Shown here piece by piece: positions 1-64,000 of a stretch of 64,000 nt of DNA. Every line of letters starts with the position of its first letter. The stretch's first letter is position 1. A model generated the notes under the pieces. That model was not told where the DNA came from. It saw only the letters and a program-made list of their open reading frames with translations, and searched no databases. The stretch covers positions 1 to 64,000 of the forward strand of contig CBDBZY010000031.1 in NCBI GenBank assembly GCA_965213685.1. The letters run 5' to 3'. The stretch is from a bacterium. GTDB lineage: Bacteria; UBA8248. The translations under genes were made by a program, and so were the position numbers.

Positions 1-292
1 AACAACATCATCCGAGGCAGGATCGTGAAAACCGACAACGTCATGGCGTGCAGGATCACGGCGCGTGCCGGCAGCCCCATCCAGACGCACGTCCACGACT
101 TCGACCAGATAACGCACATGATTCGGGGAAAGCTGAAATTCCGCGCGGGAGAAGGTGATTACGAAATCGTGCAGCCAGGGGGACGTCATGGTGTTCCCCG
201 CGGGAGTGCCGCACGGAGGGGAGGTGCTGGAGGAGGCGGAGTACATCGACATTTTCTCTCCGCCGAACCCGGATTTTCGGTGGGACGAATAG
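1..292 (+). CDS. Cupin-domain protein (5' partial; apparent +1 G frameshift at 178-182)
   Basis: Motif 1 THVHDFDQITHMIRGKLKF; removing one G gives motif 2 PGDVMVFPAGVPHGGEVLEEAEYIDIFSPP and stop TAG at 290-292. Confidence 0.75.
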
Positions 293-344
293 CCCTTCCC
301 CCCAGGGGAAGCCGGCCCGCGCGCCATGCGCAGAGCCGGCCCCC

Positions 345-538
345 CTAGTGCGGGCCGCCGCCGCACCCGCTCCTTTCTCCCCGCCTCCCGCCGGCTCCTC
401 CGCTCCTGGGCCAAGCCAGCCTCGAGCACCTCCTGGTTGAACCGGAACTCGTCCGGAGAGCATCGGGCCAGCAGGTGCGGCGGGAGGCCATACGTCCTGG
501 CCTGAAAATGAATCATCGCCAGCACCGCGCTCCTCCTC
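345..538 (-). CDS. Putative tail assembly chaperone frameshift extension (gpGT 'T' domain)
   Basis: The +1 frame past the chaperone stop reads FHKRRSAVLAMIHFQARTYGLPPHLLARCSPDEFRFNQEVLEAGLAQERR; the stop at 345-347 needs one base removed. Confidence 0.45.
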
Positions 539-925
539 TTATGGAAACGCGGCGCCTCGCGGCGCATCCTCCCCGGATGCGGGGGACGACGCCTCCTCCT
601 GCAAGGAGGTGACCGCACTGAAAATCGCGTCGGCGTCCCCGGGGTCGAGTTCGTGAACGCTCAGCTCGTCGGGCAGGCATCGTCCCGGCTCCTTCTCCGT
701 CATGACGCCTCCCTCGGGAACGAAGCAACGCCGCAATACGCAGCGAACCCATTCCCCCGCAAGCGCGTGTCGCTCCTCCTGGTCCGCCGCGCCGTCCGGG
801 GCGCCGGCCAACAATTTCGGATACGCCGCCATGTCCAGGATGCTGGGGGTGCGAACGAAGCCCCTGAGGCCGGAAGGCAGGGTGATGGGCTTGCGGCCGC
901 GGTTTCTGTATTCGGATATTTCCAC
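539..925 (-). CDS. Phage tail assembly chaperone (gpG-like)
   Basis: 128 aa, GTG start after GGGAGG, directly downstream of tail tube; N-terminal ITLPSG..VR.PS..D pattern; ends TTT CCA TAA. Confidence 0.6.
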   Translation of the reverse strand: MEISEYRNRGRKPITLPSGLRGFVRTPSILDMAAYPKLLAGAPDGAADQEERHALAGEWVRCVLRRCFVPEGGVMTEKEPGRCLPDELSVHELDPGDADAIFSAVTSLQEEASSPASGEDAPRGAAFP

Positions 926-986
926 GACACCTCCCGTCCGGCTTTCGCCGGGTCGGCGCTCCCGTTGCGCGCAGGGAAAACGGGAG

Positions 987-2126
987 CTAGGTAAAGACGA
1001 TTCTGATCTCGTCATCGCCCGCATCCCGCGCCAGGCGGAAGGGCGTCTCGTAGGCGAGGACGCCGTCGCGATCCCCAAACCCCAGGTCCGCGTATTGGCA
1101 CCTGGGCGCGGTGATGGAGCAAATGTTCCCGGCGCTCTGGCCAATCCGGACGCTCAGGGCGACCTGCGCCCCGTTTTCCCAGTCGCTGAACACGTCGTTC
1201 GTGCCCTTGAGCACGGCCTCGGGGTCGAATGAGCCGGAGGGCGCCCGGCCCGTCACCACCGCGTTGGTGTGCCCGCCGGGTGCGTTGGCGCTTTGCCGCA
1301 AAACCACGTTGTTGTTCATCGCGAAGCGAATGTCCGTCGCGTCGAAATGGTATCCGCCAAACGAAAAACCGCTCATGAGGACGGGCGCGGGCAGCTGGGC
1401 GTCATAGGAGGCGCCGGCGAGGAGCGCCGCGTCGCTCACCTCGAAGTCGGCCGCCTCGAACTCCCAATCCACCGTGGGCACGCCATCTAGGGGGCAGTGG
1501 ATGGAGAAGCTCCCCATGCAGCCGAGATACATGACCCGCAAACCGTCGACGTATGCGGTCAGGCAAATTCTCGCGTCCTTCGATTTGTCGGAGGAGGGGG
1601 CGTAGGCGACGGAGGCGCCCGCGGCGATCGTCTCCTTCATCGCGCAGCCCTGGAACAGCAACCCGTAATCCGGCGCGACGCCCGCAGCCCCCGACCCGCG
1701 CAACTCGGTGGAGAAGGAAAGCCGGGCGGAGCGTTTCCCCATGATGGAGGGAAACGGCGATACGCTCGCATCCCGCACCGCGCGCTCGAGTTGCTCCACG
1801 TTGAGGTCGTGGGAGAAGTTGCCCGCCTGGAACAATTCCGCCGCCTGGGCCGGCCGATCCAGAAGATACGCCGTCCCCGAAGCGGGCTGGACGCTCCAGG
1901 CCGCATCCAGGGTTATCGTGTCCGAGGGCGCGTCGAAATCCCGCACCCTCCTTTTCTGGCCAAGGCCCGCGCCCCGAATCGTCCGGAGCACGGCGCCGTT
2001 CCAAAAATCGTCGCCCTCCGAGAGGGCGGCGTCCACCAGGGTGGAAGCCCCGGCGGAATCCGCCACGAGTTCCCGCTCCAGCGTTGCGCCGATAGTCTGC
2101 CGATCCATCAATAGAGCGTCGCCCAT
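987..2126 (-). CDS. Phage major tail tube protein (siphophage type)
   Basis: 379 aa; FSTELRGSG.AG.APDYG.L, 'VVTGRAPSGSFDPEA', C-terminal 'GDDEIRIVFT'; lies after tail terminator. Confidence 0.75.
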   Translation of the reverse strand: MGDALLMDRQTIGATLERELVADSAGASTLVDAALSEGDDFWNGAVLRTIRGAGLGQKRRVRDFDAPSDTITLDAAWSVQPASGTAYLLDRPAQAAELFQAGNFSHDLNVEQLERAVRDASVSPFPSIMGKRSARLSFSTELRGSGAAGVAPDYGLLFQGCAMKETIAAGASVAYAPSSDKSKDARICLTAYVDGLRVMYLGCMGSFSIHCPLDGVPTVDWEFEAADFEVSDAALLAGASYDAQLPAPVLMSGFSFGGYHFDATDIRFAMNNNVVLRQSANAPGGHTNAVVTGRAPSGSFDPEAVLKGTNDVFSDWENGAQVALSVRIGQSAGNICSITAPRCQYADLGFGDRDGVLAYETPFRLARDAGDDEIRIVFT

Positions 2127-2297
2127 CGTCTATTCTCCTCCTCCTCTTGTGGGTTTTCCCTAGCGGCGCGGGCGCGTCCTTCCCTTTCCCCGTCCCCGCC
2201 GTCGCTCCCGACTTCCTGTCCCGCGGCGTCCCCGCGTCCGGTTTCCGTCCGGGGCGGCGCGCTCCTCCCCCCGGCCGCCCGCACGTTCCGCCCGCGC

Positions 2298-2831
2298 TCA
2301 ATCGCGCCGAATCCGCTCTATCGCCTGAATGCGAATTTCGGCGTAATGGCAAAGCACGCCTCCGAAGGTTCTCATCTCAATCACGTCCACCTGCGGGGGC
2401 TGGAGGCGCTCCAGGGAGCGGACGCGCGGCGCGCCGGACGCATCGAGGAGGCGAAGCGCCCCGCTCCGCCGGAAGCGATCGCAAATCTCCTCGACCACGT
2501 CCTGGAACGCCAGCTCGCTGCCCGATTCGTCATGGGCGCCCATGATTCCAAACAGCAGAAACGTGTGGGTTCTCCTGTGGAGGCCCGCGGGGACGAAGCC
2601 GCCCGGAGCGCCTGCGCCCACCGACGCAGCCTCCTCCCGCGCCTTCTCGCGCGTCAGCGCCCAGCCCCGTATCTGCCCGCCCCCGCCGCTCGCCTCCCAC
2701 CGGAAAAGGTCCAGGTATTTCCCCAGGTCCGCCGACCAGCGCTGATAGGCGTGCACCCGTCCCGCTCCCGCCACCGCCGATATTTCCGAGGAGATGGCGT
2801 TGCCTATCTCCCTGTAGCGCGATTCAGCCAC
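2298..2831 (-). CDS. Phage tail terminator/completion protein
   Basis: Position between neck and tube genes; GRVH.Y.R...IRGW...SELAFQ..VE.I...FGGVLCHYAEI pattern. Confidence 0.6.
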   Translation of the reverse strand: MAESRYREIGNAISSEISAVAGAGRVHAYQRWSADLGKYLDLFRWEASGGGGQIRGWALTREKAREEAASVGAGAPGGFVPAGLHRRTHTFLLFGIMGAHDESGSELAFQDVVEEICDRFRRSGALRLLDASGAPRVRSLERLQPPQVDVIEMRTFGGVLCHYAEIRIQAIERIRRD

Positions 2832-3333
2832 AGATCCGCCTCCCGATTTCATCCGCCAGCGCGTCGAACCGCTCGGCGACGCGGCCCCGGTTCTCCTCGA
2901 ACGCGCGCGCGAACATATGGCGCCCCCGCGTCCCGCGCCTGGCTATCGCGCGGGCGACGAGAAAGGCCGTGCCCTCGAAATCCCCGTGGCGAGGCTCCAG
3001 GTGCCGCACCACCCAAAGGTACAGGGGCGAACCCCTCCTCCAGGGCGGGAGCGCGCCGCCCGCCGAACGACCGCGCTCCACGTAGGGGGCGTAATCGGCG
3101 ATCGAGAAAACCACGCCGCGCATCCTCCCCCGGCCGTTTCCCCTCGTTTCGGCGAAAACGCTGCCCCGCAGGTTTCCGGTCGCCCCGAAGGGGGTTCTCC
3201 GCACGACCTCCCGCCGGAGCATCCCGGTGACGTCGTCCATCGCCTCGCGCGCGAGCCGGAGCACATCCGCCTCCTCCCGGGCGCGAGGCCGCCCCTCCGC
3301 CATGCCTTCGAACAGCCCCTTCCGACCGCCCAT
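2824..3333 (-). CDS. HK97 gp10-like neck/tail-completion protein
   Basis: TP..TGNLRGS, YAPYVE.G, IARRGT.G.HMF..AFE motifs. Confidence 0.75.
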   Translation of the reverse strand: MGGRKGLFEGMAEGRPRAREEADVLRLAREAMDDVTGMLRREVVRRTPFGATGNLRGSVFAETRGNGRGRMRGVVFSIADYAPYVERGRSAGGALPPWRRGSPLYLWVVRHLEPRHGDFEGTAFLVARAIARRGTRGRHMFARAFEENRGRVAERFDALADEIGRRICG

Positions 3334-3354
3334 GTCCGCCCTCCCTCTCCCGGC

Positions 3355-4065
3355 CTAGCGCTCGGCGGGCGCGCCGTGCGTGAAGTATTCGCCCCGCCGC
3401 ATGGAGAGGCGCCCGTCCCAATCCGCCGAGGCGCCCGCGGCCTCCGCCCACTCGCCCTCCCTCTGGCCGATGTGGGTCTGGTATTTGCGCTCGAGCTCCT
3501 TCGCGAGGCGCGTGTACTCCCCCGCCTTGTTCGGGTAGTCCGTCGCATCCGCCGCGAGGGTCGGCGTCGAGGTCTGGGCGAAGCGGCGGGCCAGGATGTG
3601 ACAACCATCCGCGGCGGCCAGCCATCCCACGGCGATCAGGTCATTTTCGGGAACGCTCGTTCGGGCGTCATCGGCCATGTGCCTGAGCGTGTAGAACAGG
3701 CGGAGCCTCTCGCCCCGGCGCGGGGTGTGGCGCAAGAGCCTGAACTTCTGGGCCGAGGTTCCTTTCGCGTAGATGGTCCAGTCGCGCCCTTCGAGGCAGG
3801 AGGGCGTTCTCTCTCCCTGGGGATATTCCACCGCCCGGACGGTGGAGAGGGAATCATCCCAATCCCCGGGCAGGGAGAAGTCGAACGCCGCGCCGTCGCC
3901 GTCGAAATCCGCAAAAGAGGACAACGGCCTGTCCTTGCTGTAGCGCGCGAGTGCCGCGCGCACCAGATCGGCGTAATCCGCCTCCTCCAGGCCGAACTCC
4001 CGGGGCAGCGCGCCCGCCTTCAGCAACGCCCGCACATCCTGGATGATCGTCTGCCTGCTGGCCAT
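3355..4065 (-). CDS. Phage head-tail adaptor/connector
   Basis: 236 aa after capsid; 'AALARYSKDRP', 'VEYP', helical C-terminus; synteny. Confidence 0.6.
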   Translation of the reverse strand: MASRQTIIQDVRALLKAGALPREFGLEEADYADLVRAALARYSKDRPLSSFADFDGDGAAFDFSLPGDWDDSLSTVRAVEYPQGERTPSCLEGRDWTIYAKGTSAQKFRLLRHTPRRGERLRLFYTLRHMADDARTSVPENDLIAVGWLAAADGCHILARRFAQTSTPTLAADATDYPNKAGEYTRLAKELERKYQTHIGQREGEWAEAAGASADWDGRLSMRRGEYFTHGAPAER

Positions 4066-4110
4066 GTCCGGCTCCTCTCCTCTCTCTCTCCGCGCCCGGT
4101 GCGCGGGCGG

Positions 4111-4233
4111 CTACGTTTTCAGGGTGCGCCTGGCCTCCGCGAACCGGCTCACCTCGAACGCGGCGCTGGCGCCGTCGGCGACGCGCGCCGCCCGGGAAGC
4201 GAGAACTATCGTGTGGGTTCGTCTGTCAGACAT
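4111..4233 (-). CDS. Short (40 aa) post-capsid ORF, possibly truncated decoration protein
   Basis: ATG after GAGG; MSDRRTHTIVLASRAARVADGASAAFEVSRFAEARRTLKT. Confidence 0.35.
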   Translation of the reverse strand: MSDRRTHTIVLASRAARVADGASAAFEVSRFAEARRTLKT

Positions 4234-4268
4234 GGCCTCTCCGATGCGTGCGCGAGCAAGCGCCCGGG

Positions 4269-6290
4269 CTAGGCGGGCGCTCCGCGATAAAAGCCGCGAA
4301 AGTCGAGGACGGCGCCGCCGTAGACGTGCCGGATCTTGTAGCGAATCTTGTCGGCGCTGAATCCGCTGCCGGCGGCGGGATTGTCCTCGATGAACAGCTC
4401 CGGCTCGCGCATGTCGTCCATGAAGCCAATTTCGATGGTGTCCATCAGGCTCGGGTCGGCGACCATGTACCAATCTTCCGCGTCCGTGAGCTCGGGCACC
4501 CACAAGGGCTCCAGGCCCAGGCGGTTGATGACGCTCGGCTGCGTGGAATTCTCGCCCGAGACGACCTTGACGGACGACTGGGTGACGTCGAACGCCTCTT
4601 CGAGCAGCTCCGTGGGGTGCGCCAGATACCTGGGACGCGCCTGGGCCGCCACCTCGACGCTCCCCTCCCCGTAGAACGTCTGCTGCCCCATCGCCTTGAC
4701 GCCGGCGATCACGTTGTCATAGGTCAGCTTGTTCTCCGAGGCGTTCGCGTGATCGACGTGAAAGAGCGCCTTCCCGTCGTAGATGGCGGCGTTCGTCGTC
4801 AGAAAGTCGAACACGAAGGCGTTCAGGGTGCGCTGGGCGGCGCGCGCGAGGCGCTGGGGAATCATCCGAATCGCCCCCATGTCGTCGTTCTGGATCATCT
4901 CCCAGGTGAGGTCCTCCACGCCGCCGCGCTTGGCCACGGCGTATGTCACCTCCTCGTCCGTCGGGGAGGAGAGGGTCGGGTAGTTCGCCTTTTCGGCCAC
5001 CTTCTCCAAATCCCCGTAGCCGCCGACGCGCACCCGCCGGTTCGTTCGGAAATCCTTGACGGGCACCACGGCCGAGACGATTTTCTTCCACTGGTGGAAC
5101 CGCTCGTCCCGGAAATCCCGCAGCAGGGCGCGCCGGATCGAATCCCCGAACGCCTCGCCCCACGTGCTCGTCTCCAGGGAGGCGGAGAGGCGGCGGACGC
5201 CGTTCCAGTTCTCGGCGGTGCGGTGATAATGAAACGTCTCGGCGAAGAACTGGCGCGGGGTGAGGCGACGGCCCGTGAAATCCTGAAACGCCTCGCTCAT
5301 GAAGCGATAGGGCCGCTCCCCTTCGACCGTCCGATCCGGGGAATCCCAAAGGCCGTCCAGGGCCGCCCTCTTGCGGTCCGACTCGTCGCGAACCGCCTCC
5401 GCGCGCGCGCCGAACCCGCGGAGCGCGCCGCTGGCCGTCAGTTTTTCGAGCGTCTCCGCCTCGATGCGAATCGCCTCCTCCAGAGCGTCCTCGCTGAAAC
5501 CGCCCGCGCCGAACTGGGCGCGCACCTTTTCCTGGACGGCCTCCGGCAAGGCGGACGCCGCGAGCTTTCGCGCGAGCAGGCGGCGCGCGTCGGCCCCGCC
5601 CCGTTTCAGTTCCGCCTCGAGGCCCGCCTCTTCACGGGCGGCGGGAAGCCGTTGCGGCGTCCATCCCTCGGCGGCTCCCGCGTCGGAATCGGGCGCCGCG
5701 CTCTTGCGTTTTTTTCCCAGTTTCTCGAACATCTTCACCTCCGGTATAGGGGAATGATGGGCGGCGAGACCCAGAATCCCGCCCCCGAGCCTGCCTTTGT
5801 GGACGATGTCGACGGAGTGAACCGCCAGAATTTTCTCGAAATGCAGGACGAGCCCGCCGGACTCCTCGCGAAACTCCGCCTGGGCGATGACGTCGAACGA
5901 GAACCCGAACGGCTCCTTCACCCCCCGCGACAGCGCATCCTGTGCCAGTGCCTGAAACCAAGCGGCGGAGCGCGAAACCGCGAACGTGCTCACGAGGCCC
6001 TCCTCGCCCATGCGGACGTCGCGGTGCCAGCCAACCAGATCCTTGATGTCGGGGCCGCCCGATGCGGCGTGGTTCGCAAACGCCTGCGCACCCTCGAACA
6101 AGGGAGCGGCCTCGCGCAGAACCTCGCGGGGCAGAAACCATTCGCCATCCTCCGAGTAGCCGTGCCGCGCGATCAGCACGTCGAAATCCCACGCTTCCCC
6201 CGGCGGTGCCTCCTCCGCGACCGCGCGGATGACGCGGCCATGCAGCCGGACGGGGCGAGATGCGCTCCGCACTCGCGCGCGCGCCGACAT
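4269..6290 (-). CDS. Fused prohead protease-scaffold-major capsid protein (Mu gpT-like capsid domain)
   Basis: N-terminal protease-like (FEGA..FANH, VGW, GFS, SVDIV..G..GG), helical middle, C-terminal MCP (VKDFR, TWEMIQNDDMGA, YDGKALFH.DH.N, EPELF, KIRHVYG..VLDFRG.Y); GGAGG RBS. Confidence 0.85.
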   Translation of the reverse strand: MSARARVRSASRPVRLHGRVIRAVAEEAPPGEAWDFDVLIARHGYSEDGEWFLPREVLREAAPLFEGAQAFANHAASGGPDIKDLVGWHRDVRMGEEGLVSTFAVSRSAAWFQALAQDALSRGVKEPFGFSFDVIAQAEFREESGGLVLHFEKILAVHSVDIVHKGRLGGGILGLAAHHSPIPEVKMFEKLGKKRKSAAPDSDAGAAEGWTPQRLPAAREEAGLEAELKRGGADARRLLARKLAASALPEAVQEKVRAQFGAGGFSEDALEEAIRIEAETLEKLTASGALRGFGARAEAVRDESDRKRAALDGLWDSPDRTVEGERPYRFMSEAFQDFTGRRLTPRQFFAETFHYHRTAENWNGVRRLSASLETSTWGEAFGDSIRRALLRDFRDERFHQWKKIVSAVVPVKDFRTNRRVRVGGYGDLEKVAEKANYPTLSSPTDEEVTYAVAKRGGVEDLTWEMIQNDDMGAIRMIPQRLARAAQRTLNAFVFDFLTTNAAIYDGKALFHVDHANASENKLTYDNVIAGVKAMGQQTFYGEGSVEVAAQARPRYLAHPTELLEEAFDVTQSSVKVVSGENSTQPSVINRLGLEPLWVPELTDAEDWYMVADPSLMDTIEIGFMDDMREPELFIEDNPAAGSGFSADKIRYKIRHVYGGAVLDFRGFYRGAPA

Positions 6291-6409
6291 GCGGTTCCTC
6301 CACTTTTTCAAGGCCTGCTCCTTTCCTGTTCTTCCGGGCGTCGGTTCCTGGCGATGCGCCAGAGGGTGCCCCGCGGTTCGGCGAACCAGGCGGCGGATGC
6401 AACGGCGAT

Positions 6410-6461
6410 AATCTAGGGCAGGCGCCTTGCGGTGCGGGCCGCGCAAACGCGGGGAAATGCG
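6410..6461 (-). promoter_or_regulatory. Putative activator-dependent late promoter of head/tail islet
   Basis: Minus strand: CGCATTTCCC-CGCGTTTGCG-N26-TAGATT; same architecture at 19237-19288 and 28948-29009. Confidence 0.7.
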
Positions 6462-6665
6462 CACCGCGCGCCCGTTTGCGGAAAATTTCCGTTTTTCGTG
6501 TTTCTGCGTTTCCCGAAATGCGATACCATGCCGAGGCTATTCGGTTTGCGGAGGTTGGAGTGGACGGGCGCGGCGGCCTCGGCCGATTCGTCTGTCCCCC
6601 GAAAACTTTTCGAATCGTGCGCCATCGAGGCCGCCCCCGAGACGACGCGGACGAGGTTTCCTCTC

Positions 6666-7931
6666 ATGTGGGGTGCCGAGGCGACCATCTTGCAGTTCAT
6701 CCAGCGCCTGTCCTGGAGCCACGCGATCGACATCGGGATCATGTGGTTTCTGCTCTATCAGGTCTACATCCGCTTCAGAGGCACCCAGGCGATGCGCCTT
6801 CTCGTGCGCGTGTTCGTGGTGTGGCTCATCTATCTCGCCTCCCAGGCAGCGGGCCTGCACCTGACCTCGTTTGTGCTCTGGGCCATCTGGATCGCCGTGC
6901 TCATCTTGTTTCTCATCCACTTCCACGGGGAAATTCAAAAGATATTCTTTCAGCTCCACCCGCTGCGCAGACTCTCCGCCCTGTTGCGGCGGGCGATGCG
7001 CATCCGGCTGCCGGAGGAGAGCGTCATGACCATCGCCGGAGCCGCATTTTCCCTCATCGGCGGGCATCTGGGCGCCATCATCGTCCTGGAGCGCCGCGAT
7101 TCGACCGACGCGCTGCTGCGCAGCCCGGGCGAGGAGATCGCCGCAGACGTCCGGCCGGCGTTGCTGGAAACCATCTTCTTCAAGGGAACGCCCTACCACG
7201 ACGGCGCCGCCGTGATTCGCGAGAACAAGGTGTCCCGCGTGGGATGCCTCCTTCCCATCTCCGAGAACCCGGCCCTCCCGCCGGAGTTCGGCGCCCGCCA
7301 CAGGGCGGCGGTGGGCATCACCGAGCGTTGCGACGCCCTGGCGATCGTCATATCCGAGGAGCGGCAGGAGGTCACCTGCGTGGAGGGCGGCCACGTCAAG
7401 ACGACGGGGACGGAGGAGGAGCTCGCCTCCTGGCTCACCGCGCGCCTGCACGCGGCCCGCGAGGCGGCGCAAACGAGGAGCCGCATATCGCTGGAGCCCA
7501 TCCTGGAGAACTGGAAGCCCAAGCTCGCCGCCCTGTCCGCCGTCATCTTTCTCTGGGCACTCGGCGGGCAGGGACGCCAGAATCCGCAGAATTTTTTTCC
7601 GCAACTCGAAAGCAGGTCCGAGGAGGAGTTTCGGGTCCCCCTCCACTACTACAACCTTCCGGACGGCATCGCCCTCTCCGACGGCGCGGCGAGAAGCGTT
7701 CGCGTCCGGCTCCGGGGCGCGCGCGACCTCCTCCACTACATCGACGCCGCCCGCCTGCGCGTGAACGTGAACCTCGCCCAGATGACGCCCGGAGCGCATT
7801 CGCGCACGCTGTCGGGCCGCGACATCGACTTGCCGGGCGGGCTCGAATTCCTCGGCACCGATCCCGGCGCCATCCAGCTGACCCTCCGGAAAGCGGACGC
7901 GCCCGTGAAGCGGACGCCATCAGGCGAATAG
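6666..7931 (+). CDS. cdaA: Diadenylate cyclase CdaA-type with C-terminal YbbR/CdaR-like domain
   Basis: Three N-terminal TM helices, HDGA and G.RHRAA DAC motifs, SEE, extra TM then YbbR-like 'VRVRLRG' domain. Confidence 0.8.
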   Translation: MWGAEATILQFIQRLSWSHAIDIGIMWFLLYQVYIRFRGTQAMRLLVRVFVVWLIYLASQAAGLHLTSFVLWAIWIAVLILFLIHFHGEIQKIFFQLHPLRRLSALLRRAMRIRLPEESVMTIAGAAFSLIGGHLGAIIVLERRDSTDALLRSPGEEIAADVRPALLETIFFKGTPYHDGAAVIRENKVSRVGCLLPISENPALPPEFGARHRAAVGITERCDALAIVISEERQEVTCVEGGHVKTTGTEEELASWLTARLHAAREAAQTRSRISLEPILENWKPKLAALSAVIFLWALGGQGRQNPQNFFPQLESRSEEEFRVPLHYYNLPDGIALSDGAARSVRVRLRGARDLLHYIDAARLRVNVNLAQMTPGAHSRTLSGRDIDLPGGLEFLGTDPGAIQLTLRKADAPVKRTPSGE

Positions 7932-8070
7932 GAGCAAGGGGGGGGGGGGAGACGCGCGGCCCAACCTCCCCCCGGGAGCGGGCTCCCTCGACGCGCGGCG
8001 CCAGCGGGCGGGAGCTTGAGTTTTCCGGGGGGCGCGTTTTTTTCGGACGAGGCGCGCGCGCCGCAAAAAC

Positions 8071-8099
8071 TTGCTTTTTTTATGTCCAGGACCCATATT
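8071..8099 (+). promoter_or_regulatory. sigma70-like promoter
   Basis: TTGCTT-N17-CATATT. Confidence 0.4.
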
Positions 8100-8411
8100 G
8101 AATGACACGGAGGCGTGATCGACGACCGGGGCAAGAAGGAGGAAGCGGTATCGCCCGAAACTCCCACGCCGCATGAAGAGGGCTGAGGAGGGGAGCCGAC
8201 ATAGGCAGCGGCTCCGGGGCAGGAGAGTTCTCGAAGGGGGGAGGATGCGATGATATTCAGAATGAATCGCTTCACGCGCGCCGAGTTTCCAGCCTCCCCG
8301 GCCCACCGCATCAGCCGGGCGGGGAGGAAACCTCAAGGCTGATGCCCATGTCAAGGCGGCAAATCGCCTTTGCGAGGTGGGAGGAAGTCCCACCCGGAAG
8401 CGGAACCAAAG

Positions 8412-8445
8412 AGAGCGGGACGAAACGTCCCGCTCTTCTTTTTTT
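8412..8445 (+). terminator. Rho-independent terminator
   Basis: AGAGCGGGACG-AAA-CGTCCCGCTCT followed by T tract. Confidence 0.8.
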
Positions 8446-8656
8446 ACGGATTGCCGGCGGCCGGGGCCTGCGCCGCCAACTTCCGCATCTCGATCTCCAG
8501 CTGCTGCAGCCTGTTCTTGATCATGTTGAAGTCATACTCGAACCCCTCCGCGAGCAGCACCAGCCCCTGATACAGCCGATATTTCTCAGGCGCATCCGCC
8601 TCGCTCACCGAATCGCGCATCTCGACGAAAGCCTCTCTCGCATGATGAAAGCTCAA
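8444..8656 (-). CDS. Small hypothetical coiled-coil protein (70 aa)
   Basis: Protein-like composition, purine-rich RBS, ends at terminator. Confidence 0.55.
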   Translation of the reverse strand: MSFHHAREAFVEMRDSVSEADAPEKYRLYQGLVLLAEGFEYDFNMIKNRLQQLEIEMRKLAAQAPAAGNP

Positions 8657-8789
8657 ATCGCATCCCCCCTCTTCCCGGAATGGGCGCCCCGAAACGAAAA
8701 CTGTCTTGCGGGAGGAAATCCTACCCGCATCTCTGCTAGAATCAAGCGCGTCGACGAATCATCCATCACCCTTTCGAGGAGTCGCCTTC

Positions 8790-9284
8790 ATGCCGGAACG
8801 ACCGAACACGCCACAGGTCATCCTGCGGCACATCCAGGGCACCCAGCTGCAGATGCTGACCACCACGGGCAAGCACTCCTACGTGCTCGACGAGCCGGAG
8901 GCCCGCGGCGGCACGGACCTCGCCGCCACGCCGTTCGAGTTCTTCGTCGCGGGCCACGCGGGCTGAGGCCTCTACACGCTGCTGGGAGCGGCGAAGAGCA
9001 GGGGCATCCGCATCGACGACGTGGAGGTGCACGCGGAGTTCAAGCGCAACCTCTCGCCGAAGTTTCACCCGGATTTCCACGGGGACCCCGAGCGCAGAAA
9101 ATTGTCCATCGGCGTCATTCGCACGAACTATTACATTCACGGCGACGTCTCCGAGGAGCAGCGGGCGGAACTCCTGGAGGAGCTCGCGAACTGCCCCATC
9201 CACAACACGCTGGTGACGCCGCCGCAGCTGGAGGAGCGCATCGTCGTTCTGGAGAGAGACGAGCCCCCTCCCCGGGAAGCCTGA
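8790..9284 (+). CDS. OsmC/Ohr-family selenoprotein (Sec at UGA 8964-8966)
   Basis: DEP...GGTD..ATP.E...AG-UGA-G in frame with downstream ..CPIHNTL; UGA at first catalytic Cys; hairpin immediately 3'. Confidence 0.8.
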
Positions 9285-9384
9285 CGCCGGACGGAGGGGG
9301 GAGGGGGGCACTCCCCCCGGCGGGAAGCCTGACGCCGGACGGAGGGCGGGGGAGAGGGGGGGCGCGCTCCCCCCGGCGGGAAGG
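9273..9384. repeat. Intergenic tandem repeat (~48-56 bp period) with G/C hairpins
   Basis: CGGGAAGCCTGACGCCGGACGGAGGG at 9273 and 9321, partial third copy at 9377. Confidence 0.7.
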
Positions 9385-9451
9385 ACAGCCAGACGGGAGA
9401 CGGGAGGACGCGTCCCCTCCAAGGCGGACAACCACAATAAAGGAACGCACG

Positions 9452-10354
9452 ATGAAAATCGGATTTATCGGCCTGGGGAAGATGGGCGGCGGCATGGCGG
9501 CCAACCTCCAGAAAGCGGGCCATGCGCTCGTGGCACACGACATCGTCCGCGAGGCGGCCGCGGAGCATCTGGAGCGGGGCGCCCGCTGGGCGGATTCTCC
9601 CAAGGAGGTCGCCCGCGCGTGTGAAATCACCTTCACCTCGTTGCCGGGGCCAAAGGAGGTCGAGAGCGTCGCCACGGGTGCCGACGGCATCCTCGAGGGC
9701 ATCCGCGCGGGAGACGTCTACATCGACCTGAGCACGGGATACCCCGCCAGCGTCCGGAGCGTGTACGAAAAATTCTCGGACGCCGGCGCGCACATGATGG
9801 ACGCGCCCGTGAGCGGCTCCACCATCGGCGCGAAAACCGGACGCCTGGCGATCATGGCCGGCGGCGACAAGGACGTGTATGAGCGCTGCAAACCCGTCCT
9901 CGCGGCCATCGGGGATCGCCTCACCTACACGGGCGGGATCGGCAGCGGCACCATCTGCAAGCTCGCCCACAACTGCCTGGGCTACGGCATCCAGGCCATC
10001 GCGGCGGAATGCTACACCCTGGGCGTCAAGGCGGGAGCGGAACCCGGGGCGGTGGCGGAGACCATCCGCAACGGCGCCGTGGGCCGGGGCGTGCACTTTC
10101 ATTTCATCTTTCCCGAAACGTTCCTGAAGGGAAAATTCGACGCGCCCCACTTTCCCATGAAGGGCGCGGCGAAGGACGTGGGCCTCGCTCTCGCACTGGC
10201 CCGGGAGCACCAGGTGCCCATGACGATGGGCAACATCGCCTACCAGGAGCTCATCGCGGGACTCAACCGCGGATGGGGGGAGGATGACGCGAGACGCGCC
10301 ATGACGCTGCAGGAGGAGCGCGCGGGCGGCGTTTCCGTGAGAGTCCAAGAATAG
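9452..10354 (+). CDS. NAD(P)-dependent oxidoreductase, 3-hydroxyisobutyrate dehydrogenase family
   Basis: MKIGFIGLGKMG, DAPVSG, KLAHN. Confidence 0.9.
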   Translation: MKIGFIGLGKMGGGMAANLQKAGHALVAHDIVREAAAEHLERGARWADSPKEVARACEITFTSLPGPKEVESVATGADGILEGIRAGDVYIDLSTGYPASVRSVYEKFSDAGAHMMDAPVSGSTIGAKTGRLAIMAGGDKDVYERCKPVLAAIGDRLTYTGGIGSGTICKLAHNCLGYGIQAIAAECYTLGVKAGAEPGAVAETIRNGAVGRGVHFHFIFPETFLKGKFDAPHFPMKGAAKDVGLALALAREHQVPMTMGNIAYQELIAGLNRGWGEDDARRAMTLQEERAGGVSVRVQE

Positions 10355-10372
10355 CGCGAGGTCTGACACAGG

Positions 10373-11410
10373 ATGAAACACGGCATCGCCATGCTGCCGC
10401 CTGCGCCGGCGACCTACGCCCGCTGGTGTCGGCTCGCCGAGGAGGCGGGCTTCGACGTCATCTGGGTGCCGGACTCCCAGTCGCTCTACAGGGAGATGTA
10501 CGTCTCCTGTGCCGTCTGCGCCGCGAACACGTCGCGCGCGCTGCTGGGCCCCAACGTCACCAACCCGCTCACGCGGCACCCCGCAGCAGCCGCAAGCGCG
10601 ATCGCCACGGTGGACGAGCTATCCGGCGGGCGGGCGCTCTTCGGAATCGCCACGGGCGACAGCGCCGTCCTGAACCTGGGCCTGCGCCCCGGCCGGGTGG
10701 ACGATTTGCGGGAGTACGTCCTCGCCCTGCGGGGGATGCTCGAGGAGGGGGTCGGGCACTATCAGGGAAAATCCTGCGCCCTGGGCTGGCACCGAAAGCG
10801 CGTCCCCCTCTACATCGCCGCCGAGGGGCCGCGCACCATCCGGCTCGCGGGCGAGGTGGCCGACGGCGTCATCATCGGGACCGGCCTCACCCCGGAGGTG
10901 GTGGCGGATTCCCTCTCCTGGCTGGCCGACGGCGCCAGCGCATCGGGCCGCCGGGTGCGCGACCTCGACGTCTGGTGGCTGGTGAAGGCCCACGTGGGAG
11001 AAGACGGGGGGCGCGTCCGCGAGGAGATTCGCACCGCCCTCGCCGCGAGTGCGCACCACGCCTTTCGCTTCGCACTCGACGGCAGGCGGATTCCCCGGCG
11101 ATTCCTCTCCGCCGTCGAAACCCTCAAGAGGGAATACGCATTTCACGAGCACGAGATGATGGACAGACAGGCGAACGCGGAGCTCGTGGACAGGCTCGGC
11201 CTGCGGGAATACCTGCTGGATCGCTTCGCCATCGCCGGCACGCCCGCCGAATGCCGCGCCAGGCTGGAAAGCCTGCGGGCGATCGGCGTCGAGAACCTCA
11301 GAATTTCCGCCCACGTGCCCGATAAGCCCGCCTTCATCGAAACGTGGAGCCGCGAGGTGATGGGCGGGGGCGAAACCGCGCCAGCAGAGACAAAGAGGAC
11401 GCTTCCATGA
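10373..11410 (+). CDS. LLM-class flavin-dependent oxidoreductase (Mer-like)
   Basis: AEEAGFD, VTNPLTRHP, SGGRA..GI.TGDS, LAGEVADGV. Confidence 0.9.
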   Translation: MKHGIAMLPPAPATYARWCRLAEEAGFDVIWVPDSQSLYREMYVSCAVCAANTSRALLGPNVTNPLTRHPAAAASAIATVDELSGGRALFGIATGDSAVLNLGLRPGRVDDLREYVLALRGMLEEGVGHYQGKSCALGWHRKRVPLYIAAEGPRTIRLAGEVADGVIIGTGLTPEVVADSLSWLADGASASGRRVRDLDVWWLVKAHVGEDGGRVREEIRTALAASAHHAFRFALDGRRIPRRFLSAVETLKREYAFHEHEMMDRQANAELVDRLGLREYLLDRFAIAGTPAECRARLESLRAIGVENLRISAHVPDKPAFIETWSREVMGGGETAPAETKRTLP

Positions 11411-12409
11411 GACACGGCATCTCATTCCGCCCGCCCGACACGGACTCGTTCGCCCGCTGGTGCCGGTGCGCGGAGGAGGGCGGGTTTGACGCGGTCTTCA
11501 TCCCGGACTCCCAGTCCCTGTATCGGGAAGTGTATGTGTCGAGTGCGATATGCGCGATGCAGACGAGCGCCATCCTCTTCGGGCCGTGCGTCACCAACCC
11601 CCTCACGCGGCACCCGGCCGTGGCCGCGAGCGCAATCGCCACCATCAGCGAGCTATCCGGCGGCCGCGCCTTCTGGGGAATCGCCACGGGCGACAGCGCC
11701 GTCCTGAACCTGGGACTCAAACCCGCGCGGCTTGCGGACCTGCGCGAATACGTCCTCGCCGTGCGGGGAATGCTGGAGGAGGGGAGCGCCGCCTACAAGG
11801 GGGAAAACCAGCCGGCTGAGCTGGCACCGATCCCACGTGCCCATTCACATCGCCGCGGAAGGCCCCCGGACGCTGCGCCTGGCGGGAGAGGTGGCGGACG
11901 GGGTCATCATCGGAACCGGCCTCCTCCCCGAAGTCATCGGGGACACGCTGGGGTTCATCGACGAGGGCGCCCGGAAATCAGGCCGGACGGTGGAAGATCT
12001 CGACCTCTGGTGGCTGGCGGACGCCCACGTAGACGCCGATGGCGAACGGGCGAGAGAGGACATCCGCACCGCCCTCGCCGCGAGTGCGCACCACTCGTTC
12101 TCGTTCACGCTGGAGGGCAAGCGCGTCCCCGGCAGCCTGGAATCCGCGGTTCGCGCACTCCGGGACGGATACCGGACCGCAGAGCACGGCTTCATGGACA
12201 AATCGAACAACGCGGCGCTCGTGGACCGCTTCGGGCTCAGGGAATACCTGACAGATCGGTTTGCGATCGTCGGCACGCCCGCCGAATGCCGCAAGCGACT
12301 GGCGGCGCTGGAAAAGATGGGCGTGAGAGGATTGCGCATCAACAACAACCTGCCCGACCGGACCGCGTTCATGGACGCCTGGAGCCGGGACGTGCGGGAA
12401 ATCCGGTGA
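11407..12409 (+). CDS. LLM-class flavin-dependent oxidoreductase, tandem paralogue (apparent +1 G frameshift ~11800)
   Basis: ATGA overlap with upstream paralogue; removing one G in AAGGGGGAAAACC joins the halves collinearly with the paralogue. Confidence 0.85.
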
Positions 12410-12527
12410 ACGCCGCGCGGAACGGGGGGGGGGCATTCCCCCGGTGCGCGCGTTCGGGTAGAATGGAGAGAAGTTTTCGCCAGACCAGGCTTCGCGTCCC
12501 GCGACAGCCGCTCACAGGGGGGAGGGC

Positions 12528-13082
12528 GTGCTCGTGACGACCAGGGCGAGGGAGAAGATTCTCGTGTACGAACCCGCAGCGGAAGCTCCCGGCGGATGCG
12601 CACCGGCCGCCGCGCGGCCCGCGACGCTCAACGGCAAGAGCGTGGGCCTCATCAACAACACGAAGGACCTGACCGATGAGATTTTTGACGCGCTCGGAGC
12701 CGGCCTCCAGGAGCAGTTCCCCGAAGTCCGCATCCTCCGCTACAGGAAGAAATCCGTGAGCGGAGCACCGGCCGCTCTCCTCGAACGTGTGGAGGGGGAG
12801 TGCGACGCGGTCGTTTGCGCCCTGGGCGACTGAGGCTCCTGCGCATCGTGGAGTATCCACGACAGCGTCGCCCTGGAAAAAAGGGGACTGCCCACGGCGA
12901 CCATCATCACCGACGCCTTCGAGACCTACGCCAGACAACTCGCCCGGCTGCACAAGATGCGCGCGCTTCCCCTCGTGACGCTCCCCCACCCCGTCGCGGG
13001 CCGCGCGCGGGCGCAGGTGCGCGAGATGTCGGCCAGGGCGGTCGCGCGTCTCACGGCCGCCCTCACGCAGGCGCGCGCCTGA
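12528..13082 (+). CDS. UGSC-motif selenoprotein (Sec at UGA 12831-12833)
   Basis: ALGD-UGA-GSCASWSIHD...LEKRGLPT...PHP; readthrough ends 7 nt before next gene; hairpin 12846-12862. Confidence 0.85.
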
Positions 13083-13089
13083 TACGCGC

Positions 13090-14184
13090 ATGAGCGAACC
13101 CGCCCGCCAAATCGCCCTGGATGCGGATGCGGACGCCATCTTCACGCACTTCTACGAGCAGGGCTGGACGGACGGCCTTCCGGTCATACCGCCGACCGGG
13201 GAGCGAATCTCCCGCATGCTGCGCTTCACGGACCATGCGCCGCAGGACGTGATCGCCGCCATCCCGCCCAGAAACGCGCCGGCCACCGCCGAGCGCATCG
13301 CCATCAACGCCGTGATGGCGGGGTGCCTGCCGGAATACCTCCCCGTGCTGATCGCCGCCGTCCAGGCCATGACGGCGCCCGCCTACAACCTGTACGGCCG
13401 CCAGACGACCACCCATCCGGGGGCGCATCTCATGATCCTCCACGGGCCGGTGCGGAACGAGCTCGAGGTGAACTGCCGCCAGAACGTGTTCGGGCAGGGC
13501 TGGCGCGCGAACGCCACCCTCGGGCGCGCGATCCGGCTGTTGATGATGAACGTGGGCGGCGGCATCCCGGGCGTGACCGACATGGCCACCCACGGGCACC
13601 CCGGAAAATTCTCCTACACCATCGGCGAGGACGAGGAGGGGAGCCCCTGGCCCCCCTTTCACGCGGACCGCGGCTTCGCCCCCGAGACCTCCGCCGTCAC
13701 CATGCTTTGCGCGGAAGCACCCCACAACGTCAACGACCTCGTGAGCAAAACACCCCACAAATACCTGGGGACGGCGGCGTCCGCCCTCTCCACCCTGGGT
13801 GCGAACGGCGTGTACCGAAGCGGGCTGCCGAGCGAGCAGATGCTGGTACTGACGGCCGAGGCCGCCCGCTGGCTATCCGGGCAGGGATGGTCCAAGGCCG
13901 ACGTCTCCCAATACCTCTTCGAGGCGGCGCGCCAGCCGATTCGCCTGCTGCGCGACCGGGGCGGCTTTGGCATGACGCCGCTCGCCCCGTTCGTCGACGT
14001 GGCGGACGACGAGGAGATGGCGCCCATCGTCCCGAGGCCGGAGGACATCCTCATCATCGTCGCCGGCGGCCACGGCCGCCACATGAACGCCGTCCTCACG
14101 GCGAGCTACAACCTGAGCGTCACCCGGGCGATCGCCCGCAAGGACGGGACGCCCATCGGCTCCGTGCGGGAGATGGGGGAGTGA
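13090..14184 (+). CDS. Conserved partner of UGSC selenoproteins (GWTDGLPVIPPT family)
   Basis: GWTDGLPVIPPT, AINAVMAGC.PEY, RANATLGRA, PW.PFH..RG. Confidence 0.8.
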   Translation: MSEPARQIALDADADAIFTHFYEQGWTDGLPVIPPTGERISRMLRFTDHAPQDVIAAIPPRNAPATAERIAINAVMAGCLPEYLPVLIAAVQAMTAPAYNLYGRQTTTHPGAHLMILHGPVRNELEVNCRQNVFGQGWRANATLGRAIRLLMMNVGGGIPGVTDMATHGHPGKFSYTIGEDEEGSPWPPFHADRGFAPETSAVTMLCAEAPHNVNDLVSKTPHKYLGTAASALSTLGANGVYRSGLPSEQMLVLTAEAARWLSGQGWSKADVSQYLFEAARQPIRLLRDRGGFGMTPLAPFVDVADDEEMAPIVPRPEDILIIVAGGHGRHMNAVLTASYNLSVTRAIARKDGTPIGSVREMGE

Positions 14185-14255
14185 GGGGGAGAGGCGAAAA
14201 CCAAGTGCAACCTCCCATGTTGGAGATGCTCGCTCCCCGGAGGCAGGAGTCCGGG

Positions 14256-14807
14256 TTAAGGTGCGACAGGGAGTTCGTGTGTCTGGATGACCTTGATTCC
14301 GAAGCGTTGCGCCAGCTCTTTCAGACCGTTGTCATCAGAGTAAATTGTATTTTGATTTCGGGCGAGAGCAACAGCAACAATTTGCCTGTCAAATTTGAGT
14401 TGTGCCTTGGTGCGTGGTGACGCGGATTTCCGTTCTTTGTTGTGATGTACCTTTCGGGTTACATCAACAAGCTTTCTAACAGCATTCGTATCAAAATCCG
14501 CAATCTGGAAATGTCGAGACTGATGCAACCTGGAGAGACATTCTTCTGTCCTTCCTTCTGGAACGGCAAAGAGCACTTCCGCCAATGCTGGCGTCGGGAT
14601 AACGATCGTCTCGGACTTTGCCTGTATATCCTGTATCAGGATATCCATCCGCTCCTTTATTTTGGCGAGCGGCTCCCCCGTGTCGGGGTCGGCGGGAGGC
14701 CTGGCGTCTGGCTGGACCAGTGGCAGGCGTCTCGCCCTCCACCCTCCCGACGGACAGCCGGAAGCGGCGGCGGCGCTCACCTCGCGGCGGCGGCGCCCCT
14801 CTAGCAT
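14256..14807 (-). CDS. PIN-domain protein (start uncertain, N-terminus possibly lost)
   Basis: IPTPALAEVL, KFDRQIVAVA, IYSDD; low GC. Confidence 0.7.
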   Translation of the reverse strand: MLEGRRRREVSAAAASGCPSGGWRARRLPLVQPDARPPADPDTGEPLAKIKERMDILIQDIQAKSETIVIPTPALAEVLFAVPEGRTEECLSRLHQSRHFQIADFDTNAVRKLVDVTRKVHHNKERKSASPRTKAQLKFDRQIVAVALARNQNTIYSDDNGLKELAQRFGIKVIQTHELPVAP

Positions 14808-15208
14808 TGGGGTTTAGTCATACCAAAAGACTTCCTAAAGTGCTTGAAATAAAATCCTTGTACGCTCGCAGCATAAAACGCGGCTTCAAAATAATCCTTT
14901 GTCCACCGTCCATTGGTGTGCTTCCATTTCTTTGGCAGGTGAACTTCCCGAGGCTTGCGCGGCGCGCGTAAAGTCTCCGGCGTCGCGCCGGCCGTGAAAA
15001 CATTCTTCATATCTTTGTCAACTTTCCTCTCGATCTCCTCCAGCCATTTTTGTCCACCTTCCACAGGCGGGCAGACAACGCGACACCAATGCCCCACCAA
15101 GCAAATCACCACGGGACTTTCTAGGGGCATCCGGTAATATTCCTCTTCCGCCCAAGCCCAAAGAGGGAGTGAGAACAGGAAAACGGCAACCGCGATTATG
15201 ATTTTCAT
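14801..15208 (-). CDS. Secreted hypothetical protein, three Cys (paralogue A)
   Basis: Signal peptide MKIIIAVAVFLFSLPLWAWA; C-x5-C-x3-CPP. Confidence 0.55.
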   Translation of the reverse strand: MKIIIAVAVFLFSLPLWAWAEEEYYRMPLESPVVICLVGHWCRVVCPPVEGGQKWLEEIERKVDKDMKNVFTAGATPETLRAPRKPREVHLPKKWKHTNGRWTKDYFEAAFYAASVQGFYFKHFRKSFGMTKPQC

Positions 15209-15228
15209 CTTAGGCACCCTTCTAGCGG

Positions 15229-15585
15229 TTAGCACGCGAATCTCATCTCCCGCAAAATTCCCAAAAACATAAGAGACAAAGTGGCTTTCGATATTTCGCG
15301 TATGCCTACCTTAAAAAGCAGAGCAGGTTGATTGGTGGTTGCCCCGTCTTCAAATTTAAAATCATACCGACTTGTTCGCAAAAATTTCGTGGCCGCCTCT
15401 GCCCATTCAGCCCGTCCTTTGTCAGGTGGGCAGAATATGTAACATTTACCCAGAGGCTCCCAGCACAACAACAATGGTCGGGATACGAATGTATCAGGTG
15501 GAGTTTTCAGGAAAGAAGGGGGTCGGTCCTCTCCCCACGCGGGCGCAGCGAACATCAAAACGGCAACCGCGAGTATGATTTTCAT
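15229..15585 (-). CDS. Secreted hypothetical protein, three Cys (paralogue B)
   Basis: Signal peptide MKIILAVAVLMFAAPAWG; C-x6-C-x3-CPP; GAGG RBS. Confidence 0.55.
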   Translation of the reverse strand: MKIILAVAVLMFAAPAWGEDRPPSFLKTPPDTFVSRPLLLCWEPLGKCYIFCPPDKGRAEWAEAATKFLRTSRYDFKFEDGATTNQPALLFKVGIREISKATLSLMFLGILREMRFAC

Positions 15586-15596
15586 TCGGTTTCCTC

Positions 15597-15746
15597 TCAG
15601 GTGCGGTCGGGGAAAATCAAGAAAGCAATGCCCGCCGTGATCAGCACGCAACCGGACAGCAGCAGCGAGGCGTCGATCAGGGCGGCGGCGCGATAACCCG
15701 CAATCGCCGCCAAAAACATGAGCGTTGTTGCATCGAATACGGGCAT
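15597..15746 (-). CDS. Small 49-aa membrane protein (below ORF-track cut-off)
   Basis: MPVFDATTLMFLAAIAGYRAAALIDASLLLSGCVLITAGIAFLIFPDRT; TGATG overlap with upstream ORF. Confidence 0.45.
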   Translation of the reverse strand: MPVFDATTLMFLAAIAGYRAAALIDASLLLSGCVLITAGIAFLIFPDRT

Positions 15747-16003
15747 CACCTTCTGACTTCAATGCCTCGTTCCCTCATAAGTTCGGCATAAGGGTCATGA
15801 ACGCCCTCGAACAACTTCAAACTTCTCATTTTATGAACGAATACATCGAGCGGCTCATCAATGGCCTCGTCCATTCGTATCGTATTTAACGTTTGACTAT
15901 CCTCAGAATATATTCCCCCCACACAGTTCGTATCTTCCTGTACTTCGCCACGGGAAATGGCTTCATCGGATACATCGTTATTCCCTTGGTCTTTACTGTT
16001 CAA
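15746..16003 (-). CDS. Hypothetical acidic protein
   Basis: TTG start after GGAGGAG; low GC. Confidence 0.45.
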   Translation of the reverse strand: MNSKDQGNNDVSDEAISRGEVQEDTNCVGGIYSEDSQTLNTIRMDEAIDEPLDVFVHKMRSLKLFEGVHDPYAELMRERGIEVRR

Positions 16004-16112
16004 TACTCCTCCTCCCCTCCAAAGAAGCACAATTATGCCTACAAACGGGAATTCTTGACAAGCGAGAAATTATCGCATCCGATAACAATAGGCAGGCCAC
16101 GCAGAGAAAGCC

Positions 16113-17486
16113 CTACCCGTCCAGGTTCATGCCGAACTGGCCCGCCATGTGGCCAAAGAGTTTGCCGGCGGCCTCGTCGCTCATCCAGCCGCGCCCGGTC
16201 GCCGTCTCCAGCGCACTACTCACGCGCAGGAGGGCCTGCGAGATTTTCTCGGTGTCGCGGACGGAGATTTCCGGCAAAACGGGGGAGACGCCCGAGCACA
16301 GCGGCCTCCTCGGGCAGCGCGCCCGCGCGGTGGGCTTCCTCGAGCTGCTTGTCGGCCATGGCCTGCAGAATATGACGCACGGTGCGCTGGCGCCTCGTCA
16401 TCTTCTTGAGGGTGGGCTGATCCATCGACTCCGCCGACGCGCGGTTCACGTCCTCTCCCTGGGCGAACCAGTGGGAGGGGACGCCCACGCCGCCCAAGAG
16501 CAGGCCCCGCATCAGCTTGGCGATGCCCTGGGCGCCCGCCTCGCCTCCCTTCAAATCGGGCGAGACGGCCCGCCACTCCTCTTTTTCATTATGCACGCGC
16601 ACGCTCGAGGGCTTGGGGGCGACGCCGTTCTCGGAGAGCCAGTCCGCGATTTTCTCCGGCCCCGCCCCCTTGAGGGTGACATCGTAGATGAAGCTGTTTT
16701 GCAGTCGGGCGCGCTCCACGGCGTCAAAGATGAAGCGCTCGTAGGAATCGATCCAGTCGATGGCGGCAAACAAATCGGAGGAGCCGCGGGCGGCGTCGCT
16801 CGATTTGTTGATCTGAAACAGGAACGCCTCCCCGTCTGCGAAGCGTTCGCGCTCCCTTTGGGCGGATGCGCTCAGATAGCCGCGCGGGTCGCCCCCCAGA
16901 ACCGTCCGGACCCTCTTGCCCTTCCGTCCCGCCCCGGCCCAGCCCGTCGGCGCGCAGGAGGACCCCGATGGGCAAGGCGCAGTTGTCCGGGTCCATCACC
17001 ACCTCCTCTATCAGCCGGGGGCTGACGTAGCCCAGGCGCACGCGCCCCTCGAACCGCGAGACGGCGACCGGCAGGAGGAGTTCGCCGAAGATGCCGAGCT
17101 CCGAGACCAGCCGCTCGAAGCGCAGGTCCATCTGGTTCACGGGGTCGCCCCAGAACGCCTTCACCGCGCGCAGCGCGCGATCATCCTCCGCGTGCCAGCT
17201 CACCCCCTCGCCCACGACGTGATCCGTCACGATCTCGATCAGGCGCTGGCCCATCAGGTTGGTGAGCCACAGATCATGCGCGAGGGACTGCATCCGCGCG
17301 TGGGCGTGGGGCGTGACGCTCCTGGCGCCCTCTCCCAGGGGACGCCAGACTCTCTCGTCAGGGTCTATGCCGGCGCTCAGCCGCCCGGTGTTGCGCGCGG
17401 ATGCGGCGCGGGCCCCGCTTCACCGGCGCCCCGGCGGCCGCCTTGCGCTTCGGGCTCTGCGCCCCCTTCGCATTCTCCATCCTCAT
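16113..17486 (-). CDS. Phage portal protein (three apparent +1 frameshifts at ~17412, ~16930, ~16293)
   Basis: ATGA-coupled to terminase; WRPL, N.MG.R.IE..TD.VVGEG, FGEL, RG.SDL, P.HWF..G.DVNRA; ~457 aa after repair. Confidence 0.75.
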
Positions 17487-18130
17487 CTCCTCCCGAGCAT
17501 TCGCCCGCCCCACTCTCGCGGCGCCACCGTCCCGCCGGCGATGGGGGCCAGAATTCCCTCGCTCCGCGCCAGGGACTCGGCCAGCCGCGCATAGGCGCAG
17601 GCGAAGCCGAAGTGATTCTCGTTGCGCTCATAGGCCAGGATCGTCTCCCCCGAGGAGCGGACGCGCGGCTTTTTCCTCAAGTTTCCCAGATGGCGCTCCA
17701 CCTCGGCGAGAAGCGCCTCCTCCCCGGCACTCCCCGGATGCGGCAACAACACCCGCCCGGCGCCCTGGTGAAACTCCTCCACGAGATGATCCAGAAGGTC
17801 CTCGCGGCTCATGCGCACGTGGCGGCGCGCGACCCCCAGAAACGAGACCTCCTTGGTCTGCATGGCGCCCTCGGTATGCCGCCAGATGAAGCCGCCGTCC
17901 GGGTGCAGGTCGTACACCCCCCTTGCGGCCTGGGTGTGGGGGCCGCCATCCACGACGAACGCCTCCACCCCCAGGTGTGCGAATATCGCGCGGCACCTGT
18001 GGATGAGCCGCTCGATGGGCGGGGCCTCAAAATAAATCCAGCGCACGGGCCGCCCCCGCTCATGCTCGCGCACCGCGAGGGCGCACACGTCCCCCGTATC
18101 GACCCCGCAGAAGCGATGGCGCGCGCTCAT
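17483..18130 (-). CDS. Terminase large subunit, nuclease domain ORF
   Basis: CGVDTGD, VVDGGP, ENHFGFA..Y; GGAGG-N7-ATG overlapping ATPase stop. Confidence 0.7.
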   Translation of the reverse strand: MSARHRFCGVDTGDVCALAVREHERGRPVRWIYFEAPPIERLIHRCRAIFAHLGVEAFVVDGGPHTQAARGVYDLHPDGGFIWRHTEGAMQTKEVSFLGVARRHVRMSREDLLDHLVEEFHQGAGRVLLPHPGSAGEEALLAEVERHLGNLRKKPRVRSSGETILAYERNENHFGFACAYARLAESLARSEGILAPIAGGTVAPREWGGRMLGRR

Positions 18131-19185
18131 GCGGGAACCTCCGCCAGCCGGTAGGGTGCGGTCGTGCGCAGCGTTTTGAGCAACTCCCCGGTGAGCGGCT
18201 GTGCGTCGCCCGCGTCGGGCATGGCGAGCGTGGAGCAACGAAACCGCGCCCTCTCGCTCGGAAGCCGGGCGGCGGCCCACTTCGCCGCGACCCGGTGCAG
18301 GCGAACCGCCCCGACCCCGAGTTGAGAGAGGCGGTAGCTCCTGTCGCGCCGACCCGGCCGCGCGGCCCGCCAGACGCCCGCTCCCCTGTCGAGAGGCCCG
18401 CCGCAGCCCGGACAGGCCAGGGCCGCCGAACGCAGGATTCCCGGCCAATGCTCCTCGGGAACGCTCTGCGCGCGACAGGCCGGGCACCTCAGGTGCCAGT
18501 GCCTTTGGTCTCCCTCCTCATACATCGCGTGGATGCCGGCTCCGGGGGTTCGTCCCATCGCGAGGTTCAGCGTCAGGGCGAGCGGGGAGGCGTCGATTCG
18601 ATCGTTCGACCACTTGAGGTTCTCGGGCGGGAGGTCGTCCACCTCGTCGCGGATCAGGATGTCGAGCGGGAGCGATATGGCGTTGCCCACGTCCCGAAGA
18701 CCAAGTATGTAAAGAAACCGCGACCCCCCGGGACCGGGGAATTCCTTGAGGCCCTTGGGGGACGCGCCCCTGTATTTTCCATCACGCATGGTCTGGGCGA
18801 TCGCTCCGCTCCGAATCGCCGGGCGCACGCGCGTCTGGTCGAAGCGGTCGGCGAAATCCTGATCGGGCAAAAAATAGCCCACGTTCAGGCGGCGGACGAT
18901 GACGGCGTACAGCGCCAGGCCTATCGCGAGCGTGGTCAGGCCGACCTGGGCGCCCTTCAGGATGCTGATGGTTTGATCGGGGATGCGATTCCGGAGGACG
19001 GCGTCGAGTGCGGCGGTGAGCTCGATGAGCGCCTCGCGGCCCTCAAACGTGAACGCCCCTCCCTCGGTGGACATCTCGCTCGTCAGAAAACGCGCCAGCC
19101 CGGGGGCTTCGACCGAGAAGCGCGACGGCTTGCCGACCGCCAGAACGATGCTGGGCGTATGCATGATCTTCCGGGATTTGCGCAA
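18127..19185 (-). CDS. Terminase large subunit, ATPase domain (GpA-like)
   Basis: Walker A KGAQVGLT, Walker B ILIRDEVD, GDQRHW..CPAC...CPGC. Confidence 0.85.
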   Translation of the reverse strand: MRKSRKIMHTPSIVLAVGKPSRFSVEAPGLARFLTSEMSTEGGAFTFEGREALIELTAALDAVLRNRIPDQTISILKGAQVGLTTLAIGLALYAVIVRRLNVGYFLPDQDFADRFDQTRVRPAIRSGAIAQTMRDGKYRGASPKGLKEFPGPGGSRFLYILGLRDVGNAISLPLDILIRDEVDDLPPENLKWSNDRIDASPLALTLNLAMGRTPGAGIHAMYEEGDQRHWHLRCPACRAQSVPEEHWPGILRSAALACPGCGGPLDRGAGVWRAARPGRRDRSYRLSQLGVGAVRLHRVAAKWAAARLPSERARFRCSTLAMPDAGDAQPLTGELLKTLRTTAPYRLAEVPA

Positions 19186-19236
19186 CCCTGCGACTCCTCC
19201 GTCCCGAGGACGCCGCGCGCATCCTCACGGGGGAGG

Positions 19237-19288
19237 AATATAGAAGGGGGAGAGGGTGGGCCACGCCGCGCAAATGCGGGGAGATGCG
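19237..19288 (-). promoter_or_regulatory. Putative activator-dependent late promoter of terminase/portal islet
   Basis: Minus strand: CGCATCTCCC-CGCATTTGCG-N26-TATATT. Confidence 0.7.
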
Positions 19289-19298
19289 CGCCTCCAGC

Positions 19299-19784
19299 CT
19301 AGTCGCGCATGTTCTCGAACTGGAGTGCGAGCGGGAGGTTCAGCTTCCGGCAGAGGGACATCACCGCCTGCAGATCGTCGCGCTTCTTGCCGCTCACCCG
19401 CAGCCGATCCCCCTGGACGGCGACCTGCACCTTCATTTTCGTCGCCTTCACTTTTTTGACGATGGCGCGCGCCGCGTCCTGGTCCACCCCCTGCCGCACG
19501 GCGACCACCTGCCGGAGGCTGCCGCCCGAGGCCGGTTCCGGCTCCTGGAAGTCGAGCGCGCGCCAGTCTATCTTCCGTCTCGTGCAATAGGCGCTCAGCA
19601 GCTCGCGCATCTGCCGGAGTTTGAAATCATCGTCGGCCAGGAGGGTGAGGGCCCCCTCTTTTCTCTCCAGCGCGCATCTCGACCCCTTGAAATCGAAGCG
19701 CTGGGCGATCTCGCGCCGCACGCCGTTCATCGCGTTGTCCACTTCCTGCAAATCGGTTCGGGAAACGATATCGAATGAGGGCAT
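19299..19784 (-). CDS. yajQ: YajQ family cyclic di-GMP-binding protein
   Basis: MPSFDIVS, RFDFKGS, RVSGKKRDDLQ, QFENMRD. Confidence 0.95.
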   Translation of the reverse strand: MPSFDIVSRTDLQEVDNAMNGVRREIAQRFDFKGSRCALERKEGALTLLADDDFKLRQMRELLSAYCTRRKIDWRALDFQEPEPASGGSLRQVVAVRQGVDQDAARAIVKKVKATKMKVQVAVQGDRLRVSGKKRDDLQAVMSLCRKLNLPLALQFENMRD

Positions 19785-20472
19785 CCGGTTCACAAGGCTC
19801 CTCTCGGAAATCGGGCGGCACCAGGAAAGCGCATCGGCCAAAACGTCCGGCACACGGGCGTCCGACTGCCGACGTCCGCAAGGTTCCCGGGCGCATACTA
19901 CACAGGCCACGCTCCTGATGATATAGTGCGGGGTGCGCGCATCTACCGCCACACGCCGCTCTGAGGACGACGGGGTTCCTTCTTCACGAGAGGGGAGCCC
20001 TCCTCCCTCTTTGTCGCACATCCATCTTGAGGCCCTTGAAGCGCTGAGACCATCCCGAAGGAAGCCCGTTCATGCGTCTTTCCACAGCCGCCATCCAGCC
20101 ATCCCAGTCCGAGGACGGAAAAGCGGCACCGCCCGCGCCTGGCTTTGCGCGCAGGACAGTGATAGAAGCCAGGGGATTCGATCTGGATGAGGCGAGGCGT
20201 CCGGTGAGCCGCGGAGCGGGACGGAGTGCGCGGCCGGCTTCCCGCCCACAAGCATGGCCCGGACGCGCGCGCATGACGAAGACGCAGAATCCACCGTGAA
20301 CGCCCCATCGAATCCCCGGAAACGGGCGGTGCCGGCAAAACGCGCGTCCATCCGGTGGAGGGTCGCATCCGCCTCCGAGCCGGGGAGCGGTAGAAGGCGA
20401 CCGCCCCAAACGAAAAAACCGTTTCCCGATCGCTTTTCCGACGCATTGTATCTTCTAGAGGAGACTCCCAAG

Positions 20473-21762
<1,290 letters not shown>

Positions 21763-21911
21763 GCCGCTCGCCTCGCGAAAAAAAGGAAGGGGCCCCGGCG
21801 CGCGCGCGGCGTCGGGGCTTCTCCGCGTCTCCCGGCCGGGCGGCGGCCCTTACTTTGGGGCGGGTCGCGCGGCTCAGGAGCGGATGATTCCCGGACGGGG
21901 GAGGGAGGGCC

Positions 21912-23762
21912 TCACGGGGATGCGGCGGCCGCCCGGACTCTCTCCAGGTACGCCTTGGCGTCATCGGGCAGGGAGGTGAAGCGCAGCGTCAACCTGTTTT
22001 CTTTCGCCTCCATCACCTTCGCGTAGGCTTCGGAGACGCCGCTCTCCTCCTCCGCCATCCGCAGCATCAGGTTCGCGTTTTTCTCGAAAGACGCCTCCGC
22101 CACGGCCTCGACGCAGTTCTCCGAGACGCGCCCGATCTCCCCGCGCACCGCGCACCCGGACACCTTCTTGCCCTCGAGGGCGAACATCCGCACGGGGATC
22201 GGCTCCGCCAAATCCACGAACGCCTCGGGCCGCACCTCCGGCATCTCGCACGCATACGCCCCGGACATGCCCCGCACCTCATAGACGCGCACCGGCCCCT
22301 CCAGGCCCTTGAAGCGCAAGTCCTGCGTCCCGCCCACCACCACGGAATCCGCCGTCTTGCAGTATGTTTCGGGACTGATGAGCACCTGCCCGCTCACCGT
22401 GTGGGACTCGATGCGATAGGCCATGTTGATGGCCGTGCCCATGGCGCCGTACTTGGTGCGCTTCTCGGAGCCGATGTTGCCGACTATCACCTCGCCCGTG
22501 TTGATGCCGATTCCCATGTGGAGCTCGGCCAGGCCGCGCCTCCTCTGCTCCTCGTTGATGTCCACCAGCGCGCCCTGCATCTCCACCGCGCAGGCCACCG
22601 CCCGCGCCGGGTCGTCGGGGGCGGCCAGGGGCGCGCCGAAAAACGCGAGAATGCCGTCGCCCTGGAACTCGTCGACCGTCCCCTTGTATCTCGTGATGAT
22701 CTCCACCATCGGCTCCAGAAAGCGGTTCACCACCTCGATGACCTCCCCCGGCGCGAGGCGGGAGGAGAGTGCGGTGAACCCCCTCAGGTCGGAGACCAGA
22801 AAGGTCACCTCGCGCACCTCGCCGCCCAGCTTCAGGCCATCCGGCGAGTTCAGCAGCTCGTCCACTATCTCCTCGCTGATGTAGCGACCGAAGGTGTCGC
22901 GTATGAAATCGCGCTGCTTCAGGCCCTCGACCATCCCCTCGAACGAGGCGGCGAGGCGACCCACCTCGTCGTTGCTCCTCCTGGCGGGAACCGAGACGTC
23001 GAGATTCCCCTGGCTCACCTCCTCGGCGGCGGACGTCAGGCTCCGGAGCAGGCGCAGCATCCGCGAGGAGGCCACCGCGAACAAAGCGAGGCCCAGTGCG
23101 AGCACCGCCGCCGTGAGGCCGAAGAGCCGGATGGTGTTCATCCGCACCTGCTCGGCCACGGGGTTCGCGAACTTGTTGAGCATCAGGATGGCCACCACCT
23201 TCCCGTCCCGCTTGATCGGCGCGTTGATTTGCAGGAACTTGTCGAAAACGCGGTCGCCCACCTTCCCGCCAAAAAGCCGGGAGTGCATCATCTCGCCGCG
23301 GCTCCACGTGTCCTCCGTGGCCCGGTAGGTGGCGGGAAAGAGCTGGTGGATGAAGGCGTCCTGGCCGATGGCGAATCCATCGTGGCCGGCCGCGACGAAA
23401 TGGTATCGGCCATCGGGCTGGCGGCGCATGATGACGGCGTTATCGACCTTGGTCCTTCTCTTGATGCCCCGCAACGCGACCAGAACGCGCCTGTAGGCGC
23501 CCGTCTTCTTGTCGCCCGGCTTCCGCAGGCTGTCGACGGCGTCCGGGTCGATGAGAGCGGCGCCGCGCTCGGCGAAGAACTCCAGCCTCGACGCCAGCAC
23601 CTGAATCTCGTAGTCGCGGCTGGATGCATAGTACTTGAACGCGAGGGGGACGACGGCGACGACGAGGATGACGAAGAAGAGCGCCAGGTTCTTGAACACG
23701 ATGGAGCAGTAAAACCCCCTGTGCCCTCGCGCGCTTGACTCCGGCCTGCTCGATTCCGACAT
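21912..23762 (-). CDS. Membrane adenylate/guanylate cyclase (sensor, HAMP, class III cyclase, PilZ-like C-terminus)
   Basis: Two TMs, DEVGRLA, SDLRGFT, FQGDG, GIGINTG, GNIGS. Confidence 0.9.
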   Translation of the reverse strand: MSESSRPESSARGHRGFYCSIVFKNLALFFVILVVAVVPLAFKYYASSRDYEIQVLASRLEFFAERGAALIDPDAVDSLRKPGDKKTGAYRRVLVALRGIKRRTKVDNAVIMRRQPDGRYHFVAAGHDGFAIGQDAFIHQLFPATYRATEDTWSRGEMMHSRLFGGKVGDRVFDKFLQINAPIKRDGKVVAILMLNKFANPVAEQVRMNTIRLFGLTAAVLALGLALFAVASSRMLRLLRSLTSAAEEVSQGNLDVSVPARRSNDEVGRLAASFEGMVEGLKQRDFIRDTFGRYISEEIVDELLNSPDGLKLGGEVREVTFLVSDLRGFTALSSRLAPGEVIEVVNRFLEPMVEIITRYKGTVDEFQGDGILAFFGAPLAAPDDPARAVACAVEMQGALVDINEEQRRRGLAELHMGIGINTGEVIVGNIGSEKRTKYGAMGTAINMAYRIESHTVSGQVLISPETYCKTADSVVVGGTQDLRFKGLEGPVRVYEVRGMSGAYACEMPEVRPEAFVDLAEPIPVRMFALEGKKVSGCAVRGEIGRVSENCVEAVAEASFEKNANLMLRMAEEESGVSEAYAKVMEAKENRLTLRFTSLPDDAKAYLERVRAAAASP

Positions 23763-24029
23763 ATCCAAGCCTCCCGAGGCTGCAGGGCATAGTATACACC
23801 ACCCGCTCCCCCGCCCGGAAAGCTCCTCCCTCCTGTTCGCGTTCGGTTGCCGGAAAGCGGCGCTTTCGCCCGGCGCCATCTCCCGGGGGGCGCGGCGGCG
23901 CCCACGCGCCGGCAGCCCGTCAGACGCGCGGGGAGGCACTCGATGGCGGCCCCCCGCCAGGCGGAACAACCCGCCCGACCACCCGTCAAACCAGCGCAGC
24001 AGGAAATCCCCCCGGGAGGCGGAGATTTC

Positions 24030-25775
24030 CTATTGCGCGGGGATCACCGGAAGCAGCACGTGGGAGGGATGCGCCGGCCCTGTGTGCAGCGTGACGCTTC
24101 CGCCAAACAGGGAGGTCGGCCTGTCCTCCTTGAGGTCGTGCTTGAAGGGGCCTACGCCGTAGTAGACGCGGCCCGATATTTTCGGGGCGGAAGGCTCGTA
24201 GCCGGGCCAGACGTAATCGCGCCCCCGCACGCTGAGTGCGAGGCGGTATCCCCTCGGCACCACGATGCTCGTGGGCCATATCTCCACGTCGAGTGCGTAT
24301 ATCTCGCCGGGCGTCAGGGGTTGCGCCTCGTCGTGTGCGTGATAGGGCCTGTAGGGTAGCGTGAGGGACGGGTCGAGCTTTCTGTGCGAGGCGCGCAGCC
24401 AGCCGATGGCCACGGGCGTGTGCGGGTCGTTCGAACCGCGATAGAGGACTTCCGTCATGTCCGGAGAGAAGACGCGCAGGACGAGGAACAGGTCGGCATC
24501 CTCCGTGTCCGAGGAGACGAACAGCCTGGCCGCGACGGGGCCGGTGATCTCGGTTTCCGCCTCCAAGGGGGGCGAGAGGTAGGTGAGGCCGTCCCCCAGT
24601 GCCTCATAGCGCTTGGCGCGCTCGTTGCGCTGCGGGTCCGTCCGCAGGGTGCCCGAGCCGGAGTGCAGGTAATACTTCGTCCACCGCGTGCGCGCGATGG
24701 GCCATTCGTCCTCGCCGCGCGCGACGAACCTCTCTCCCGGGTGGCGCACCTGCAGCAGCACCCTCGGCTGCTCCTCCCAGCCCGTGTCCTCCCCCTTCAG
24801 GAAATGGCCGAAGAATTTCTTCTGTAGCCCCACGCCGTAGTCGGTGTAGAAATGCGTGAAATGCTCGAGTCCGTGCATCTCCAGCCATTTCTGCCCGGTG
24901 GCCGAGCGGACGAAGCCCTCCGTGTTCCCCCTCGGGTGGAGTCCCACGCCGCCCCAGTTGCCCGCCGAGAGGAGCGGCACGTTGATTTTCGAGAAATCCG
25001 GCATCCGCGCCCGCCAGTAGTCGTCATCGAGCGGATGCGCGAGGATGTCCCGGCCGTAGTCGCTCCTGTTCGCGGCGAGTTCCTCCTCGGTGAGGTTCGA
25101 GGGGCCGGATATCCAGTCCCCGTTCAGCCTGCTCTTGATGCCGCGCGCACCCTTGCCGTGCTGGCGGGGAACGACGGCCTCGCGGTACCACGTCTCGCCG
25201 AAGCGGCAGGCGATGCCCCCGTGGTAGCCCATGTCGCGGTAGAAATCGGCCGCCCCCTCCCAAACGCACATCGCCGCCAGGTGCGGCGGCTGCAGCGCGG
25301 CCACCTGCCACTGGTTCATCCCGTAGTAGGAGATGCCGTTCAGTCCCACCTTCCCGTTGCTCCAGGGCTGCGTCCCCGCCCATTCGATGCAGTCGTAAAA
25401 GTCCCTGGCCTCGCGGGGCGACCACACGTCGAGATACCCGGGCGAGCGGCCCGCGCCCCGCGAATCCACCCGCACGCAGGCGTAGCCGTCGGGCACCCAC
25501 TTCTCGGGGTCCACGAGCTCCCAGTTCTGGTACTTGTTGGTCGTGCCCATGACGGTCTCGGGATAGTCGTTCACCATCAGGTGCCACTGGTGGGGATACC
25601 CATCCTGCAAATGGAGCCACTTCGCGTATGGGCCGTAGCTCATGATGACGGGATGCCTCCCCTCCCCGACGGGGCGATAGACGTCGCAGCGCAGCACCAC
25701 GCCGTCGTCCATCTCGACCGGCACGTCCCAGTCGATGCGCATCCCGTCCCTCGTCTCGCTCTTGTACTCGCTCAT
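24030..25775 (-). CDS. CocE/NonD family hydrolase
   Basis: DGVVLRCDVYRP, DSRG.G.SPG, WSNGKVG..GISY, GWLRASHR. Confidence 0.9.
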   Translation of the reverse strand: MSEYKSETRDGMRIDWDVPVEMDDGVVLRCDVYRPVGEGRHPVIMSYGPYAKWLHLQDGYPHQWHLMVNDYPETVMGTTNKYQNWELVDPEKWVPDGYACVRVDSRGAGRSPGYLDVWSPREARDFYDCIEWAGTQPWSNGKVGLNGISYYGMNQWQVAALQPPHLAAMCVWEGAADFYRDMGYHGGIACRFGETWYREAVVPRQHGKGARGIKSRLNGDWISGPSNLTEEELAANRSDYGRDILAHPLDDDYWRARMPDFSKINVPLLSAGNWGGVGLHPRGNTEGFVRSATGQKWLEMHGLEHFTHFYTDYGVGLQKKFFGHFLKGEDTGWEEQPRVLLQVRHPGERFVARGEDEWPIARTRWTKYYLHSGSGTLRTDPQRNERAKRYEALGDGLTYLSPPLEAETEITGPVAARLFVSSDTEDADLFLVLRVFSPDMTEVLYRGSNDPHTPVAIGWLRASHRKLDPSLTLPYRPYHAHDEAQPLTPGEIYALDVEIWPTSIVVPRGYRLALSVRGRDYVWPGYEPSAPKISGRVYYGVGPFKHDLKEDRPTSLFGGSVTLHTGPAHPSHVLLPVIPAQ

Positions 25776-26051
25776 GGCTCGCCTTTCCGGAAGAAGGGAA
25801 ACCGATCTGGACGATGCGTTCAGGAATGCGAAAATATATCCGACCACGCGCGCCCCGTCCAGGCCGGACGCCTCCCGGAGGCGAAACGCTGGGAGTGGGA
25901 AGAAAATGACGCGACGATTCCTTCCCCAAAACCTTACCGGAGAGGATGCGCAACGCTTTCTTTCATTGTGGCGGGGCGATAGGGGCGTGATTCCTGGGGT
26001 TGTGGTTTCGGCACCCGCGCGTCAGCGGAGGCAATCCGCGGGAAGTCGCTC

Positions 26052-26321
26052 TTACGTGTTGCGCTTCAAGCTATCGTGACCGCCTATGCGGCGCAGTGTA
26101 ATTTCGTCGTTTTCCCGCCAAAATGTCGCGCGGCACCCTTGGGTGATCCTCATGTACCAGACATACTTGCCTTCACGCATTTGTCCTAGCTTGCCGATTT
26201 TCAGAGAATTGTGTCCCGGGTTTTCACACAACAATCGTATTTGCTTTCTCGCGGCGTCCTGTATCTCGGGAGGGAGTTTCCTGAAATCTCGATCGAAACT
26301 TGATAAGCTAGAGAGTTTCAT
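26052..26321 (-). CDS. RelE/ParE-superfamily toxin
   Basis: F.RDFRKL...NP.H.SL...RIT...R..F...LRRIG.HD. Confidence 0.75.
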   Translation of the reverse strand: MKLSSLSSFDRDFRKLPPEIQDAARKQIRLLCENPGHNSLKIGKLGQMREGKYVWYMRITQGCRATFWRENDEITLRRIGGHDSLKRNT

Positions 26322-26336
26322 CCAGCATCATGCGCA

Positions 26337-26624
26337 TCACAAAGAGGCCAAAAGTTCGTCCACGGAATCGTAAGACTGAAGCCTTCCCGCTCTGTGATCT
26401 TCATCCGCCTCATCTTCCATGGCCTGCCATTCATCGGAATAAAACCAGGGAGGCTCTCTTTTCGTGCTGACGTCCATAGTATCCGCCTGCTCATAAGCAG
26501 GCGGGACAGTCTGTTGGGTTTGTGAAGCCTCGGGAATCCAACAAACCACCAAGGCCGGCGGCGATGTTTCCACCAACAGGCTCCAATAATCGTTTTTGAC
26601 GGTGGTCGCCGCACCCCCGTACAT
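26337..26624 (-). CDS. Putative antitoxin
   Basis: C-terminal WFYSDEWQAMEDEADED..AGR..SYDSVDELLASL; directly upstream of toxin. Confidence 0.65.
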   Translation of the reverse strand: MYGGAATTVKNDYWSLLVETSPPALVVCWIPEASQTQQTVPPAYEQADTMDVSTKREPPWFYSDEWQAMEDEADEDHRAGRLQSYDSVDELLASL

Positions 26625-26637
26625 AGCTCGCTCCACG

Positions 26638-26946
26638 TCAGGTTGAAGTCTGCTTTCGTTGCTCTGTAATTTGCATTGTATCCGGGAAAAACTTTCGACC
26701 CGTGGCCCTCTCGGCTTCCACAATTTGCCTCAACAGCATCATGGCCGTATCCGCCGCAACCTTCATGGGCAACATGACCTCGCCGACCACATGAGTTTTT
26801 TGGGTCTGTGGGCGCAATTGGGCGAATGACAAAATAATTCCTATATCCGCATTCGTCACCGCCCGGACAAAATCCGCAAAGGGGATATCCTTGTCTGCGT
26901 CCAAAACAAGAGGCCTCGCATCCTGTTGCTTGTCCTGGTTGTTCAT
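26638..26946 (-). CDS. DUF3467-like hypothetical protein
   Basis: FAD.V....IILSFAQ...V.LP...A......QI...E...G pattern; first gene of low-GC TA islet. Confidence 0.5.
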   Translation of the reverse strand: MNNQDKQQDARPLVLDADKDIPFADFVRAVTNADIGIILSFAQLRPQTQKTHVVGEVMLPMKVAADTAMMLLRQIVEAERATGRKFFPDTMQITEQRKQTST

Positions 26947-27164
26947 CAGCGCGAATACACTCCTTCGGAGCGACAAGAAATTTTACCTTCCTTGAATCCG
27001 TGGCGGCCAGAAAGCATCACTGCGATATTAGCAAACAACAAAGCCACGCGCCAACTATAACATATCCCCTACCCGGAAATTAACGCTGGCGCTTCTCGCG
27101 CCGAATGCGTGCTGATCCTCGCCCGCTCGGAAACCGGAACTCCTCGCCCGCTCGGAGTTCATCC

Positions 27165-27707
27165 TCAAACCCGCTCCTCCAGGGCGCGGGCCGCCTCCAC
27201 CGTGAGTTCCTGCAGTTTCGCCAACACCTCCGGGTGGGCGTGAAGCGACTCGCGCACCTCCCGCAAGATCGCCCCCTTCGCCGCCGCGAACCCGTCCTCG
27301 TATTCCAGACGGAGGCGCTCGGCCGATATGCGGGTGCGCTCCAGGGCGTTCACCATCCGGGCCAGGGTCTCGGGCGTGAGGTCATCGAAGGACTCCCGCT
27401 TCATCTGCGAGATCGCCTCGACCGCCTGCGTCATCAGCATCCGCCGCGCGGCCGCCGCCACCTTCTCGACCGGGTCCCGCCCCCGGCCGTCATACGCCAG
27501 CATCTCCCCGATCAGCTCGTCCACCATGGCCTCCACCCGCCTGCTCTTGCGGATGCCATCGCGCAGCCTGTCGTTCCGCTCGCCGACGGAGGAGAGGCAT
27601 ATATTCTCCGCCGTCGCCTCCCCGCAGGCCCGCCCCGCCCGCCGGGGGGTCTTCCCGCCACCGGCGCCGGCGATTCTCGCCCTGCGCCCTCCTCCTGCGG
27701 CCATCAC
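27165..27707 (-). CDS. Mu gp27/DUF3486-like protein (candidate small terminase)
   Basis: I.LSSVG motif, helical body, C-terminal HPE....L; GTGA overlap with gp26-like gene. Confidence 0.55.
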   Translation of the reverse strand: MMAAGGGRRARIAGAGGGKTPRRAGRACGEATAENICLSSVGERNDRLRDGIRKSRRVEAMVDELIGEMLAYDGRGRDPVEKVAAAARRMLMTQAVEAISQMKRESFDDLTPETLARMVNALERTRISAERLRLEYEDGFAAAKGAILREVRESLHAHPEVLAKLQELTVEAARALEERV

Positions 27708-28036
27708 AACTCTCCCACGAGGATGTCGGGTGCGGAGGAAACCGTTCCCTCGAGCAGGCCCCGCCCCTTGCGGGAGAGGTGTACCTCATAGTCCGTCAGC
27801 AGGCGCCCGAACCCCTCCGGGGTGTGTTTCTCCAAAAAGCCCCGGGCGGCGAGATCCTCCACGAACGCCTCTATCGTCTCGCGGCCAATGGGCGCGCCAT
27901 CCTCATGGTGGCCCGCCTCGCGCAGCGCGCTCCACAGCAGAAGGCTGCCCACCGGGGATTGGTCATGAAAGGCTCCCTGGTAATAGAGCGTCTTCAATAT
28001 GTCGCCGCGAAGAACGCGGGCCGCCAACTCGTTCAC
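27704..28036 (-). CDS. Mu gp26-like winged-helix protein
   Basis: R..ILK.L, L..RGFL, V.LS.KG..LLEG....P.I; GGAGG RBS. Confidence 0.6.
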   Translation of the reverse strand: MNELAARVLRGDILKTLYYQGAFHDQSPVGSLLLWSALREAGHHEDGAPIGRETIEAFVEDLAARGFLEKHTPEGFGRLLTDYEVHLSRKGRGLLEGTVSSAPDILVGEL

Positions 28037-28212
28037 GATGATATACCTCCCGGGTAGCTGTCATGATATGAGGCGTCTCCCGCGGACGAGGGCGGACGCC
28101 GCGCCGCGTGAGAGGCCGCCCCCGCCCCGATATGCGCCGGGTTCGGCGAGGCCTTGAGAGCCTTGAGAAAAAAGCGCCGCCGACGCACAATGGGGGCGAG
28201 GAGGATGCCCCG

Positions 28213-28614
28213 ATGCCCGCAGCCGCCCTGAGAGCCGCCATCGGCGCCGTCTTTGCGCTGTGGTTCGCGTGCCTGCCCGCGCCGCCGGCGCTTGGCCACG
28301 GGGAGGAGGAAATCCTCCTGTTCACCTATCTGGCGGAGGAGCCCAACCTTCTGAGAATCTCGACAGCTGTCGTGGGCGGCATCATCCTGGCGATGGGATT
28401 CTTCATCACCTTCCAGTCGCGCGCCCAGGCGAGAGCGGAGAGGGGATCGGACTCCCGCATTTTCCGGCTGATGGCACCGGGCGTCATCATCACGGGCCTG
28501 GGCGTCGTCATACTGCTCACGGCCGCCTTCGTTTTGCCCGACCGCCTCACCGTCGTGCACGATCATCCCCTGCACCGCGCCGAGAGGGACGCCCGGCAGG
28601 GCGGAGGACACTAA
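28213..28614 (+). CDS. Hypothetical membrane protein
   Basis: Signal-like segment plus two TM helices. Confidence 0.6.
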   Translation: MPAAALRAAIGAVFALWFACLPAPPALGHGEEEILLFTYLAEEPNLLRISTAVVGGIILAMGFFITFQSRAQARAERGSDSRIFRLMAPGVIITGLGVVILLTAAFVLPDRLTVVHDHPLHRAERDARQGGGH

Positions 28615-28703
28615 AAAAGCCCCCCGCCCGTCCACCGCGCGCGCGCGGCGTCGTCGCGCCGGCTTCCCGTCCCAGGCCCGGAAACGCCTGGAAGGGCACC
28701 ACC

Positions 28704-28871
28704 TCAATGGGCGCCGTCGCTCGCCGAGACGAGACCCACGCCCGCCAACGCGCCCAGAAGGTCCTGAATCGCCATCACGTCCATCCCCCCGCCGTAGACC
28801 TTCGCGACCAGCGAGAGGAGACTCGCTCCCAGAACCAGATAGCCGGTGACCGTCGTCTTGGGATGATGCAT
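28704..28871 (-). CDS. Small two-TM holin-like protein (55 aa)
   Basis: MHHPKTTVTGYLVLGASLLSLVAKVYGGGMDVMAIQDLLGALAGVGLVSASDGAH; KTT..G and GL..A.D; GGAGG RBS. Confidence 0.55.
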   Translation of the reverse strand: MHHPKTTVTGYLVLGASLLSLVAKVYGGGMDVMAIQDLLGALAGVGLVSASDGAH

Positions 28872-28947
28872 TCTCAATTCCTCCATGAAGGGAGAAGACG
28901 CGCCCGGCACGGAGCGCGCCCGGAGGCGGTGCGCCTCCACGGGCAGC

Positions 28948-29009
28948 ACCCTATCCGCTGGCGGGGCGATGCCGATGGCGGAAAACGCGGGGGATTGCGG
29001 GAAGGTGCG
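28948..29009 (-). promoter_or_regulatory. Putative activator-dependent late promoter of holin islet
   Basis: Minus strand: CGCACCTTCC-CGCAATCCCC-CGCGTTTTCC-N26-TAGGGT. Confidence 0.6.
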
Positions 29010-29120
29010 GCCCCGGCGTTTCAGTCCGCCGGAAAATGATGGTACAATTCCCTGCGTAGGGGGATTGCCTGACCCCGATGCGATTCTCGCCCACACCGCT
29101 TGACACCTGGGAGAAAGACG

Positions 29121-29612
29121 ATGAGAAAACTGATGGCCGCTACGATGACGGGCGCCCTCGCCCTGGGACTCGCAGGCTGCGGCGCCGGACAAGGGGGCAT
29201 GGAGAAGCGAACCGGCGGAGCGATCATCGGCGGAATCGCGGGCGGCGTGCTCGGCTCCAAAATCGGGAAAGGCCGGGGCCGCGACGTCGCGACGATCGCG
29301 GGCGCCATCATCGGCGGCCTCTTGGGTGACTCCATCGGCAAGCAGCTCGACGAGCGCGACCGCCTCCTGATGGCGCGCCGCACGCAAAGCACGCTGGAGA
29401 GTGGAAAATCCGGCAGGACCGCCAGGTGGGTGAACCCGGACACGGGCCACCGGGGCACCATCACGCCCAAACCCGCCTATCGGGTCACCAGGGGAGCGAC
29501 CCGGACGTATTGCCGGGAATTCCAGCAGACCATCACCGTGGGCGGCAAAACCGAGCGCGCCTATGGGCGGGCCTGCCGCCAGCCCGACGGCAGCTGGAAG
29601 ATCAGGAACTAG
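29121..29612 (+). CDS. Glycine-zipper lipoprotein, 17 kDa surface antigen family
   Basis: Lipobox LAGC, glycine zipper, W.NPDTG, CREFQQTI.VGG, ACRQPDGSW. Confidence 0.9.
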   Translation: MRKLMAATMTGALALGLAGCGAGQGGMEKRTGGAIIGGIAGGVLGSKIGKGRGRDVATIAGAIIGGLLGDSIGKQLDERDRLLMARRTQSTLESGKSGRTARWVNPDTGHRGTITPKPAYRVTRGATRTYCREFQQTITVGGKTERAYGRACRQPDGSWKIRN

Positions 29613-29838
29613 GGCGCGCGCAGCGGCCGCATCCCTCCCGCGCGGCCGCCTCCTGCGACAAGCCGGGATTTTGCGGCGGCGCTCTCCCGCCCTGGAGCGT
29701 CCGGTACGGCATCCGCCCGAACCGCCGCCCTGCGTGAAGCAACGCCCCGCCCGATATGGTCGTGTCCCGGCGCATCGCCTGGCGCACCACCCGTCCCGCA
29801 GGCATTCGCGGTCTCCCGCAGGGGAGGATTTCCCCCTA

Positions 29839-30225
29839 CTACTCCTCCTCCCGCATTCCGCCGAATTTCCACTCGAGGTCGAGCGGGAACTCCTCCTGCA
29901 TCTTCTCGATGTAGGCCAGGACGTCCTCGCGGCGGAAGCGCGCGCTCTTGAAGGAGGGATGGTTCTTCGGCTGTCGAACGCCCGGGCGCGGGGGCGGGCG
30001 GCGGAGGTAGACGGGCCGCAGGCAGGGAGCGTCGCTCGCGCAGTCCTCGGCCACGATGGCGTCGAGCGAGCGGTGGCTCTTGTAGCCCAGAACCTTGGCC
30101 AGCATGGGCTTGGTGAGAAGCGCCTCCTCCTCCAGAATGCGGCGCGGAGTCCTGGGGTCCGGCGGCGCCTGCTTGGCGCCTCCGCCATTGCGCTTGCGCG
30201 TGCGGGCATCCCCGGGCGGGCGCAT
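29839..30225 (-). CDS. Excisionase/MerR-like helix-turn-helix DNA-binding protein
   Basis: LLT...LAKVLG...S.....RFRREDVLAYI; TGATG coupled to upstream ORF. Confidence 0.6.
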   Translation of the reverse strand: MRPPGDARTRKRNGGGAKQAPPDPRTPRRILEEEALLTKPMLAKVLGYKSHRSLDAIVAEDCASDAPCLRPVYLRRPPPRPGVRQPKNHPSFKSARFRREDVLAYIEKMQEEFPLDLEWKFGGMREEE

Positions 30226-30470
30226 CAGCGGAGCGCCTCTTGCAAGGGGAGCACCTGAACGTCGCGCCGCCTAGCGCGCCCCGACCGCAGGAGCGCGTCG
30301 GCGCGCCTCCGGGCGGATGCGAGGCTCGGGAACAGGAGGCTGACGCTCCTGTCGCGCGTCAGGTCCCGATAGGTGAGCAGCGCGCCCTCCCCCGGCACGC
30401 CGAACCCCTCGTCCACCAGGTCGGATATGGTGCGCTCATGGGTGCTGATGAAAGAGACGGCCTCGTCCAT
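30225..30470 (-). CDS. Hypothetical protein (81 aa)
   Basis: GGAGG RBS; coupled to HTH gene. Confidence 0.55.
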   Translation of the reverse strand: MDEAVSFISTHERTISDLVDEGFGVPGEGALLTYRDLTRDRSVSLLFPSLASARRRADALLRSGRARRRDVQVLPLQEALR

Positions 30471-30787
30471 GACGTCCTCCTGCGCGTGGGTGCGATCGAT
30501 GCCCGCTGAAAAGATGAAAGACGCCCGGACGGCCTGCGCGGTCTGGATACTGCCGGAATGGAAAAGGAGGGAGCGCCCCGCCTGTGGCGACGCGGGGCGC
30601 CTCACGGAGGGGGATGGGGTGGGAATTTGCGGGACAGGCCATCCGGGCAAGGCGAATTCCGAAAGGAAACGCCAAATATGGATACGTTCGATATTTTTTT
30701 GAGAAATTCACGAAACCGGCTTCCTTTCGCATAGTCCTTTATATCCTAAGCCGTTATATCCATGATGCAGATGCGCGCGACCTTTCA

Positions 30788-30875
30788 TGTGATATTCTTG
30801 TTTGCATATCACACAAGCAGATAATAACTATATTAGAATGTATGTGTCAACAAAAATATCTATAAATAGCTATTT
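30788..30875 (-). promoter_or_regulatory. AT-rich promoter/operator region upstream of HTH operon
   Basis: Minus strand TTGACA(30850-30845)-N18-TATTAT; inverted repeat TGTGATAT-N10-ATATCACA 30788-30813; palindrome AAATAGCTATTT 30864-30875. Confidence 0.6.
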
Positions 30876-31089
30876 TTCTGTTTTCCCTCTGGGGCCCCCG
30901 GTTCGGCATGATCGCCGGCGATGGCCGCCAGCGGGGCCGGGGGGAGGGGAGGCGTCGCCTCTCCCGGACAAGGGGCGGGGCCGTCCTGCGCGAGCGATGG
31001 ACAGGAAAGGAAGGCGAGGCGGGACTGCGGCCCCGGCCGAACGGGCACCGCCGGCCGGGGAGGCGCGGGACTCCGGATGGGGCGCGCTC

Positions 31090-31974
31090 CTAGTCGGGGC
31101 CCCCGCGCAGCAGTTCGATGAAGCGCTTCACGCCGCCGCGAAGCGGCTTGCCGCGCCGGTGGATGAGGCCCACCGGACGCACGATGCGCTCCCCCTCGAA
31201 GGGGAGGACGGCCAGGGTGTTCATCGCCCGTTCGTTCTGGACGGCGGAACCCGGCAGGATGCTCACCCAGGTGTCGATGAAAAGGGCCTCCTTGATGCTC
31301 TCGACATTGTCGAACTCCATCACCACGTCCACGCGCACGTTGGCCTTGCGAAAGACCCGGTCGATCGCGTTGCGGATGGGGAGCTCGGCGTCAAACGCCA
31401 CGAATGGCTCCCCCGCGAGATCGGAGAGCTGCACCGTGTGGCGAAAAGCGAGCCGATGGCCCGGGTGACTGACGAAAAACATGGGCTCCTCCCGGAAGAC
31501 CGCCACCCGGAGCGCCTTGTCACGCGGCGGATAGGCGAGAATCCCGACGTCCGCCGCGTCGTCCAGAACGGATTGCACCACCTTCTCGGGGTGCAAGCAC
31601 TCCAGGCGAACCCGCGCCTGGGGGTAGAGCGTCCGAAACCGCTGCATGTACGCGCCCATCTGATGAAGCCCCACCGAATAGATGGCGGCCACCCGAATCT
31701 GTCCGTGCACCTCGCCGATGCCGTGCGATATTTCCGAGCACACCTGATCGAAGCCTCCCAGCAACTCGCGGCACGCATCGTAGAACCGCGCGCCCTCCTC
31801 CGTGAGGTCAAACGGCCTCTTGCTCCTGTCGAGTAGCTGGACGTTCAGGTCCCCTTCGAGCTGGCGAATCGCCTGGCTCGCCGCGGACTGCGTCACCCCG
31901 GACTGGGCCGCCCCTTTGGAGAAACTTCCCTGCCGGATGATCTCGCAATATAGCCTGAGGGTCTCGAGGTTCAT
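31090..31974 (-). CDS. LysR family transcriptional regulator, divergent from gltBD
   Basis: GSFSKGA..TQSAASQ.IRQLE..L...L.DR. Confidence 0.92.
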   Translation of the reverse strand: MNLETLRLYCEIIRQGSFSKGAAQSGVTQSAASQAIRQLEGDLNVQLLDRSKRPFDLTEEGARFYDACRELLGGFDQVCSEISHGIGEVHGQIRVAAIYSVGLHQMGAYMQRFRTLYPQARVRLECLHPEKVVQSVLDDAADVGILAYPPRDKALRVAVFREEPMFFVSHPGHRLAFRHTVQLSDLAGEPFVAFDAELPIRNAIDRVFRKANVRVDVVMEFDNVESIKEALFIDTWVSILPGSAVQNERAMNTLAVLPFEGERIVRPVGLIHRRGKPLRGGVKRFIELLRGGPD

Positions 31975-32182
31975 GGCGCGAAGACTACAACATAAACAAA
32001 TCTAATACAATATATTAAATTTTTTAGATTGTCTTATAGTTCGCCATGTGCTATATTCTGGTTCCCGGCCTTGCCGGAATCATCTTGGCAGCATTCACTA
32101 AGACGCATTCAGGAATTTCCTGGCGCCGCGGGGGCCGGGGAGTTTCCCGGGACATCCTCCGAGGCGGAAGGCGGGTGAAACC

Positions 32183-35100
32183 ATGAGAGAGCCCTCCCGA
32201 AAGCAGGGTCTGTACGATCCTGCCCTGGAGCACGACGCTTGCGGCGTCGCCTTTGTGGTGGACATCCAGGGGCGCAAATCCCACAAAATCGTCCAGCATT
32301 CCCTCACTATCCTGAAGAATCTCGCCCACCGCGGGGCCACGGGCTCGGAGATCAACACGGGCGACGGGGCGGGAATTCTCATGCAGGTGCCCGACAAATT
32401 CCTGCGCAAGGCCTGCGCGGCGGAAAAATTCGGCATCCCCCCGGAAGGCCGGTACGGGGTGGGCTCCGTATTCCTCCCCAGGTCTCCGAACCAGGCGAAT
32501 GAGTGCGAACAAATTTTCGAGTCCATCGTCCACGAGGAGGGAGCCTTCGTCCTCGGCTGGAGGCCGGTGCCGAACGACCTCTCCGCGCTCGGGGCCTCCG
32601 CCCGGGAGAGTGCCCCGCGATTCCGGCAGGTATTCGTCGGCGGATTCCACGAGTCCCTGGACGCCATGGGGATCGAGCGCAGCCTCTACGTCATTCGCAA
32701 GCGCGTGGAGCACGCGATTCGCGAGTCGAACGTGCGGGACAGGGAGGAGTTTTTCGTTCCCTCGCTGTCCGCGCGCACGCTGATCTACAAGGGAATGCTC
32801 ACCGCCAGGCAGCTCGAAAACGTGTTTCCGGACCTCAATGACCCCGACATGGAGTCCAGCCTGGCGCTGATTCACTCCCGCTTCTCCACCAACACGTTCC
32901 CCTCCTGGCCGCTGGCCCACCCGTATCGCTACCTGGCGCACAACGGGGAGATCAACACGCTGCGCGGCAACATCAACTGGATGCGCGCCCGGGAGTCCCT
33001 CTGCCAATCCCCCCACCTGCCCGATCTGGAGAGAATCCTGCCCATCACCGTCGAGGGCGGAAGCGATTCGGCGATCCTCGACAACGTGCTGGAATTTCTC
33101 TACATGGCCGGTCGGGAGATGCCCCACGCCGTATTGATGATGATCCCGGAGCCGTGGGTGGGCCACGAATCCATGAGCGCGGAGAGAAAGGCGTTCTACG
33201 AGTTTCACGCCAGCCTGATGGAGCCCTGGGACGGCCCCGCCTGCATCGCGTTCACCGATGGCTCCCTCATCGGCGCGGCACTCGACAGAAACGGCCTGCG
33301 GCCCGCCAGATACTACGTCACGCATGACGACCTGCTCGTCATGGCCTCAGAGGTGGGCGTTCTCGACGTTCCGCCCGGGAACGTCAAGATCAAGGAGCGC
33401 CTCCACCCGGGGCGCATCCTCCTCGTGGACACCAGGGAGGGGCGCATCGTCGATGACGAGGAGATCAAGACGCGCTATGCGTCCGCGCACCCATACAAGG
33501 AGTGGGTGGATTCGCACCTGCTTGACCTCCAGGACCTGCCCCCCGCCCCGGTGCTCCCGGAGCCGGATCGTCACTCCATCCTCGAAAGACAAAAAATCTT
33601 CGGCTACACGCAGGAGGACCTGCGATTTTTCATCGGCCCGATGGCGAAACTGAAAACCGACCCGACCGGCTCCATGGGCAACGACGCCGCCCTCGCCGTT
33701 CTCTCGAACCGCCCCCGTCTCCTGTACGACTACTTCAAGCAGCTGTTCGCCCAGGTGACGAACCCGCCCATCGACGCCATTCGCGAGGAGATCATCACGC
33801 AGATATCCTCCACCATAGGCCCCGAGAAAAACCTGCTCGCCCCCGGGCCGGACTCCTGCCGGCAGGTCAGGCTGGACTCCCCCATTCTCGACAACGGGGA
33901 TTTCCACAAGCTCGTCCACATAGAGCAGCCGGACCTGAAGGCGGTCCCCCTGCCCATTCTCTTCCGCGCCGAGGAGGGCGTGGAGGGACTCCGGCGGGCG
34001 ATGGGGGAGCTGTGCAGGAAGGCCAGCCGCGCCATCGAGCAGGGCTACAGATTCATCGTTCTCTCGGACCGCGGCGCGTCGAAGGACTACGCGCCCATCC
34101 CCGCCCTTCTGGCCACCGCCGGCGTCCATCATCATCTGGTTCGGGAGGGAACCCGCACGCGGGTCGGCCTCCTCGTCGAAACGGGCGAGGCGCGCCAGGT
34201 GCACCACATGTGCCTGCTGCTCGGCTTTGGCGCCGCGGCCATCAACCCCTACCTCGTCTTTGAGACCATCGACGACATGCTCAAAACGGGGCTCCTCCGG
34301 GAGGTCGGCCCTGAGGCGGCCCGCAGAAACTACATCACCGCGCTCAACAAGGGCATCCTGAAGGTGATGTCGAAGATGGGCATCTCGACCATCCAGTCGT
34401 ATCGCGGTGCCCAGATATTCGAAGCCATCGGCCTCAAGCGCGATTTCGTGAAAAAGTATTTTACCTGGACGGCCTCGCGCATCGGCGGAATCGGCATCGA
34501 CGTCGTGGCCCAGGAGACCCTGAAACGGCTCCGGAACGCCTTTCCGGCCCGGCCGGTCGGCTCCCGCGAGCTCGAGGGCGGCGGCGACATCCAGTGGCGC
34601 CGGGACGGGGAGTTCCACCTGTTCAATCCCGAGACCGTGTTCAAGCTGCAACACTCCACGATGTCGGGCCAGTATGAAATTTTCAAGGAATACACGGAGA
34701 AGGTGGACAACCAGAGCAAGCATTTGGCCACGCTGCGGGGTCTTCTCGACTTCCGGCTGGCGGAGAGGGCCATCCCCCTGGAGGAGGTGGAGCCGGTCGA
34801 GGCGATCATGAAGCGCTTCAACACGGGGGGCATGTCCTACGGCGCCTTGAGCGCAGAGGCGCATGAAGTGCTGGCCGTGGCGCTCAACCGGATGGGCGCG
34901 AAATCCAACTCGGGCGAGGGCGGGGAGGACGCCAGCCGCTATGCGCCCGATGCGAACGGCGACCTCCGGCGCAGCGCCATTCACCAGGTGGCCTCGGGGC
35001 GCTTCGGGGTGACGAGCGATTACCTGGTCAACTGCACCGACCTGCAAATCAAGATGGCCCAAGGCGCCAAGCCCGGAGAGGGCGGACAACTCCCCGGCCA

Positions 35101-36739
35101 CAAGGTGTATCCCTGGATAGCCCGCACAAGGCACTCCACCCCCGGGGTCGGCCTCATCTCCCCGCCGCCCCACCATGACATCTATTCCATCGAAGACCTG
35201 GCCCAGCTGATATACGACCTGAAAAACGCGAACCCGCGCGCGGGGGTTCACGTGAAGCTCGTCTCCGAGGTGGGCGTCGGCACCGTGGCGGCGGGCGTCT
35301 CCAAGGCCCGCGCCGACACCGTCCTCATCTCGGGGCACGACGGGGGGACCGGCGCGTCTCCCATCACCAGCATCCTCCACGCGGGCACCCCGTGGGAGCT
35401 GGGTCTCGCGGAAACGCAGCAGGTGCTCGTGCTGAACAGGCTGCGGGACAGGATTGTGCTCCAGGTGGACGGGCAGATGAAAACGGGCCGCGACGTCGTC
35501 GTGGGCGCCCTGCTCGGCGCCGATGAGTTCGGGTTTTCCACGGCGCCGCTCGTCGTCATGGGATGCATCATGATGCGCGTGTGCCACCTGAACACGTGCC
35601 CCGTCGGCATCGCGTCCCAGGACCCGAAGCTGCGGGAGAAATTCGCCGGAAAGCCCGAGTTCGTGGAGAATTTCTTCCGCTTCGTCGCCGATGAGGTGCG
35701 CGAATACATGGCCGGGCTCGGCTTCCGCAGCATGGAGGAGATGATCGGGCGCGTGGACAGGCTCATCACCAGGAAAGCGGTGGATCACTGGAAGGCGAGA
35801 GGGCTGGACTTCTCCGCCATCCTCCACAAGCCGGACGCCGGCCCCGGCGCCGCGACCCGGCAGATCACGACGCAGGACCACGGCCTCGAGCACTCGCTCG
35901 ACATGCGGGAGCTGCTGCCCAGGTGCAGGGACGCGATAGAGAACAAGACGCCGGTTTCCCTGCGGCTGCCCATCCGCAACATTCACAGAACCGTGGGCAC
36001 CATCACGGGCTCGGAGGTGACGCGCGCGCACGGGGCGGAGGGGCTGCCGGAGGACACCATCCGCGTCCACTTCACCGGCTCGGCGGGCCAGAGCTTCGGC
36101 GCGTTCGTCCCGAAAGGCATGACCTTGACGCTGGAGGGCGACGCCAACGACTACATGGGCAAGGGACTCTCGGGCGGCAAGCTGATCGCCTATCCCCCCA
36201 GGGAGGCCGGCTTCGCGCCGGAGGAGAACATCATCATCGGAAACGTGGCGCTGTTCGGCGCCACGTCGGGAGAGGCGTATTTCCGCGGCCTCGCCGGCGA
36301 GCGCTTCTGCGTCCGAAACAGCGGCGCGCGCGCGGTGGCGGAGGGCGTGGGAGACCACGGATGCGAATACATGACGGGCGGCCGCGTCGTCATCCTGGGG
36401 AAAACGGGCAGGAACTTCGCCGCGGGAATGTCGGGAGGCGTCGCCTACGTTCTGGACGAGGGGGGCGACTTCGCCGGCCATTGCAACACGGAGCTGGTGG
36501 ACGTCGAGCCTCTGCGGGCGCCCGACGACGTCGAGGAGGTGAAGGGGATGATCCGGAAGCACATCGACCACACGGGCAGCGCGCGGGCGGAGGAGGTTCT
36601 CGGCGCGTGGGACGCGCACCAGCCCAGGTTCGTCAAGGTGATGCCCCGGGACTACAGGCGCGCGCTCACGGCCATCGAGGAGGCGAAGGAAAAAGGCGTC
36701 TCGTGGGAGGAGGCCGTCATGGAGGGGGCGGATGGGTAA
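32183..36739 (+). CDS. gltB: Glutamate synthase large subunit
   Basis: [37 protein letters not shown]. Confidence 0.98.
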
Positions 36740-38184
36740 GCCGACGGGATTCGTGGAATTCGGCAGGGAGGCGCCCAGGACGCGGCCCGTGGAGGAGCGC
36801 GTCCACGACTGGGACGTGGTCTATCTCCCCACGCCACAGGAGACGCTCCGGCGCCAGGGGGGCGCGGTGCATGGACTGCGGCATTCCCTTTTGCCATCAG
36901 GGGTGCCCGCTGGGGAACCTGATTCCCGACTGGAACGACCTCGTCTATCGCGACCTGTGGAAAGACGCCATCGAGCGGCTTCATGCGACGAACAATTTTC
37001 CGGAATTCACCGGCTGGCTCTGCCCGGCGCCCTGCGAGGACTCCTGCGTCCTCACGATAAACGACTCCCCGGTGACGATCAAGGAGATCGAAAAATCCAT
37101 CATCGAGCACGCCTTCGCCGAGGGGTGGGTCAAGGCGGCCCCGCCCGAGGCGCGCACCGGCAAAAAGGTCGCCGTCGTGGGATCGGGGCCGGCGGGCCTG
37201 GCGGCGGCCCAGCAGCTCAACTACGCGGGGCACCTCGTCACCGTCTTCGAGCGCGACGACAAGCTGGGCGGACTCATGCGCTACGGGATACCGGACTTCA
37301 AGATGGACAAGACCTACATCGACCGGCGCACGCGGCAGATGGAGGAGGAGGGGGTGGCGTTCCGGGTGAACGCGAACGTCGGCGTGAACCCGAGCGTGTC
37401 CGACCTGCAGGAGGAGTTCGACGCCATCGTGCTGGCGGCGGGCGCGCTGATGCACAGGGATTTGCGCATCCCGGGGCGCGAGATGGGGGGCATCCACTTC
37501 GGCATGGAATATCTCACCATGCAGAACCGAAGGCTCGCGGGCGCGGACATACCGGATGCGGAGTTCATCACCGCACAGGACAAGCGCGTGGTCGTCATCG
37601 GAGGAGGCGATACGGGCGCGGATTGCGTGGGCACCGCGCACAGGCAGGGGGCCAAGTCCGTCCGCCAGTTCCAGTACCATCCGCGTCCGCCGGACAAAAG
37701 AGACCCGCTGAGCGACCCCTGGCCGAACTACGCGCACATATTCCGCACCGCGCCGATGTATGAGGAGGGCGGCGAGCGCATCTTCCAGATTCAGACCCGG
37801 CGCTTCCTCGGCGAATCCGGCCGCGTCAGAAAAATCGACACCGTGCGGGTGAACGAGACCCGCGACGAGAGCGGAGGAGCCGTGTTCTCCGAGATACCGG
37901 GCTCCGCAGAGGAGATCGACGCGGACCTCGTCCTCATCGCCATCGGCTTTCAGGGGCCCGACTGCCATCCCCTGCTCGACGCGCTGGCCCTCGAGCGCAC
38001 CGGACGCGGCGCCGTGCGTCGCGACGAGAGATGGATGACCAGCGCGCTGGGCGTCTTCGTGGCGGGCGACATGACCCGGGGCGCCTCCCTGGTGGTCTGG
38101 GCGATTGCGGACGGACGCTCCTGCGCGCGCGCCGTGGATGAATACCTGATGGGGGAGTCCGGCCTGCCCGCCCCCCTGGAATAG
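36732..38184 (+). CDS. gltD: Glutamate synthase small subunit (apparent +1 G frameshift ~36857)
   Basis: MGKPTGF then [40 protein letters not shown]. Confidence 0.93.
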
Positions 38185-38270
38185 TCCCGGGATTTTCGGC
38201 GGACGTTTCGCGCCGACATGACGGACCCTGCAGGGCAGACGGCGGCCGCGCCGCCATGAAAGGAGTCGAC

Positions 38271-39003
38271 ATGATCACCGAGGGGGAGTTGGCCAGCGCC
38301 GCCGGGCGCAGGCCGGTCGGCGACGAGCCAGTCGCCCCGCGGCACCGGGAGGGCTTCGAGGGCGTCGTTCTGCGCGGCGCGAGAACTTCCGTGGAGCCGC
38401 TCGAGCCGGAGCGCGACTGCGCCGATATTCTCGCCGCCGCGACGGGGGGGCGATACGCCGGACAGGATTTGGGACTACCTCAGCGTCGGTCCCTTCGCCG
38501 ACGAAGCGGGGGTGCGGGCCTGGCTGGACGACTGCGCGGCCTCGAAGGATCCGGTTTTCGTGGTCTACCGCGACCGGGCGACCGGCCGCCTCGGCGGGAT
38601 GGGCAGCTTCATGGAAATTCGCCCCGCCGCCGGGGTCGCCGAAATCGGCCACATCTGGTTCGGCCGCGCCTGGCAGCGCGGTGCCCGCGTCACCGAAGTC
38701 CTCTCGCTGATGATGCGCCGCGTCCTCGACGCAGGCGGCTATCGCCGCCTGGAGTGGAAATGCGACGCGCACAACGCGGCGTCCCGCGCCGCCGCGCTGC
38801 GCCTCGGTTTCCGCTACGAGGGCACCTTTCTCAACCACATGATCGTTAAGGGGCGCAACCGCGACACCGCCTGGTTCTCCATCACGCAGGAGGAATGGCC
38901 GCCCGTTCGGGAGGCCCACGACCACTGGCTCCTCCCCGAGAACTTCGACGACCAGGGCCGACAGAAGCGCGCGCTGAGCGACCTCACCCGCGCGCTCTGG
39001 TGA
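38271..39003 (+). CDS. GNAT/RimJ-like N-acetyltransferase (apparent +1 G frameshift ~38444)
   Basis: EIGHIWF, GYRRLEWKC, RLGFRYEG, KGRNRDTAWFS. Confidence 0.85.
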
Positions 39004-39042
39004 GTGAGGCGGCAGGGGGAGACGAGTCCCGGCGGGCCTCTC

Positions 39043-40075
39043 TCAATTCGCCAGCGCCGCGTTCCAGATCGGGCGGATGGCGAAGGCGCCTGACGTCTCC
39101 GTATCCACCATCACCCGCACGGCGTGCATGTGCTTCGCGCCGAAAACCTGGAGGGCGACGACGTTCGGCGCCTTTTGCCGGAACGGGCGGATGACCTGGT
39201 AGATATGGCTGTCGCCGTAGATCAGCAGAACCGGCCTGCGGAACGCAGCCGCCCCGCGAATCAGCGCCTCGCCGAACCGCCTGAACCCGGACGCGCGGGC
39301 GAACGCCTCTTTTTTCGGCGCGAAAGACGCCGCCCTGAACATGTCGGCGTGGATCGCGAGCACGATCGCTGTGGCGTCCGAGGCGGCGGCCTTGTCGAAA
39401 CTCGCCTGGAGCCAGGCGACGTTCGCCGCATCTCGGGCGAAGAACTCGCGGACGGCGCGCGGTGCCCGCACCTCGAAGTTGTTGTTCGATCCAACGACGT
39501 GGGCCGTCAGGAAATGCACCCCCTCCTTGACGAAGCGGGCGTTCTCCACGTAATCGCCGAACCCCTGCATGGCGTCCGACTGCCGTTCAAGCCGCATCGG
39601 CGCCTTTCCGCGCGAAGTGCGCGCCGGCGGCGAAGAACGTCCGCCGGACAAAGGCCAGCCTCTCCAGCGGGTCGAAGCGGCCCGCCTTCTTTCGGTGACA
39701 ATCGGTCCACTCGTTGTCCCCCGGCGTGTAGATGAGCGGGGCGATGAACGAATCCATGAAATCGCGCTGCGCGCGCAGCATCTCGTCCGAACACGGGGTC
39801 GAGCCGGACTTGATGTCGCCCACATGTATCGTGAAGGCGGGTTTGAGAGCGTTTATCTGCCCGATCAGCGCGCGGAACGGCGGATAGACTTTCTCGGGCT
39901 TTCCGTAAGGCATGTCGCCGAGCGCCACGAACGCGAAAGGCTTCTCCGCCGCCGCAGCGGCTCCCGCCGTCAACCCCCACATCGCCAACGCCCCGAGAGC
40001 CGGCGCCAGCCATTTCCTCGCGAGCGCGTCCCCGGCGCGCCGCATCGTCCCGACCGTAGAAACCAGCGGTTCCAT
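39043..40075 (-). CDS. Secreted metallophosphoesterase (frameshift ~39610)
   Basis: GDMPY, HVGDIKSG, TPGDNEWTDC, then EN.RF, GSNNN, GDSH. Confidence 0.8.
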
Positions 40076-40283
40076 CGCAGTCTGTCCTCCATGCATGAAA
40101 GAATGTGGGAGCGATTCGGCATCCGCCGCCGCCGACGGAGCGACGCCATCCCGATCGGGGGGACTATAGGGGAAAAAGAGAGGGCGCATGTTGCGCGCGG
40201 GTGAATTTTTCGTGATTTTCGGGAGAATCACGCGGGCCGCCGGACGGGCTCATCCGGCCTCCGCCCGCGCATCGCGGCAAATC

Positions 40284-41153
40284 TCACCTCCCCCAGCCCA
40301 GCCTCTCGGCCACCCGCAGGAGGATGTCCGAGCGGTTGAGGGCGTAGATGTGAAAATGCCGGACGCCCATCGCCGTCAGCTCCTGAATCTGGGCCGCCGC
40401 CAGGTCCGCCGACGCCTCCCGAAAGCCGGCCGGGTCGTTCTCATAAGGGGCGAGTGCGTCGACGACCCTCCGGGGAACGCGCGCCCCGCACTTGCGGGCG
40501 AAGCGCTGGGCCTGGGTCAGATTTCGTATGGGCAGGATGCCGGGGGCCAGGTCTATCCGCACGCCCCGCCCCGCCGTCTCCTCCAGGAAGCGCTCCCAAA
40601 TCCACGGCTCGAAGAAGAACTGGGAGGCGGCGTAATCCGCCCCCGCATCCACCTTTTGCACGAAGTGGTCCATCTCCCTCGCCCTGTCGGGCGTTTCTGG
40701 ATGGCCTTCGGGGTAGCAGGCCACGCCTATCGAGGAGAACCCGCCCAGGTTCCGCAGCCACCGGACGAGGTCGACCGCATATCGAAACCCGCCGGCGGCG
40801 GCCTCCGCTCGCGTCATGCCCTCCGGAATATCTCCCCGAAGCGCCAGGATGTCGCGCATCCCGTTTTGCCGATAGGCGGACATCAGGCGCGATATGTCCG
40901 ACTCGCGCGAACCCACGCAGGTGAGATGTGCCACCACCCGCCCGGGATAGCGCTTCGAGAGCGCCAGCACCAGCTCGAGCGTCCCCTCCCGGGTGGAGCC
41001 GCCCGCCCCGTACGTCACCGAGGTAAAGGCGACGTCCATCGCGGCCTGCAGCGCGGCCACCTCCCGCAGCGCGCGCTCCACCGCCTCCCGGCCCTTCGGC
41101 GGATACAGCTCCACCGAAACGCTCACGTCGGCAGAGGAGATGCTCTCGATCAC
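40284..41153 (-). CDS. metF: Methylenetetrahydrofolate reductase
   Basis: SVELYPP, SVTYGAGGSTR, AHLTC, LALRGD, YPEGHP. Confidence 0.93.
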   Translation of the reverse strand: MIESISSADVSVSVELYPPKGREAVERALREVAALQAAMDVAFTSVTYGAGGSTREGTLELVLALSKRYPGRVVAHLTCVGSRESDISRLMSAYRQNGMRDILALRGDIPEGMTRAEAAAGGFRYAVDLVRWLRNLGGFSSIGVACYPEGHPETPDRAREMDHFVQKVDAGADYAASQFFFEPWIWERFLEETAGRGVRIDLAPGILPIRNLTQAQRFARKCGARVPRRVVDALAPYENDPAGFREASADLAAAQIQELTAMGVRHFHIYALNRSDILLRVAERLGWGR

Positions 41154-41397
41154 CCTGGACAATCCGCTACCCTCTGCGGACGCCGCCAGAGCGGCGCGAA
41201 CGATGGACGCAACAAAAAACAGGCGCGGGGCAAAAAATTCGCCCCGCGCCCGAGAACGGCAAGCCCGAACAGAAGGCTCAGGCAAACCAACAAGCTCCCA
41301 CAAACCCCACAACAAGCTCTCCGGAACTTCCCGGCCGCCCCCCCTTCGCCCTGGCGCAGCTCCGAGGGGGGGGGGGTACGAACCGCGCGGGAGCGGG

Positions 41398-41862
41398 CTA
41401 GCTCAAGGCCCCGAGTGCCGCGAAGAGCTTCTCGTCATCGGGCTTCTCGGGCGGGGCCGCCGTCACCTCCATGTAGGCGACGCTCCCCTGCTTGTCGACG
41501 AGAATCACCGCGCGGTTGCTGAACCCCTTGTCGTTCAGCAATCCGTAGGCCGCGCAGGTTCCCTTGCCGAAGAAATCGCTCAGCAGGGGGAATTCGATGC
41601 CATACTTCTCGGCCCAGGCCGCATGTGCGAACGGGCTGTCCACGCTGATGCCGAGGACCTCGCAATCCGCATCGTCGAACCGGGCGCTCTCGGCCTGGTA
41701 GGCCGGCAGCTGCTCGCTGCACACGGAGGAGAAATCGAACGGATAGAAGCACAGCAGGACGTTCTTCTTTCCGCGGTAATCGCTCAGCCGCACGGTGTCC
41801 CCCTCGGCGAGGGTTCTCGGCAATTCAAAGTCCGGTGCGGCGTCGCCTACGCTCAGCCCCAT
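41398..41862 (-). CDS. Peroxiredoxin (AhpE/AhpC-TSA)
   Basis: [27 protein letters not shown]. Confidence 0.9.
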
Positions 41863-41894
41863 GAGGGCGCCCTCCCTTTTTATGGATGGTTTTC

Positions 41895-42482
<588 letters not shown>

Positions 42483-42812
42483 TTTGTTTTCTCCTTGATG
42501 GAAATGGAATGTTCTGTTCATTCACACGAAATTTTGTGACTCCTGCAAGGCCGCAGCCTCCCTCGACGCTCCCGAACCGCCCGGAACATGGACGGCGCAA
42601 GACGAGGCGCCGCCGGGGGCCGTTGTTCTTTTTCCGCTTTAAACCAAACGCGCGAACCTCTCTCTCGCGTCTCGCGAACCCGCCAGAACGTCCCGGACGA
42701 CCTTCGTCTAGTCCGTTTACCCCGTGCGCATGGATGCGCCAGAGGGCGCATTGTATTTTAGGGATCGGGGCGCGTCAAATCTCCTCCTTGCAGCACGTCT
42801 GCGCGCCTCCGT

Positions 42813-43712
42813 CTATTCCGGTGCGCACCCCTTGTGGATTTCATCGAAATCGCGGTAGAGGAGGGACATATCCTCCTCCACCATCCCCCGCGCGACGGCT
42901 TTCTCCAGAAACGCGAGGGCGTCCTCGGCCAACGGAATGTCCGCCCCGCACTCCCGCCCCATCCCGACGGCGATGCCCACGTCCTTGCGCAAATTATAGA
43001 CGCGCGCCATCCCGTTCCACTTGCCCGAGAGGATGTTGTTCGGAAAACGATGGCGGCTCGCGTAGCTGTAGGCCGTCGAGACGTTGCAGACGTCGATCAT
43101 GTCCTCCACCCGCATCCCCAGCCGCTCGGCGAGGCGCGCCCCCTCGCAGGTCGCCAGAAACATGGTGTGAAGCACCATGTTGTGGATCAGCTTCATGGTG
43201 TGGCCCGCACCCTGTGCCCCCAGGTGAAAGGTGTTCTCCACGAAGGGGCGGAGGAACGGCTTCGTCCGCTCGAGAAGCGCCGCGTCTCCCCCGACCATGA
43301 GGGTCAGCTTCCCCTCCAGGATGCTGGCCGGCCCGCCGCTCATGCCCGCGTCGAGATACCCGACGCGCGCGCGCGCGGCCGCCTCCGCCAAGCGCCTCGT
43401 CCGCGCCGGGTCCGAGGTGGTCAGGTCGCAGATGACCAGCCCCTCTCCCGCGTTGCGCAGCACTCCCTCCGCACCCCGCAAACAGGCCTCGATTTCCCCG
43501 GACGACGGCACCACGAAGAAGATGACCGCACAGGATTTCGCCATCTCCCCGGGCGCGGCGATCGAGACGCCGTCGATTTTCTCGAACGGCCGGCGCGCCG
43601 CCTCGGACACGTCCCAGAGCGTCAGGGGCGTTTTCGCCTCGATGAGCCTTCGCGCCACCGGGTTGCCCATGCGCCCCAGGCCGATGACGCCCGCCCTCCT
43701 CTCCTGCCCCAT
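42813..43712 (-). CDS. NAD(P)-dependent oxidoreductase, 3-hydroxyisobutyrate dehydrogenase family
   Basis: GLGRMG, DAGMSGG, KLIHN. Confidence 0.88.
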   Translation of the reverse strand: MGQERRAGVIGLGRMGNPVARRLIEAKTPLTLWDVSEAARRPFEKIDGVSIAAPGEMAKSCAVIFFVVPSSGEIEACLRGAEGVLRNAGEGLVICDLTTSDPARTRRLAEAAARARVGYLDAGMSGGPASILEGKLTLMVGGDAALLERTKPFLRPFVENTFHLGAQGAGHTMKLIHNMVLHTMFLATCEGARLAERLGMRVEDMIDVCNVSTAYSYASRHRFPNNILSGKWNGMARVYNLRKDVGIAVGMGRECGADIPLAEDALAFLEKAVARGMVEEDMSLLYRDFDEIHKGCAPE

Positions 43713-43753
43713 GCGGACGCCTCCGGGGAAACGATGCGGGCGATGCGCCCGGA

Positions 43754-43830
43754 TGGAGCCGACGACCGGACTTGAACCGGTGACCTGCTGATTACGAATC
43801 AGCTGCTCTACCTGTCTGAGCTACGTCGGC
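43754..43830 (-). tRNA. tRNA-Thr(CGT)
   Basis: GCCGACG acceptor, anticodon arm GCTGA-TTCGTAA-TCAGC, GGTTCAAGTCC, CCA. Confidence 0.95.
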
Positions 43831-43964
43831 GAGAAGAAAGGGGCGCCCCCTGCGCGCGACCCCCACGCGGGTGCTATTGAACACGCCGCTTTCGCCTTCG
43901 TCAAGCGGCGAGACCGCCCGAGGCCGCGTGGTACGCCGCCTTTCGCGGTTTCCCCCGCCCAGGG

Positions 43965-43993
43965 TTGACTTCCGGGGCGGGCCGTCGTACAAA
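43965..43993 (+). promoter_or_regulatory. sigma70-like promoter for tRNA-Lys
   Basis: TTGACT-N17-TACAAA. Confidence 0.45.
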
Positions 43994-44008
43994 ATTCCTC
44001 TTTCTCGC

Positions 44009-44084
<76 letters not shown>

Positions 44085-44189
44085 CACACGTCCCCAGGCC
44101 TCGTTTGGGTTTCTGGATTTTTGGATTCTCACTCCCGCCACCGCCGCCAAGCCGCCTCCGGCCGGCGGGGCCGCAAGGGGAGAGGACGC

Positions 44190-44579
44190 ATGGATGACGC
44201 CGACGCCCAAAGGCTGATAGAAAAAATCGTGGACGACCGCGGCTGGGTGCTGCCCGAGCAGGAGTTCTACATCCGCAAGGACCCGGAATACCACGCGCGG
44301 CAAAGCGCACTCTACAACCACGTGATCAAGCGCGAGGGCGCACTCTCCGAGAAGATGCGCGAGCTCATCGTCATCACCGCCCTTTGCGTGCGCCTGCCGG
44401 GCACCGAGGTGGAGGTCTACGTCAAAAACCACATGCGCCGGGCACTGGAGCTGGGAGCGACGGAGGATGAGATATTCGAGGCCGTGCAATGCCTGATATT
44501 CCCCGCCGGCGGCCCCTCCCTGATGATGGGGATCAAGTGCCTGCGCGCCGTCATGGCGGAGCGCGGGAGCACCGGCTGA
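44190..44579 (+). CDS. Carboxymuconolactone decarboxylase (CMD) family protein
   Basis: GALS.KMRELI, HMRRALELGAT.DEI.E, AG.PS. Confidence 0.85.
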   Translation: MDDADAQRLIEKIVDDRGWVLPEQEFYIRKDPEYHARQSALYNHVIKREGALSEKMRELIVITALCVRLPGTEVEVYVKNHMRRALELGATEDEIFEAVQCLIFPAGGPSLMMGIKCLRAVMAERGSTG

Positions 44580-44657
44580 CGTCTGGACAGTCTCCCGGCC
44601 GCGCGCCTCGATGGGACGCGCCGCCGCGGGAGCGCGCACCTGGGAGGGAGGAGGAGC

Positions 44658-45395
44658 ATGGACAGGGGAATCTGGGCGACCTGGTACGACCTGCCGAAAG
44701 AGGGCGAGGCGGAATACAACGACTGGCTGCACAACGCGCACATCAAGGACGCACTCAAACGCCCGGGCTACATGTGGGCGGCCCATTACGAACTCATCGA
44801 CAGGGAGTCGCCCCACTCCAAGCGAAAGGCCCACCTCGCATACACGGACGACGCCTCGATTCCGGGCGGTACGGAGTTTCTCCTCCTCTTCGGGGCCGCA
44901 ACGCCCGAGGCGTTTCTGAATCCCAGCCCCGCCCAGCTCCTGGAGGCGCACTCCGGCGAGACGCGCGCGATGCTCGCCAAAAGAATCGGCGCGCGCACCT
45001 GCATCCTCACGGAGGTGGACCGGGTGAACGGCCCCGACGCCGCGACGCGCGCCATCGGCGGGGTGCCGGCGCCGGTGCTCCAGATGGGCACCTTCAACTG
45101 CTTCACGCCCGAGGACGATTTCGACCTGAGCGCCTGGTACGCGCAAGATCGCCTGCCCGCGATGAAATACATGCCCGGCTGCGTGGGCGCGCGCAAGCTG
45201 GTCTCCGCCGCCGGGTGGGCGAAGCACAGCATCTTCTACGAGTTCTCCTCCCTGGAGAAGGTGCTCTCCCACTTCCCGCGGGCGGACAAGCTCATCGCCG
45301 GCGAGAACGACTGGTCCTACCGCGTCTGCCAGCGCCTGCTCCACGCGCCCGGCTCGCCCACGCGCGGCAGGCGCATCTGGCCGCCGGCGGAATGA
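44658..45395 (+). CDS. Hypothetical protein with tandem dimeric alpha/beta-barrel (EthD-like) domains
   Basis: Repeated 'E.EYN.W....H......PG' and 'W.Y.Q.R.P....PG' halves. Confidence 0.6.
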   Translation: MDRGIWATWYDLPKEGEAEYNDWLHNAHIKDALKRPGYMWAAHYELIDRESPHSKRKAHLAYTDDASIPGGTEFLLLFGAATPEAFLNPSPAQLLEAHSGETRAMLAKRIGARTCILTEVDRVNGPDAATRAIGGVPAPVLQMGTFNCFTPEDDFDLSAWYAQDRLPAMKYMPGCVGARKLVSAAGWAKHSIFYEFSSLEKVLSHFPRADKLIAGENDWSYRVCQRLLHAPGSPTRGRRIWPPAE

Positions 45396-45402
45396 GGGGA
45401 GA

Positions 45403-46074
45403 ATGCGGATGCGCTACATGAAGCCCATCCCGGTCGAGGAAGCGCAAGGAGAGGCCGCCAGGCTCTTCGGGGGCGTGGAGAAGATGCTCGGCCGGGTGGC
45501 GAACTCCTTCGCCGTCATGGCTTACCAGCCCTACGTCGCCAAGGTGATTCTGCCGCTCACCGTCACGCTCATGCGCGAGGGGCTCGGCACGGTGCTGCCC
45601 ACCAAAATCAAGGAGATGGCCGTCATCAAGACGAGCCACCTGAACGGGTGCGAATACTGACTCGGGCACAACACGGCGCTCGGTCGGGACGCCGGGGTCA
45701 CGGAGCAGGAGGTGCTCGAAATCTGCTCGGACGCCTATATGGACTCCCATACGATGAGCGCGCGGGAGAAAGCCGCCGTCCTCTGGGCGGAGCACGTGAC
45801 GAAAAACACCGCCAGGACGCGCGACGACGTATTCGGGGAGGTCCGACGCCATTTCGACGATCGCGAATTCGTGGAGCTCACCATGGTCATCACCTACTTC
45901 AACATGCGCAACCGCTTTCAGGACGCCCTGCGCATTCCGCTGGACGCCCCGAAAACGATCGCGGGCATCACCGCCGGGCGCAGGCAGGACCCGAAAGATC
46001 TCAAGAATTTTCTCGAAAACATGGTGGCGGAGTGGCCCGAGCGCTTTCCCGCGCCAGAGGAGGGCGACGCCTAG
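45403..46074 (+). CDS. AhpD/CMD-family selenoprotein, CxxU (Sec at UGA 45658-45660)
   Basis: KE......S.LNGCEY-UGA-LGHN..L; in frame with 45712..46074; hairpin 3' of UGA. Confidence 0.85.
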
Positions 46075-46221
46075 TGCCGGCGCGCGAGGCCATGCGCACA
46101 AATGCCGCGGGCGACGCTCCCCCTCCCTCCGCACCCGTTCCGCGCCATGCTGCGGGCTGCGGTTTTTGCGGAGCGCGGGTCGGCAGGAGCCGCTCCCCCG
46201 TCCGCGCAGGGAGCCCCAGCG

Positions 46222-46665
46222 ATGCCTGAGAAGCCCGACTTCGTCTGGGAGAATCTCGAGGCGGGCATGATCATCGGCGAGCGCACCCTCACGGTGACGC
46301 AGGAGATGGTGGATGCGCACTGCGACGCCGTGGGCGCGCGGCGGGAGCGCGGCGGGGGCGCCTCCCCCGCGGACGCGCCCATCGCCCCGCCGATGATATT
46401 CGTCAACGACTTGCTCGCCATCTATGACGAGAACTACAGCCGGTTCGGCACCATCCACGCCCAGCTCGGCTACCGGTTTCATCGACCCGTGCGGGTCGGG
46501 GAGACCGTGCGCCAGCAGGTCGCGGTAAAGAACTTATACGTCAAGCGGGAGAAGGGGTGGATCGTGAGCGAGCTGCGCGTCACGAACCAGGCGGGCGCAC
46601 TGCTCCTCACCTCCACGCACACCTCGGTCTTGAGCCTCACGAGGAGGCACGGGGCGGATGACTGA
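46222..46665 (+). CDS. MaoC/hotdog-fold dehydratase subunit
   Basis: APP, IHA, F.RPVRVGE, YVKREK. Confidence 0.8.
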   Translation: MPEKPDFVWENLEAGMIIGERTLTVTQEMVDAHCDAVGARRERGGGASPADAPIAPPMIFVNDLLAIYDENYSRFGTIHAQLGYRFHRPVRVGETVRQQVAVKNLYVKREKGWIVSELRVTNQAGALLLTSTHTSVLSLTRRHGADD

Positions 46666-47095
46666 AGACGCGCCCGACCTCCGCGCGATGCGGGTGGGAG
46701 ACGCGCTTCCGGAGCGATCCTACGCGATGGGGCGCGACGCCATCCGGAAATTCAACCGCTACGTCACCGGGGGTATCGACACCCGGAACATCCACACCGA
46801 TGACGAGGTCGCCCGAAAGGTGGGCCTGCCCGGGGCGGTGGCGACCGGCCGCCACCCGGTCTGCTTCATCGCCGAACTCATGGCCGACCATCTGGGGATG
46901 GGCTTCATCGCGGGCGGGGAGCTGGGGGTCTCCTTCGTGAAGCCCATATTCCCGGGCGACGCGCTGCGCCTCGCCGCCACGCTCCGGGAGAAAAGGGAGG
47001 AGGACGGCGCGACGCGTTGCCTCTTCGACGTCGCGCTCATCAACCAGGACGGCGTGGTCGTGACGCTCGGCACGGCCGGCGGACGCCTCGCGTAG
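46658..47095 (+). CDS. MaoC family dehydratase
   Basis: NIHTD.E.A...GL...VA.G, FVKPIFPGD. Confidence 0.85.
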   Translation: MTEDAPDLRAMRVGDALPERSYAMGRDAIRKFNRYVTGGIDTRNIHTDDEVARKVGLPGAVATGRHPVCFIAELMADHLGMGFIAGGELGVSFVKPIFPGDALRLAATLREKREEDGATRCLFDVALINQDGVVVTLGTAGGRLA

Positions 47096-47107
47096 CCGCC
47101 CCGCCCC

Positions 47108-49246
47108 GTGCGCACCCCCCGGGAGTCCCTCGACAGCCTCTTTCGCCCCGAATCGCTCGCCATCGTGGGCGCGTCCTCGAACCTCCGCCGGCTCGGGGGC
47201 ATCCCCCTGCGCCTGACGAAGGAATACGGGTTTCCCGGTCCCATCTACCCCGTCAACCCCGGCCGCGCGGAAATCGCGGGGCTCCCGTGCTACCCGGACG
47301 TCGCCTCCCTGCCGCGCGCGCCCGAATTCGCCCTCGTCTGCACGCCGAGGGACGACGTCATCCCCGCCCTGGCACAATGCGCGGAGCGGGGGGTGCGGGC
47401 CGCTGCGGTCATCACCTCGGGCTTCGGGGAGACCGGCGCGGAGGGGATGGCGCTCCAGAGGAAGATTCTCGACATCCGCAAAACCTCCGGCATGCGGGTG
47501 CTCGGCCCCAACTGCATGGGCGTGGTGCACGTGCGCTCCAGGCTCATGGCCACGTTCACGATCTCCATTCGGGACGACGACCCGCTCATCCCGGGGGCGG
47601 TGGCCATCGTCACCCAGAGCGGCGCCATGGGGGCGTGCATGCTCACGGGCTTTCAGGAGAGCGGCGCCGGCATCAGCGCCCTCGTGAGCCTGGGCAACGA
47701 GGTGGACGTCGATTTTGCCGAATGCGTCGAATACTTCCTGGACGACCCGCATACGCGCGTCATTTGCGGGTATCTGGAGTCGGTTCGGGACGGCGCGCGC
47801 CTGCGGCGGGCCGCCGCGCGCGCCCTCGCGGCGGGAAAGCCCATCGTCCTGCTCCGGGGCGGGAAAACCGAGGAGGGCGTCCGCGCCGCGCGGGGCCACA
47901 CCGCCGCGATCACGACCTCGAACGACGTATTCGCCGCCTTCGCCGCCCAATACGGGATTCAGGTGCTGGACTCGATGGACGATTTTCTGGAAATCGGGGA
48001 TTTTCTCGCGCGCTCCCGCCCGATTGCGGGAAACCGGCTGGGCGTCATCAGCTTCTCGGGCGGGCTGGGCGCACTCGCCGCCGACCTCGCGACGACGGCG
48101 GGGTTCCGCCTCCCCGTTTTTGGAGAAGCCACCCAGGCGAAGCTGGCGGCCATCCTCCCCGATTACGCCCCGACGGACAACCCGGTCGACCTCGTCTCCC
48201 TGATGGTCAGCCAGCCGGAGAGCCGCCCCCTCCAGAGGGCGGGCGAGGCGGTGGCCGCAGACGCGGGCGTCGACGCCGTCCTCCTCCTCATGGGCGTCTA
48301 CCACCATATGGCCGACGAAATCGCACAGGACATGAAGGCGCTCTTCGAGTCCTCGGGAGTCCCCCTCGCCTGCGCGTGGCTCACGGGCCCCCAGGGGCAC
48401 ATCCAGGCGCTCAAAAAGCAGTCCGTGCCCGTGTTCCGCGATTATTCGCGGGCGATACGCGGCCTCGCGGCGCTCCTGTCCCTCCAGCGCGCCCGGGCGG
48501 CCATCCCGTCCCTCTCCCGGCAGACGCAGAACCGCTCCCGCGCGGAGGCGGCCAGGCGGATCATCCGCCGCCATCCGCCCGCGGCCGACGGCTTTCTGCC
48601 GCCCGAGGCCTGCGCCGGCATTCTGGACCTCTACGGGGTGCCCAGACCCCGCGAAACCCTGGCGGAAACGCCCGAAGAGGCGCTCGCGGCCCAGCAGAAA
48701 TGGCAACGCTCCGTGGCGCTCAAGGTCGTGGCCGGGCACCTCCCGCACAAAACGGAGGCCGGGGGCGTGCGGCTGGGGCTGCGCGCGGCGGAGCGGATTC
48801 TGGCGGAGGCGGAGGAGCTGCTCGGCCTCGCGCGCGACGCCCGCCTCCTCGTGCAGGAGATGATCGAGGGCGGCGTCGAACTCCTCATCGGCATATCGCG
48901 CGACGAGACGTTCGGCCCCTGCGTCACGGCGGGCCTCGGCGGGGTGTTCGCCGAAGCCCTCGGCGACGCCGTCCGCCTGCTGCCCCCCTTTGACGCGCAG
49001 CAGGCGCAAAGGGCACTCTCGGGCCTGCGCGGGCGCGCCGTTTTCGAGGGGTTTCGGGGCGGGCCGGCCGTTCCCATCCCGCTCGTATCCGATATAATGG
49101 CCAAAATATCCGAGGCGGCGTTCGAGCTGGCCGAAGAGGTCGCCGAGATGGACGTCAACCCCCTCATCGTCACGCCGGAGGGTTGCCGCGCCGTCGACGT
49201 GCGGATACGGACGCAACCCGGAGGACCCGGGAGAGAGGGCGCATGA
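47108..49246 (+). CDS. Acetate/acyl-CoA ligase (ADP-forming) family
   Basis: AIVGAS, GPNCMG, QSG, GNE.D, HT, NPVD, HKTEAGGV, DVNPL. Confidence 0.9.
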   Translation: MRTPRESLDSLFRPESLAIVGASSNLRRLGGIPLRLTKEYGFPGPIYPVNPGRAEIAGLPCYPDVASLPRAPEFALVCTPRDDVIPALAQCAERGVRAAAVITSGFGETGAEGMALQRKILDIRKTSGMRVLGPNCMGVVHVRSRLMATFTISIRDDDPLIPGAVAIVTQSGAMGACMLTGFQESGAGISALVSLGNEVDVDFAECVEYFLDDPHTRVICGYLESVRDGARLRRAAARALAAGKPIVLLRGGKTEEGVRAARGHTAAITTSNDVFAAFAAQYGIQVLDSMDDFLEIGDFLARSRPIAGNRLGVISFSGGLGALAADLATTAGFRLPVFGEATQAKLAAILPDYAPTDNPVDLVSLMVSQPESRPLQRAGEAVAADAGVDAVLLLMGVYHHMADEIAQDMKALFESSGVPLACAWLTGPQGHIQALKKQSVPVFRDYSRAIRGLAALLSLQRARAAIPSLSRQTQNRSRAEAARRIIRRHPPAADGFLPPEACAGILDLYGVPRPRETLAETPEEALAAQQKWQRSVALKVVAGHLPHKTEAGGVRLGLRAAERILAEAEELLGLARDARLLVQEMIEGGVELLIGISRDETFGPCVTAGLGGVFAEALGDAVRLLPPFDAQQAQRALSGLRGRAVFEGFRGGPAVPIPLVSDIMAKISEAAFELAEEVAEMDVNPLIVTPEGCRAVDVRIRTQPGGPGREGA

Positions 49247-49677
49247 GCAGGAGAATCACGCCGCAAATCCGCTCCCTGGTGGGGAGAAGGCACGGGCCCT
49301 ACCGCGTCCGGGTCGAGCGGGGCGCGATAGAGAAATTCGCCGACGCCATCGGGGACCCGAACCCGGCCTACCGGGGGCCCGAGGCCATCGCACCGCCCAC
49401 GTTTCCCACGACCTTCCGGCCCGGGGACGCCTACCCCGACCTGCCGGCGGATTTCGGCGACGTGGGGCTGCACGCATCCCAGGCCTACGAGTTCAGCCGT
49501 CCCCTGCGCGCCGGCGACGCGCTGGACGTCTCCTTCACCATCGTGGACGTCACGGAGAAGACGGGCCGCTCGGGCGACCTCGTCTTCATCGAGCGGGAAT
49601 ACGAATTTCTGGACGCGCGCGACGGCGCCCGCGTCGGCGGGGGGAGATGGGTCTCTCTCCGGCGATTCCAGACATAA
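49243..49677 (+). CDS. MaoC dehydratase N-terminal-type (HadA-like) subunit
   Basis: VERGAI.KFA.AIGD.NP.Y, APPTF, LH..Q.YEF.RP. Confidence 0.85.
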   Translation: MSRRITPQIRSLVGRRHGPYRVRVERGAIEKFADAIGDPNPAYRGPEAIAPPTFPTTFRPGDAYPDLPADFGDVGLHASQAYEFSRPLRAGDALDVSFTIVDVTEKTGRSGDLVFIEREYEFLDARDGARVGGGRWVSLRRFQT

Positions 49678-49686
49678 GGAGCGGCG

Positions 49687-50088
49687 ATGGGCCACCAGAG
49701 GGGCGAGGCGCTCCCCGAACTCGTGAAGGCGCCCGTGTCGAGGACGCAACTCGTGCAATACGCGGGCGCCAGCGGGGACTACAACCCGATTCATTTCGAC
49801 GACGAGGCGGCGCGGGCGAGCGGCCTCGCCGGCGTCATCGCCCACGGGATGCTGTCCATGGCGTTTCTGGGGCAGCTGGTGGAAAACGCCTTCGGGGCGG
49901 GCGCCTGCAAAAGGCTGGAGGTTCGTTTTCAGGGCATGGTGCGGCTCGGCGAGGTCATCACCTGCCGCGGCGTCATCACGGAGGTCGCCCGCGCGGGGGG
50001 GCGCCCATACGCCGTGTGCGAGGTCGAGGCGGTCAACTCGGGCGGCCGCGCGGTCACCTCGGGGACGGCCGAGGCCTGGCTGGACTGA
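49687..50088 (+). CDS. MaoC family dehydratase (HadB-like)
   Basis: YAGASGDYNPIH.D, IAHGM. Confidence 0.9.
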   Translation: MGHQRGEALPELVKAPVSRTQLVQYAGASGDYNPIHFDDEAARASGLAGVIAHGMLSMAFLGQLVENAFGAGACKRLEVRFQGMVRLGEVITCRGVITEVARAGGRPYAVCEVEAVNSGGRAVTSGTAEAWLD

Positions 50089-50118
50089 ACTGAACCCACG
50101 GGAGGAGAGAGGAATTCC

Positions 50119-50862
50119 ATGAGACTTCAAGGCAAGAGCGCCCTCGTCACCGGCGCGGCACAGGGCATCGGCCGCGCGGTGTGCCGGCAGTTCGCGCGGG
50201 AGGGGGCGAGCGTCCTCGTCGTCGACACGAACGAGGAGGGGGGCGAGGAGACGGCGCGCCTCGTTCGCGAGGCCGGCGGCCGGGCGGCGTTCCACCGGGC
50301 CGACGTGGCCAGCCCCGAGGAGGTCGAGGGCGCGGTCGAGGCGTCCGAGAGGGCGCACGGCCCCATCCGCGTCATGGTGAACAACGCGGGCATCGTGCGG
50401 GCGGCGATGCTCCACAAGATGACGGAGGCGCAGTGGGACGCCGTCATCGCCGTGCACCTCAAGGGCACCTGGGCGGGTATACAGGCGGCGGCCAGGCGCA
50501 TGATCCCCCGCAAGGAGGGGCGGATCATCAACGTCACCTCGGGTGCCGGCCTGCGCGGCACCATCGGGCAGATCAACTACTCCGCCGCGAAGATGGGAAT
50601 CGTCGGCGCGACGCAAAGCGCCGCGCGCGAACTCGGACGCCACAACATCACCGTCAACTGCGTGTCGCCCGCGGCGATCACCCCGATGACGGAGACGATA
50701 CGCACCGACGAACGCTTCGAGTCGAAATACCTCGAGCGCATCTGCCTGGGCAGGTGGGGGGAGCCGGAGGAGATGGCGGCCGGCTTCGTGTTTCTCGCCT
50801 CCGACGAGGCCAGCTACGTGACCGGCATCGTCCTCAGAATCGACGGCGGCCTCGGCATGTAG
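50119..50862 (+). CDS. SDR oxidoreductase (FabG-like)
   Basis: TGAAQGIG, NNAG, YSAAK. Confidence 0.9.
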   Translation: MRLQGKSALVTGAAQGIGRAVCRQFAREGASVLVVDTNEEGGEETARLVREAGGRAAFHRADVASPEEVEGAVEASERAHGPIRVMVNNAGIVRAAMLHKMTEAQWDAVIAVHLKGTWAGIQAAARRMIPRKEGRIINVTSGAGLRGTIGQINYSAAKMGIVGATQSAARELGRHNITVNCVSPAAITPMTETIRTDERFESKYLERICLGRWGEPEEMAAGFVFLASDEASYVTGIVLRIDGGLGM

Positions 50863-51050
50863 GGGCGGGCATCGGAAAACGACCGGGAACTTTGCGGGAG
50901 CGCTTTGCGAACCGCGCCGTCCCCCCTGCGGAACAACCGCCCCGCCCTCAGAAGCCGCCGCTGCGCGCGGCTGGTCGGGCCGGGATGGGGCTGATACAAT
51001 CGGGACAGGACGCCCCCTTCCCAAAAACCGCGCGATGGAGGAAACCGCCC

Positions 51051-52079
51051 ATGAAGGCCATGATCCTCAAGGAGTTCGGCCAGCCGCTCGCCTACGAGGA
51101 GGCGCCCGATCCGCGCATCGGCCCCCGCCAGGTGCTGGTGGAATCGAAGGCGAACGGCCTGTGCGCCACCGACCTCAAGATTGTGGACGGCCACGTCAAG
51201 ACGGCGCCCAGGCCCCTCATGCTCGGCCACGAGAACTCGGGCGTCGTCCTCGAGGTCGGCGCCGAGGTGGACGCCTTCGCCCCGGGCGACCGCGTGGTCG
51301 TCGTGAGCAAGCAGACCTGCGGGGCCTGCCGCATGTGCCGCCTGGGACACGAGGAGATGTGCAGGAACTCCCCCGGACGCTTGGGGATAGAGATAGACGG
51401 CGGCTTCGGCCAGCTCGTCGCCGTCTCCGAGAGGAGCCTCGTCAAAATCGGCGAGAACGTCTCGCTCGAGGCCGCCTCCCTCATCGGCGGCACGCTCGGC
51501 TCCCCGCTCCACGCCATCCGCATGGCGCGGCCGGAGCTGGGCGAGTGCGCCGTCATATTCGGGGTCGGCGGCCTGGGGCTGCACGCGCTGCAAATCCTTC
51601 GGCACCTGGGCGTGGGCGTCATCGCCGTGGACGTGAAGGAGGAGAAGCTGGCGAAGGCCCGGGAGCTGGGCGCGTTCGAGACCATCCACGCCGCGCGGCT
51701 CGACCCGGTGGACGCCGTGCTGGAGATCACCGACGGATTCGGCGCCGACATCGCCCTCGAGATCGTGGGCGGGGCCGCCGTGCCGCCCGTGATTCAGCAG
51801 TGCCTCCAGCTGCTGCGCCCCGGCGGCCGCCTCGTCATCCTCGGCTACACGTTTGGGCAGAAGGTGGAGATAGACCCCGCGCATCTCGTCTACAAGTGGA
51901 TTCAGATCATCGCCTCGCACAACCACACGGTCCGCGACGTGGCCGACGCCGCGAGCCTGGTGAACGACGGCCGCGTGCGCGCCGTCATCACCGAGGAGGC
52001 GCCGATGCCGGAGGCGAACGAGGCGCTCGCGGCGCTTCGCGCGGGAGACCCGGTGGGACGCATCGTCCTGCGGTGGTGA
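51051..52079 (+). CDS. Zn-dependent alcohol dehydrogenase
   Basis: GLC.TD, GHE, CGACRMC..G.E.MC, G.GGLG. Confidence 0.9.
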   Translation: MKAMILKEFGQPLAYEEAPDPRIGPRQVLVESKANGLCATDLKIVDGHVKTAPRPLMLGHENSGVVLEVGAEVDAFAPGDRVVVVSKQTCGACRMCRLGHEEMCRNSPGRLGIEIDGGFGQLVAVSERSLVKIGENVSLEAASLIGGTLGSPLHAIRMARPELGECAVIFGVGGLGLHALQILRHLGVGVIAVDVKEEKLAKARELGAFETIHAARLDPVDAVLEITDGFGADIALEIVGGAAVPPVIQQCLQLLRPGGRLVILGYTFGQKVEIDPAHLVYKWIQIIASHNHTVRDVADAASLVNDGRVRAVITEEAPMPEANEALAALRAGDPVGRIVLRW

Positions 52080-52082
52080 CAC

Positions 52083-52136
52083 GGGCACGGGCCGTGGCGC
52101 GGGCACAGCCCGTGGCGCGGGCACGGCCCGGGGCGC
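52083..52136. repeat. 3 x 18-bp imperfect tandem repeat
   Basis: GGGCACGGGCCGTGGCGC / GGGCACAGCCCGTGGCGC / GGGCACGGCCCGGGGCGC. Confidence 0.75.
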
Positions 52137-52202
52137 GAGCCGGGGGCCACGCCCGACGGAGGAGAATCCACCCATCCTCAGAAGCGCATCGCAGGAGGGA
52201 GC

Positions 52203-53594
52203 ATGGGGCATCGCATCGAAACGGACAGCATGGGGGAGATCGAGGTTCCAGCAGACAGATACTATGGCGCGCAGACCGCCCGCTCCCTCGTTCACTTCCG
52301 GATCGGGGAAGACCGCTTCCCCCGCGAGATCATCCGCGCCCTGGGGGTTCTCAAGAAGGCCGCCGCCCTCACCAACGAGGAGCTGGGAATCCTCGATTCC
52401 CGCAAGGCGGCCCTCATCGCCCGGGCGGCGGACGAGGTCATCGCGGGCGGGCTCGACGCGCACTTCCCGCTGGCGGTCTGGCAGACCGGAAGCGGAACGC
52501 AGACGAACATGAACGCCAACGAGGTGATAGCCAACCGCGCGATAGAGCTGGCGGGCGGGCGGATGGGCTCCAAGTCCCCGATCCACCCGAACGACGACGT
52601 GAACAAGGCCCAGTCCTCCAACGACACGTTCCCGACGGCGATGCACATCGCAGCCGCAGCCCAAATCACCGGCAGGCTGATCCCCGCGGTTGACGGGCTC
52701 CGGCGGACGCTCGCGGCGAAGGCGGACGCCTTCGGGGAGATCATCAAAATCGGGCGCACCCATCTGATGGACGCCGTCCCCCTCACCCTCGGACAGGAGT
52801 TCTCCGGCTACGCACAGCAGCTCGAAAACGGGCTGGGGCGCGTCGGGACGGCACTCGACGGCATCTACGAGCTGGCACTCGGCGGAACGGCCGTGGGCAC
52901 CGGACTCAACACGCACCCCGAGTTCGCGGAGCGGGCGGCCGCCAGAATCGCCGCGATGACGAACCTCCCCTTCCGGTCCGCGCCCAACAAGTTCGAGGCA
53001 CTCGCCGCACACGACGCGGTCGTCTTCGCGAGCGGGGCCATGAAGACCCTGGCCGCCGCGCTGATGAAGATCGCCAACGACATACGGATGCTGGCCTCGG
53101 GGCCGAGATGCGGGGTGGGCGAGCTGCGTATCCCCGAGAACGAGCCGGGAAGCTCCATCATGCCCGGCAAGGTCAACCCCACCCAGAGCGAGGCGATGAC
53201 CATGGTCTGCGCCCAGGTGATGGGCAACGACGTGGCCGTGAACATCGGCGGGGCGACGGGGCATTTCGAGCTCAACGTCTTCAAGCCCCTCATGATCTTC
53301 AACCTGCTGAACTCGGTGCGACTGCTGGCCGACGCCTGCGACTCCTTCAACGCCCACTGCGCCGTCGGCATCGAACCGAACCGGCCCGCGATAGACGCCT
53401 ACCTGCGCAACTCGCTCATGCTGGTGACGGCGCTGAACCCCGTCATCGGCTACGACAACGCCGCCAGGGTGGCGAAAAAGGCGTTCGCAGACGGCGGCAC
53501 CCTGCGCGACGCCGCAGTCGCGCTCGATCTGCTCACCGAGGAGGAGTTCGACGCGGCCGTCAAGCCGGAGAAGATGACGGGCCCGGGGGGTTGA
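52203..53594 (+). CDS. fumC: Class II fumarate hydratase
   Basis: [33 protein letters not shown]. Confidence 0.97.
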
Positions 53595-53651
53595 CGCGGG
53601 CGACCTTTTGCGGACGCTCTCTTTCCTAGCTCGGGCGAGGGCGTTCGCCGT

Positions 53652-55056
53652 TCAGACCAGATAGGGCAGGTCCGGGCGCTCGCCTTTCAGTATCCGCTCC
53701 AGCGTCAGTATCTGAATTTTGGGGAAAGACCCGGAGAGCAGCGACATCGTGGGCGGGAGTGTAAAAACGCCGCTTCCCCTTGCAAATTTCATCATGGCGC
53801 CAGTCGGTTCGTTTCTTGTGATAAACACGCCCACCGGATTTGCGTCATTCAACAATCCCTTCAACGACCGGACGTGCTCTACGTTCACGCGCCCGCTTTT
53901 GACAGAGCAAATGGCGACATTATCGCCTCTCAGGAGAATGCGCCCGTCAATTCCGCCTTAACCTTTCAGCCGCCGCCATTGTCGTTCCGCAGCCGCAGAA
54001 CGGATCAAGCACGAGCCCGCCGGGCGGGCATGACGCGCGAATGATTTTTTCCAGCAGTTTCACGGGCTTTTGTGTGGGATATCCGAGATATTCCTTGTTA
54101 TGCGTGCTGTAGTTCGTGAACCCGGTAGGCTCCAAAATGAGATTTTGCGGGGGATTTCCCTTGTCCGCCTTCGCATAGCGCTTCAATCCCGGCCATTTGC
54201 CTTTTCTCGGATGATGGATCAACCCGGCCTTATCGAGAGCATCCAGCCTTTCATGGATGCCTGCGATGTCCAAATAGCCGGGGATGAACTCGCGAGCGAT
54301 ATATTCCGCGTAATCACCCGTTTTCGGCACAGACCAACCTCTTCCCATGGCATGAACGTCATAATGCTTCCAGGGCGTGGTGCTCGGGCTGCCTTTCGCC
54401 CCCCCCCCCCCCCCCCCCGGGCCCGTCAAATCAGCGGACCGGTACCGCCCGTGTTTGTCTTGAGAAGGATACGCCCGCCGCAATTGCTCCTCCGTTTTGG
54501 GAACCGCTATGGCCCAGCCGTTCCAATAAGCGTCCTTCCCGTTACGATAAAACAAGATGCTGTCGAGTATGCGGCCAAATCGATTCGGATTGTTATGGGA
54601 TGTAGCGCGTTTCCAGGCGATATCGTTTGTGAAATTCTCCGCCCCGAATACTGCATCCATGACGACTTTGAGATAATGGCTGGCCGTATCATCGCAATGG
54701 AGATAGAGAGAGCCGGTCGGCTTCAATATGCGGCGCATCTCCACCAACCTGACGGCCATATTCACCAGATAGGCGCATATCTCCACTTTGCCCAATGCGC
54801 TCAACAGCGCGTTCAATATGCTCCGCGCACCGAAATGCTTCATCTCTCGCAAATGATCGTCGCATTCAGGCGTCCAGGACCACGTATCGTCAAAAGCCAG
54901 TACCTGGCCCTGATCATCGGGATAGATGATGTTGTATGCGCGCTTGGAATTGAACGGGGGGTCGAGGTAAATTAAATCGAATTGCCCGTCTTCCATCTTT
55001 CGCATGATCGGAAGATTGTCGCCATAATAGAGCTTTCTGGTGCCTACCTCACGCAT
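53652..55056 (-). pseudogene. N6/N4 DNA methyltransferase-Mrr-like fusion with out-of-frame internal deletion at ~53957
   Basis: LYYGDNL, YLDPPF, YPTQKP, DPFCGCGT; after AAERL the sequence jumps in another frame to GGIDGRI..SVKSG..IQILT; low GC. Confidence 0.7.
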
Positions 55057-55146
55057 TCGGTCCTTGCCTTCCGTTCGCCCACGCCGTCGGTTCGGTGCGG
55101 GCCATATCGTTTTTTCTCGCCGCCGGACCGAATGAGGAAGCCCGCA

Positions 55147-57865
55147 TCACTCCCCCTCCTCCCTCTTCAAAAGCTGTCGGAGCACATACTGCAGGATGCC
55201 GCCGTGCTGGTAGTAGGCCACCTCGTTGGGCGTGTCGATGCGGACGATGGCGTCGAATGCGACGGGTTCGCCGCCGCCGCTCCCCTCCGGTGCGGCGGTG
55301 ACCCGCACCTTCCTGGCCTCGCCCTGTGCCAGGCCGTCGATGTCGAACACCTCCCGGCCCGTGAGCCCCAGGCTCCCGGCGGTGTCGCCCGGCTGGAACT
55401 GAAGCGGTAGCACGCCCATGCCGACCAGGTTCGAGCGGTGGATGCGCTCGAAGCTCTCGGCGATGACCGCCTTGATTCCCAGCAGGCTCGACCCCTTGGC
55501 GGCCCAGTCGCGCGAGGAGCCCGTGCCGTATTCCTTGCCGCCCAGAACGACGAGGGGGACGCCCGCCTCCCGATACTCCATCGCCGCATCGTAAATGGGC
55601 ATGACCCTGTTCGTCGGGAAATGGGTGGTGAAGCCGCCCTCGGTGCCCGGGGCCACCCGGTTCCTCAGCCGCACGTTGGAGAACGTGCCGCGCATCATCA
55701 CCTCATGGTTCCCGCGCCGGGAGCCGTAGCTGTTGAAATCATTGGGCAGAACGTCGTTCATCACCAGAAACTGGCCGCCCGGGCTGTCGCGCTTGATGGC
55801 ACCGGCCGGCGAGATGTGATCCGTCGTCACCGAATCGCCCAGAAGCGCCAGGCAGCGCGCCCCCCGGATGTCCTCAACGGGCGCGGGCACCGGCTGCATC
55901 CCCTCAAAATAGGGCGCCTTCCGGATGTAGGTGGACATGTCGTCCCACGCGAAGAGGCTGCCCTCCGGCGTCGGGATGCCCTGCCAGCGCAGGTCGCCCC
56001 GGAAAACATCGCCATAGCTCTTCTCGAACATGTCCGCCTTCACGTGGTTCATGACGGTATCCTGGAGCTCGCGCCGGGTGGGCCAGATATCCCGGAGGTA
56101 GACGGGATTGCCGTCCGCATCCTCGCCCAGTGCCTCCGTCGCGATGTCCAGGTCCATCCGGCCGGCGATGGCGTAGGCGACCACCAGGGGCGGGGAGGCC
56201 AGAAAGTTCATGCGCACCTCGGCGTGCACGCGGCCCTCGAAATTCCGGTTGCCCGAGAGCACCGAGCAGGCGACGAGGTCGCCCTCGGCCACCCGCCTTC
56301 GAGATGTGCGCGGGCAGGGGGCCGGAGTTTCCGATGCACGTGGTGCAGCCATATCCCACGTTGTGAAAGCCCAGTCGCTCGAGATAGGGGATGAGTCCCG
56401 CACTCCGCAGGTACTCCGTCACCACCATGGAGCCCGGCGCCAGCGACGTCTTCACCCAGGGCTTCACCTGCAGCCCCCGCTCCGCCGCCTTCTTCGCCAC
56501 CAGGCCCGCGCCCAGCATCACGGACGGGTTCGACGTGTTGGTGCAGCTCGTGATGGCGGCGATGACGACGGCGCCATGCGTCATCTCGTAGGTTCTGGCG
56601 CCCTCTCGCACCGTGACCGCAGCGGCGGGCGCCACGGCCGTCGCGCCGTCCGCGCCTCCCAGCTCGCCCAGCATTTTGTCGAGCTCCCGCTCGAAGGCGG
56701 CCTTGGCGTCGGTCAACGCGATGCGATCCTGCGGGCGCTTGGGGCCGGAGATGCTCGGAACGACGTCCCCCAGGTCGAGCTCCAGCGTGTCGGTATAGGT
56801 CGCCTCGGGGGAATCCGCCTCCCGGAACATGCCCTGCGCCCTGGCGTAGGCCTCCACGAGCGCGATTCGCTCCGCCGGCCTGCCCGTGAGTTGCATATAT
56901 TTCAGCGTTTCATCGTCGATGGGGAAGATGCCGCAGGTGGCGCCGTACTCGGGCGCCATGTTGGCGATCGTCGCGCGATCGGCCAGGGGCAGGTGGTCCA
57001 GGCCCGGGCCGTAGAACTCCACGAACTTGCCGACCACGCCCTTCTCCCGGAGCATCTGGACGACCGCCAGGACGAGGTCCGTGGCCGTGGCGCCCTCGAT
57101 CAGAACCCCGGAGAGCCGAAAGCCGATCACGTCCGGGATGAGCATCGAGTACGGCTGGCCCAGCATGGCGGCCTCGGCCTCGATTCCGCCGACGCCCCAG
57201 CCCAGCACGCCCATGCCGTTGATCATCGTGGTGTGGGAGTCCGTGCCCACGACGGTGTCGGGGAAGGCGCGCGTGACGCCCCCCCTCTCGTCCGTCCCCA
57301 CCACCGGGGAGAGGAACTCCAGGTTCACCTGGTGGACGATGCCGGTATCCGGCGGCACCGCCCGAAAGTTGCGAAACGCGCCCTGTGCCCAGCGGAGAAA
57401 GGCGTAGCGCTCGGTATTCCTGTCGTATTCCAGCTGCGCGTTGTTCTCCAGGGCCGTCCTCGTGCCGAACTCATCCACCTGAACGGAATGATCGATGACC
57501 AGGTCCACAGGCTGCAGGGGGTTGATGAGGTCCGGGTCGCCGCCCAGCGCCTTCATGGCGTCGCGCATGGCGGCGAGGTCCACCACGACGGGAACGCCCG
57601 TAAAATCCTGCAGCAGAACGCGGCTCGGCATGAAGCCGATCTCTTTGGCCGGGTTGTTCTTCGCATCCCAGGAGGCGAGCGCCTCGACGTCGGCGGGGCG
57701 CACGGAGCGCCCGTCCTCGTTTCGCAGGAGATTCTCCAGCAAAACCTTCATGGCGAAGGGGAGCCTGTCGACGTCGCCCTTGCCTTCCAGGGCGCGAATC
57801 CGGTACATCTCATGGGTTTTCCCGCCCACCTCGAGGGAGGAGCGGGCGCCAAAGGTGTTGTTCAT
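55147..57865 (-). CDS. acnA: Aconitate hydratase A (apparent +1 G frameshift ~56293)
   Basis: [57 protein letters not shown]. Confidence 0.95.
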
Positions 57866-58120
57866 CGTTCCCCTCATTCAGGCAGGAGTCCCGCCGCCCG
57901 CGTAATATCACGGAAGGCCCGGCTCCGCCCCGTCAAACGCTCCCTGCGTTCAGAACCGCTCCCGGGGGCGATTCCGGCAAAAAGCTATGCCCGAAGCTCG
58001 AAACTATGCCCGGCTGAATCGTATGGAATGGCGGAAAAACGACTTGCTCTGGCGGCATGATACCACAAACGCGCGGAGAGGAGGAGAGCGATTCCGGGCG
58101 GGTGCGCGGGAAAACGCCTC

Positions 58121-58546
58121 TCATGCGTTTTTCACGACCATGTAGGTGGCGGAGGCGAAGCAGGCCAGCTTCTCCTCCTCGCCCAGAACCCGAATCTCCC
58201 ACACCGAGGTTTTCCGGCCGAGGTGCAGTGCCTTCGCCTCGCCGACGAGGACGCCCTGCGAGGCGGGCCGCAGGAAATTGACCTTCATCTCCACCGTCAT
58301 CACTTCCGTGCCGATGGGGTAGCTCACGTAGCTGCCCACGCCCCCGGCGGTATCCGCCAACGCCGCCAGCGCACCGCCGTGCACCACTCCGTGGGGCTGA
58401 AAAAGAGCGGGGCGAACCGGCAGGCCGACCCGGGCGAATCCCCTGCGCGCCTCGAGAACCTCAAAGCCCATGACGTCGTTGAAATTCCCGCGCCAGCGAT
58501 CCCGAAATATCTTTTCGACGTCCTCCCTGCTCCACGACGATTCCAT
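58121..58546 (-). CDS. PaaI family thioesterase
   Basis: QPHGVVHGG....LAD, KVNFLRP. Confidence 0.9.
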   Translation of the reverse strand: MESSWSREDVEKIFRDRWRGNFNDVMGFEVLEARRGFARVGLPVRPALFQPHGVVHGGALAALADTAGGVGSYVSYPIGTEVMTVEMKVNFLRPASQGVLVGEAKALHLGRKTSVWEIRVLGEEEKLACFASATYMVVKNA

Positions 58547-58637
58547 CGCTACCCCTTCGGGCGCACATGGACGGACCCGAGGGACGGCGCACCCGGAAGG
58601 GATGCGCGGAGGGTGCGGGCCGGGCCACGCGCGCCGC

Positions 58638-58952
58638 CTAGCCGAATATCTGCGTCGGCACGCGCCCCCAGGCGGACGGGTCGGTGAGGATGTCGCCATC
58701 CTGGTCTTCGTAGGAGAAAAACAGGATTTCGGTCTCCGTCTTCCTGCCCTTCTTCTCCAGGCGGCGCACGGTGATCGTCGGGACGTGCACGCCCAGCTCA
58801 AAGTTTTTCGCATGACTCACCGAAACGACCGCCCCGAACTTGGCGGCACACCGCTCCAGCTGCTCCCTCGTCGTCCGCACCCGACCGTCCGCAAGCACCG
58901 CTCCGCCAAAATTCTCCGTCAGATCGACCACAAAAATATCCGGTTCCAGCAT
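58638..58952 (-). CDS. Hypothetical protein
   Basis: GAGGA RBS, protein-like composition. Confidence 0.6.
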   Translation of the reverse strand: MLEPDIFVVDLTENFGGAVLADGRVRTTREQLERCAAKFGAVVSVSHAKNFELGVHVPTITVRRLEKKGRKTETEILFFSYEDQDGDILTDPSAWGRVPTQIFG

Positions 58953-59079
58953 GATGACGTCCTCTCCCTCCGAGCCGGCAAGCGAAGATAGGCGAGAAAT
59001 CCCGAAACACCCCCCGGGCGCCTGAAAGCGCGGAGTCTAGCAAAATCGGGTCGAGAAGTCTTGCGGCGGGGGGAAACCC

Positions 59080-59853
59080 CTACCAGTCCCAGAACAGCGT
59101 GTACGCCCGGCCGGTGACGGGCTGTCTCTCTTCCCACTCCAGGCACATCTGGCCGGTTCCGCTCAGTATCCGGGGATACATCCGGCGCTTGTTGAAGCTG
59201 TTGGACGCCCCTTGCGACTCCTCCCGCCGGGCGCCCACGATTTTCCGGCCGGCGGGCAGCAGCACCTCGAGCCGAAACGCCTCGGTGGGGTACTCCACGA
59301 CGAGGGTGACCCATTCGTTTCGCGTGGTGAACACGTCCCGCAAGGCCAACTCATGCCGCACCTCGAAAACCTCCCCGTTGCGGATCGCCTCCGGCAGCGG
59401 GAGGGATGCGGAAAAATCCGCTCCGGCGCCCTCGGAGATGCGATACTCCAGGGGCGTCCAATCGGGCGCGCGGCTCTGGGCCTCCTCGATCACCCGATAG
59501 GAATACGCCGCCTCCCGCGCTCCGCTGCCCGTATGGTAGCGCGTCCGTATCCGGGAGAGTTTTCGCAGGGCCAGGCAGCGCCGGACGCCCTCCATGCGCG
59601 CCTCTCTGCCCGCGATGTCCTGGATCGCGTAGGTGCGGGCGTTGAACAGCACGCGATAGTCATAGACGTTGTGTCTTTGCTTCTCCCCCGAAAGAGCGGA
59701 ATCGGAGGGGGGCTCCCCTCCCTCGATGCGGCGGATGCGGGCCTCGAGCGCGCCCATCTTCTTCGCCAGCTCGCGCTGCTGCTGGAGAATCGAAGAAATT
59801 GCGCCGGAGAGCTCCTCGAGTGCGCCCTCCGAGCCGGGGTCCTTGTCCGCCAT
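59080..59853 (-). CDS. Hypothetical protein (N-terminal coiled coil, beta-rich C-terminus)
   Basis: GGGAG RBS, host-like codon use; ends Y...WDW. Confidence 0.65.
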   Translation of the reverse strand: MADKDPGSEGALEELSGAISSILQQQRELAKKMGALEARIRRIEGGEPPSDSALSGEKQRHNVYDYRVLFNARTYAIQDIAGREARMEGVRRCLALRKLSRIRTRYHTGSGAREAAYSYRVIEEAQSRAPDWTPLEYRISEGAGADFSASLPLPEAIRNGEVFEVRHELALRDVFTTRNEWVTLVVEYPTEAFRLEVLLPAGRKIVGARREESQGASNSFNKRRMYPRILSGTGQMCLEWEERQPVTGRAYTLFWDW

Positions 59854-59995
59854 GCTCCCCCCAGTCCTCGCGCCGCGCGCCCCGACCGAACGGCCCGCGG
59901 CGGCGGCTTCAGCGTTTTCCCCGCCACCTGAGCAATCCCGCCATCTGGGAAATGGTATATCAAGATACAGCACGCCCCGCGACCCGGGGAATCGC

Positions 59996-61139
59996 CTATC
60001 GCGAGGCGGATCGCGAAGCGCCGTCCCCCGGTGCGATGCGGCGCGGATCCGCCAGTTGTCCGCACGCCGCGAGGATGTCCCCCGCCCTTGCTGATGCGGA
60101 TGGTGGCGAGGACGCCCGCGGCCCGCAACGTCTGACGAAACTCCTCGATTCGCCCGTCGTCCGGCCGCCCGTAGGGTGCCCCCGGAAACGGATTCCACGG
60201 AATCAGGTTCACCTTGCACCTCAGGCCGCGCAACAGCCGCGCGAGTCCCCTGGCATTCTGGCCGGAATCGTTCACGCCCCGGAGCATGACATATTCAAAA
60301 GTGATGCGCCGCCGTTCGGGGATGGGCAGTTTGCGGCATTCATCGACGAGTGCTTGCAGGCTCCATTTCCGGTTGACGGGCACCAACGCGCCCCTGGTCT
60401 CGTCATCCGCCGCGTGAAGCGACACGGCCAACCCCACGCCCGGGGCGGCGGCCACGAAATCCCGGAGCCTGGAGACGACCCCCACCGTGGAGACGGTGAG
60501 CCTTCTGGGGCTGACGGCGCCCGCGTCCGGGTGGGTGAGGATTTTCACGGCGGCGACGGTGGCGTCGAAATTATCGAGCGGCTCCCCCATGCCCATGAAC
60601 ACGACGTTATGAAAACGCTCCCCTTCCGGCAGGCGTCTCCTCGCGGCGAGAAACTGGCCGACGATCTCGCCCGCCGTCAGGTGGCGGACAAAACCCATCT
60701 TCGCCGTGAGGCAAAACGCGCACCCCATCGCGCACCCCACCTGGGTGGAGACGCAAAGCGCCCACCGCGTCGCGCCGCGGACGCTCCGCATCGGTATCCT
60801 GACGCTCTCCACGCGCGCGCCGTCGCCCAGGCGCCACACATATTTTTCCGTCCCGTCCACGCTCCTGGCCTCCCGCTCCAGCTCGAGTGCCTCTATGCGG
60901 GCCGCGCGCTCCAGCTTCGCCCGGAAATCCCGGGGGACGTTCGTCATCCGCGAGAATTCCCGCACGCCGCGGGCATACAGCCAGGAGAAGATTTGCCGCC
61001 CCCTGTATGCGGCCTCGCCCATCCGCTCGCACAACGAGACGAGCTGCGCCTCGTCCATGCCAACCAGCGGGACAGGTTCGGGGGAGGGCGGCGGACCCGC
61101 CCGGTCGGGGGAGGCCTGGAAACGCGCGTCCTGTTTCAT
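59996..61139 (-). CDS. rlmN: Dual-specificity RNA methyltransferase RlmN (apparent +1 G frameshift ~60080)
   Basis: STQVGC.MGC.FC.T, MGMGEP, NLIPWNP; repair restores G.DI.AACGQL. Confidence 0.93.
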
Positions 61140-61229
61140 CAACGCACCCACGGTGGTATGGTTTGCCCGTTTTCCTTCGCGCATGAATCATACCACGACC
61201 ATCCATGCCGGGACGGGGAGTGTTCGCTC

Positions 61230-61865
61230 GTGGCCATACGCGCGCTTCTTTTAGACCACGACGGCACGCTTGTCGACAGCTACGAGGGAATCGCGAAGTG
61301 CATGCGCCTCACCTGCCGCGACCTCGGCGTGCCCGATGTGTCGGACGCGGAAATTCTCGCATCCATCGGCCCCACGATCGAGGAGAGATTCGCCGAACTC
61401 TGGGGAGAGGATGCGGCCGGCGAGGCGGTGCGCCTCTACCGCTCCCATTACGAGGCGCATAACATCGCGGGCACCCGCGCCGTTCCGGGGGCGCGGAAAA
61501 CGCTCGAAGCCCTCGCGGGCCGGGGCATCCTGATGGCTTGCGTATCGAACAAGACATGGTTCTTCTGCGAGCGGCAGCTGGCGCACGTCGGGCTTCTTCC
61601 CTATATCGAGACGGTGCTGGGGCACCGCCAGGGATACGCGCCGAAGCCGGACCCCGAGATGCTGTTCGCCGCCCTCGAATCGCTGGGCGTGCCGCCCGAG
61701 GAGGCGCTCATGATCGGGGATACGACGACGGACATACGGGCCGCCAGAAACGCATCCATCCCGGTATGGATCGTCCGGGGGAAATATGCGCAGCCCGATG
61801 AGATACAAAAATGGCGCCCGGACAAATACCTGGAGAAACTGGACGACATCCTGCAATTTTTATGA
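61230..61865 (+). CDS. HAD family hydrolase (phosphoglycolate phosphatase-like)
   Basis: DHDGTLVDS, SNK, KPDP, IGD...DI. Confidence 0.9.
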   Translation: MAIRALLLDHDGTLVDSYEGIAKCMRLTCRDLGVPDVSDAEILASIGPTIEERFAELWGEDAAGEAVRLYRSHYEAHNIAGTRAVPGARKTLEALAGRGILMACVSNKTWFFCERQLAHVGLLPYIETVLGHRQGYAPKPDPEMLFAALESLGVPPEEALMIGDTTTDIRAARNASIPVWIVRGKYAQPDEIQKWRPDKYLEKLDDILQFL

Positions 61866-61982
61866 TTTTTCATGTTGCGGGCCGCGCGCGTCCCATATCA
61901 TGGGCGCCTATCCTCGCCCGCGCGGAATCCGCAGAGGGCGCCTGTGCCGAAAAAAGCCGCATCGCGCCCGGGAAACGGAATC

Positions 61983-62693
61983 ATGAACGCGACGGCCGCC
62001 GCCAAAAAGCGAAAAATCCGGGCACTGGCGGACAGGCTCCTCTCCCGCTTCGGCAAGCCGGGGCGCGTCATGCGGCGCGACCTGCTCGACGCCCTGGTGG
62101 AAACCCTCCTCTCGCAAAGCACGACCGACCACAATCGCGACATGGCGTTCCGCTCCCTGAAAAAAACGTTTTCCGGCTGGGATGAAATCGCCGACGCCCC
62201 CCGGACGGCCCTCGCCCAAGCGGTTCGCTCCGCTGGTCTGGGAAACCAGAAGGCCGGGCGCATCCGGGATTTCCTCCGGTGGCTTCGCGCGGATCGCGAA
62301 CAGCTCTCCCTGGAGTTCCTGCATGAGGAGCCGGATGATTTCGCCGTGCGGTATCTCACCCGGCACAAGGGCATCGGCGTCAAGACCGCGTATGTCACCC
62401 TGATGCTGGCGTCGGGCCGGGACCTGTTCGCCGTCGACGTCCACATCCACCGCATCATGACGCGCCTGGGCGTCATCGGGGAGAAAACCACGCCCGAGAA
62501 ATCGCACGCCGAGCTCGCGCCGCTCATCCCGAGGGGGCGCGCCCATGAACTGCACATGAACATGCTGCGCTTCGGCAGAACCATCTGCACCGCCCGCAAC
62601 CCCCGATGCGCGGATTGCGACATGCGGCGCATGTGCCGCTACTACCGCGATGCGAGACGCGACGCCGCCTCTGCGAAACCCGGAAAATCATGA
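61983..62693 (+). CDS. nth: Endonuclease III family DNA glycosylase
   Basis: LSQST, GIG.KTA, VD.H..R, C.ARNPRC..C.....C. Confidence 0.88.
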   Translation: MNATAAAKKRKIRALADRLLSRFGKPGRVMRRDLLDALVETLLSQSTTDHNRDMAFRSLKKTFSGWDEIADAPRTALAQAVRSAGLGNQKAGRIRDFLRWLRADREQLSLEFLHEEPDDFAVRYLTRHKGIGVKTAYVTLMLASGRDLFAVDVHIHRIMTRLGVIGEKTTPEKSHAELAPLIPRGRAHELHMNMLRFGRTICTARNPRCADCDMRRMCRYYRDARRDAASAKPGKS

Positions 62694-63586
62694 ACTGGAT
62701 TCAGCTGATCGGCCCCGGGGAGCTGCTGGCCATCGCGTCCTCCATCACGTTCTCCGTGGCGCAAACCTTTCTCCGGCAAGGCATCCGGAGCGTATCCCCC
62801 CTGGCCACCGCCCTGATCGTCAACGGAATCGTCAGCGTGGGGGGGCTCGTCATCTCCCTCATGAAAGGCACCCTCCTCACGTCCAGGCCTGCGACGATCC
62901 TCTGGTATGCCGCCGTGGGCGCCACGGGCCCCACGATCGGAAGATATTGCTACCTGATAGCCGTCTCCCGCATCGGCCTCAGCCGCACCGTGCCCATCTC
63001 GTCTGCGGCCCCCATCTGGGGAACCCTCTTCGCCGTCCTGTTCCTGGGCGAGGCGCCGACGCCCGTCGTCCTGTTCGGCACCCTCGGCATCGTCGTCGGC
63101 GTATCCATCCTCGGCATACAGGACGACAGGTCGCAATCTTTCAGAAGCTGGTTTCAGGGGGCGCTGATATTTCCGCTCATCGCATCGCTCGCCTATGCGG
63201 CGGCGCCCATCTTCGCCAAACTCGCCTATACGCATCAGTTGACGCCCGCCGTCGGCATGGCCGTCTCCTTCACCACGGCCAACTGCCTTCTTCTGGCCGC
63301 AAAGCCCATCCTGCCCGGGCAAAAAGACATCTGCGGGGACAGAGCTGGCCTCATCTGGGTGGGAGGCGCGGGCCTCATCGGCGTTTGCAGCTCCTACATG
63401 CTCTGGACGGCTTTTACCCTCTCCAGCGTATCCACCGTCCTGCCACTGAGCCGAATCGCGCCGATCTGGGTGCTGATTCTCAGCTATTTTTTCCTGGGGA
63501 AACTCGAAACGATCAACTACAAGACCGTGCTGGCCACCATCTGCGTCGTCATCGGCGGAGTGCTGATCACCGCTTTCCGGAACTAG
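62690..63586 (+). CDS. DMT/EamA family transporter
   Basis: About 10 TMs in two repeats, LFLGE motif. Confidence 0.85.
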   Translation: MNWIQLIGPGELLAIASSITFSVAQTFLRQGIRSVSPLATALIVNGIVSVGGLVISLMKGTLLTSRPATILWYAAVGATGPTIGRYCYLIAVSRIGLSRTVPISSAAPIWGTLFAVLFLGEAPTPVVLFGTLGIVVGVSILGIQDDRSQSFRSWFQGALIFPLIASLAYAAAPIFAKLAYTHQLTPAVGMAVSFTTANCLLLAAKPILPGQKDICGDRAGLIWVGGAGLIGVCSSYMLWTAFTLSSVSTVLPLSRIAPIWVLILSYFFLGKLETINYKTVLATICVVIGGVLITAFRN

Positions 63587-63653
63587 CCCTCCCCGGGGGG
63601 AGGCCGAGACGCCCCCCTCTCCGGACAACGCCCGAACGCCCGCGCCCAGCCCC

Positions 63654-64000
63654 CTACCGGCCCGCCGCCGCCTCCGCCACGCGGGGGGAGTACGCGAGGT
63701 CGTCCACCTGGGGCGGGTCCTCGAGAAAGCCCGCCGCCTTCAGCGACAGCACGTCGTTCGTCCCGTCCGAATGCAGGAAACTCAGGGCGTCGCGCATGAG
63801 TTTCTCGATGGGATTTTTTCGCATATACCCCGCCGCACCCCAAAGCTCCATCGCCGCCTGGCACACCTGCACGGCGGACTCGGAGGCGAACACCTTGCTC
63901 AGCATCGCGTTTTTCCTGTCCATCTCGTCGAGCTGGGTGCTCCACGCCGTGCGCCACAGATAGGAGCGGGACGCCTCGATCTTCATCGCCATGCGCGCGA
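63654..64000 (-). CDS. Acyl-CoA dehydrogenase, C-terminal part (partial)
   Basis: KVFASE, GAAGYM...IEKLMRDA, DGT. Confidence 0.85.
   Translation of the reverse strand, partial: ARMAMKIEASRSYLWRTAWSTQLDEMDRKNAMLSKVFASESAVQVCQAAMELWGAAGYMRKNPIEKLMRDALSFLHSDGTNDVLSLKAAGFLEDPPQVDDLAYSPRVAEAAAGR

Follow-up and report, generated by a model that had tools for sequence, protein, structure and literature searches.

Phage-like genes in islets between host genes

Within the 64,000-nucleotide stretch of DNA analyzed here (the window), minus-strand phage-like genes at positions 345 to 30875 follow the late-gene order of phages: two small open reading frames (ORFs), small terminase, large terminase (as two ORFs), portal, protease-capsid, neck genes, tube and chaperone. 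The series is split into four islets (A1 to A4; Table 1) by host genes, among others cdaA, amtB, yajQ and cocE, the named ones being confirmed by Pfam. A first-pass annotation had proposed five islets, four of which are real and lie where it had placed them, as judged from Pfam/PHROG matches and conserved ORFs. The fifth, a "holin" at 28704 to 28871, does exist as an ORF with two hydrophobic stretches, but nothing corresponds to it in the syntenic regions of seven relatives (best E value, 0.2) and the stretch fails to align between species, and we rejected it as a member of the set on these grounds.

Table 1. Phage-like genes and control elements in the window
Islet	Feature	Coordinates	Strand	Match or remark
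A1	AT-rich control region	30789..30850	-	consensus matches only
A1	first small ORF, 141 aa as listed	30225..30650	-	true start uncertain
A1	second small ORF, 128 aa	29839..30225	-	candidate DNA-binding regulator
A2	110-aa ORF, role unassigned	27704..28036	-	just upstream of small terminase
A2	small terminase, Mu gp27-like	27165..27707	-	PF11985 1.8e-5 (below family cut-off); phrog_426 "terminase small subunit" 1e-6
A3	promoter: 21-nt motif 19289-19269, 26-nt spacer, TATATT 19242-19237	19237..19289	-	
A3	large terminase, N-terminal ATPase half (TerL-N), 352 aa	18127..19185	-	GpA_ATPase 4e-18
A3	large terminase, C-terminal nuclease half (TerL-C), 215 aa	17483..18130	-	phrog_675 positions 358-547/576, 5e-10
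A3	portal	16116..17482	-	orthologous portal phrog_10963 5e-47; three frames in window
A4	promoter: 21-nt motif 6462-6442, 26-nt spacer, TAGATT 6415-6410	6410..6462	-	
A4	protease-helical linker-major capsid fusion	4269..6290	-	Phage_capsid_4 6e-44; phrog_4523 3e-51
A4	head/neck ORF, 236 aa	3355..4065	-	no family match
A4	Neck1/tail completion, HK97 gp10-like	2824..3333	-	PF04883 7e-6; phrog_5 4e-15
A4	neck/tail ORF, 184 aa	2298..2852	-	no family match
A4	tail tube	987..2126	-	Phage_tube_2 2e-15; phrog_290 1e-19
A4	chaperone-like pair, two frames	350..975	-	frame periodicity; putative role from position

The 69 ORF translations of the window that were scanned, some small ORFs still being unannotated, gave no Pfam or PHROG match to integrase, transposase, repressor or replication families, and the same scans of a distant tail islet on contig C58 (described below) gave none to replication, integration or lysogeny families. 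What these window and C58 scans found is packaging and structural genes only, and no lysis genes were identified for the system. The first-pass statement that no integrase is visible also agrees with the wider genome, in which all four matches to the tyrosine recombinase family PF00589 lie on contigs other than C31 and C58.

Packaging, head and tail genes

Profile matches to the small terminase begin only at position 47 of 184 (phrog_426) and 70 of 173 (PF11985); its first ~35 residues are rich in Gly and Arg, and relatives align only from residue 16 to 18 onward. In known gene transfer agents (GTAs), the small terminase is reported to lack a specific DNA-binding domain (PMC11841831). The preceding 110-aa ORF is 81 to 83% identical in relatives (dN/dS, 0.16 to 0.24). 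In the large terminase, TerL-N matches positions 26 to 341 of the 576 in phrog_675 (1e-51), and the ATG of TerL-C overlaps the TGA of TerL-N (ATGA), with a GGAGG upstream; third-position periodicity changes frame at this junction, which is kept in six of six genomes. The portal is an intact 457-aa ORF in all 20 relatives that carry it. Its splitting in the window is due to three single-base insertions (16303, 16936 and 17410) that are missing from independent contigs; without the extra bases, an open frame of 494 codons remains that is 85% identical to the portal of G008, and the frameshifts are assembly errors.

The capsid fusion probably starts at the ATG at 6290, which is preceded by a GGAGG, while the longest ORF reaches 6464. 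It matches a family described as "major head and protease protein" (phrog_4523), and in a structure model that is poor overall (mean pLDDT, 44), the predicted N-terminal domain resembles the T4 gp21 prohead protease. The first-pass description of the gene set as Mu-like holds only for the small terminase and, weakly, for the capsid, whose match to PF10124 (8.7e-4) falls short of the cut-off; the large terminase resembles lambda gpA. The 236-aa ORF (dN/dS, 0.35 to 0.46) stays adjacent to the capsid gene even in distant clusters, and the 184-aa ORF is 75 to 80% identical in relatives (dN/dS, 0.24 to 0.30). Finally, the chaperone-like pair, without family match, consists of an ORF at about 542 to 970 that is overlapped, in a different frame, by a second one at about 355 to 618, and has orthologues in G008 (L017:3921-4370 and 4204-4560). 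It ends at about 350, where it adjoins a convergent host gene, and insertion errors of the window lie nearby, at 352 and 177.

Islet A1, which had been called an HTH operon, does contain two ORFs (29839 to 30650), but the HTH came from a reading of the sequence only, and neither ORF has a Pfam or PHROG match. The first is ~52 to 53% identical in G007 and G020, and the second has 77 to 84% identity in the genus members that carry it and a dN/dS of 0.15 to 0.30. A consensus scan gave a candidate sigma-70-like promoter, TTGACA-18-TATTAT (30850 to 30821; 11 of 12 consensus positions), and downstream of it a candidate palindrome (30812 to 30789), with inverted 7-nt arms around a 10-nt spacer, can be read from the sequence.

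A distant tail islet

Tape measure and baseplate genes had been predicted to lie elsewhere, and an 8-kb islet on contig C58 (28657 to 36708) indeed has genes for a tape-measure-like protein and for the hub of a tail tip. The former matches phrog_1535 (6e-7), and its orthologue in G007 weakly matches PF10145. The 403-aa hub, modeled with a pLDDT of 76.8, is predicted to resemble the tail-tip hubs of T5, JBD30, Chi and lambda (E values, 3e-8 to 2e-4), and Atlas leads pointed to Phage-tail_3/TipJ-like proteins. G000 appears to differ from three relatives in that its first two tail-tip ORFs read as a single 590-aa frame.

In the closed genomes (G022, G008, G007, G020 and G011), head islets and tail islet are 0.26 to ~2.4 Mb apart. 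The genes thus occupy at least five islets at two loci, and the scans revealed none for replication, integration or lysogeny. A single particle could therefore not contain the complete gene set, which the system would be unable to transfer. It follows that packaged DNA, if packaging does occur, would have to be largely host DNA.

A promoter element shared by the structural islets

With up to two mismatches allowed, the 7.97-Mb genome has just three copies of a 21-nt motif, each before a structural islet and codirectional with its genes: terminase-portal, capsid-neck-tube and the distant tail tip. Two tandem 10-bp units make up the motif (about -59 to -39), and a conserved -10 element follows, but no conserved -35. 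Motif and -10 are conserved in five relatives while the spacer varies, six relatives have the motif at the same three places, and G019 has diverged copies at all three.

This element resembles the activator-dependent late promoters of phages (Mu C/Mor, P2 Ogr type) in having a conserved upstream element near -35, a recognizable -10 and no conserved -35, and in standing before several late operons. Unlike those promoters, it is built from a 10-bp unit repeated directly in tandem, and most species also have it elsewhere: all but one of the 20 other carriers hold 30 to 70 copies per genome. As many of the copies in G020 do not face a codirectional gene, the motif could belong to a dispersed repeat; among 10 downstream ORFs scanned in that genome, eight are housekeeping genes. 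In the two species without the system, the motif is all but missing, with a degraded motif kept in G010. One possible reading of this distribution is that short elements, or sites related to packaging, need the agent's regulator.

Distribution, synteny and selection

An orthologue search, as the first-pass annotation had proposed, found capsid, TerL-N, small terminase, tube, portal, hub and the 128-aa ORF of A1 each in the same 20 of the 22 other species of the genus, TerL-N without stops; all seven are missing from the remaining two, G009 and G010, as are the 110-aa ORF of A2 and the 141-aa ORF of A1. These two species are not sisters in a tree of five linked host genes (supports, 100/100 and 100/99), and both keep the host genes in order while every islet is gone from both loci, G010 retaining a 26-aa portal remnant. 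The system was completely lost twice, independently.

The interleaving itself is likewise conserved. Host and phage-like genes stand in the same order in all five relatives' genomes compared, closed genomes included, and also in the 12 loci that have both cdaA and the capsid module. Because the closed genomes show the same interleaving and independent contigs bridge the junctions (those of three runs span window positions 1 to 10672 and 11685 to 20000, with no sign of misassembly between islets and host genes), the arrangement is not an assembly artifact. We therefore give hardly any credence to a chimeric assembly, or to an active or recently active prophage with "host-like" cargo, even if the window does come from a draft genome with single-base errors: besides the bridged junctions and the order and distances in closed genomes, the contigs carry no integrase, and the two species from which the phage-like genes have all disappeared still have the intervening genes (cdaA, amtB, the neighboring gltB and others) at their positions.

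Contiguous clusters are seen in relatives, L064 running from capsid to tube, tape measure protein and tail tip, and G032, G027 and G025 having the portal next to the capsid, while L070 shows an intermediate state. On this comparison, the ancestral cluster was probably contiguous and would have been broken stepwise by host genes in this family.

With detailed synteny and selection resting on five to seven of the 20 carriers, dN/dS is 0.15 to 0.65 for 17 phage-like genes versus 0.06 to 0.46 for host neighbors, at a dS (~0.4 to 0.8) that is alike in both classes and points to a common age, so that the first-pass expectation of dN/dS values below 1 was confirmed. Constraint is moderate in some genes (Neck1, 0.42 to 0.65; tape measure protein, 0.37 to 0.55), and substitutions are biased to third codon positions. 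Protein distances of the phage-like genes correlate with those of adjacent host genes (r = 0.97; 78 pairs, 13 genomes; Mantel P = 1e-4). The set is vertically inherited and under purifying selection across the clade.

Could the islets nevertheless be the slowly decaying, functionless remnants of an old prophage, scattered by rearrangement? Scattered genes without a replication or integration module would fit such an origin, as would the tube gene of one species (G013), which is interrupted by ~1.8 kb, and the two species that lost all islets. We consider it very improbable, however, since the frames of capsid, TerL-N, portal and hub are open in 20 of 20 carriers at the dS and dN/dS given above, the promoter keeps motif and -10 with a free spacer, loss was all-or-nothing at two loci, twice, and the frameshifts of the window are assembly errors.

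Proposed working and significance

We put at about 0.7 the probability that these genes form a domesticated, phage-derived head-tail particle system that is GTA-like in genomic terms. As a whole, this multilocus and apparently coregulated system is most likely a new GTA-like element. The first-pass proposal to this effect is supported by gene set, inheritance, promoter and the checks described above, all computational tests that it had called for being favorable to it, whereas the production of particles and their host DNA content are what we infer from these.

In such a system, the A1 operon, with its own sigma-70-like promoter and palindromic operator, would most likely encode one or more regulators, and the shared late-type promoter, an element found before the structural islets, might turn these on. 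The protease-scaffold-capsid fusion would assemble proheads on the portal and process itself, whereupon the small terminase and the two-piece large terminase, its ATPase and nuclease ORFs presumably translationally coupled, would load the heads with DNA. Tube, chaperone, tape-measure-like protein and the lambda-J/T5-pb3-like hub would form a noncontractile tail.

Evidence of domestication is silent on the cargo or action of a particle, and the system might serve another purpose for which capsid and terminase were kept, such as particles that kill or signal, that bring protein or DNA into other cells, or that release DNA in a programmed way. A C-terminal LamG domain in longer hub relatives (4 of 48 homologues) would fit changing targets. 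We think this alternative unlikely, though well ahead of the prophage remnants: purifying selection acts on the portal, the small terminase and each of the two large-terminase halves, which argues that DNA packaging matters, and known tail-only killing particles are without terminase and portal genes.

Beyond the GTA-like reading as such, we tentatively suggest, at slightly less than even odds, an independently evolved GTA family in an uncultured genus (Nitrospinota/Candidatus Tectomicrobia in the records), with at least five islets split by host genes, a two-polypeptide large terminase and a dedicated, activator-dependent promoter whose unit was multiplied to 30 to 70 copies in most carriers.

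To our knowledge, few GTAs are known, and the well-studied ones are almost all from Alphaproteobacteria; the candidate agent described here is from an uncultured lineage. Finding new GTAs by genomics is described as hard, as they look like prophage remnants and occupy several loci (PMC11841831). The present case offers a comparative recipe for telling the two apart: a phyletic pattern common to all parts, a low dN/dS at a dS like that of host genes, the loss of everything at once from unlinked loci in two separate lineages, and a shared promoter. The series from contiguous to fragmented clusters would show the steps by which a chromosome takes in a domesticated virus. The system also provides a large terminase that is naturally in two pieces, as well as a promoter element whose copies vary in number with its presence.

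Comparison with known systems

Like tailocins and PBSX-type defective prophages, the putative particles would be chromosomally fixed, phage derived and without propagation. The capsid, portal and terminase genes conserved here have no place in tailocins, and we rejected a tailocin on that account; PBSX-type elements are contiguous. A Mu-like transposable prophage was rejected as well, given a gpA-like large terminase, no transposase family in the scanned ORFs and no bounds to the element, the last because species that lost the islets still have the host genes that lie between them. In VSH-1 (Brachyspira) and BaGTA (Bartonella), particles and transfer have been proven experimentally; those of the present system are putative.

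GTAs have been described as vertically inherited sets of packaging and structural genes only, at several loci possibly hundreds of kilobases apart, and the RcGTA type of Alphaproteobacteria (Rhodobacter capsulatus, Caulobacter) shares with our system a gene content of packaging, head and siphovirus-like tail functions that lacks replication and integration, clade-wide vertical inheritance, several loci and a dedicated promoter set (both PMC11841831). The leads from the hub to Phage-tail_3/TipJ-like proteins are a further likeness. The present system differs in lineage and ancestral phage, in its gpA-like two-ORF terminase, its Phage_capsid_4/Mu gpT-like protease-capsid fusion and its Mu gp27-like small terminase, judging from the family matches of these genes. 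GpA_ATPase, Phage_capsid_4 and Phage_Mu_Gp27 are, as far as we know, not families of RcGTA. Finally, while RcGTA keeps a core cluster of ~15 kb, the head-tail genes found here are cut by host genes into four islets and a distant tail islet.

Layout of the system in the window and on a second contig

Open reading frames in the window were chosen by codon-position G+C and then scanned against Pfam and PHROGs (see the table below). The genes of the system lie on the minus strand and are read from high to low coordinates, starting with an islet of two small ORFs (A1) and ending with the islet that runs from the capsid gene to the putative chaperone pair. This last islet is not cut by the contig end, since it stops at about position 350, facing a convergent cupin-like host gene. 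The host genes between the islets are cdaA with its YbbR domain, two NAD-binding/luciferase-like redox genes, a UGSC-family gene, a 364-aa gene of a multicopy family, yajQ (DUF520), an ammonium transporter gene (amtB), a HAMP-cyclase, an S15 peptidase, a lipoprotein and a membrane protein. Beyond the islets are genes for a LysR regulator and glutamate synthase, and the remainder of the window is metabolic. The window makes up the first 64 kb of contig C31 in a draft genome (G000) that comprises 7.97 Mb in 71 contigs, with 94% completeness and an estimated contamination of 3.7%, and every marker of the system is single copy in it. The other 22 species in the genus have smaller assemblies (2.9 to 4.6 Mb, rounded).

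Table. Genes and promoter elements of the system, with amino acid identity to the query in carrier species and Nei-Gojobori dN/dS of G000 against five relatives
Feature	Position	Strand	Matches and remarks	Identity (%)	dN/dS
Two small ORFs (A1)	30650-29839	minus	no Pfam or PHROG family match	77-84 (128-aa ORF)	0.15-0.30 (128-aa ORF)
110-aa ORF and small terminase, TerS (A2)	28036-27165	minus	PF11985 1.8e-5, below family cut-off; phrog_426 "terminase small subunit" 1e-6	63-72 (TerS)	0.16-0.24 (110-aa ORF); 0.30-0.56 (TerS)
Large terminase, two ORFs (TerL-N, TerL-C)	19185-17483	minus	phrog_675, GpA_ATPase	72-78 (TerL-N)	0.18-0.27 (TerL-N); 0.20-0.28 (TerL-C)
Portal	~17482-16116	minus	orthologous to the 457-aa portal of relatives	82-96 (query: G008 portal)	
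Protease-capsid fusion	6290-4269	minus	Phage_capsid_4 6e-44; phrog_4523 "major head and protease protein" 3e-51	78-83	0.17-0.23
236-aa ORF	after capsid gene	minus			0.35-0.46
Neck1/HK97-gp10-like ORF	after 236-aa ORF	minus	phrog_5 4e-15		0.42-0.65
184-aa ORF	between Neck1 ORF and tail tube	minus			0.24-0.30
Tail tube	after 184-aa ORF	minus	Phage_tube_2 2e-15; phrog_290 1e-19	75-81	0.16-0.22
Overlapping ORF pair, two frames	after tube	minus	in the place of phage tail chaperones		
Tail islet (8 kb)	C58:28657-36708		between M23 peptidase gene and another host gene		0.15-0.64
590-aa frame	tail islet		first tail-tip frame (L100 8657-10429)		
403-aa protein (hub)	tail islet			68-78	
160-aa ORF; 194-aa ORF	tail islet		160-aa ORF on opposite strand		
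Short protein; lipoprotein	tail islet		short protein: one membrane helix and a coiled coil		
Tape-measure-like protein	tail islet		phrog_1535 6e-7		
Host neighbours					0.06-0.46
Motif copy before TerL-N	19289-19269		gene orientation		
Motif copy before capsid gene	6462-6442		gene orientation		
Motif copy before first tail-tip gene	C58:28667-28687		gene orientation		

The first-pass annotation had described five islets, all of which held up except for a holin at 28704-28871; we ruled this ORF out as part of the system, since the stretch cannot be aligned between species and has no counterpart in the syntenic regions of seven relatives. The same annotation had predicted that tail genes would lie elsewhere, and these were found: in two distant relatives with contiguous clusters (G032 and G027), ORFs downstream of the capsid and neck genes matched an 8-kb islet on contig C58 of G000. 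Its 403-aa protein, modelled on the basis of 21 aligned homologues (pLDDT 76.8, pTM 0.71), matched the tail-tip hubs of T5, JBD30, Chi and lambda in Foldseek (E values of 2.6e-8 to 2.3e-4), and its leads in the Atlas search were TipJ/Phage-tail_3 proteins; against PDB sequences, it gave one chance-level match (E of 0.49). The 590-aa protein had no match among PDB sequences, and its Atlas scores (0.83 or less) are leads only. In three relatives (G008, G022 and G007), this frame is represented by two overlapping ORFs in different frames; the single frame in G000 may reflect a true fusion or a further assembly error. A PF10145 (tape measure) profile found nothing above its cut-off in five genomes; the G007 orthologue of the tape-measure-like protein matched this family weakly. 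The lipoprotein of the tail islet has three tandem paralogues in G007 (L109 15096-16754).

For the capsid protein, the full-length model was poor (mean pLDDT of 44.3), and only its N-terminal domain, with confident blocks of 65 to 89 over residues ~70 to 222, was used. The best structural match of this domain was the T4 prohead protease gp21 (E of 4e-4; TM of 0.59 on the target), followed by herpesvirus assemblins, and the gp21 match agrees with the PHROG label of the fusion protein. Against PDB sequences, the capsid profile yielded weak matches to Mu GpT only (E of 0.004).

Three stretches of the window have a low G+C content, compared with ~67% overall. The first (14200-16100; 54 to 58% G+C) contains a PIN-domain ORF (14256-14807) and ORFs without matches, cannot be aligned with relatives and partly (14716-15710) is missing from the slightly different strain behind one of three sequencing runs (X3); this stretch, situated between the host block and the portal gene, is probably a strain-specific toxin-antitoxin island. 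The second (26000-27000) holds three small ORFs without Pfam matches, one of which (26052-26321) looks, by eye, like a RelE/ParE-type toxin, and is largely missing in relatives. The third (53600-55150) carries an N6/N4 DNA methylase gene (53947-55146) amid metabolic genes. The 364-aa host gene (13090-14184), which adjoins the portal gene and lacks a Pfam match, is a member of a family represented by 9 to 12 full-length paralogues, several in tandem, in each of the two genomes lacking the system (G009 and G010).

A portal gene disrupted by assembly errors and a genuinely split terminase

In the window, the portal gene spans three frames, versus a single 457-aa ORF without stops in all 20 relatives carrying the gene, and a PF05136 (lambda portal) profile found no match in the G000 genome, the window ORF reaching only 0.003. 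A pseudogene was ruled out, because the frameshifts are due to extra bases that are missing from independent contigs of all three runs. Contigs of X1 and X2 have one base fewer than the window at 177, 352, 7938, 11799, 16303, 16936 and 17410 and are otherwise identical to it over 10.7 and 8.3 kb; X3 lacks six of the seven extra bases, 7938 being the exception. Removing the three extra bases in the portal gene (16303, 16936 and 17410) gives an open frame of 494 codons, and the corrected protein is 85% identical to the G008 portal over all 457 residues. The same type of error breaks a luciferase-like host gene around position 11800 and also affects the chaperone region. Given these seven single-base sites in 20 kb, supported by X1 and X2, we expect about one such extra base per 3 kb elsewhere in the genome. 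The contigs of the three runs span positions 1 to 10672, continuing 8 to 30 kb leftward, and 11685 to 20000; since they cross the islet-host junctions, these are real, and misassembly, which the first-pass annotation had raised as a concern, was not found there.

The two-part large terminase has a different explanation. TerL-N (352 aa) matches positions 26 to 341 of the 576 in phrog_675 (1e-51), as well as GpA_ATPase, and TerL-C (215 aa) matches positions 358 to 547 of the same family (5e-10). The TerL-N stop overlaps the TerL-C start (ATGA), with GGAGG seven bases upstream. Because this junction is kept in all six aligned genomes and the third-position substitution bias switches frame exactly there, the split is a retained feature rather than damage. 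In G032 and G027, the large terminase is a single 536-aa ORF without detectable similarity to the gpA-like split enzyme, unlike the portal, capsid and neck genes, which are homologous to those of the genus studied here; the packaging module appears to have been exchanged. Extra partial copies of the TerS C terminus lie beside TerS in three species (G005, G015 and G016).

Conservation, stepwise dispersal and two losses

Of the 22 other species in the genus, the same 20 carry each of seven markers (capsid, TerL-N, TerS, tube, portal, hub and the 128-aa A1 ORF), and G009 and G010 carry none of them. In every carrier, capsid, TerL-N, portal and hub are free of reported internal stops. Among the 20 carriers, the one marker gene seen to be interrupted is the tube gene of G013 (C2:994499-997423), which is in two pieces (residues 1 to 235 and 233 to 379) about 1.8 kb apart, possibly owing to an insertion. 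Additionally, G022 has two copies of the 128-aa A1 ORF (C1:4188432 and 4190173). The whole 31 kb, host and phage-like genes alike, is syntenic in five relatives (G008, G022, G007, G001 and G020), the block from cdaA to the portal gene is the same at twelve loci around the capsid gene, and, by search coordinates, islet order is constant in every genome in which islets share a contig. Gap sizes vary: TerL and TerS are 119 kb apart in G011, the A1 ORF is 283 kb off in G001, and head and tail islets are separated by 0.26 to ~2.4 Mb.

Purifying selection is indicated by dN/dS values below 1 for all genes compared (see the table), and dS was ~0.4 to 0.8 for phage-like genes and host neighbours alike, with two host values of up to 1.2. 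Protein distances for capsid, tube and two neck genes correlated with those for cdaA and a luciferase-like gene (r = 0.97, Mantel p = 1e-4; 78 pairs from 13 genomes); since the compared genes are neighbours, this excludes separate prophage acquisitions and falls short of proving strict vertical descent.

How the genes came to be dispersed is suggested by more distant loci. In G025, G032 and G027 (capsid identity of 36 to 42%), the portal gene lies 0.9 to 2 kb from the capsid gene, and in the latter two, tail-tip genes continue in the same cluster. At L064 (69%), the genes from capsid to tube, the tape measure and the tail tip are contiguous; at L062 (67%), portal, tube and tail tip are contiguous, with TerL-N ~11 kb upstream of the portal gene; and at L070 (68%), amtB, a split TerL and the portal gene are separated from the capsid gene by just two host genes. 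On the basis of these stages, the cluster was once contiguous and was broken stepwise in this family. The clusters of G032 and G027 have flanks that are not syntenic within 60 kb and a large terminase of another type. Actinomycetota and Pseudomonadota contain capsid relatives at 29 to 44% identity, which probably belong to ordinary prophages.

In G010, one of the two species lacking the system, all host genes of the region are kept in order and each islet is separately missing, with the cupin gene adjoining cdaA; TerS, its partner ORF and the A1 ORFs are gone, and what is left is a degraded motif and a 26-aa piece of the portal C terminus, both lying between the 364-aa gene and amtB. G009 repeats this pattern, its deletions having other borders and leaving no remnant. 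At the tail locus of both, the M23 peptidase gene directly adjoins the next host gene. A tree built from five host genes (2564 columns) placed G010 as sister to the carrier G020 (100/99) and G009 with the carriers G000, G007 and G001 (100/100), and the two are not sisters under any rooting. Judged by gene content and this tree, the losses are complete and independent. Loss of every part, at two unlinked loci and on two occasions, is what would be expected if the parts function only jointly.

A promoter motif shared by head and tail islets

A word search of six upstream regions revealed a common 21-nt element, GCGCATYTSCCCGCRTTTGCG, consisting of two tandem 10-bp units. Allowing up to 2 mismatches, the 7.97-Mb genome contains three copies (none for a reversed-pattern control); because these three served to define the pattern, they match it perfectly by construction, which does not hold for the absence of others at 1 or 2 mismatches. 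A -10-like hexamer follows 25 to 26 bases past the motif (TATATT for TerL-N, TAGATT for the capsid gene and TATATT for the tail-tip gene). In five relatives, motif and hexamer are kept at the same places with a freely varying spacer, and G019 has diverged copies at all three. Further copies precede the small-terminase islet (G008 and G022) and the tape-measure gene (G008 and G007). From phage late promoters, we take this layout to be that of an activator-dependent promoter. Upstream of the A1 operon, there is instead an AT-rich region that holds a near-consensus sigma-70-like promoter with a palindrome just downstream, which would suit a host-controlled entry point, and we infer that A1 might encode the activator of the shared promoter.

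The motif is not confined to the islets. At up to 2 mismatches, 19 of the 20 other carriers have 30 to 70 copies per genome and G019 has 2, compared with none in G009 and 2 in G010; the control gave none in every genome. In G020, we sampled 20 regions (L111 to L130) holding 31 of its 43 copies. These copies, too, have a -10-like hexamer at the same distance, fall into a few downstream-sequence families and are clustered, at times as inverted pairs 250 to 370 bp apart or as tandem arrays. A coherent regulon is not supported, since many copies face no codirectional gene and, among 10 downstream ORFs scanned, the 8 with Pfam matches were all housekeeping genes. An Rfam scan of the 20 loci returned two tRNAs only, away from the motifs. 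The extra copies weaken the claim of a motif private to the system; their near-absence where the system was lost is notable.

Comparison with known agents

Taken together, the islets are almost certainly domesticated and functionally coupled, judging by their conservation, selection and joint loss. The first-pass annotation's reading of a domesticated system resembling a gene transfer agent (GTA) is supported to the limit of sequence comparison, with orthologues in 20 of 22 species and conserved interleaving; for a GTA-like role, with particles packaging host DNA, we would put the probability at roughly 0.7. A tailocin is at odds with the retention of capsid, portal and terminase, and a Mu-like transposable prophage, which the gpA-like terminase also argues against, with the lack of element bounds and of a transposase among the ORFs scanned. 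A review (PMC11841831) describes GTAs as consisting of packaging and structural genes only, as vertically inherited and encoded by several loci, possibly hundreds of kilobases apart, as having arisen several times from different phages, and as having small terminases without a DNA-binding domain. The present system shares the restriction to packaging and structural genes, the vertical inheritance and the several loci. It would be new in its independent origin, in a lineage for which literature listings gave nothing linking it to GTAs, as well as in the extreme fragmentation of its head and tail genes, in a large terminase made of two pieces and in the multiplication of its shared promoter unit in most of the carriers' genomes.

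Follow-up and report, generated by a model that had tools for sequence, protein, structure and literature searches.

Gene transfer agents (GTAs) are known from only a few lineages, not all of which have a known direct regulator. In published accounts, the element of Rhodobacter capsulatus, RcGTA, is encoded at separate loci (the structural cluster, head spikes, tail fiber, lysis, and maturation) that are switched on together, and its dedicated DNA-binding activator, GafA, binds upstream of the structural-gene promoter (PMC6363796; PMC9638019), with binding localized to a single 50-bp probe from the promoter of the structural cluster (PMC6363796). Reports on the Caulobacter crescentus element CcGTA, with GafY, IHF, and GafZ anti-termination, and on the Bartonella element BaGTA describe a cluster and accessory loci under dedicated regulators (PMC11150451; bioRxiv 10.1101/2024.11.20.624540). 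Searches of the open-access literature (subscription journals and supplements lie outside it) found no description of a GTA or GTA-like element in Nitrospinota or in sponge symbionts, and the particle system reported here is of a type not previously described in this Nitrospinota-like lineage.

Late gene expression in phages provides two further models. The late promoters of phage Mu, which use the activator C, and its middle promoter, which uses Mor, have a −10 element, no usable −35, and an upstream activator site, a dyad that overlaps the −35 region. The late operons of P2 and P4 carry a conserved element near −55, in P2 the inverted repeat TGT-N12-ACA, and depend on a small activator (Ogr/Delta) that contacts RNA polymerase.

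Results

Promoter sites in the genome

The window, the whole stretch of 64,000 nt that was analyzed, contains phage-derived genes in separate islets, and the original prediction was that one promoter architecture without a good −35 stands upstream of three of them. All three strings are present on the minus strand as predicted: CGCATTTCCC-CGCGTTTGCG-N26-TAGATT at the capsid site (6461-6410), CGCATCTCCC-CGCATTTGCG-N26-TATATT at the terminase site (19288-19237), and CGCACCTTCC-CGCAATCCCC-CGCGTTTTCC-N26-TAGGGT at the "holin" site (29009-28948). Together with a site on another contig, they are as follows.

6410..6462, minus strand: head-operon promoter; 21-nt tandem-repeat motif at 6462-6442, 26-nt spacer, TAGATT at 6415-6410; matrix score 33.1 bits
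19237..19289, minus strand: packaging-operon promoter; motif at 19289-19269, 26-nt spacer, TATATT at 19242-19237; 35.1 bits
28948..29009, minus strand: degenerate three-unit motif copy, 26-nt spacer, TAGGGT; remnant of the lysis-cassette promoter
Contig C58, 28667-28687, plus strand: third strong site, before the tail-tip genes; exact consensus match, motif-to-−10 gap of 25 nt

The promoter consists of a −10 hexamer, TAnATT, and head-to-tail 10-bp units, CGCATTTSCC, that end 26 nt upstream of it, with two units per promoter and three at the lysis promoter. There is no −35, and a scan for sigma-70-type −35/−10 pairs gave no promoter in any of the three window regions. Stem-loops are present after each −10. 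A sigma-54 promoter was rejected by eye, the GG/GC spacing being wrong. The 28-mers at 6438-6465 and 19265-19292 are identical at 25 of 28 positions, exactly as had been claimed, a likeness of the capsid and terminase sites that greatly exceeds chance.

In the full set of 71 contigs, three places match the 21-nt consensus GCGCATYTCCCCGCRTTTGCG exactly, none match it with one to three mismatches, and 17 do so with four. With TAGATT or TATATT following after 25 to 26 nt, the motif has three copies in the 3.07 Mb of this organism, of which one precedes the protease-capsid gene, one the large terminase, and one, on C58, the tail-tip genes. A position-weight matrix built from 58 sites of relatives (about 37 bits summed over 25 positions) was scanned over the 3.07-Mb high-GC part; the three strong sites scored 33.1 to 36.1 bits, the next match scored 14.3, and the maximum in a reversed-genome control was 11.4. 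Such a scan had been expected to find the motif before the tail genes missing from the window, and exactly one further site appeared, before the tail-tip module of C58. In this genome the motif was found before the system's operons only. The third strong site is therefore a different one from the predicted "holin" site, which is degenerate, with 5 of 21 positions mismatched to the consensus and a matrix score below 8 bits. Its place in the class rests solely on its orthologues, since relatives have good three-unit sites at the corresponding position.

Head, packaging, and tail genes

Protease-capsid, neck, tail tube, large terminase (TerL), portal, small-terminase (TerS)-like, and tail-tip/tape-measure-like genes make up a complete head, DNA-packaging, and tail set of phage origin. 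Those in the window, with the presumed "holin" of the original prediction, are listed here.

4269..6311, minus strand: prohead protease/major capsid fusion, 680 aa (PF25209, 1.1e-43; phrog_4523 major head and protease, 2.8e-51)
987..4065, minus strand: rest of the head-tail operon, four genes downstream of protease-capsid
3355-4065, minus strand: 236-aa unknown protein, head-tail operon
2824-3333, minus strand: HK97 gp10-like neck protein (PF04883, phrog_5)
2298-2852, minus strand: 184-aa unknown protein, head-tail operon
987-2126, minus strand: tail tube (PF18906, phrog_290)
18127..19185, minus strand: large terminase, ATPase part, 352 aa (PF05876, 4.4e-18; phrog_675, 9.5e-52)
17483..18172, minus strand: large terminase, nuclease part, in another frame and overlapping the ATPase ORF (from translation)
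16110..17419, minus strand: portal gene (phrog_10963), split over three frames in the window
27704-28036, minus strand: 110-aa conserved protein, in operon 27165..28036
27165-27707, minus strand: small-terminase-like protein (phrog_426 terminase small subunit, 9.7e-07; PF11985 Mu gp27 below cutoff)
28704..28871, minus strand: 55-aa hydrophobic ORF, the "holin," behind the degenerate promoter (from translation)

Twenty of the 22 relatives in the genus have one copy of the protease-capsid gene (79 to 84% identity; dN/dS 0.16), and the gene order of the head-tail operon is the same in relatives and in other genera. The same 352-aa reading frame for the TerL ATPase is found in 20 of the 22 relatives; the nuclease part has a dN/dS of 0.23, and the two-frame layout recurs in the relative G020, where the portal gene is intact (498 aa). 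A portal pseudogene with two frameshifts was considered for the window and dropped: contigs of three runs each lack one base at 16303, 16936, and 17410, the contigs of two of these three runs are otherwise identical to the window, and the frame is open for 503 aa once the three bases are removed. The portal breaks probably stem from errors of assembly or from a variant present in the sample that was assembled.

Operon 27165..28036 lacks the motif in this genome, and the alignment suggests loss through a deletion of ∼28 nt. On C58 the motif is followed by genes for a 536-aa protein (phrog_8610), a 403-aa protein, and then a 665-aa tape-measure-like protein. Atlas look-alikes of the 403-aa protein (0.95 to 0.97) lie in viral clusters in which 20 to 45% of members carry PF13550 Phage-tail_3; a search of two C58 tail proteins against 50,697 phage records gave no match.

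Conservation and inheritance of the system

In the genus, 19 of the 20 capsid loci keep the motif and −10 of the capsid promoter, and the remaining locus is cut by a contig end; the TerL promoter is kept at 21 of 21 loci and the tail promoter (the C58 site) at the orthologous position in 21 of 21. Spacers and flanks vary at all three promoters, so that the anticipated conservation in orthologous loci is borne out, in comparisons that are all drawn from related genomes and hence not independent. The lysis site is present in 19 of 20 retrieved system-bearing loci and in neither of two genomes without the system, and in 18 relatives the orthologue of the degenerate window site is a good three-unit site. 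A motif promoter precedes the small-terminase operon at 17 of 20 loci and is missing in G000, G019, and G007. Similarity between copies at operon sites is confined to the motif and −10. The capsid promoters of other genera have two units, 27 nt, and TAGATT or TACATT, with half-sites changed to CGAATTT or CGCAATT. Judged by their sequences, the motif sites are phylogenetic footprints at orthologous positions.

Of the 22 relatives, 20 have the capsid, TerL, and tail genes, each as a single copy, and 19 have the 110-aa gene; G009 and G010 lack all four. Positions 1 to 38 kb of the window are syntenic with 420 to 472 kb of G020, with host genes interleaved; the annotated islet flanks are housekeeping genes (DUF520, ammonium transporter, cyclase, peptidase S15, diadenylate cyclase, and monooxygenases), and in three more distant records, too, the capsid gene adjoins the cdaA-like gene. 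Islet genes have dN/dS values of 0.16 to 0.25 at dS 0.52 to 0.71, and neighboring host genes 0.11 to 0.32 at dS 0.44 to 0.77. Position, host-like divergence, and purifying selection all show vertical inheritance with the host. The islets fit a GTA-like element with a dedicated promoter class.

The lysis cassette

In G020 the lysis site drives a small transmembrane protein, a DUF1508 protein, a PF00959 lysozyme (9.5e-11), and a PF11351 GTA_holin_3TM protein (3.1e-11). Searching this genome by tblastn with these four proteins gave no match, and PF11351 had no matches here in a search whose control matched nowhere either. A weak PF00959 match (25.5 bits) on contig C10 has isocitrate dehydrogenase and PGA_cap genes as neighbors and no motif. 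No Pfam family was found for the 55-aa ORF, which resembles neither the 49-aa membrane protein nor the 3TM holin that G020 has at this place. The system thus appears incomplete in this genome, the lysis cassette not being found and the site of the small-terminase operon lost. Because there is no recognizable lysis cassette and no motif at the small-terminase operon, particles may no longer be made or released in this organism. The idea that the system is maintained holds for the genus, as the dN/dS values indicate, and needs qualifying for this genome, where the "holin" promoter is also degenerate.

Candidate regulators

The original prediction had likened the sites to those of Mu C. No match to the Mor/C family (PF08765) was found at E ≤ 0.01 in the whole 94%-complete assembly, with a control that matched in 1 of 14 genomes, and the Ogr/Delta zinc finger (PF04606) likewise had none at that threshold in the assembly. 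The site, moreover, is a tandem direct repeat and not a dyad overlapping −35. Membership in a Mu C system is therefore not upheld; what survives is one conserved architecture and islets that, by footprints and genome scan, behave as one regulon. Mu-type Pfam matches in the islets fall below their cutoffs (gpT, 19.4 versus 20.1 bits; gp27, 25.6 versus 28 bits).

The only small nonstructural protein in the islets is the 110-aa protein. Pfam gave nothing for it even at E ≤ 5, and a PDB profile search nothing meaningful; in the Atlas it had only unnamed clusters at ≥0.9, with winged-helix families at a subthreshold 0.85 to 0.87. It was not found in G001, although G001 has the promoters. As the activator it was set aside as a weak lead only, with a predicted fold (mean pLDDT 61) too poor for fold search.

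Motif copies in sister genomes

A motif common at intergenic sites had been named as evidence against the regulon. This is not the situation in this genome; in 19 of the 22 sister genomes, however, the same promoter type occurs 38 to 138 times (0 to 1 for a reversed-pattern control), while G019 has 5 copies in all and the two genomes without particle genes have 1 and 6. These copies have the −10 at the same fixed distance and so enlarge the promoter class instead of speaking against it.

Noncoding mosaic repeats contain 46 of the 57 sampled G020 sites that have a −10. The repeats of relatives are intergenic and ∼230 to 470 bp long, with the motif inverted at both sides of an A+T-rich core; by eye, their similarity extends past the motif, which is thus not the element's terminus. 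This genome has no mosaic repeats: its one match to the core sequence is at chance level, and the downstream sequences specific to the class are absent. Rfam returned one subthreshold match for seven mosaic-repeat loci, unrelated to the repeats. A strict-filter search for ORFs downstream of the relatives' sites found few, which led to recognition of the noncoding repeats.

As most G020 sites with a −10 are in noncoding repeats, the role of the factor there would be wider than the particle genes. A tentative reading, which we regard as possible but doubtful, is that an unknown activator or sigma-like factor defines the private promoter class of a new Nitrospinota-like GTA family, and that this class was co-opted by, or was the source of, dozens of noncoding mosaic elements in most sister species. 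Each element would then have two converging promoters around its A+T-rich core, and cells switching on particle production would also transcribe ∼50 dispersed elements, which could be selfish passengers taking advantage of the particle-producing state, activator-titrating decoys, or marks that bias the packaged DNA.

Discussion

A proposed common switch for dispersed operons

The motif, its fixed geometry, its uniqueness here, its conservation at orthologous positions, the joint presence or absence of the genes, and the purifying selection on them are all observed. We consider it reasonably probable that these are the promoters of a domesticated, phage-derived, GTA-like system in at least four separate places, switched on together by a dedicated activator. 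Every operon of the scattered system would open with the same promoter type. If transcription starts ∼7 nt past the −10, the units would lie at about −58 to −40, a turn of the helix farther upstream than a −35, and there the putative sequence-specific activator would bind them in tandem on one helix face and recruit RNA polymerase, which alone could not use promoters without a −35. Head, packaging, and tail operons, and in relatives the small-terminase and lysis operons, would then fire together. Protein binding of the motif, activation, the transcription start position, and particle production are what we infer from sequence.

The rigidity of the spacing could instead mean that an alternative sigma factor, phage derived or host, directly recognizes a bipartite promoter with the motif as its upstream part, so that specificity would lie in the holoenzyme and not in a separate activator. 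The motif-to-−10 distance is 26 nt at the three window sites and 25 nt at C58; in G020, nAnnnT falls exactly 27 nt after the 19-mer at 51 of 73 sampled sites (other offsets from 10 to 49 account for at most 7 each), and this geometry is constant while the −10 varies among promoter subclasses. Base-exact spacing is a more usual mark of sigma factors than of separate activators. The 27 nt from the proximal unit to the −10 are, however, ∼10 nt beyond any known −35/−10 spacing of the sigma-70 family, and the −10 hexamers resemble ordinary sigma-70 −10 elements. Sigma70_r4_2 matches number 3 in G000, 3 in G009, 3 in G010, and 2 in G007, so that no extra ECF-type factor tracks the system, in a search that a divergent phage sigma factor would escape. 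We judge direct reading by a sigma factor unlikely. It is still less probable that the motif is a general host promoter class, set by a global regulator or a UP-element-like alpha contact, into which the phage operons were merely wired. The many copies in sister genomes would suit such a class, and its position, about −58 to −40, is one from which UP elements and class I activators work. A UP element, which lies at about −40 to −60 and is contacted by the alpha subunit, is nevertheless A+T-rich, whereas the matrix, with its ∼37 bits, has invariant C and G positions of 1.3 to 1.4 bits each; the position fits and the composition does not. Nor is a conserved host regulon visible: there is no copy here outside the three operons, copies are few in G019 and in the genomes without particle genes, and of the 57 G020 sites that have a −10, only 8 stand within 300 nt of an ORF, 4 of them at the system's own operons and the other 4 all at a distance of >200 nt, which points to a dedicated rather than a global factor.

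Most copies in relatives sit in repeated intergenic elements, and the motif might on that account be a nonregulatory part of a MITE-like mobile mosaic repeat that inserted upstream of phage genes by chance. This we hold to be extremely improbable: the genome studied here has no such repeats yet keeps the motif at its operons, the operon sites are orthologous in all system-bearing genomes and occur with changed half-sites in other genera, and their similarity stops at motif and −10, whereas in the repeats it passes the motif. The motif as terminal inverted repeat of a MITE was rejected for the operon sites.

The islets represent a candidate new GTA family from a lineage that is uncultured. Its sharply defined cis-element picks out all the dispersed operons from sequence alone and offers a direct means of isolating the regulator with DNA-affinity methods. 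The relatives form a natural genome series for retention and loss: the full system with mosaic repeats, the system without repeats, a system losing its lysis genes, and no system.

Comparison with known systems

Like the late promoters of Mu, several operons here share a −10, no usable −35, and an upstream site; unlike them, the site is a direct repeat of 10-bp period wholly upstream of the −35 position, and no Mor/C protein was found. Since neither a Mor/C nor an Ogr homologue was found, the analogy with Mu is functional only. P2 and P4 share with this system several late operons that have a conserved upstream element near the same position, which here consists of two or three direct repeats, with no Ogr/Delta zinc-finger protein found. 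As in CcGTA and BaGTA, a domesticated phage cluster would be coordinated with loci elsewhere by dedicated regulation; unlike their long clusters with anti-termination, the operons here are separate and short, each with its own promoter copy. The likeness to RcGTA lies in phage-derived head-tail particle genes spread over several loci, which here too would be turned on jointly by a dedicated DNA-binding activator, and in the PF11351 "GTA_holin_3TM" holin that relatives carry beside a lysozyme. The system differs from RcGTA in belonging to another bacterial lineage, in the division of even the core head, packaging, and tail genes among several loci, and in the tandem-repeat motif that marks every operon at a fixed distance from the −10.

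RESULTS

A promoter motif shared by head, packaging, and tail operons

The three strings proposed as a single promoter architecture upstream of the capsid, terminase, and "holin" genes were each found, by direct sequence check, exactly where they had been placed on the minus strand of the window, which is the start of contig C31. The capsid and terminase sites are as alike as claimed, with 25 of 28 positions identical between the 28-mers at 6438-6465 and 19265-19292, and the noted lack of a good -35 was borne out: no sigma-70-type -35/-10 pair was found in any of the three regions. These two sites, which carry tandem direct 10-bp units upstream of a TAnATT -10 hexamer, are strong; the "holin" site is not, having 5 mismatches to the 21-mer and scoring below 8 bits. 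When all 71 contigs of the window's assembly, G000, were scanned with the 21-nt consensus GCGCATYTCCCCGCRTTTGCG, it matched perfectly at three places and with 4 mismatches at 17; no match had 1 to 3. A matrix derived from 58 sites of relatives scored the three strong sites at 33.1 to 36.1 bits, the next match at 14.3, and the best match in the reversed genome at 11.4. The third site, on contig C58, lies upstream of tail genes, as the original prediction had anticipated for the tail genes missing from the window.

Motif sites and associated phage-derived operons
6410-6462, minus strand: promoter of the head operon, encoding a 680-aa prohead-protease/major-capsid fusion (PF25209, 1.1e-43), a 236-aa protein, an HK97 gp10-like neck protein, a 184-aa protein, and a tail tube protein
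19237-19289, minus strand: promoter of the packaging operon, encoding the large terminase (TerL) ATPase (352 aa, PF05876), the TerL nuclease, whose frame is different and overlaps that of the ATPase, and the portal
28948-29009, minus strand: degenerate "holin" (lysis) site
C58 28667-28687, plus strand: third strong site, then 25 nt and TATATT; the tail operon behind it encodes a 536-aa protein (phrog_8610), then a 403-aa protein and, further on, a 665-aa tape-measure-like protein
Further islet in the window: conserved 110-aa protein and small-terminase-like protein (phrog_426)

In the Atlas, the 403-aa protein resembles viral clusters and Phage-tail_3/TipJ clusters (0.95-0.97). The islets are separated by ordinary genes (DUF520, an ammonium transporter, a cyclase, an S15 peptidase, a diadenylate cyclase, and monooxygenases). 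The second of two paralogous luciferase-like monooxygenases (11392-12451, plus strand) is in two frames here and in one in G020, a sister genome. The G000 assembly is mixed: 49 of the 71 contigs (3.07 Mb, ∼65% G+C) come from the window's organism, and the other 22 (4.9 Mb, e.g., C64, C18, and C41) have a G+C content of 0.33 to 0.54, unlike that organism, so at least one other genome is present.

TerL occupies two overlapping frames (17483-19185, minus strand), the ATPase and then the nuclease. The layout recurs in G020, the 352-aa ATPase frame is found in all 20 relatives having TerL, and there are two explanations for it, separate polypeptides or a programmed frameshift. In the portal gene, three single extra bases (16303, 16936, and 17410) each adjoin GGCC; contigs from three sequencing runs do not have them, two of these runs having no other difference from the window over 7.9 kb. 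Without these bases the portal frame is open for 503 aa, compared with the 498-aa gene of G020, and the frame breaks are probably assembly errors or a variant in the assembled sample. The first tail-tip gene is a single 536-aa open reading frame (ORF) (locus L001 6820-8430, equivalent to C58 28819-30429), whereas 20 of 20 relatives have it as two ORFs that overlap (residues 1-289 and 284-536); the single ORF could be a fusion or an assembly indel. Beside the portal lies a 1.9-kb insert of ∼54% G+C (14192-16095), missing at the G020 equivalent, which carries genes for a PIN-domain protein (14256-14813) and for two small secreted paralogs; in a related strain (run X4), 993 bases of it are skipped and 425 different letters stand instead.

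Conservation of genes and promoters

The capsid, TerL, and tail genes are each present in single copy in 20 of 22 sister genomes of the genus, and the 110-aa gene is present in 19; all four are missing from G009 and G010. The first 38 kb of the window is collinear with 420-472 kb of G020, islets and host genes both. Between G000 and G020, the phage-derived genes have a dN/dS of 0.16 to 0.25 and a dS of 0.52 to 0.71, compared with 0.11 to 0.32 and 0.44 to 0.77 for four neighboring host genes. The promoter site is kept at the capsid gene in 19 of 20 loci (the 20th ends at a contig edge) and at the TerL and tail genes in 21 of 21 each, amid a variable upstream flank and a mostly variable spacer. 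In distant records (capsid identity, 67 to 76%), the capsid promoter consists of two 10-bp-phased units, 27 nt, and TAGATT or TACATT, and in three of them the capsid gene adjoins the same cdaA-like gene. In such records from other genera (L064, L066, L067, and L069), the half-sites are CGAATTT or CGCAATT with the two-unit/27-nt/TAnATT geometry intact, variants that offer a possible route to a co-varying binding protein. This presence pattern, the synteny, the host-like dS, and the conserved sites mark the system, as judged from sequence, as old, vertically inherited, and under selection, with its own cis-element.

A stem-loop follows the TerL -10 (19190-19230, minus strand; columns 101-123 of an alignment of 21 sequences), with compensatory changes at two pairs. 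By eye, stem-loops resembling it can be made out after the -10 of the capsid, tail, and lysis promoters, and in the mosaic repeats of the sister genomes.

The lysis and small-terminase operons

At the position orthologous to the "holin" site, relatives have three tandem units, typically CGCATCACCC-CGCAGTTGCC-CGCATTTTCC, with a spacer of equal length and TAGAAT or a variant. This promoter was found in 19 of 20 system-bearing loci retrieved, the degenerate window copy included, and in neither G009 nor G010. In G020 it precedes a 49-aa membrane protein, a DUF1508 protein, a phage lysozyme (PF00959), and a holin (PF11351, GTA_holin_3TM). None of these four proteins had a tblastn match in the G000 assembly; a PF11351 family search of G000 gave no match, nor did its control. 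The degenerate promoter precedes only a 55-aa hydrophobic ORF, unrelated to the G020 cassette. A motif promoter precedes the small-terminase operon at 17 of 20 loci, the exceptions being G000, G019, and G007; the alignment suggests a short deletion in G000. Contigs from two independent runs match the window exactly over this region, and the losses are therefore real for this strain: the G000 system is without its lysis cassette, as far as the searches found, and without one promoter.

In many relatives (L171-L181), the small-terminase operon leader, upstream of the 110-aa gene, contains one to three tandem ∼75-nt units, each of which has a Shine-Dalgarno sequence and a short ORF that begins at GTG and ends in a stop overlapping the following start. 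In G010 (L191), a remnant of the lysis-operon leader and a small membrane gene are recognizable and the motif is gone, which suggests that the particle system was lost secondarily there.

Mosaic repeats in sister genomes

Searched as a 19-mer with up to 2 mismatches, the motif occurs in 38 to 138 copies in 19 of 22 relatives (reversed-pattern control, 0 to 1 per strand), in 1 to 6 copies in G009, G010, and G019, and in 3 in G000. We took 40 listed regions around G020 matches with 0 or 1 mismatch, which hold 73 nonredundant sites. The pattern nAnnnT stands exactly 27 nt past the 19-mer at 51 of the 73; other offsets from 10 to 49 account for at most 7 each. Among the 57 sites with a -10 at offset 26 to 28, an A+T-rich core, CCCCGTGAATTTATC, follows within 420 nt at 46, and a plausible ORF lies within 300 nt at 8, four of which are the system's own operons. 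These copies lie within intergenic mosaic elements of ∼230 to 470 bp (L076-L115, e.g., L102 1557-1823), in each of which two motif promoters converge on a core, CCCCGTGAATTTATCGA, with 10-bp-phased ATTTATCGA boxes. Several classes of sequence recur after the -10, some with an immediate hairpin and T-run, and no Rfam family was found for the elements. There are dozens per sister genome and none in G000. Commonness of the motif at intergenic sites had been named as what would refute the regulon; the motif is common there in relatives but not in G000. The relatives' copies, however, have the geometry of the promoters and do not stand before host genes, so that the class is widened, not dissolved.

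DISCUSSION

A private promoter class joins a dispersed, domesticated phage particle system, and the observation is real and biologically meaningful: one cis-element is common to head, packaging, and tail operons scattered among host genes. We propose that a dedicated activator binds the tandem units along one face of the helix; if transcription starts ∼7 nt past the -10, the units would be centered at about -45 and -55. Polymerase would thereby be brought to these -35-less promoters by the activator, and all operons would be expected to fire together as a result.

The main alternative is that a sigma-like factor reads the motif. The spacing from motif to -10, exact to the base, is what such a factor might impose, but no extra ECF-type sigma tracks the presence of the system in the Sigma70_r4_2 counts of G000, G007, G009, and G010, and the distance is one full helical turn beyond any known sigma-70-family spacer. 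We consider this reading unlikely and favor the dedicated activator. As to its identity, the 110-aa islet protein is a weak candidate at best, and no P2 Ogr-type activator was found encoded in G000.

Such a system is undescribed for this lineage in the open-access literature searched. The analogy with Mu late promoters drawn in the original prediction holds as a functional likeness and does not extend to membership of the Mu C family, no Mu C-type activator having been found encoded. In the gene transfer agent RcGTA, GafA is the link between dispersed loci, according to PMC6363796. The present system would resemble RcGTA in that here, too, one proposed activator joins dispersed loci.
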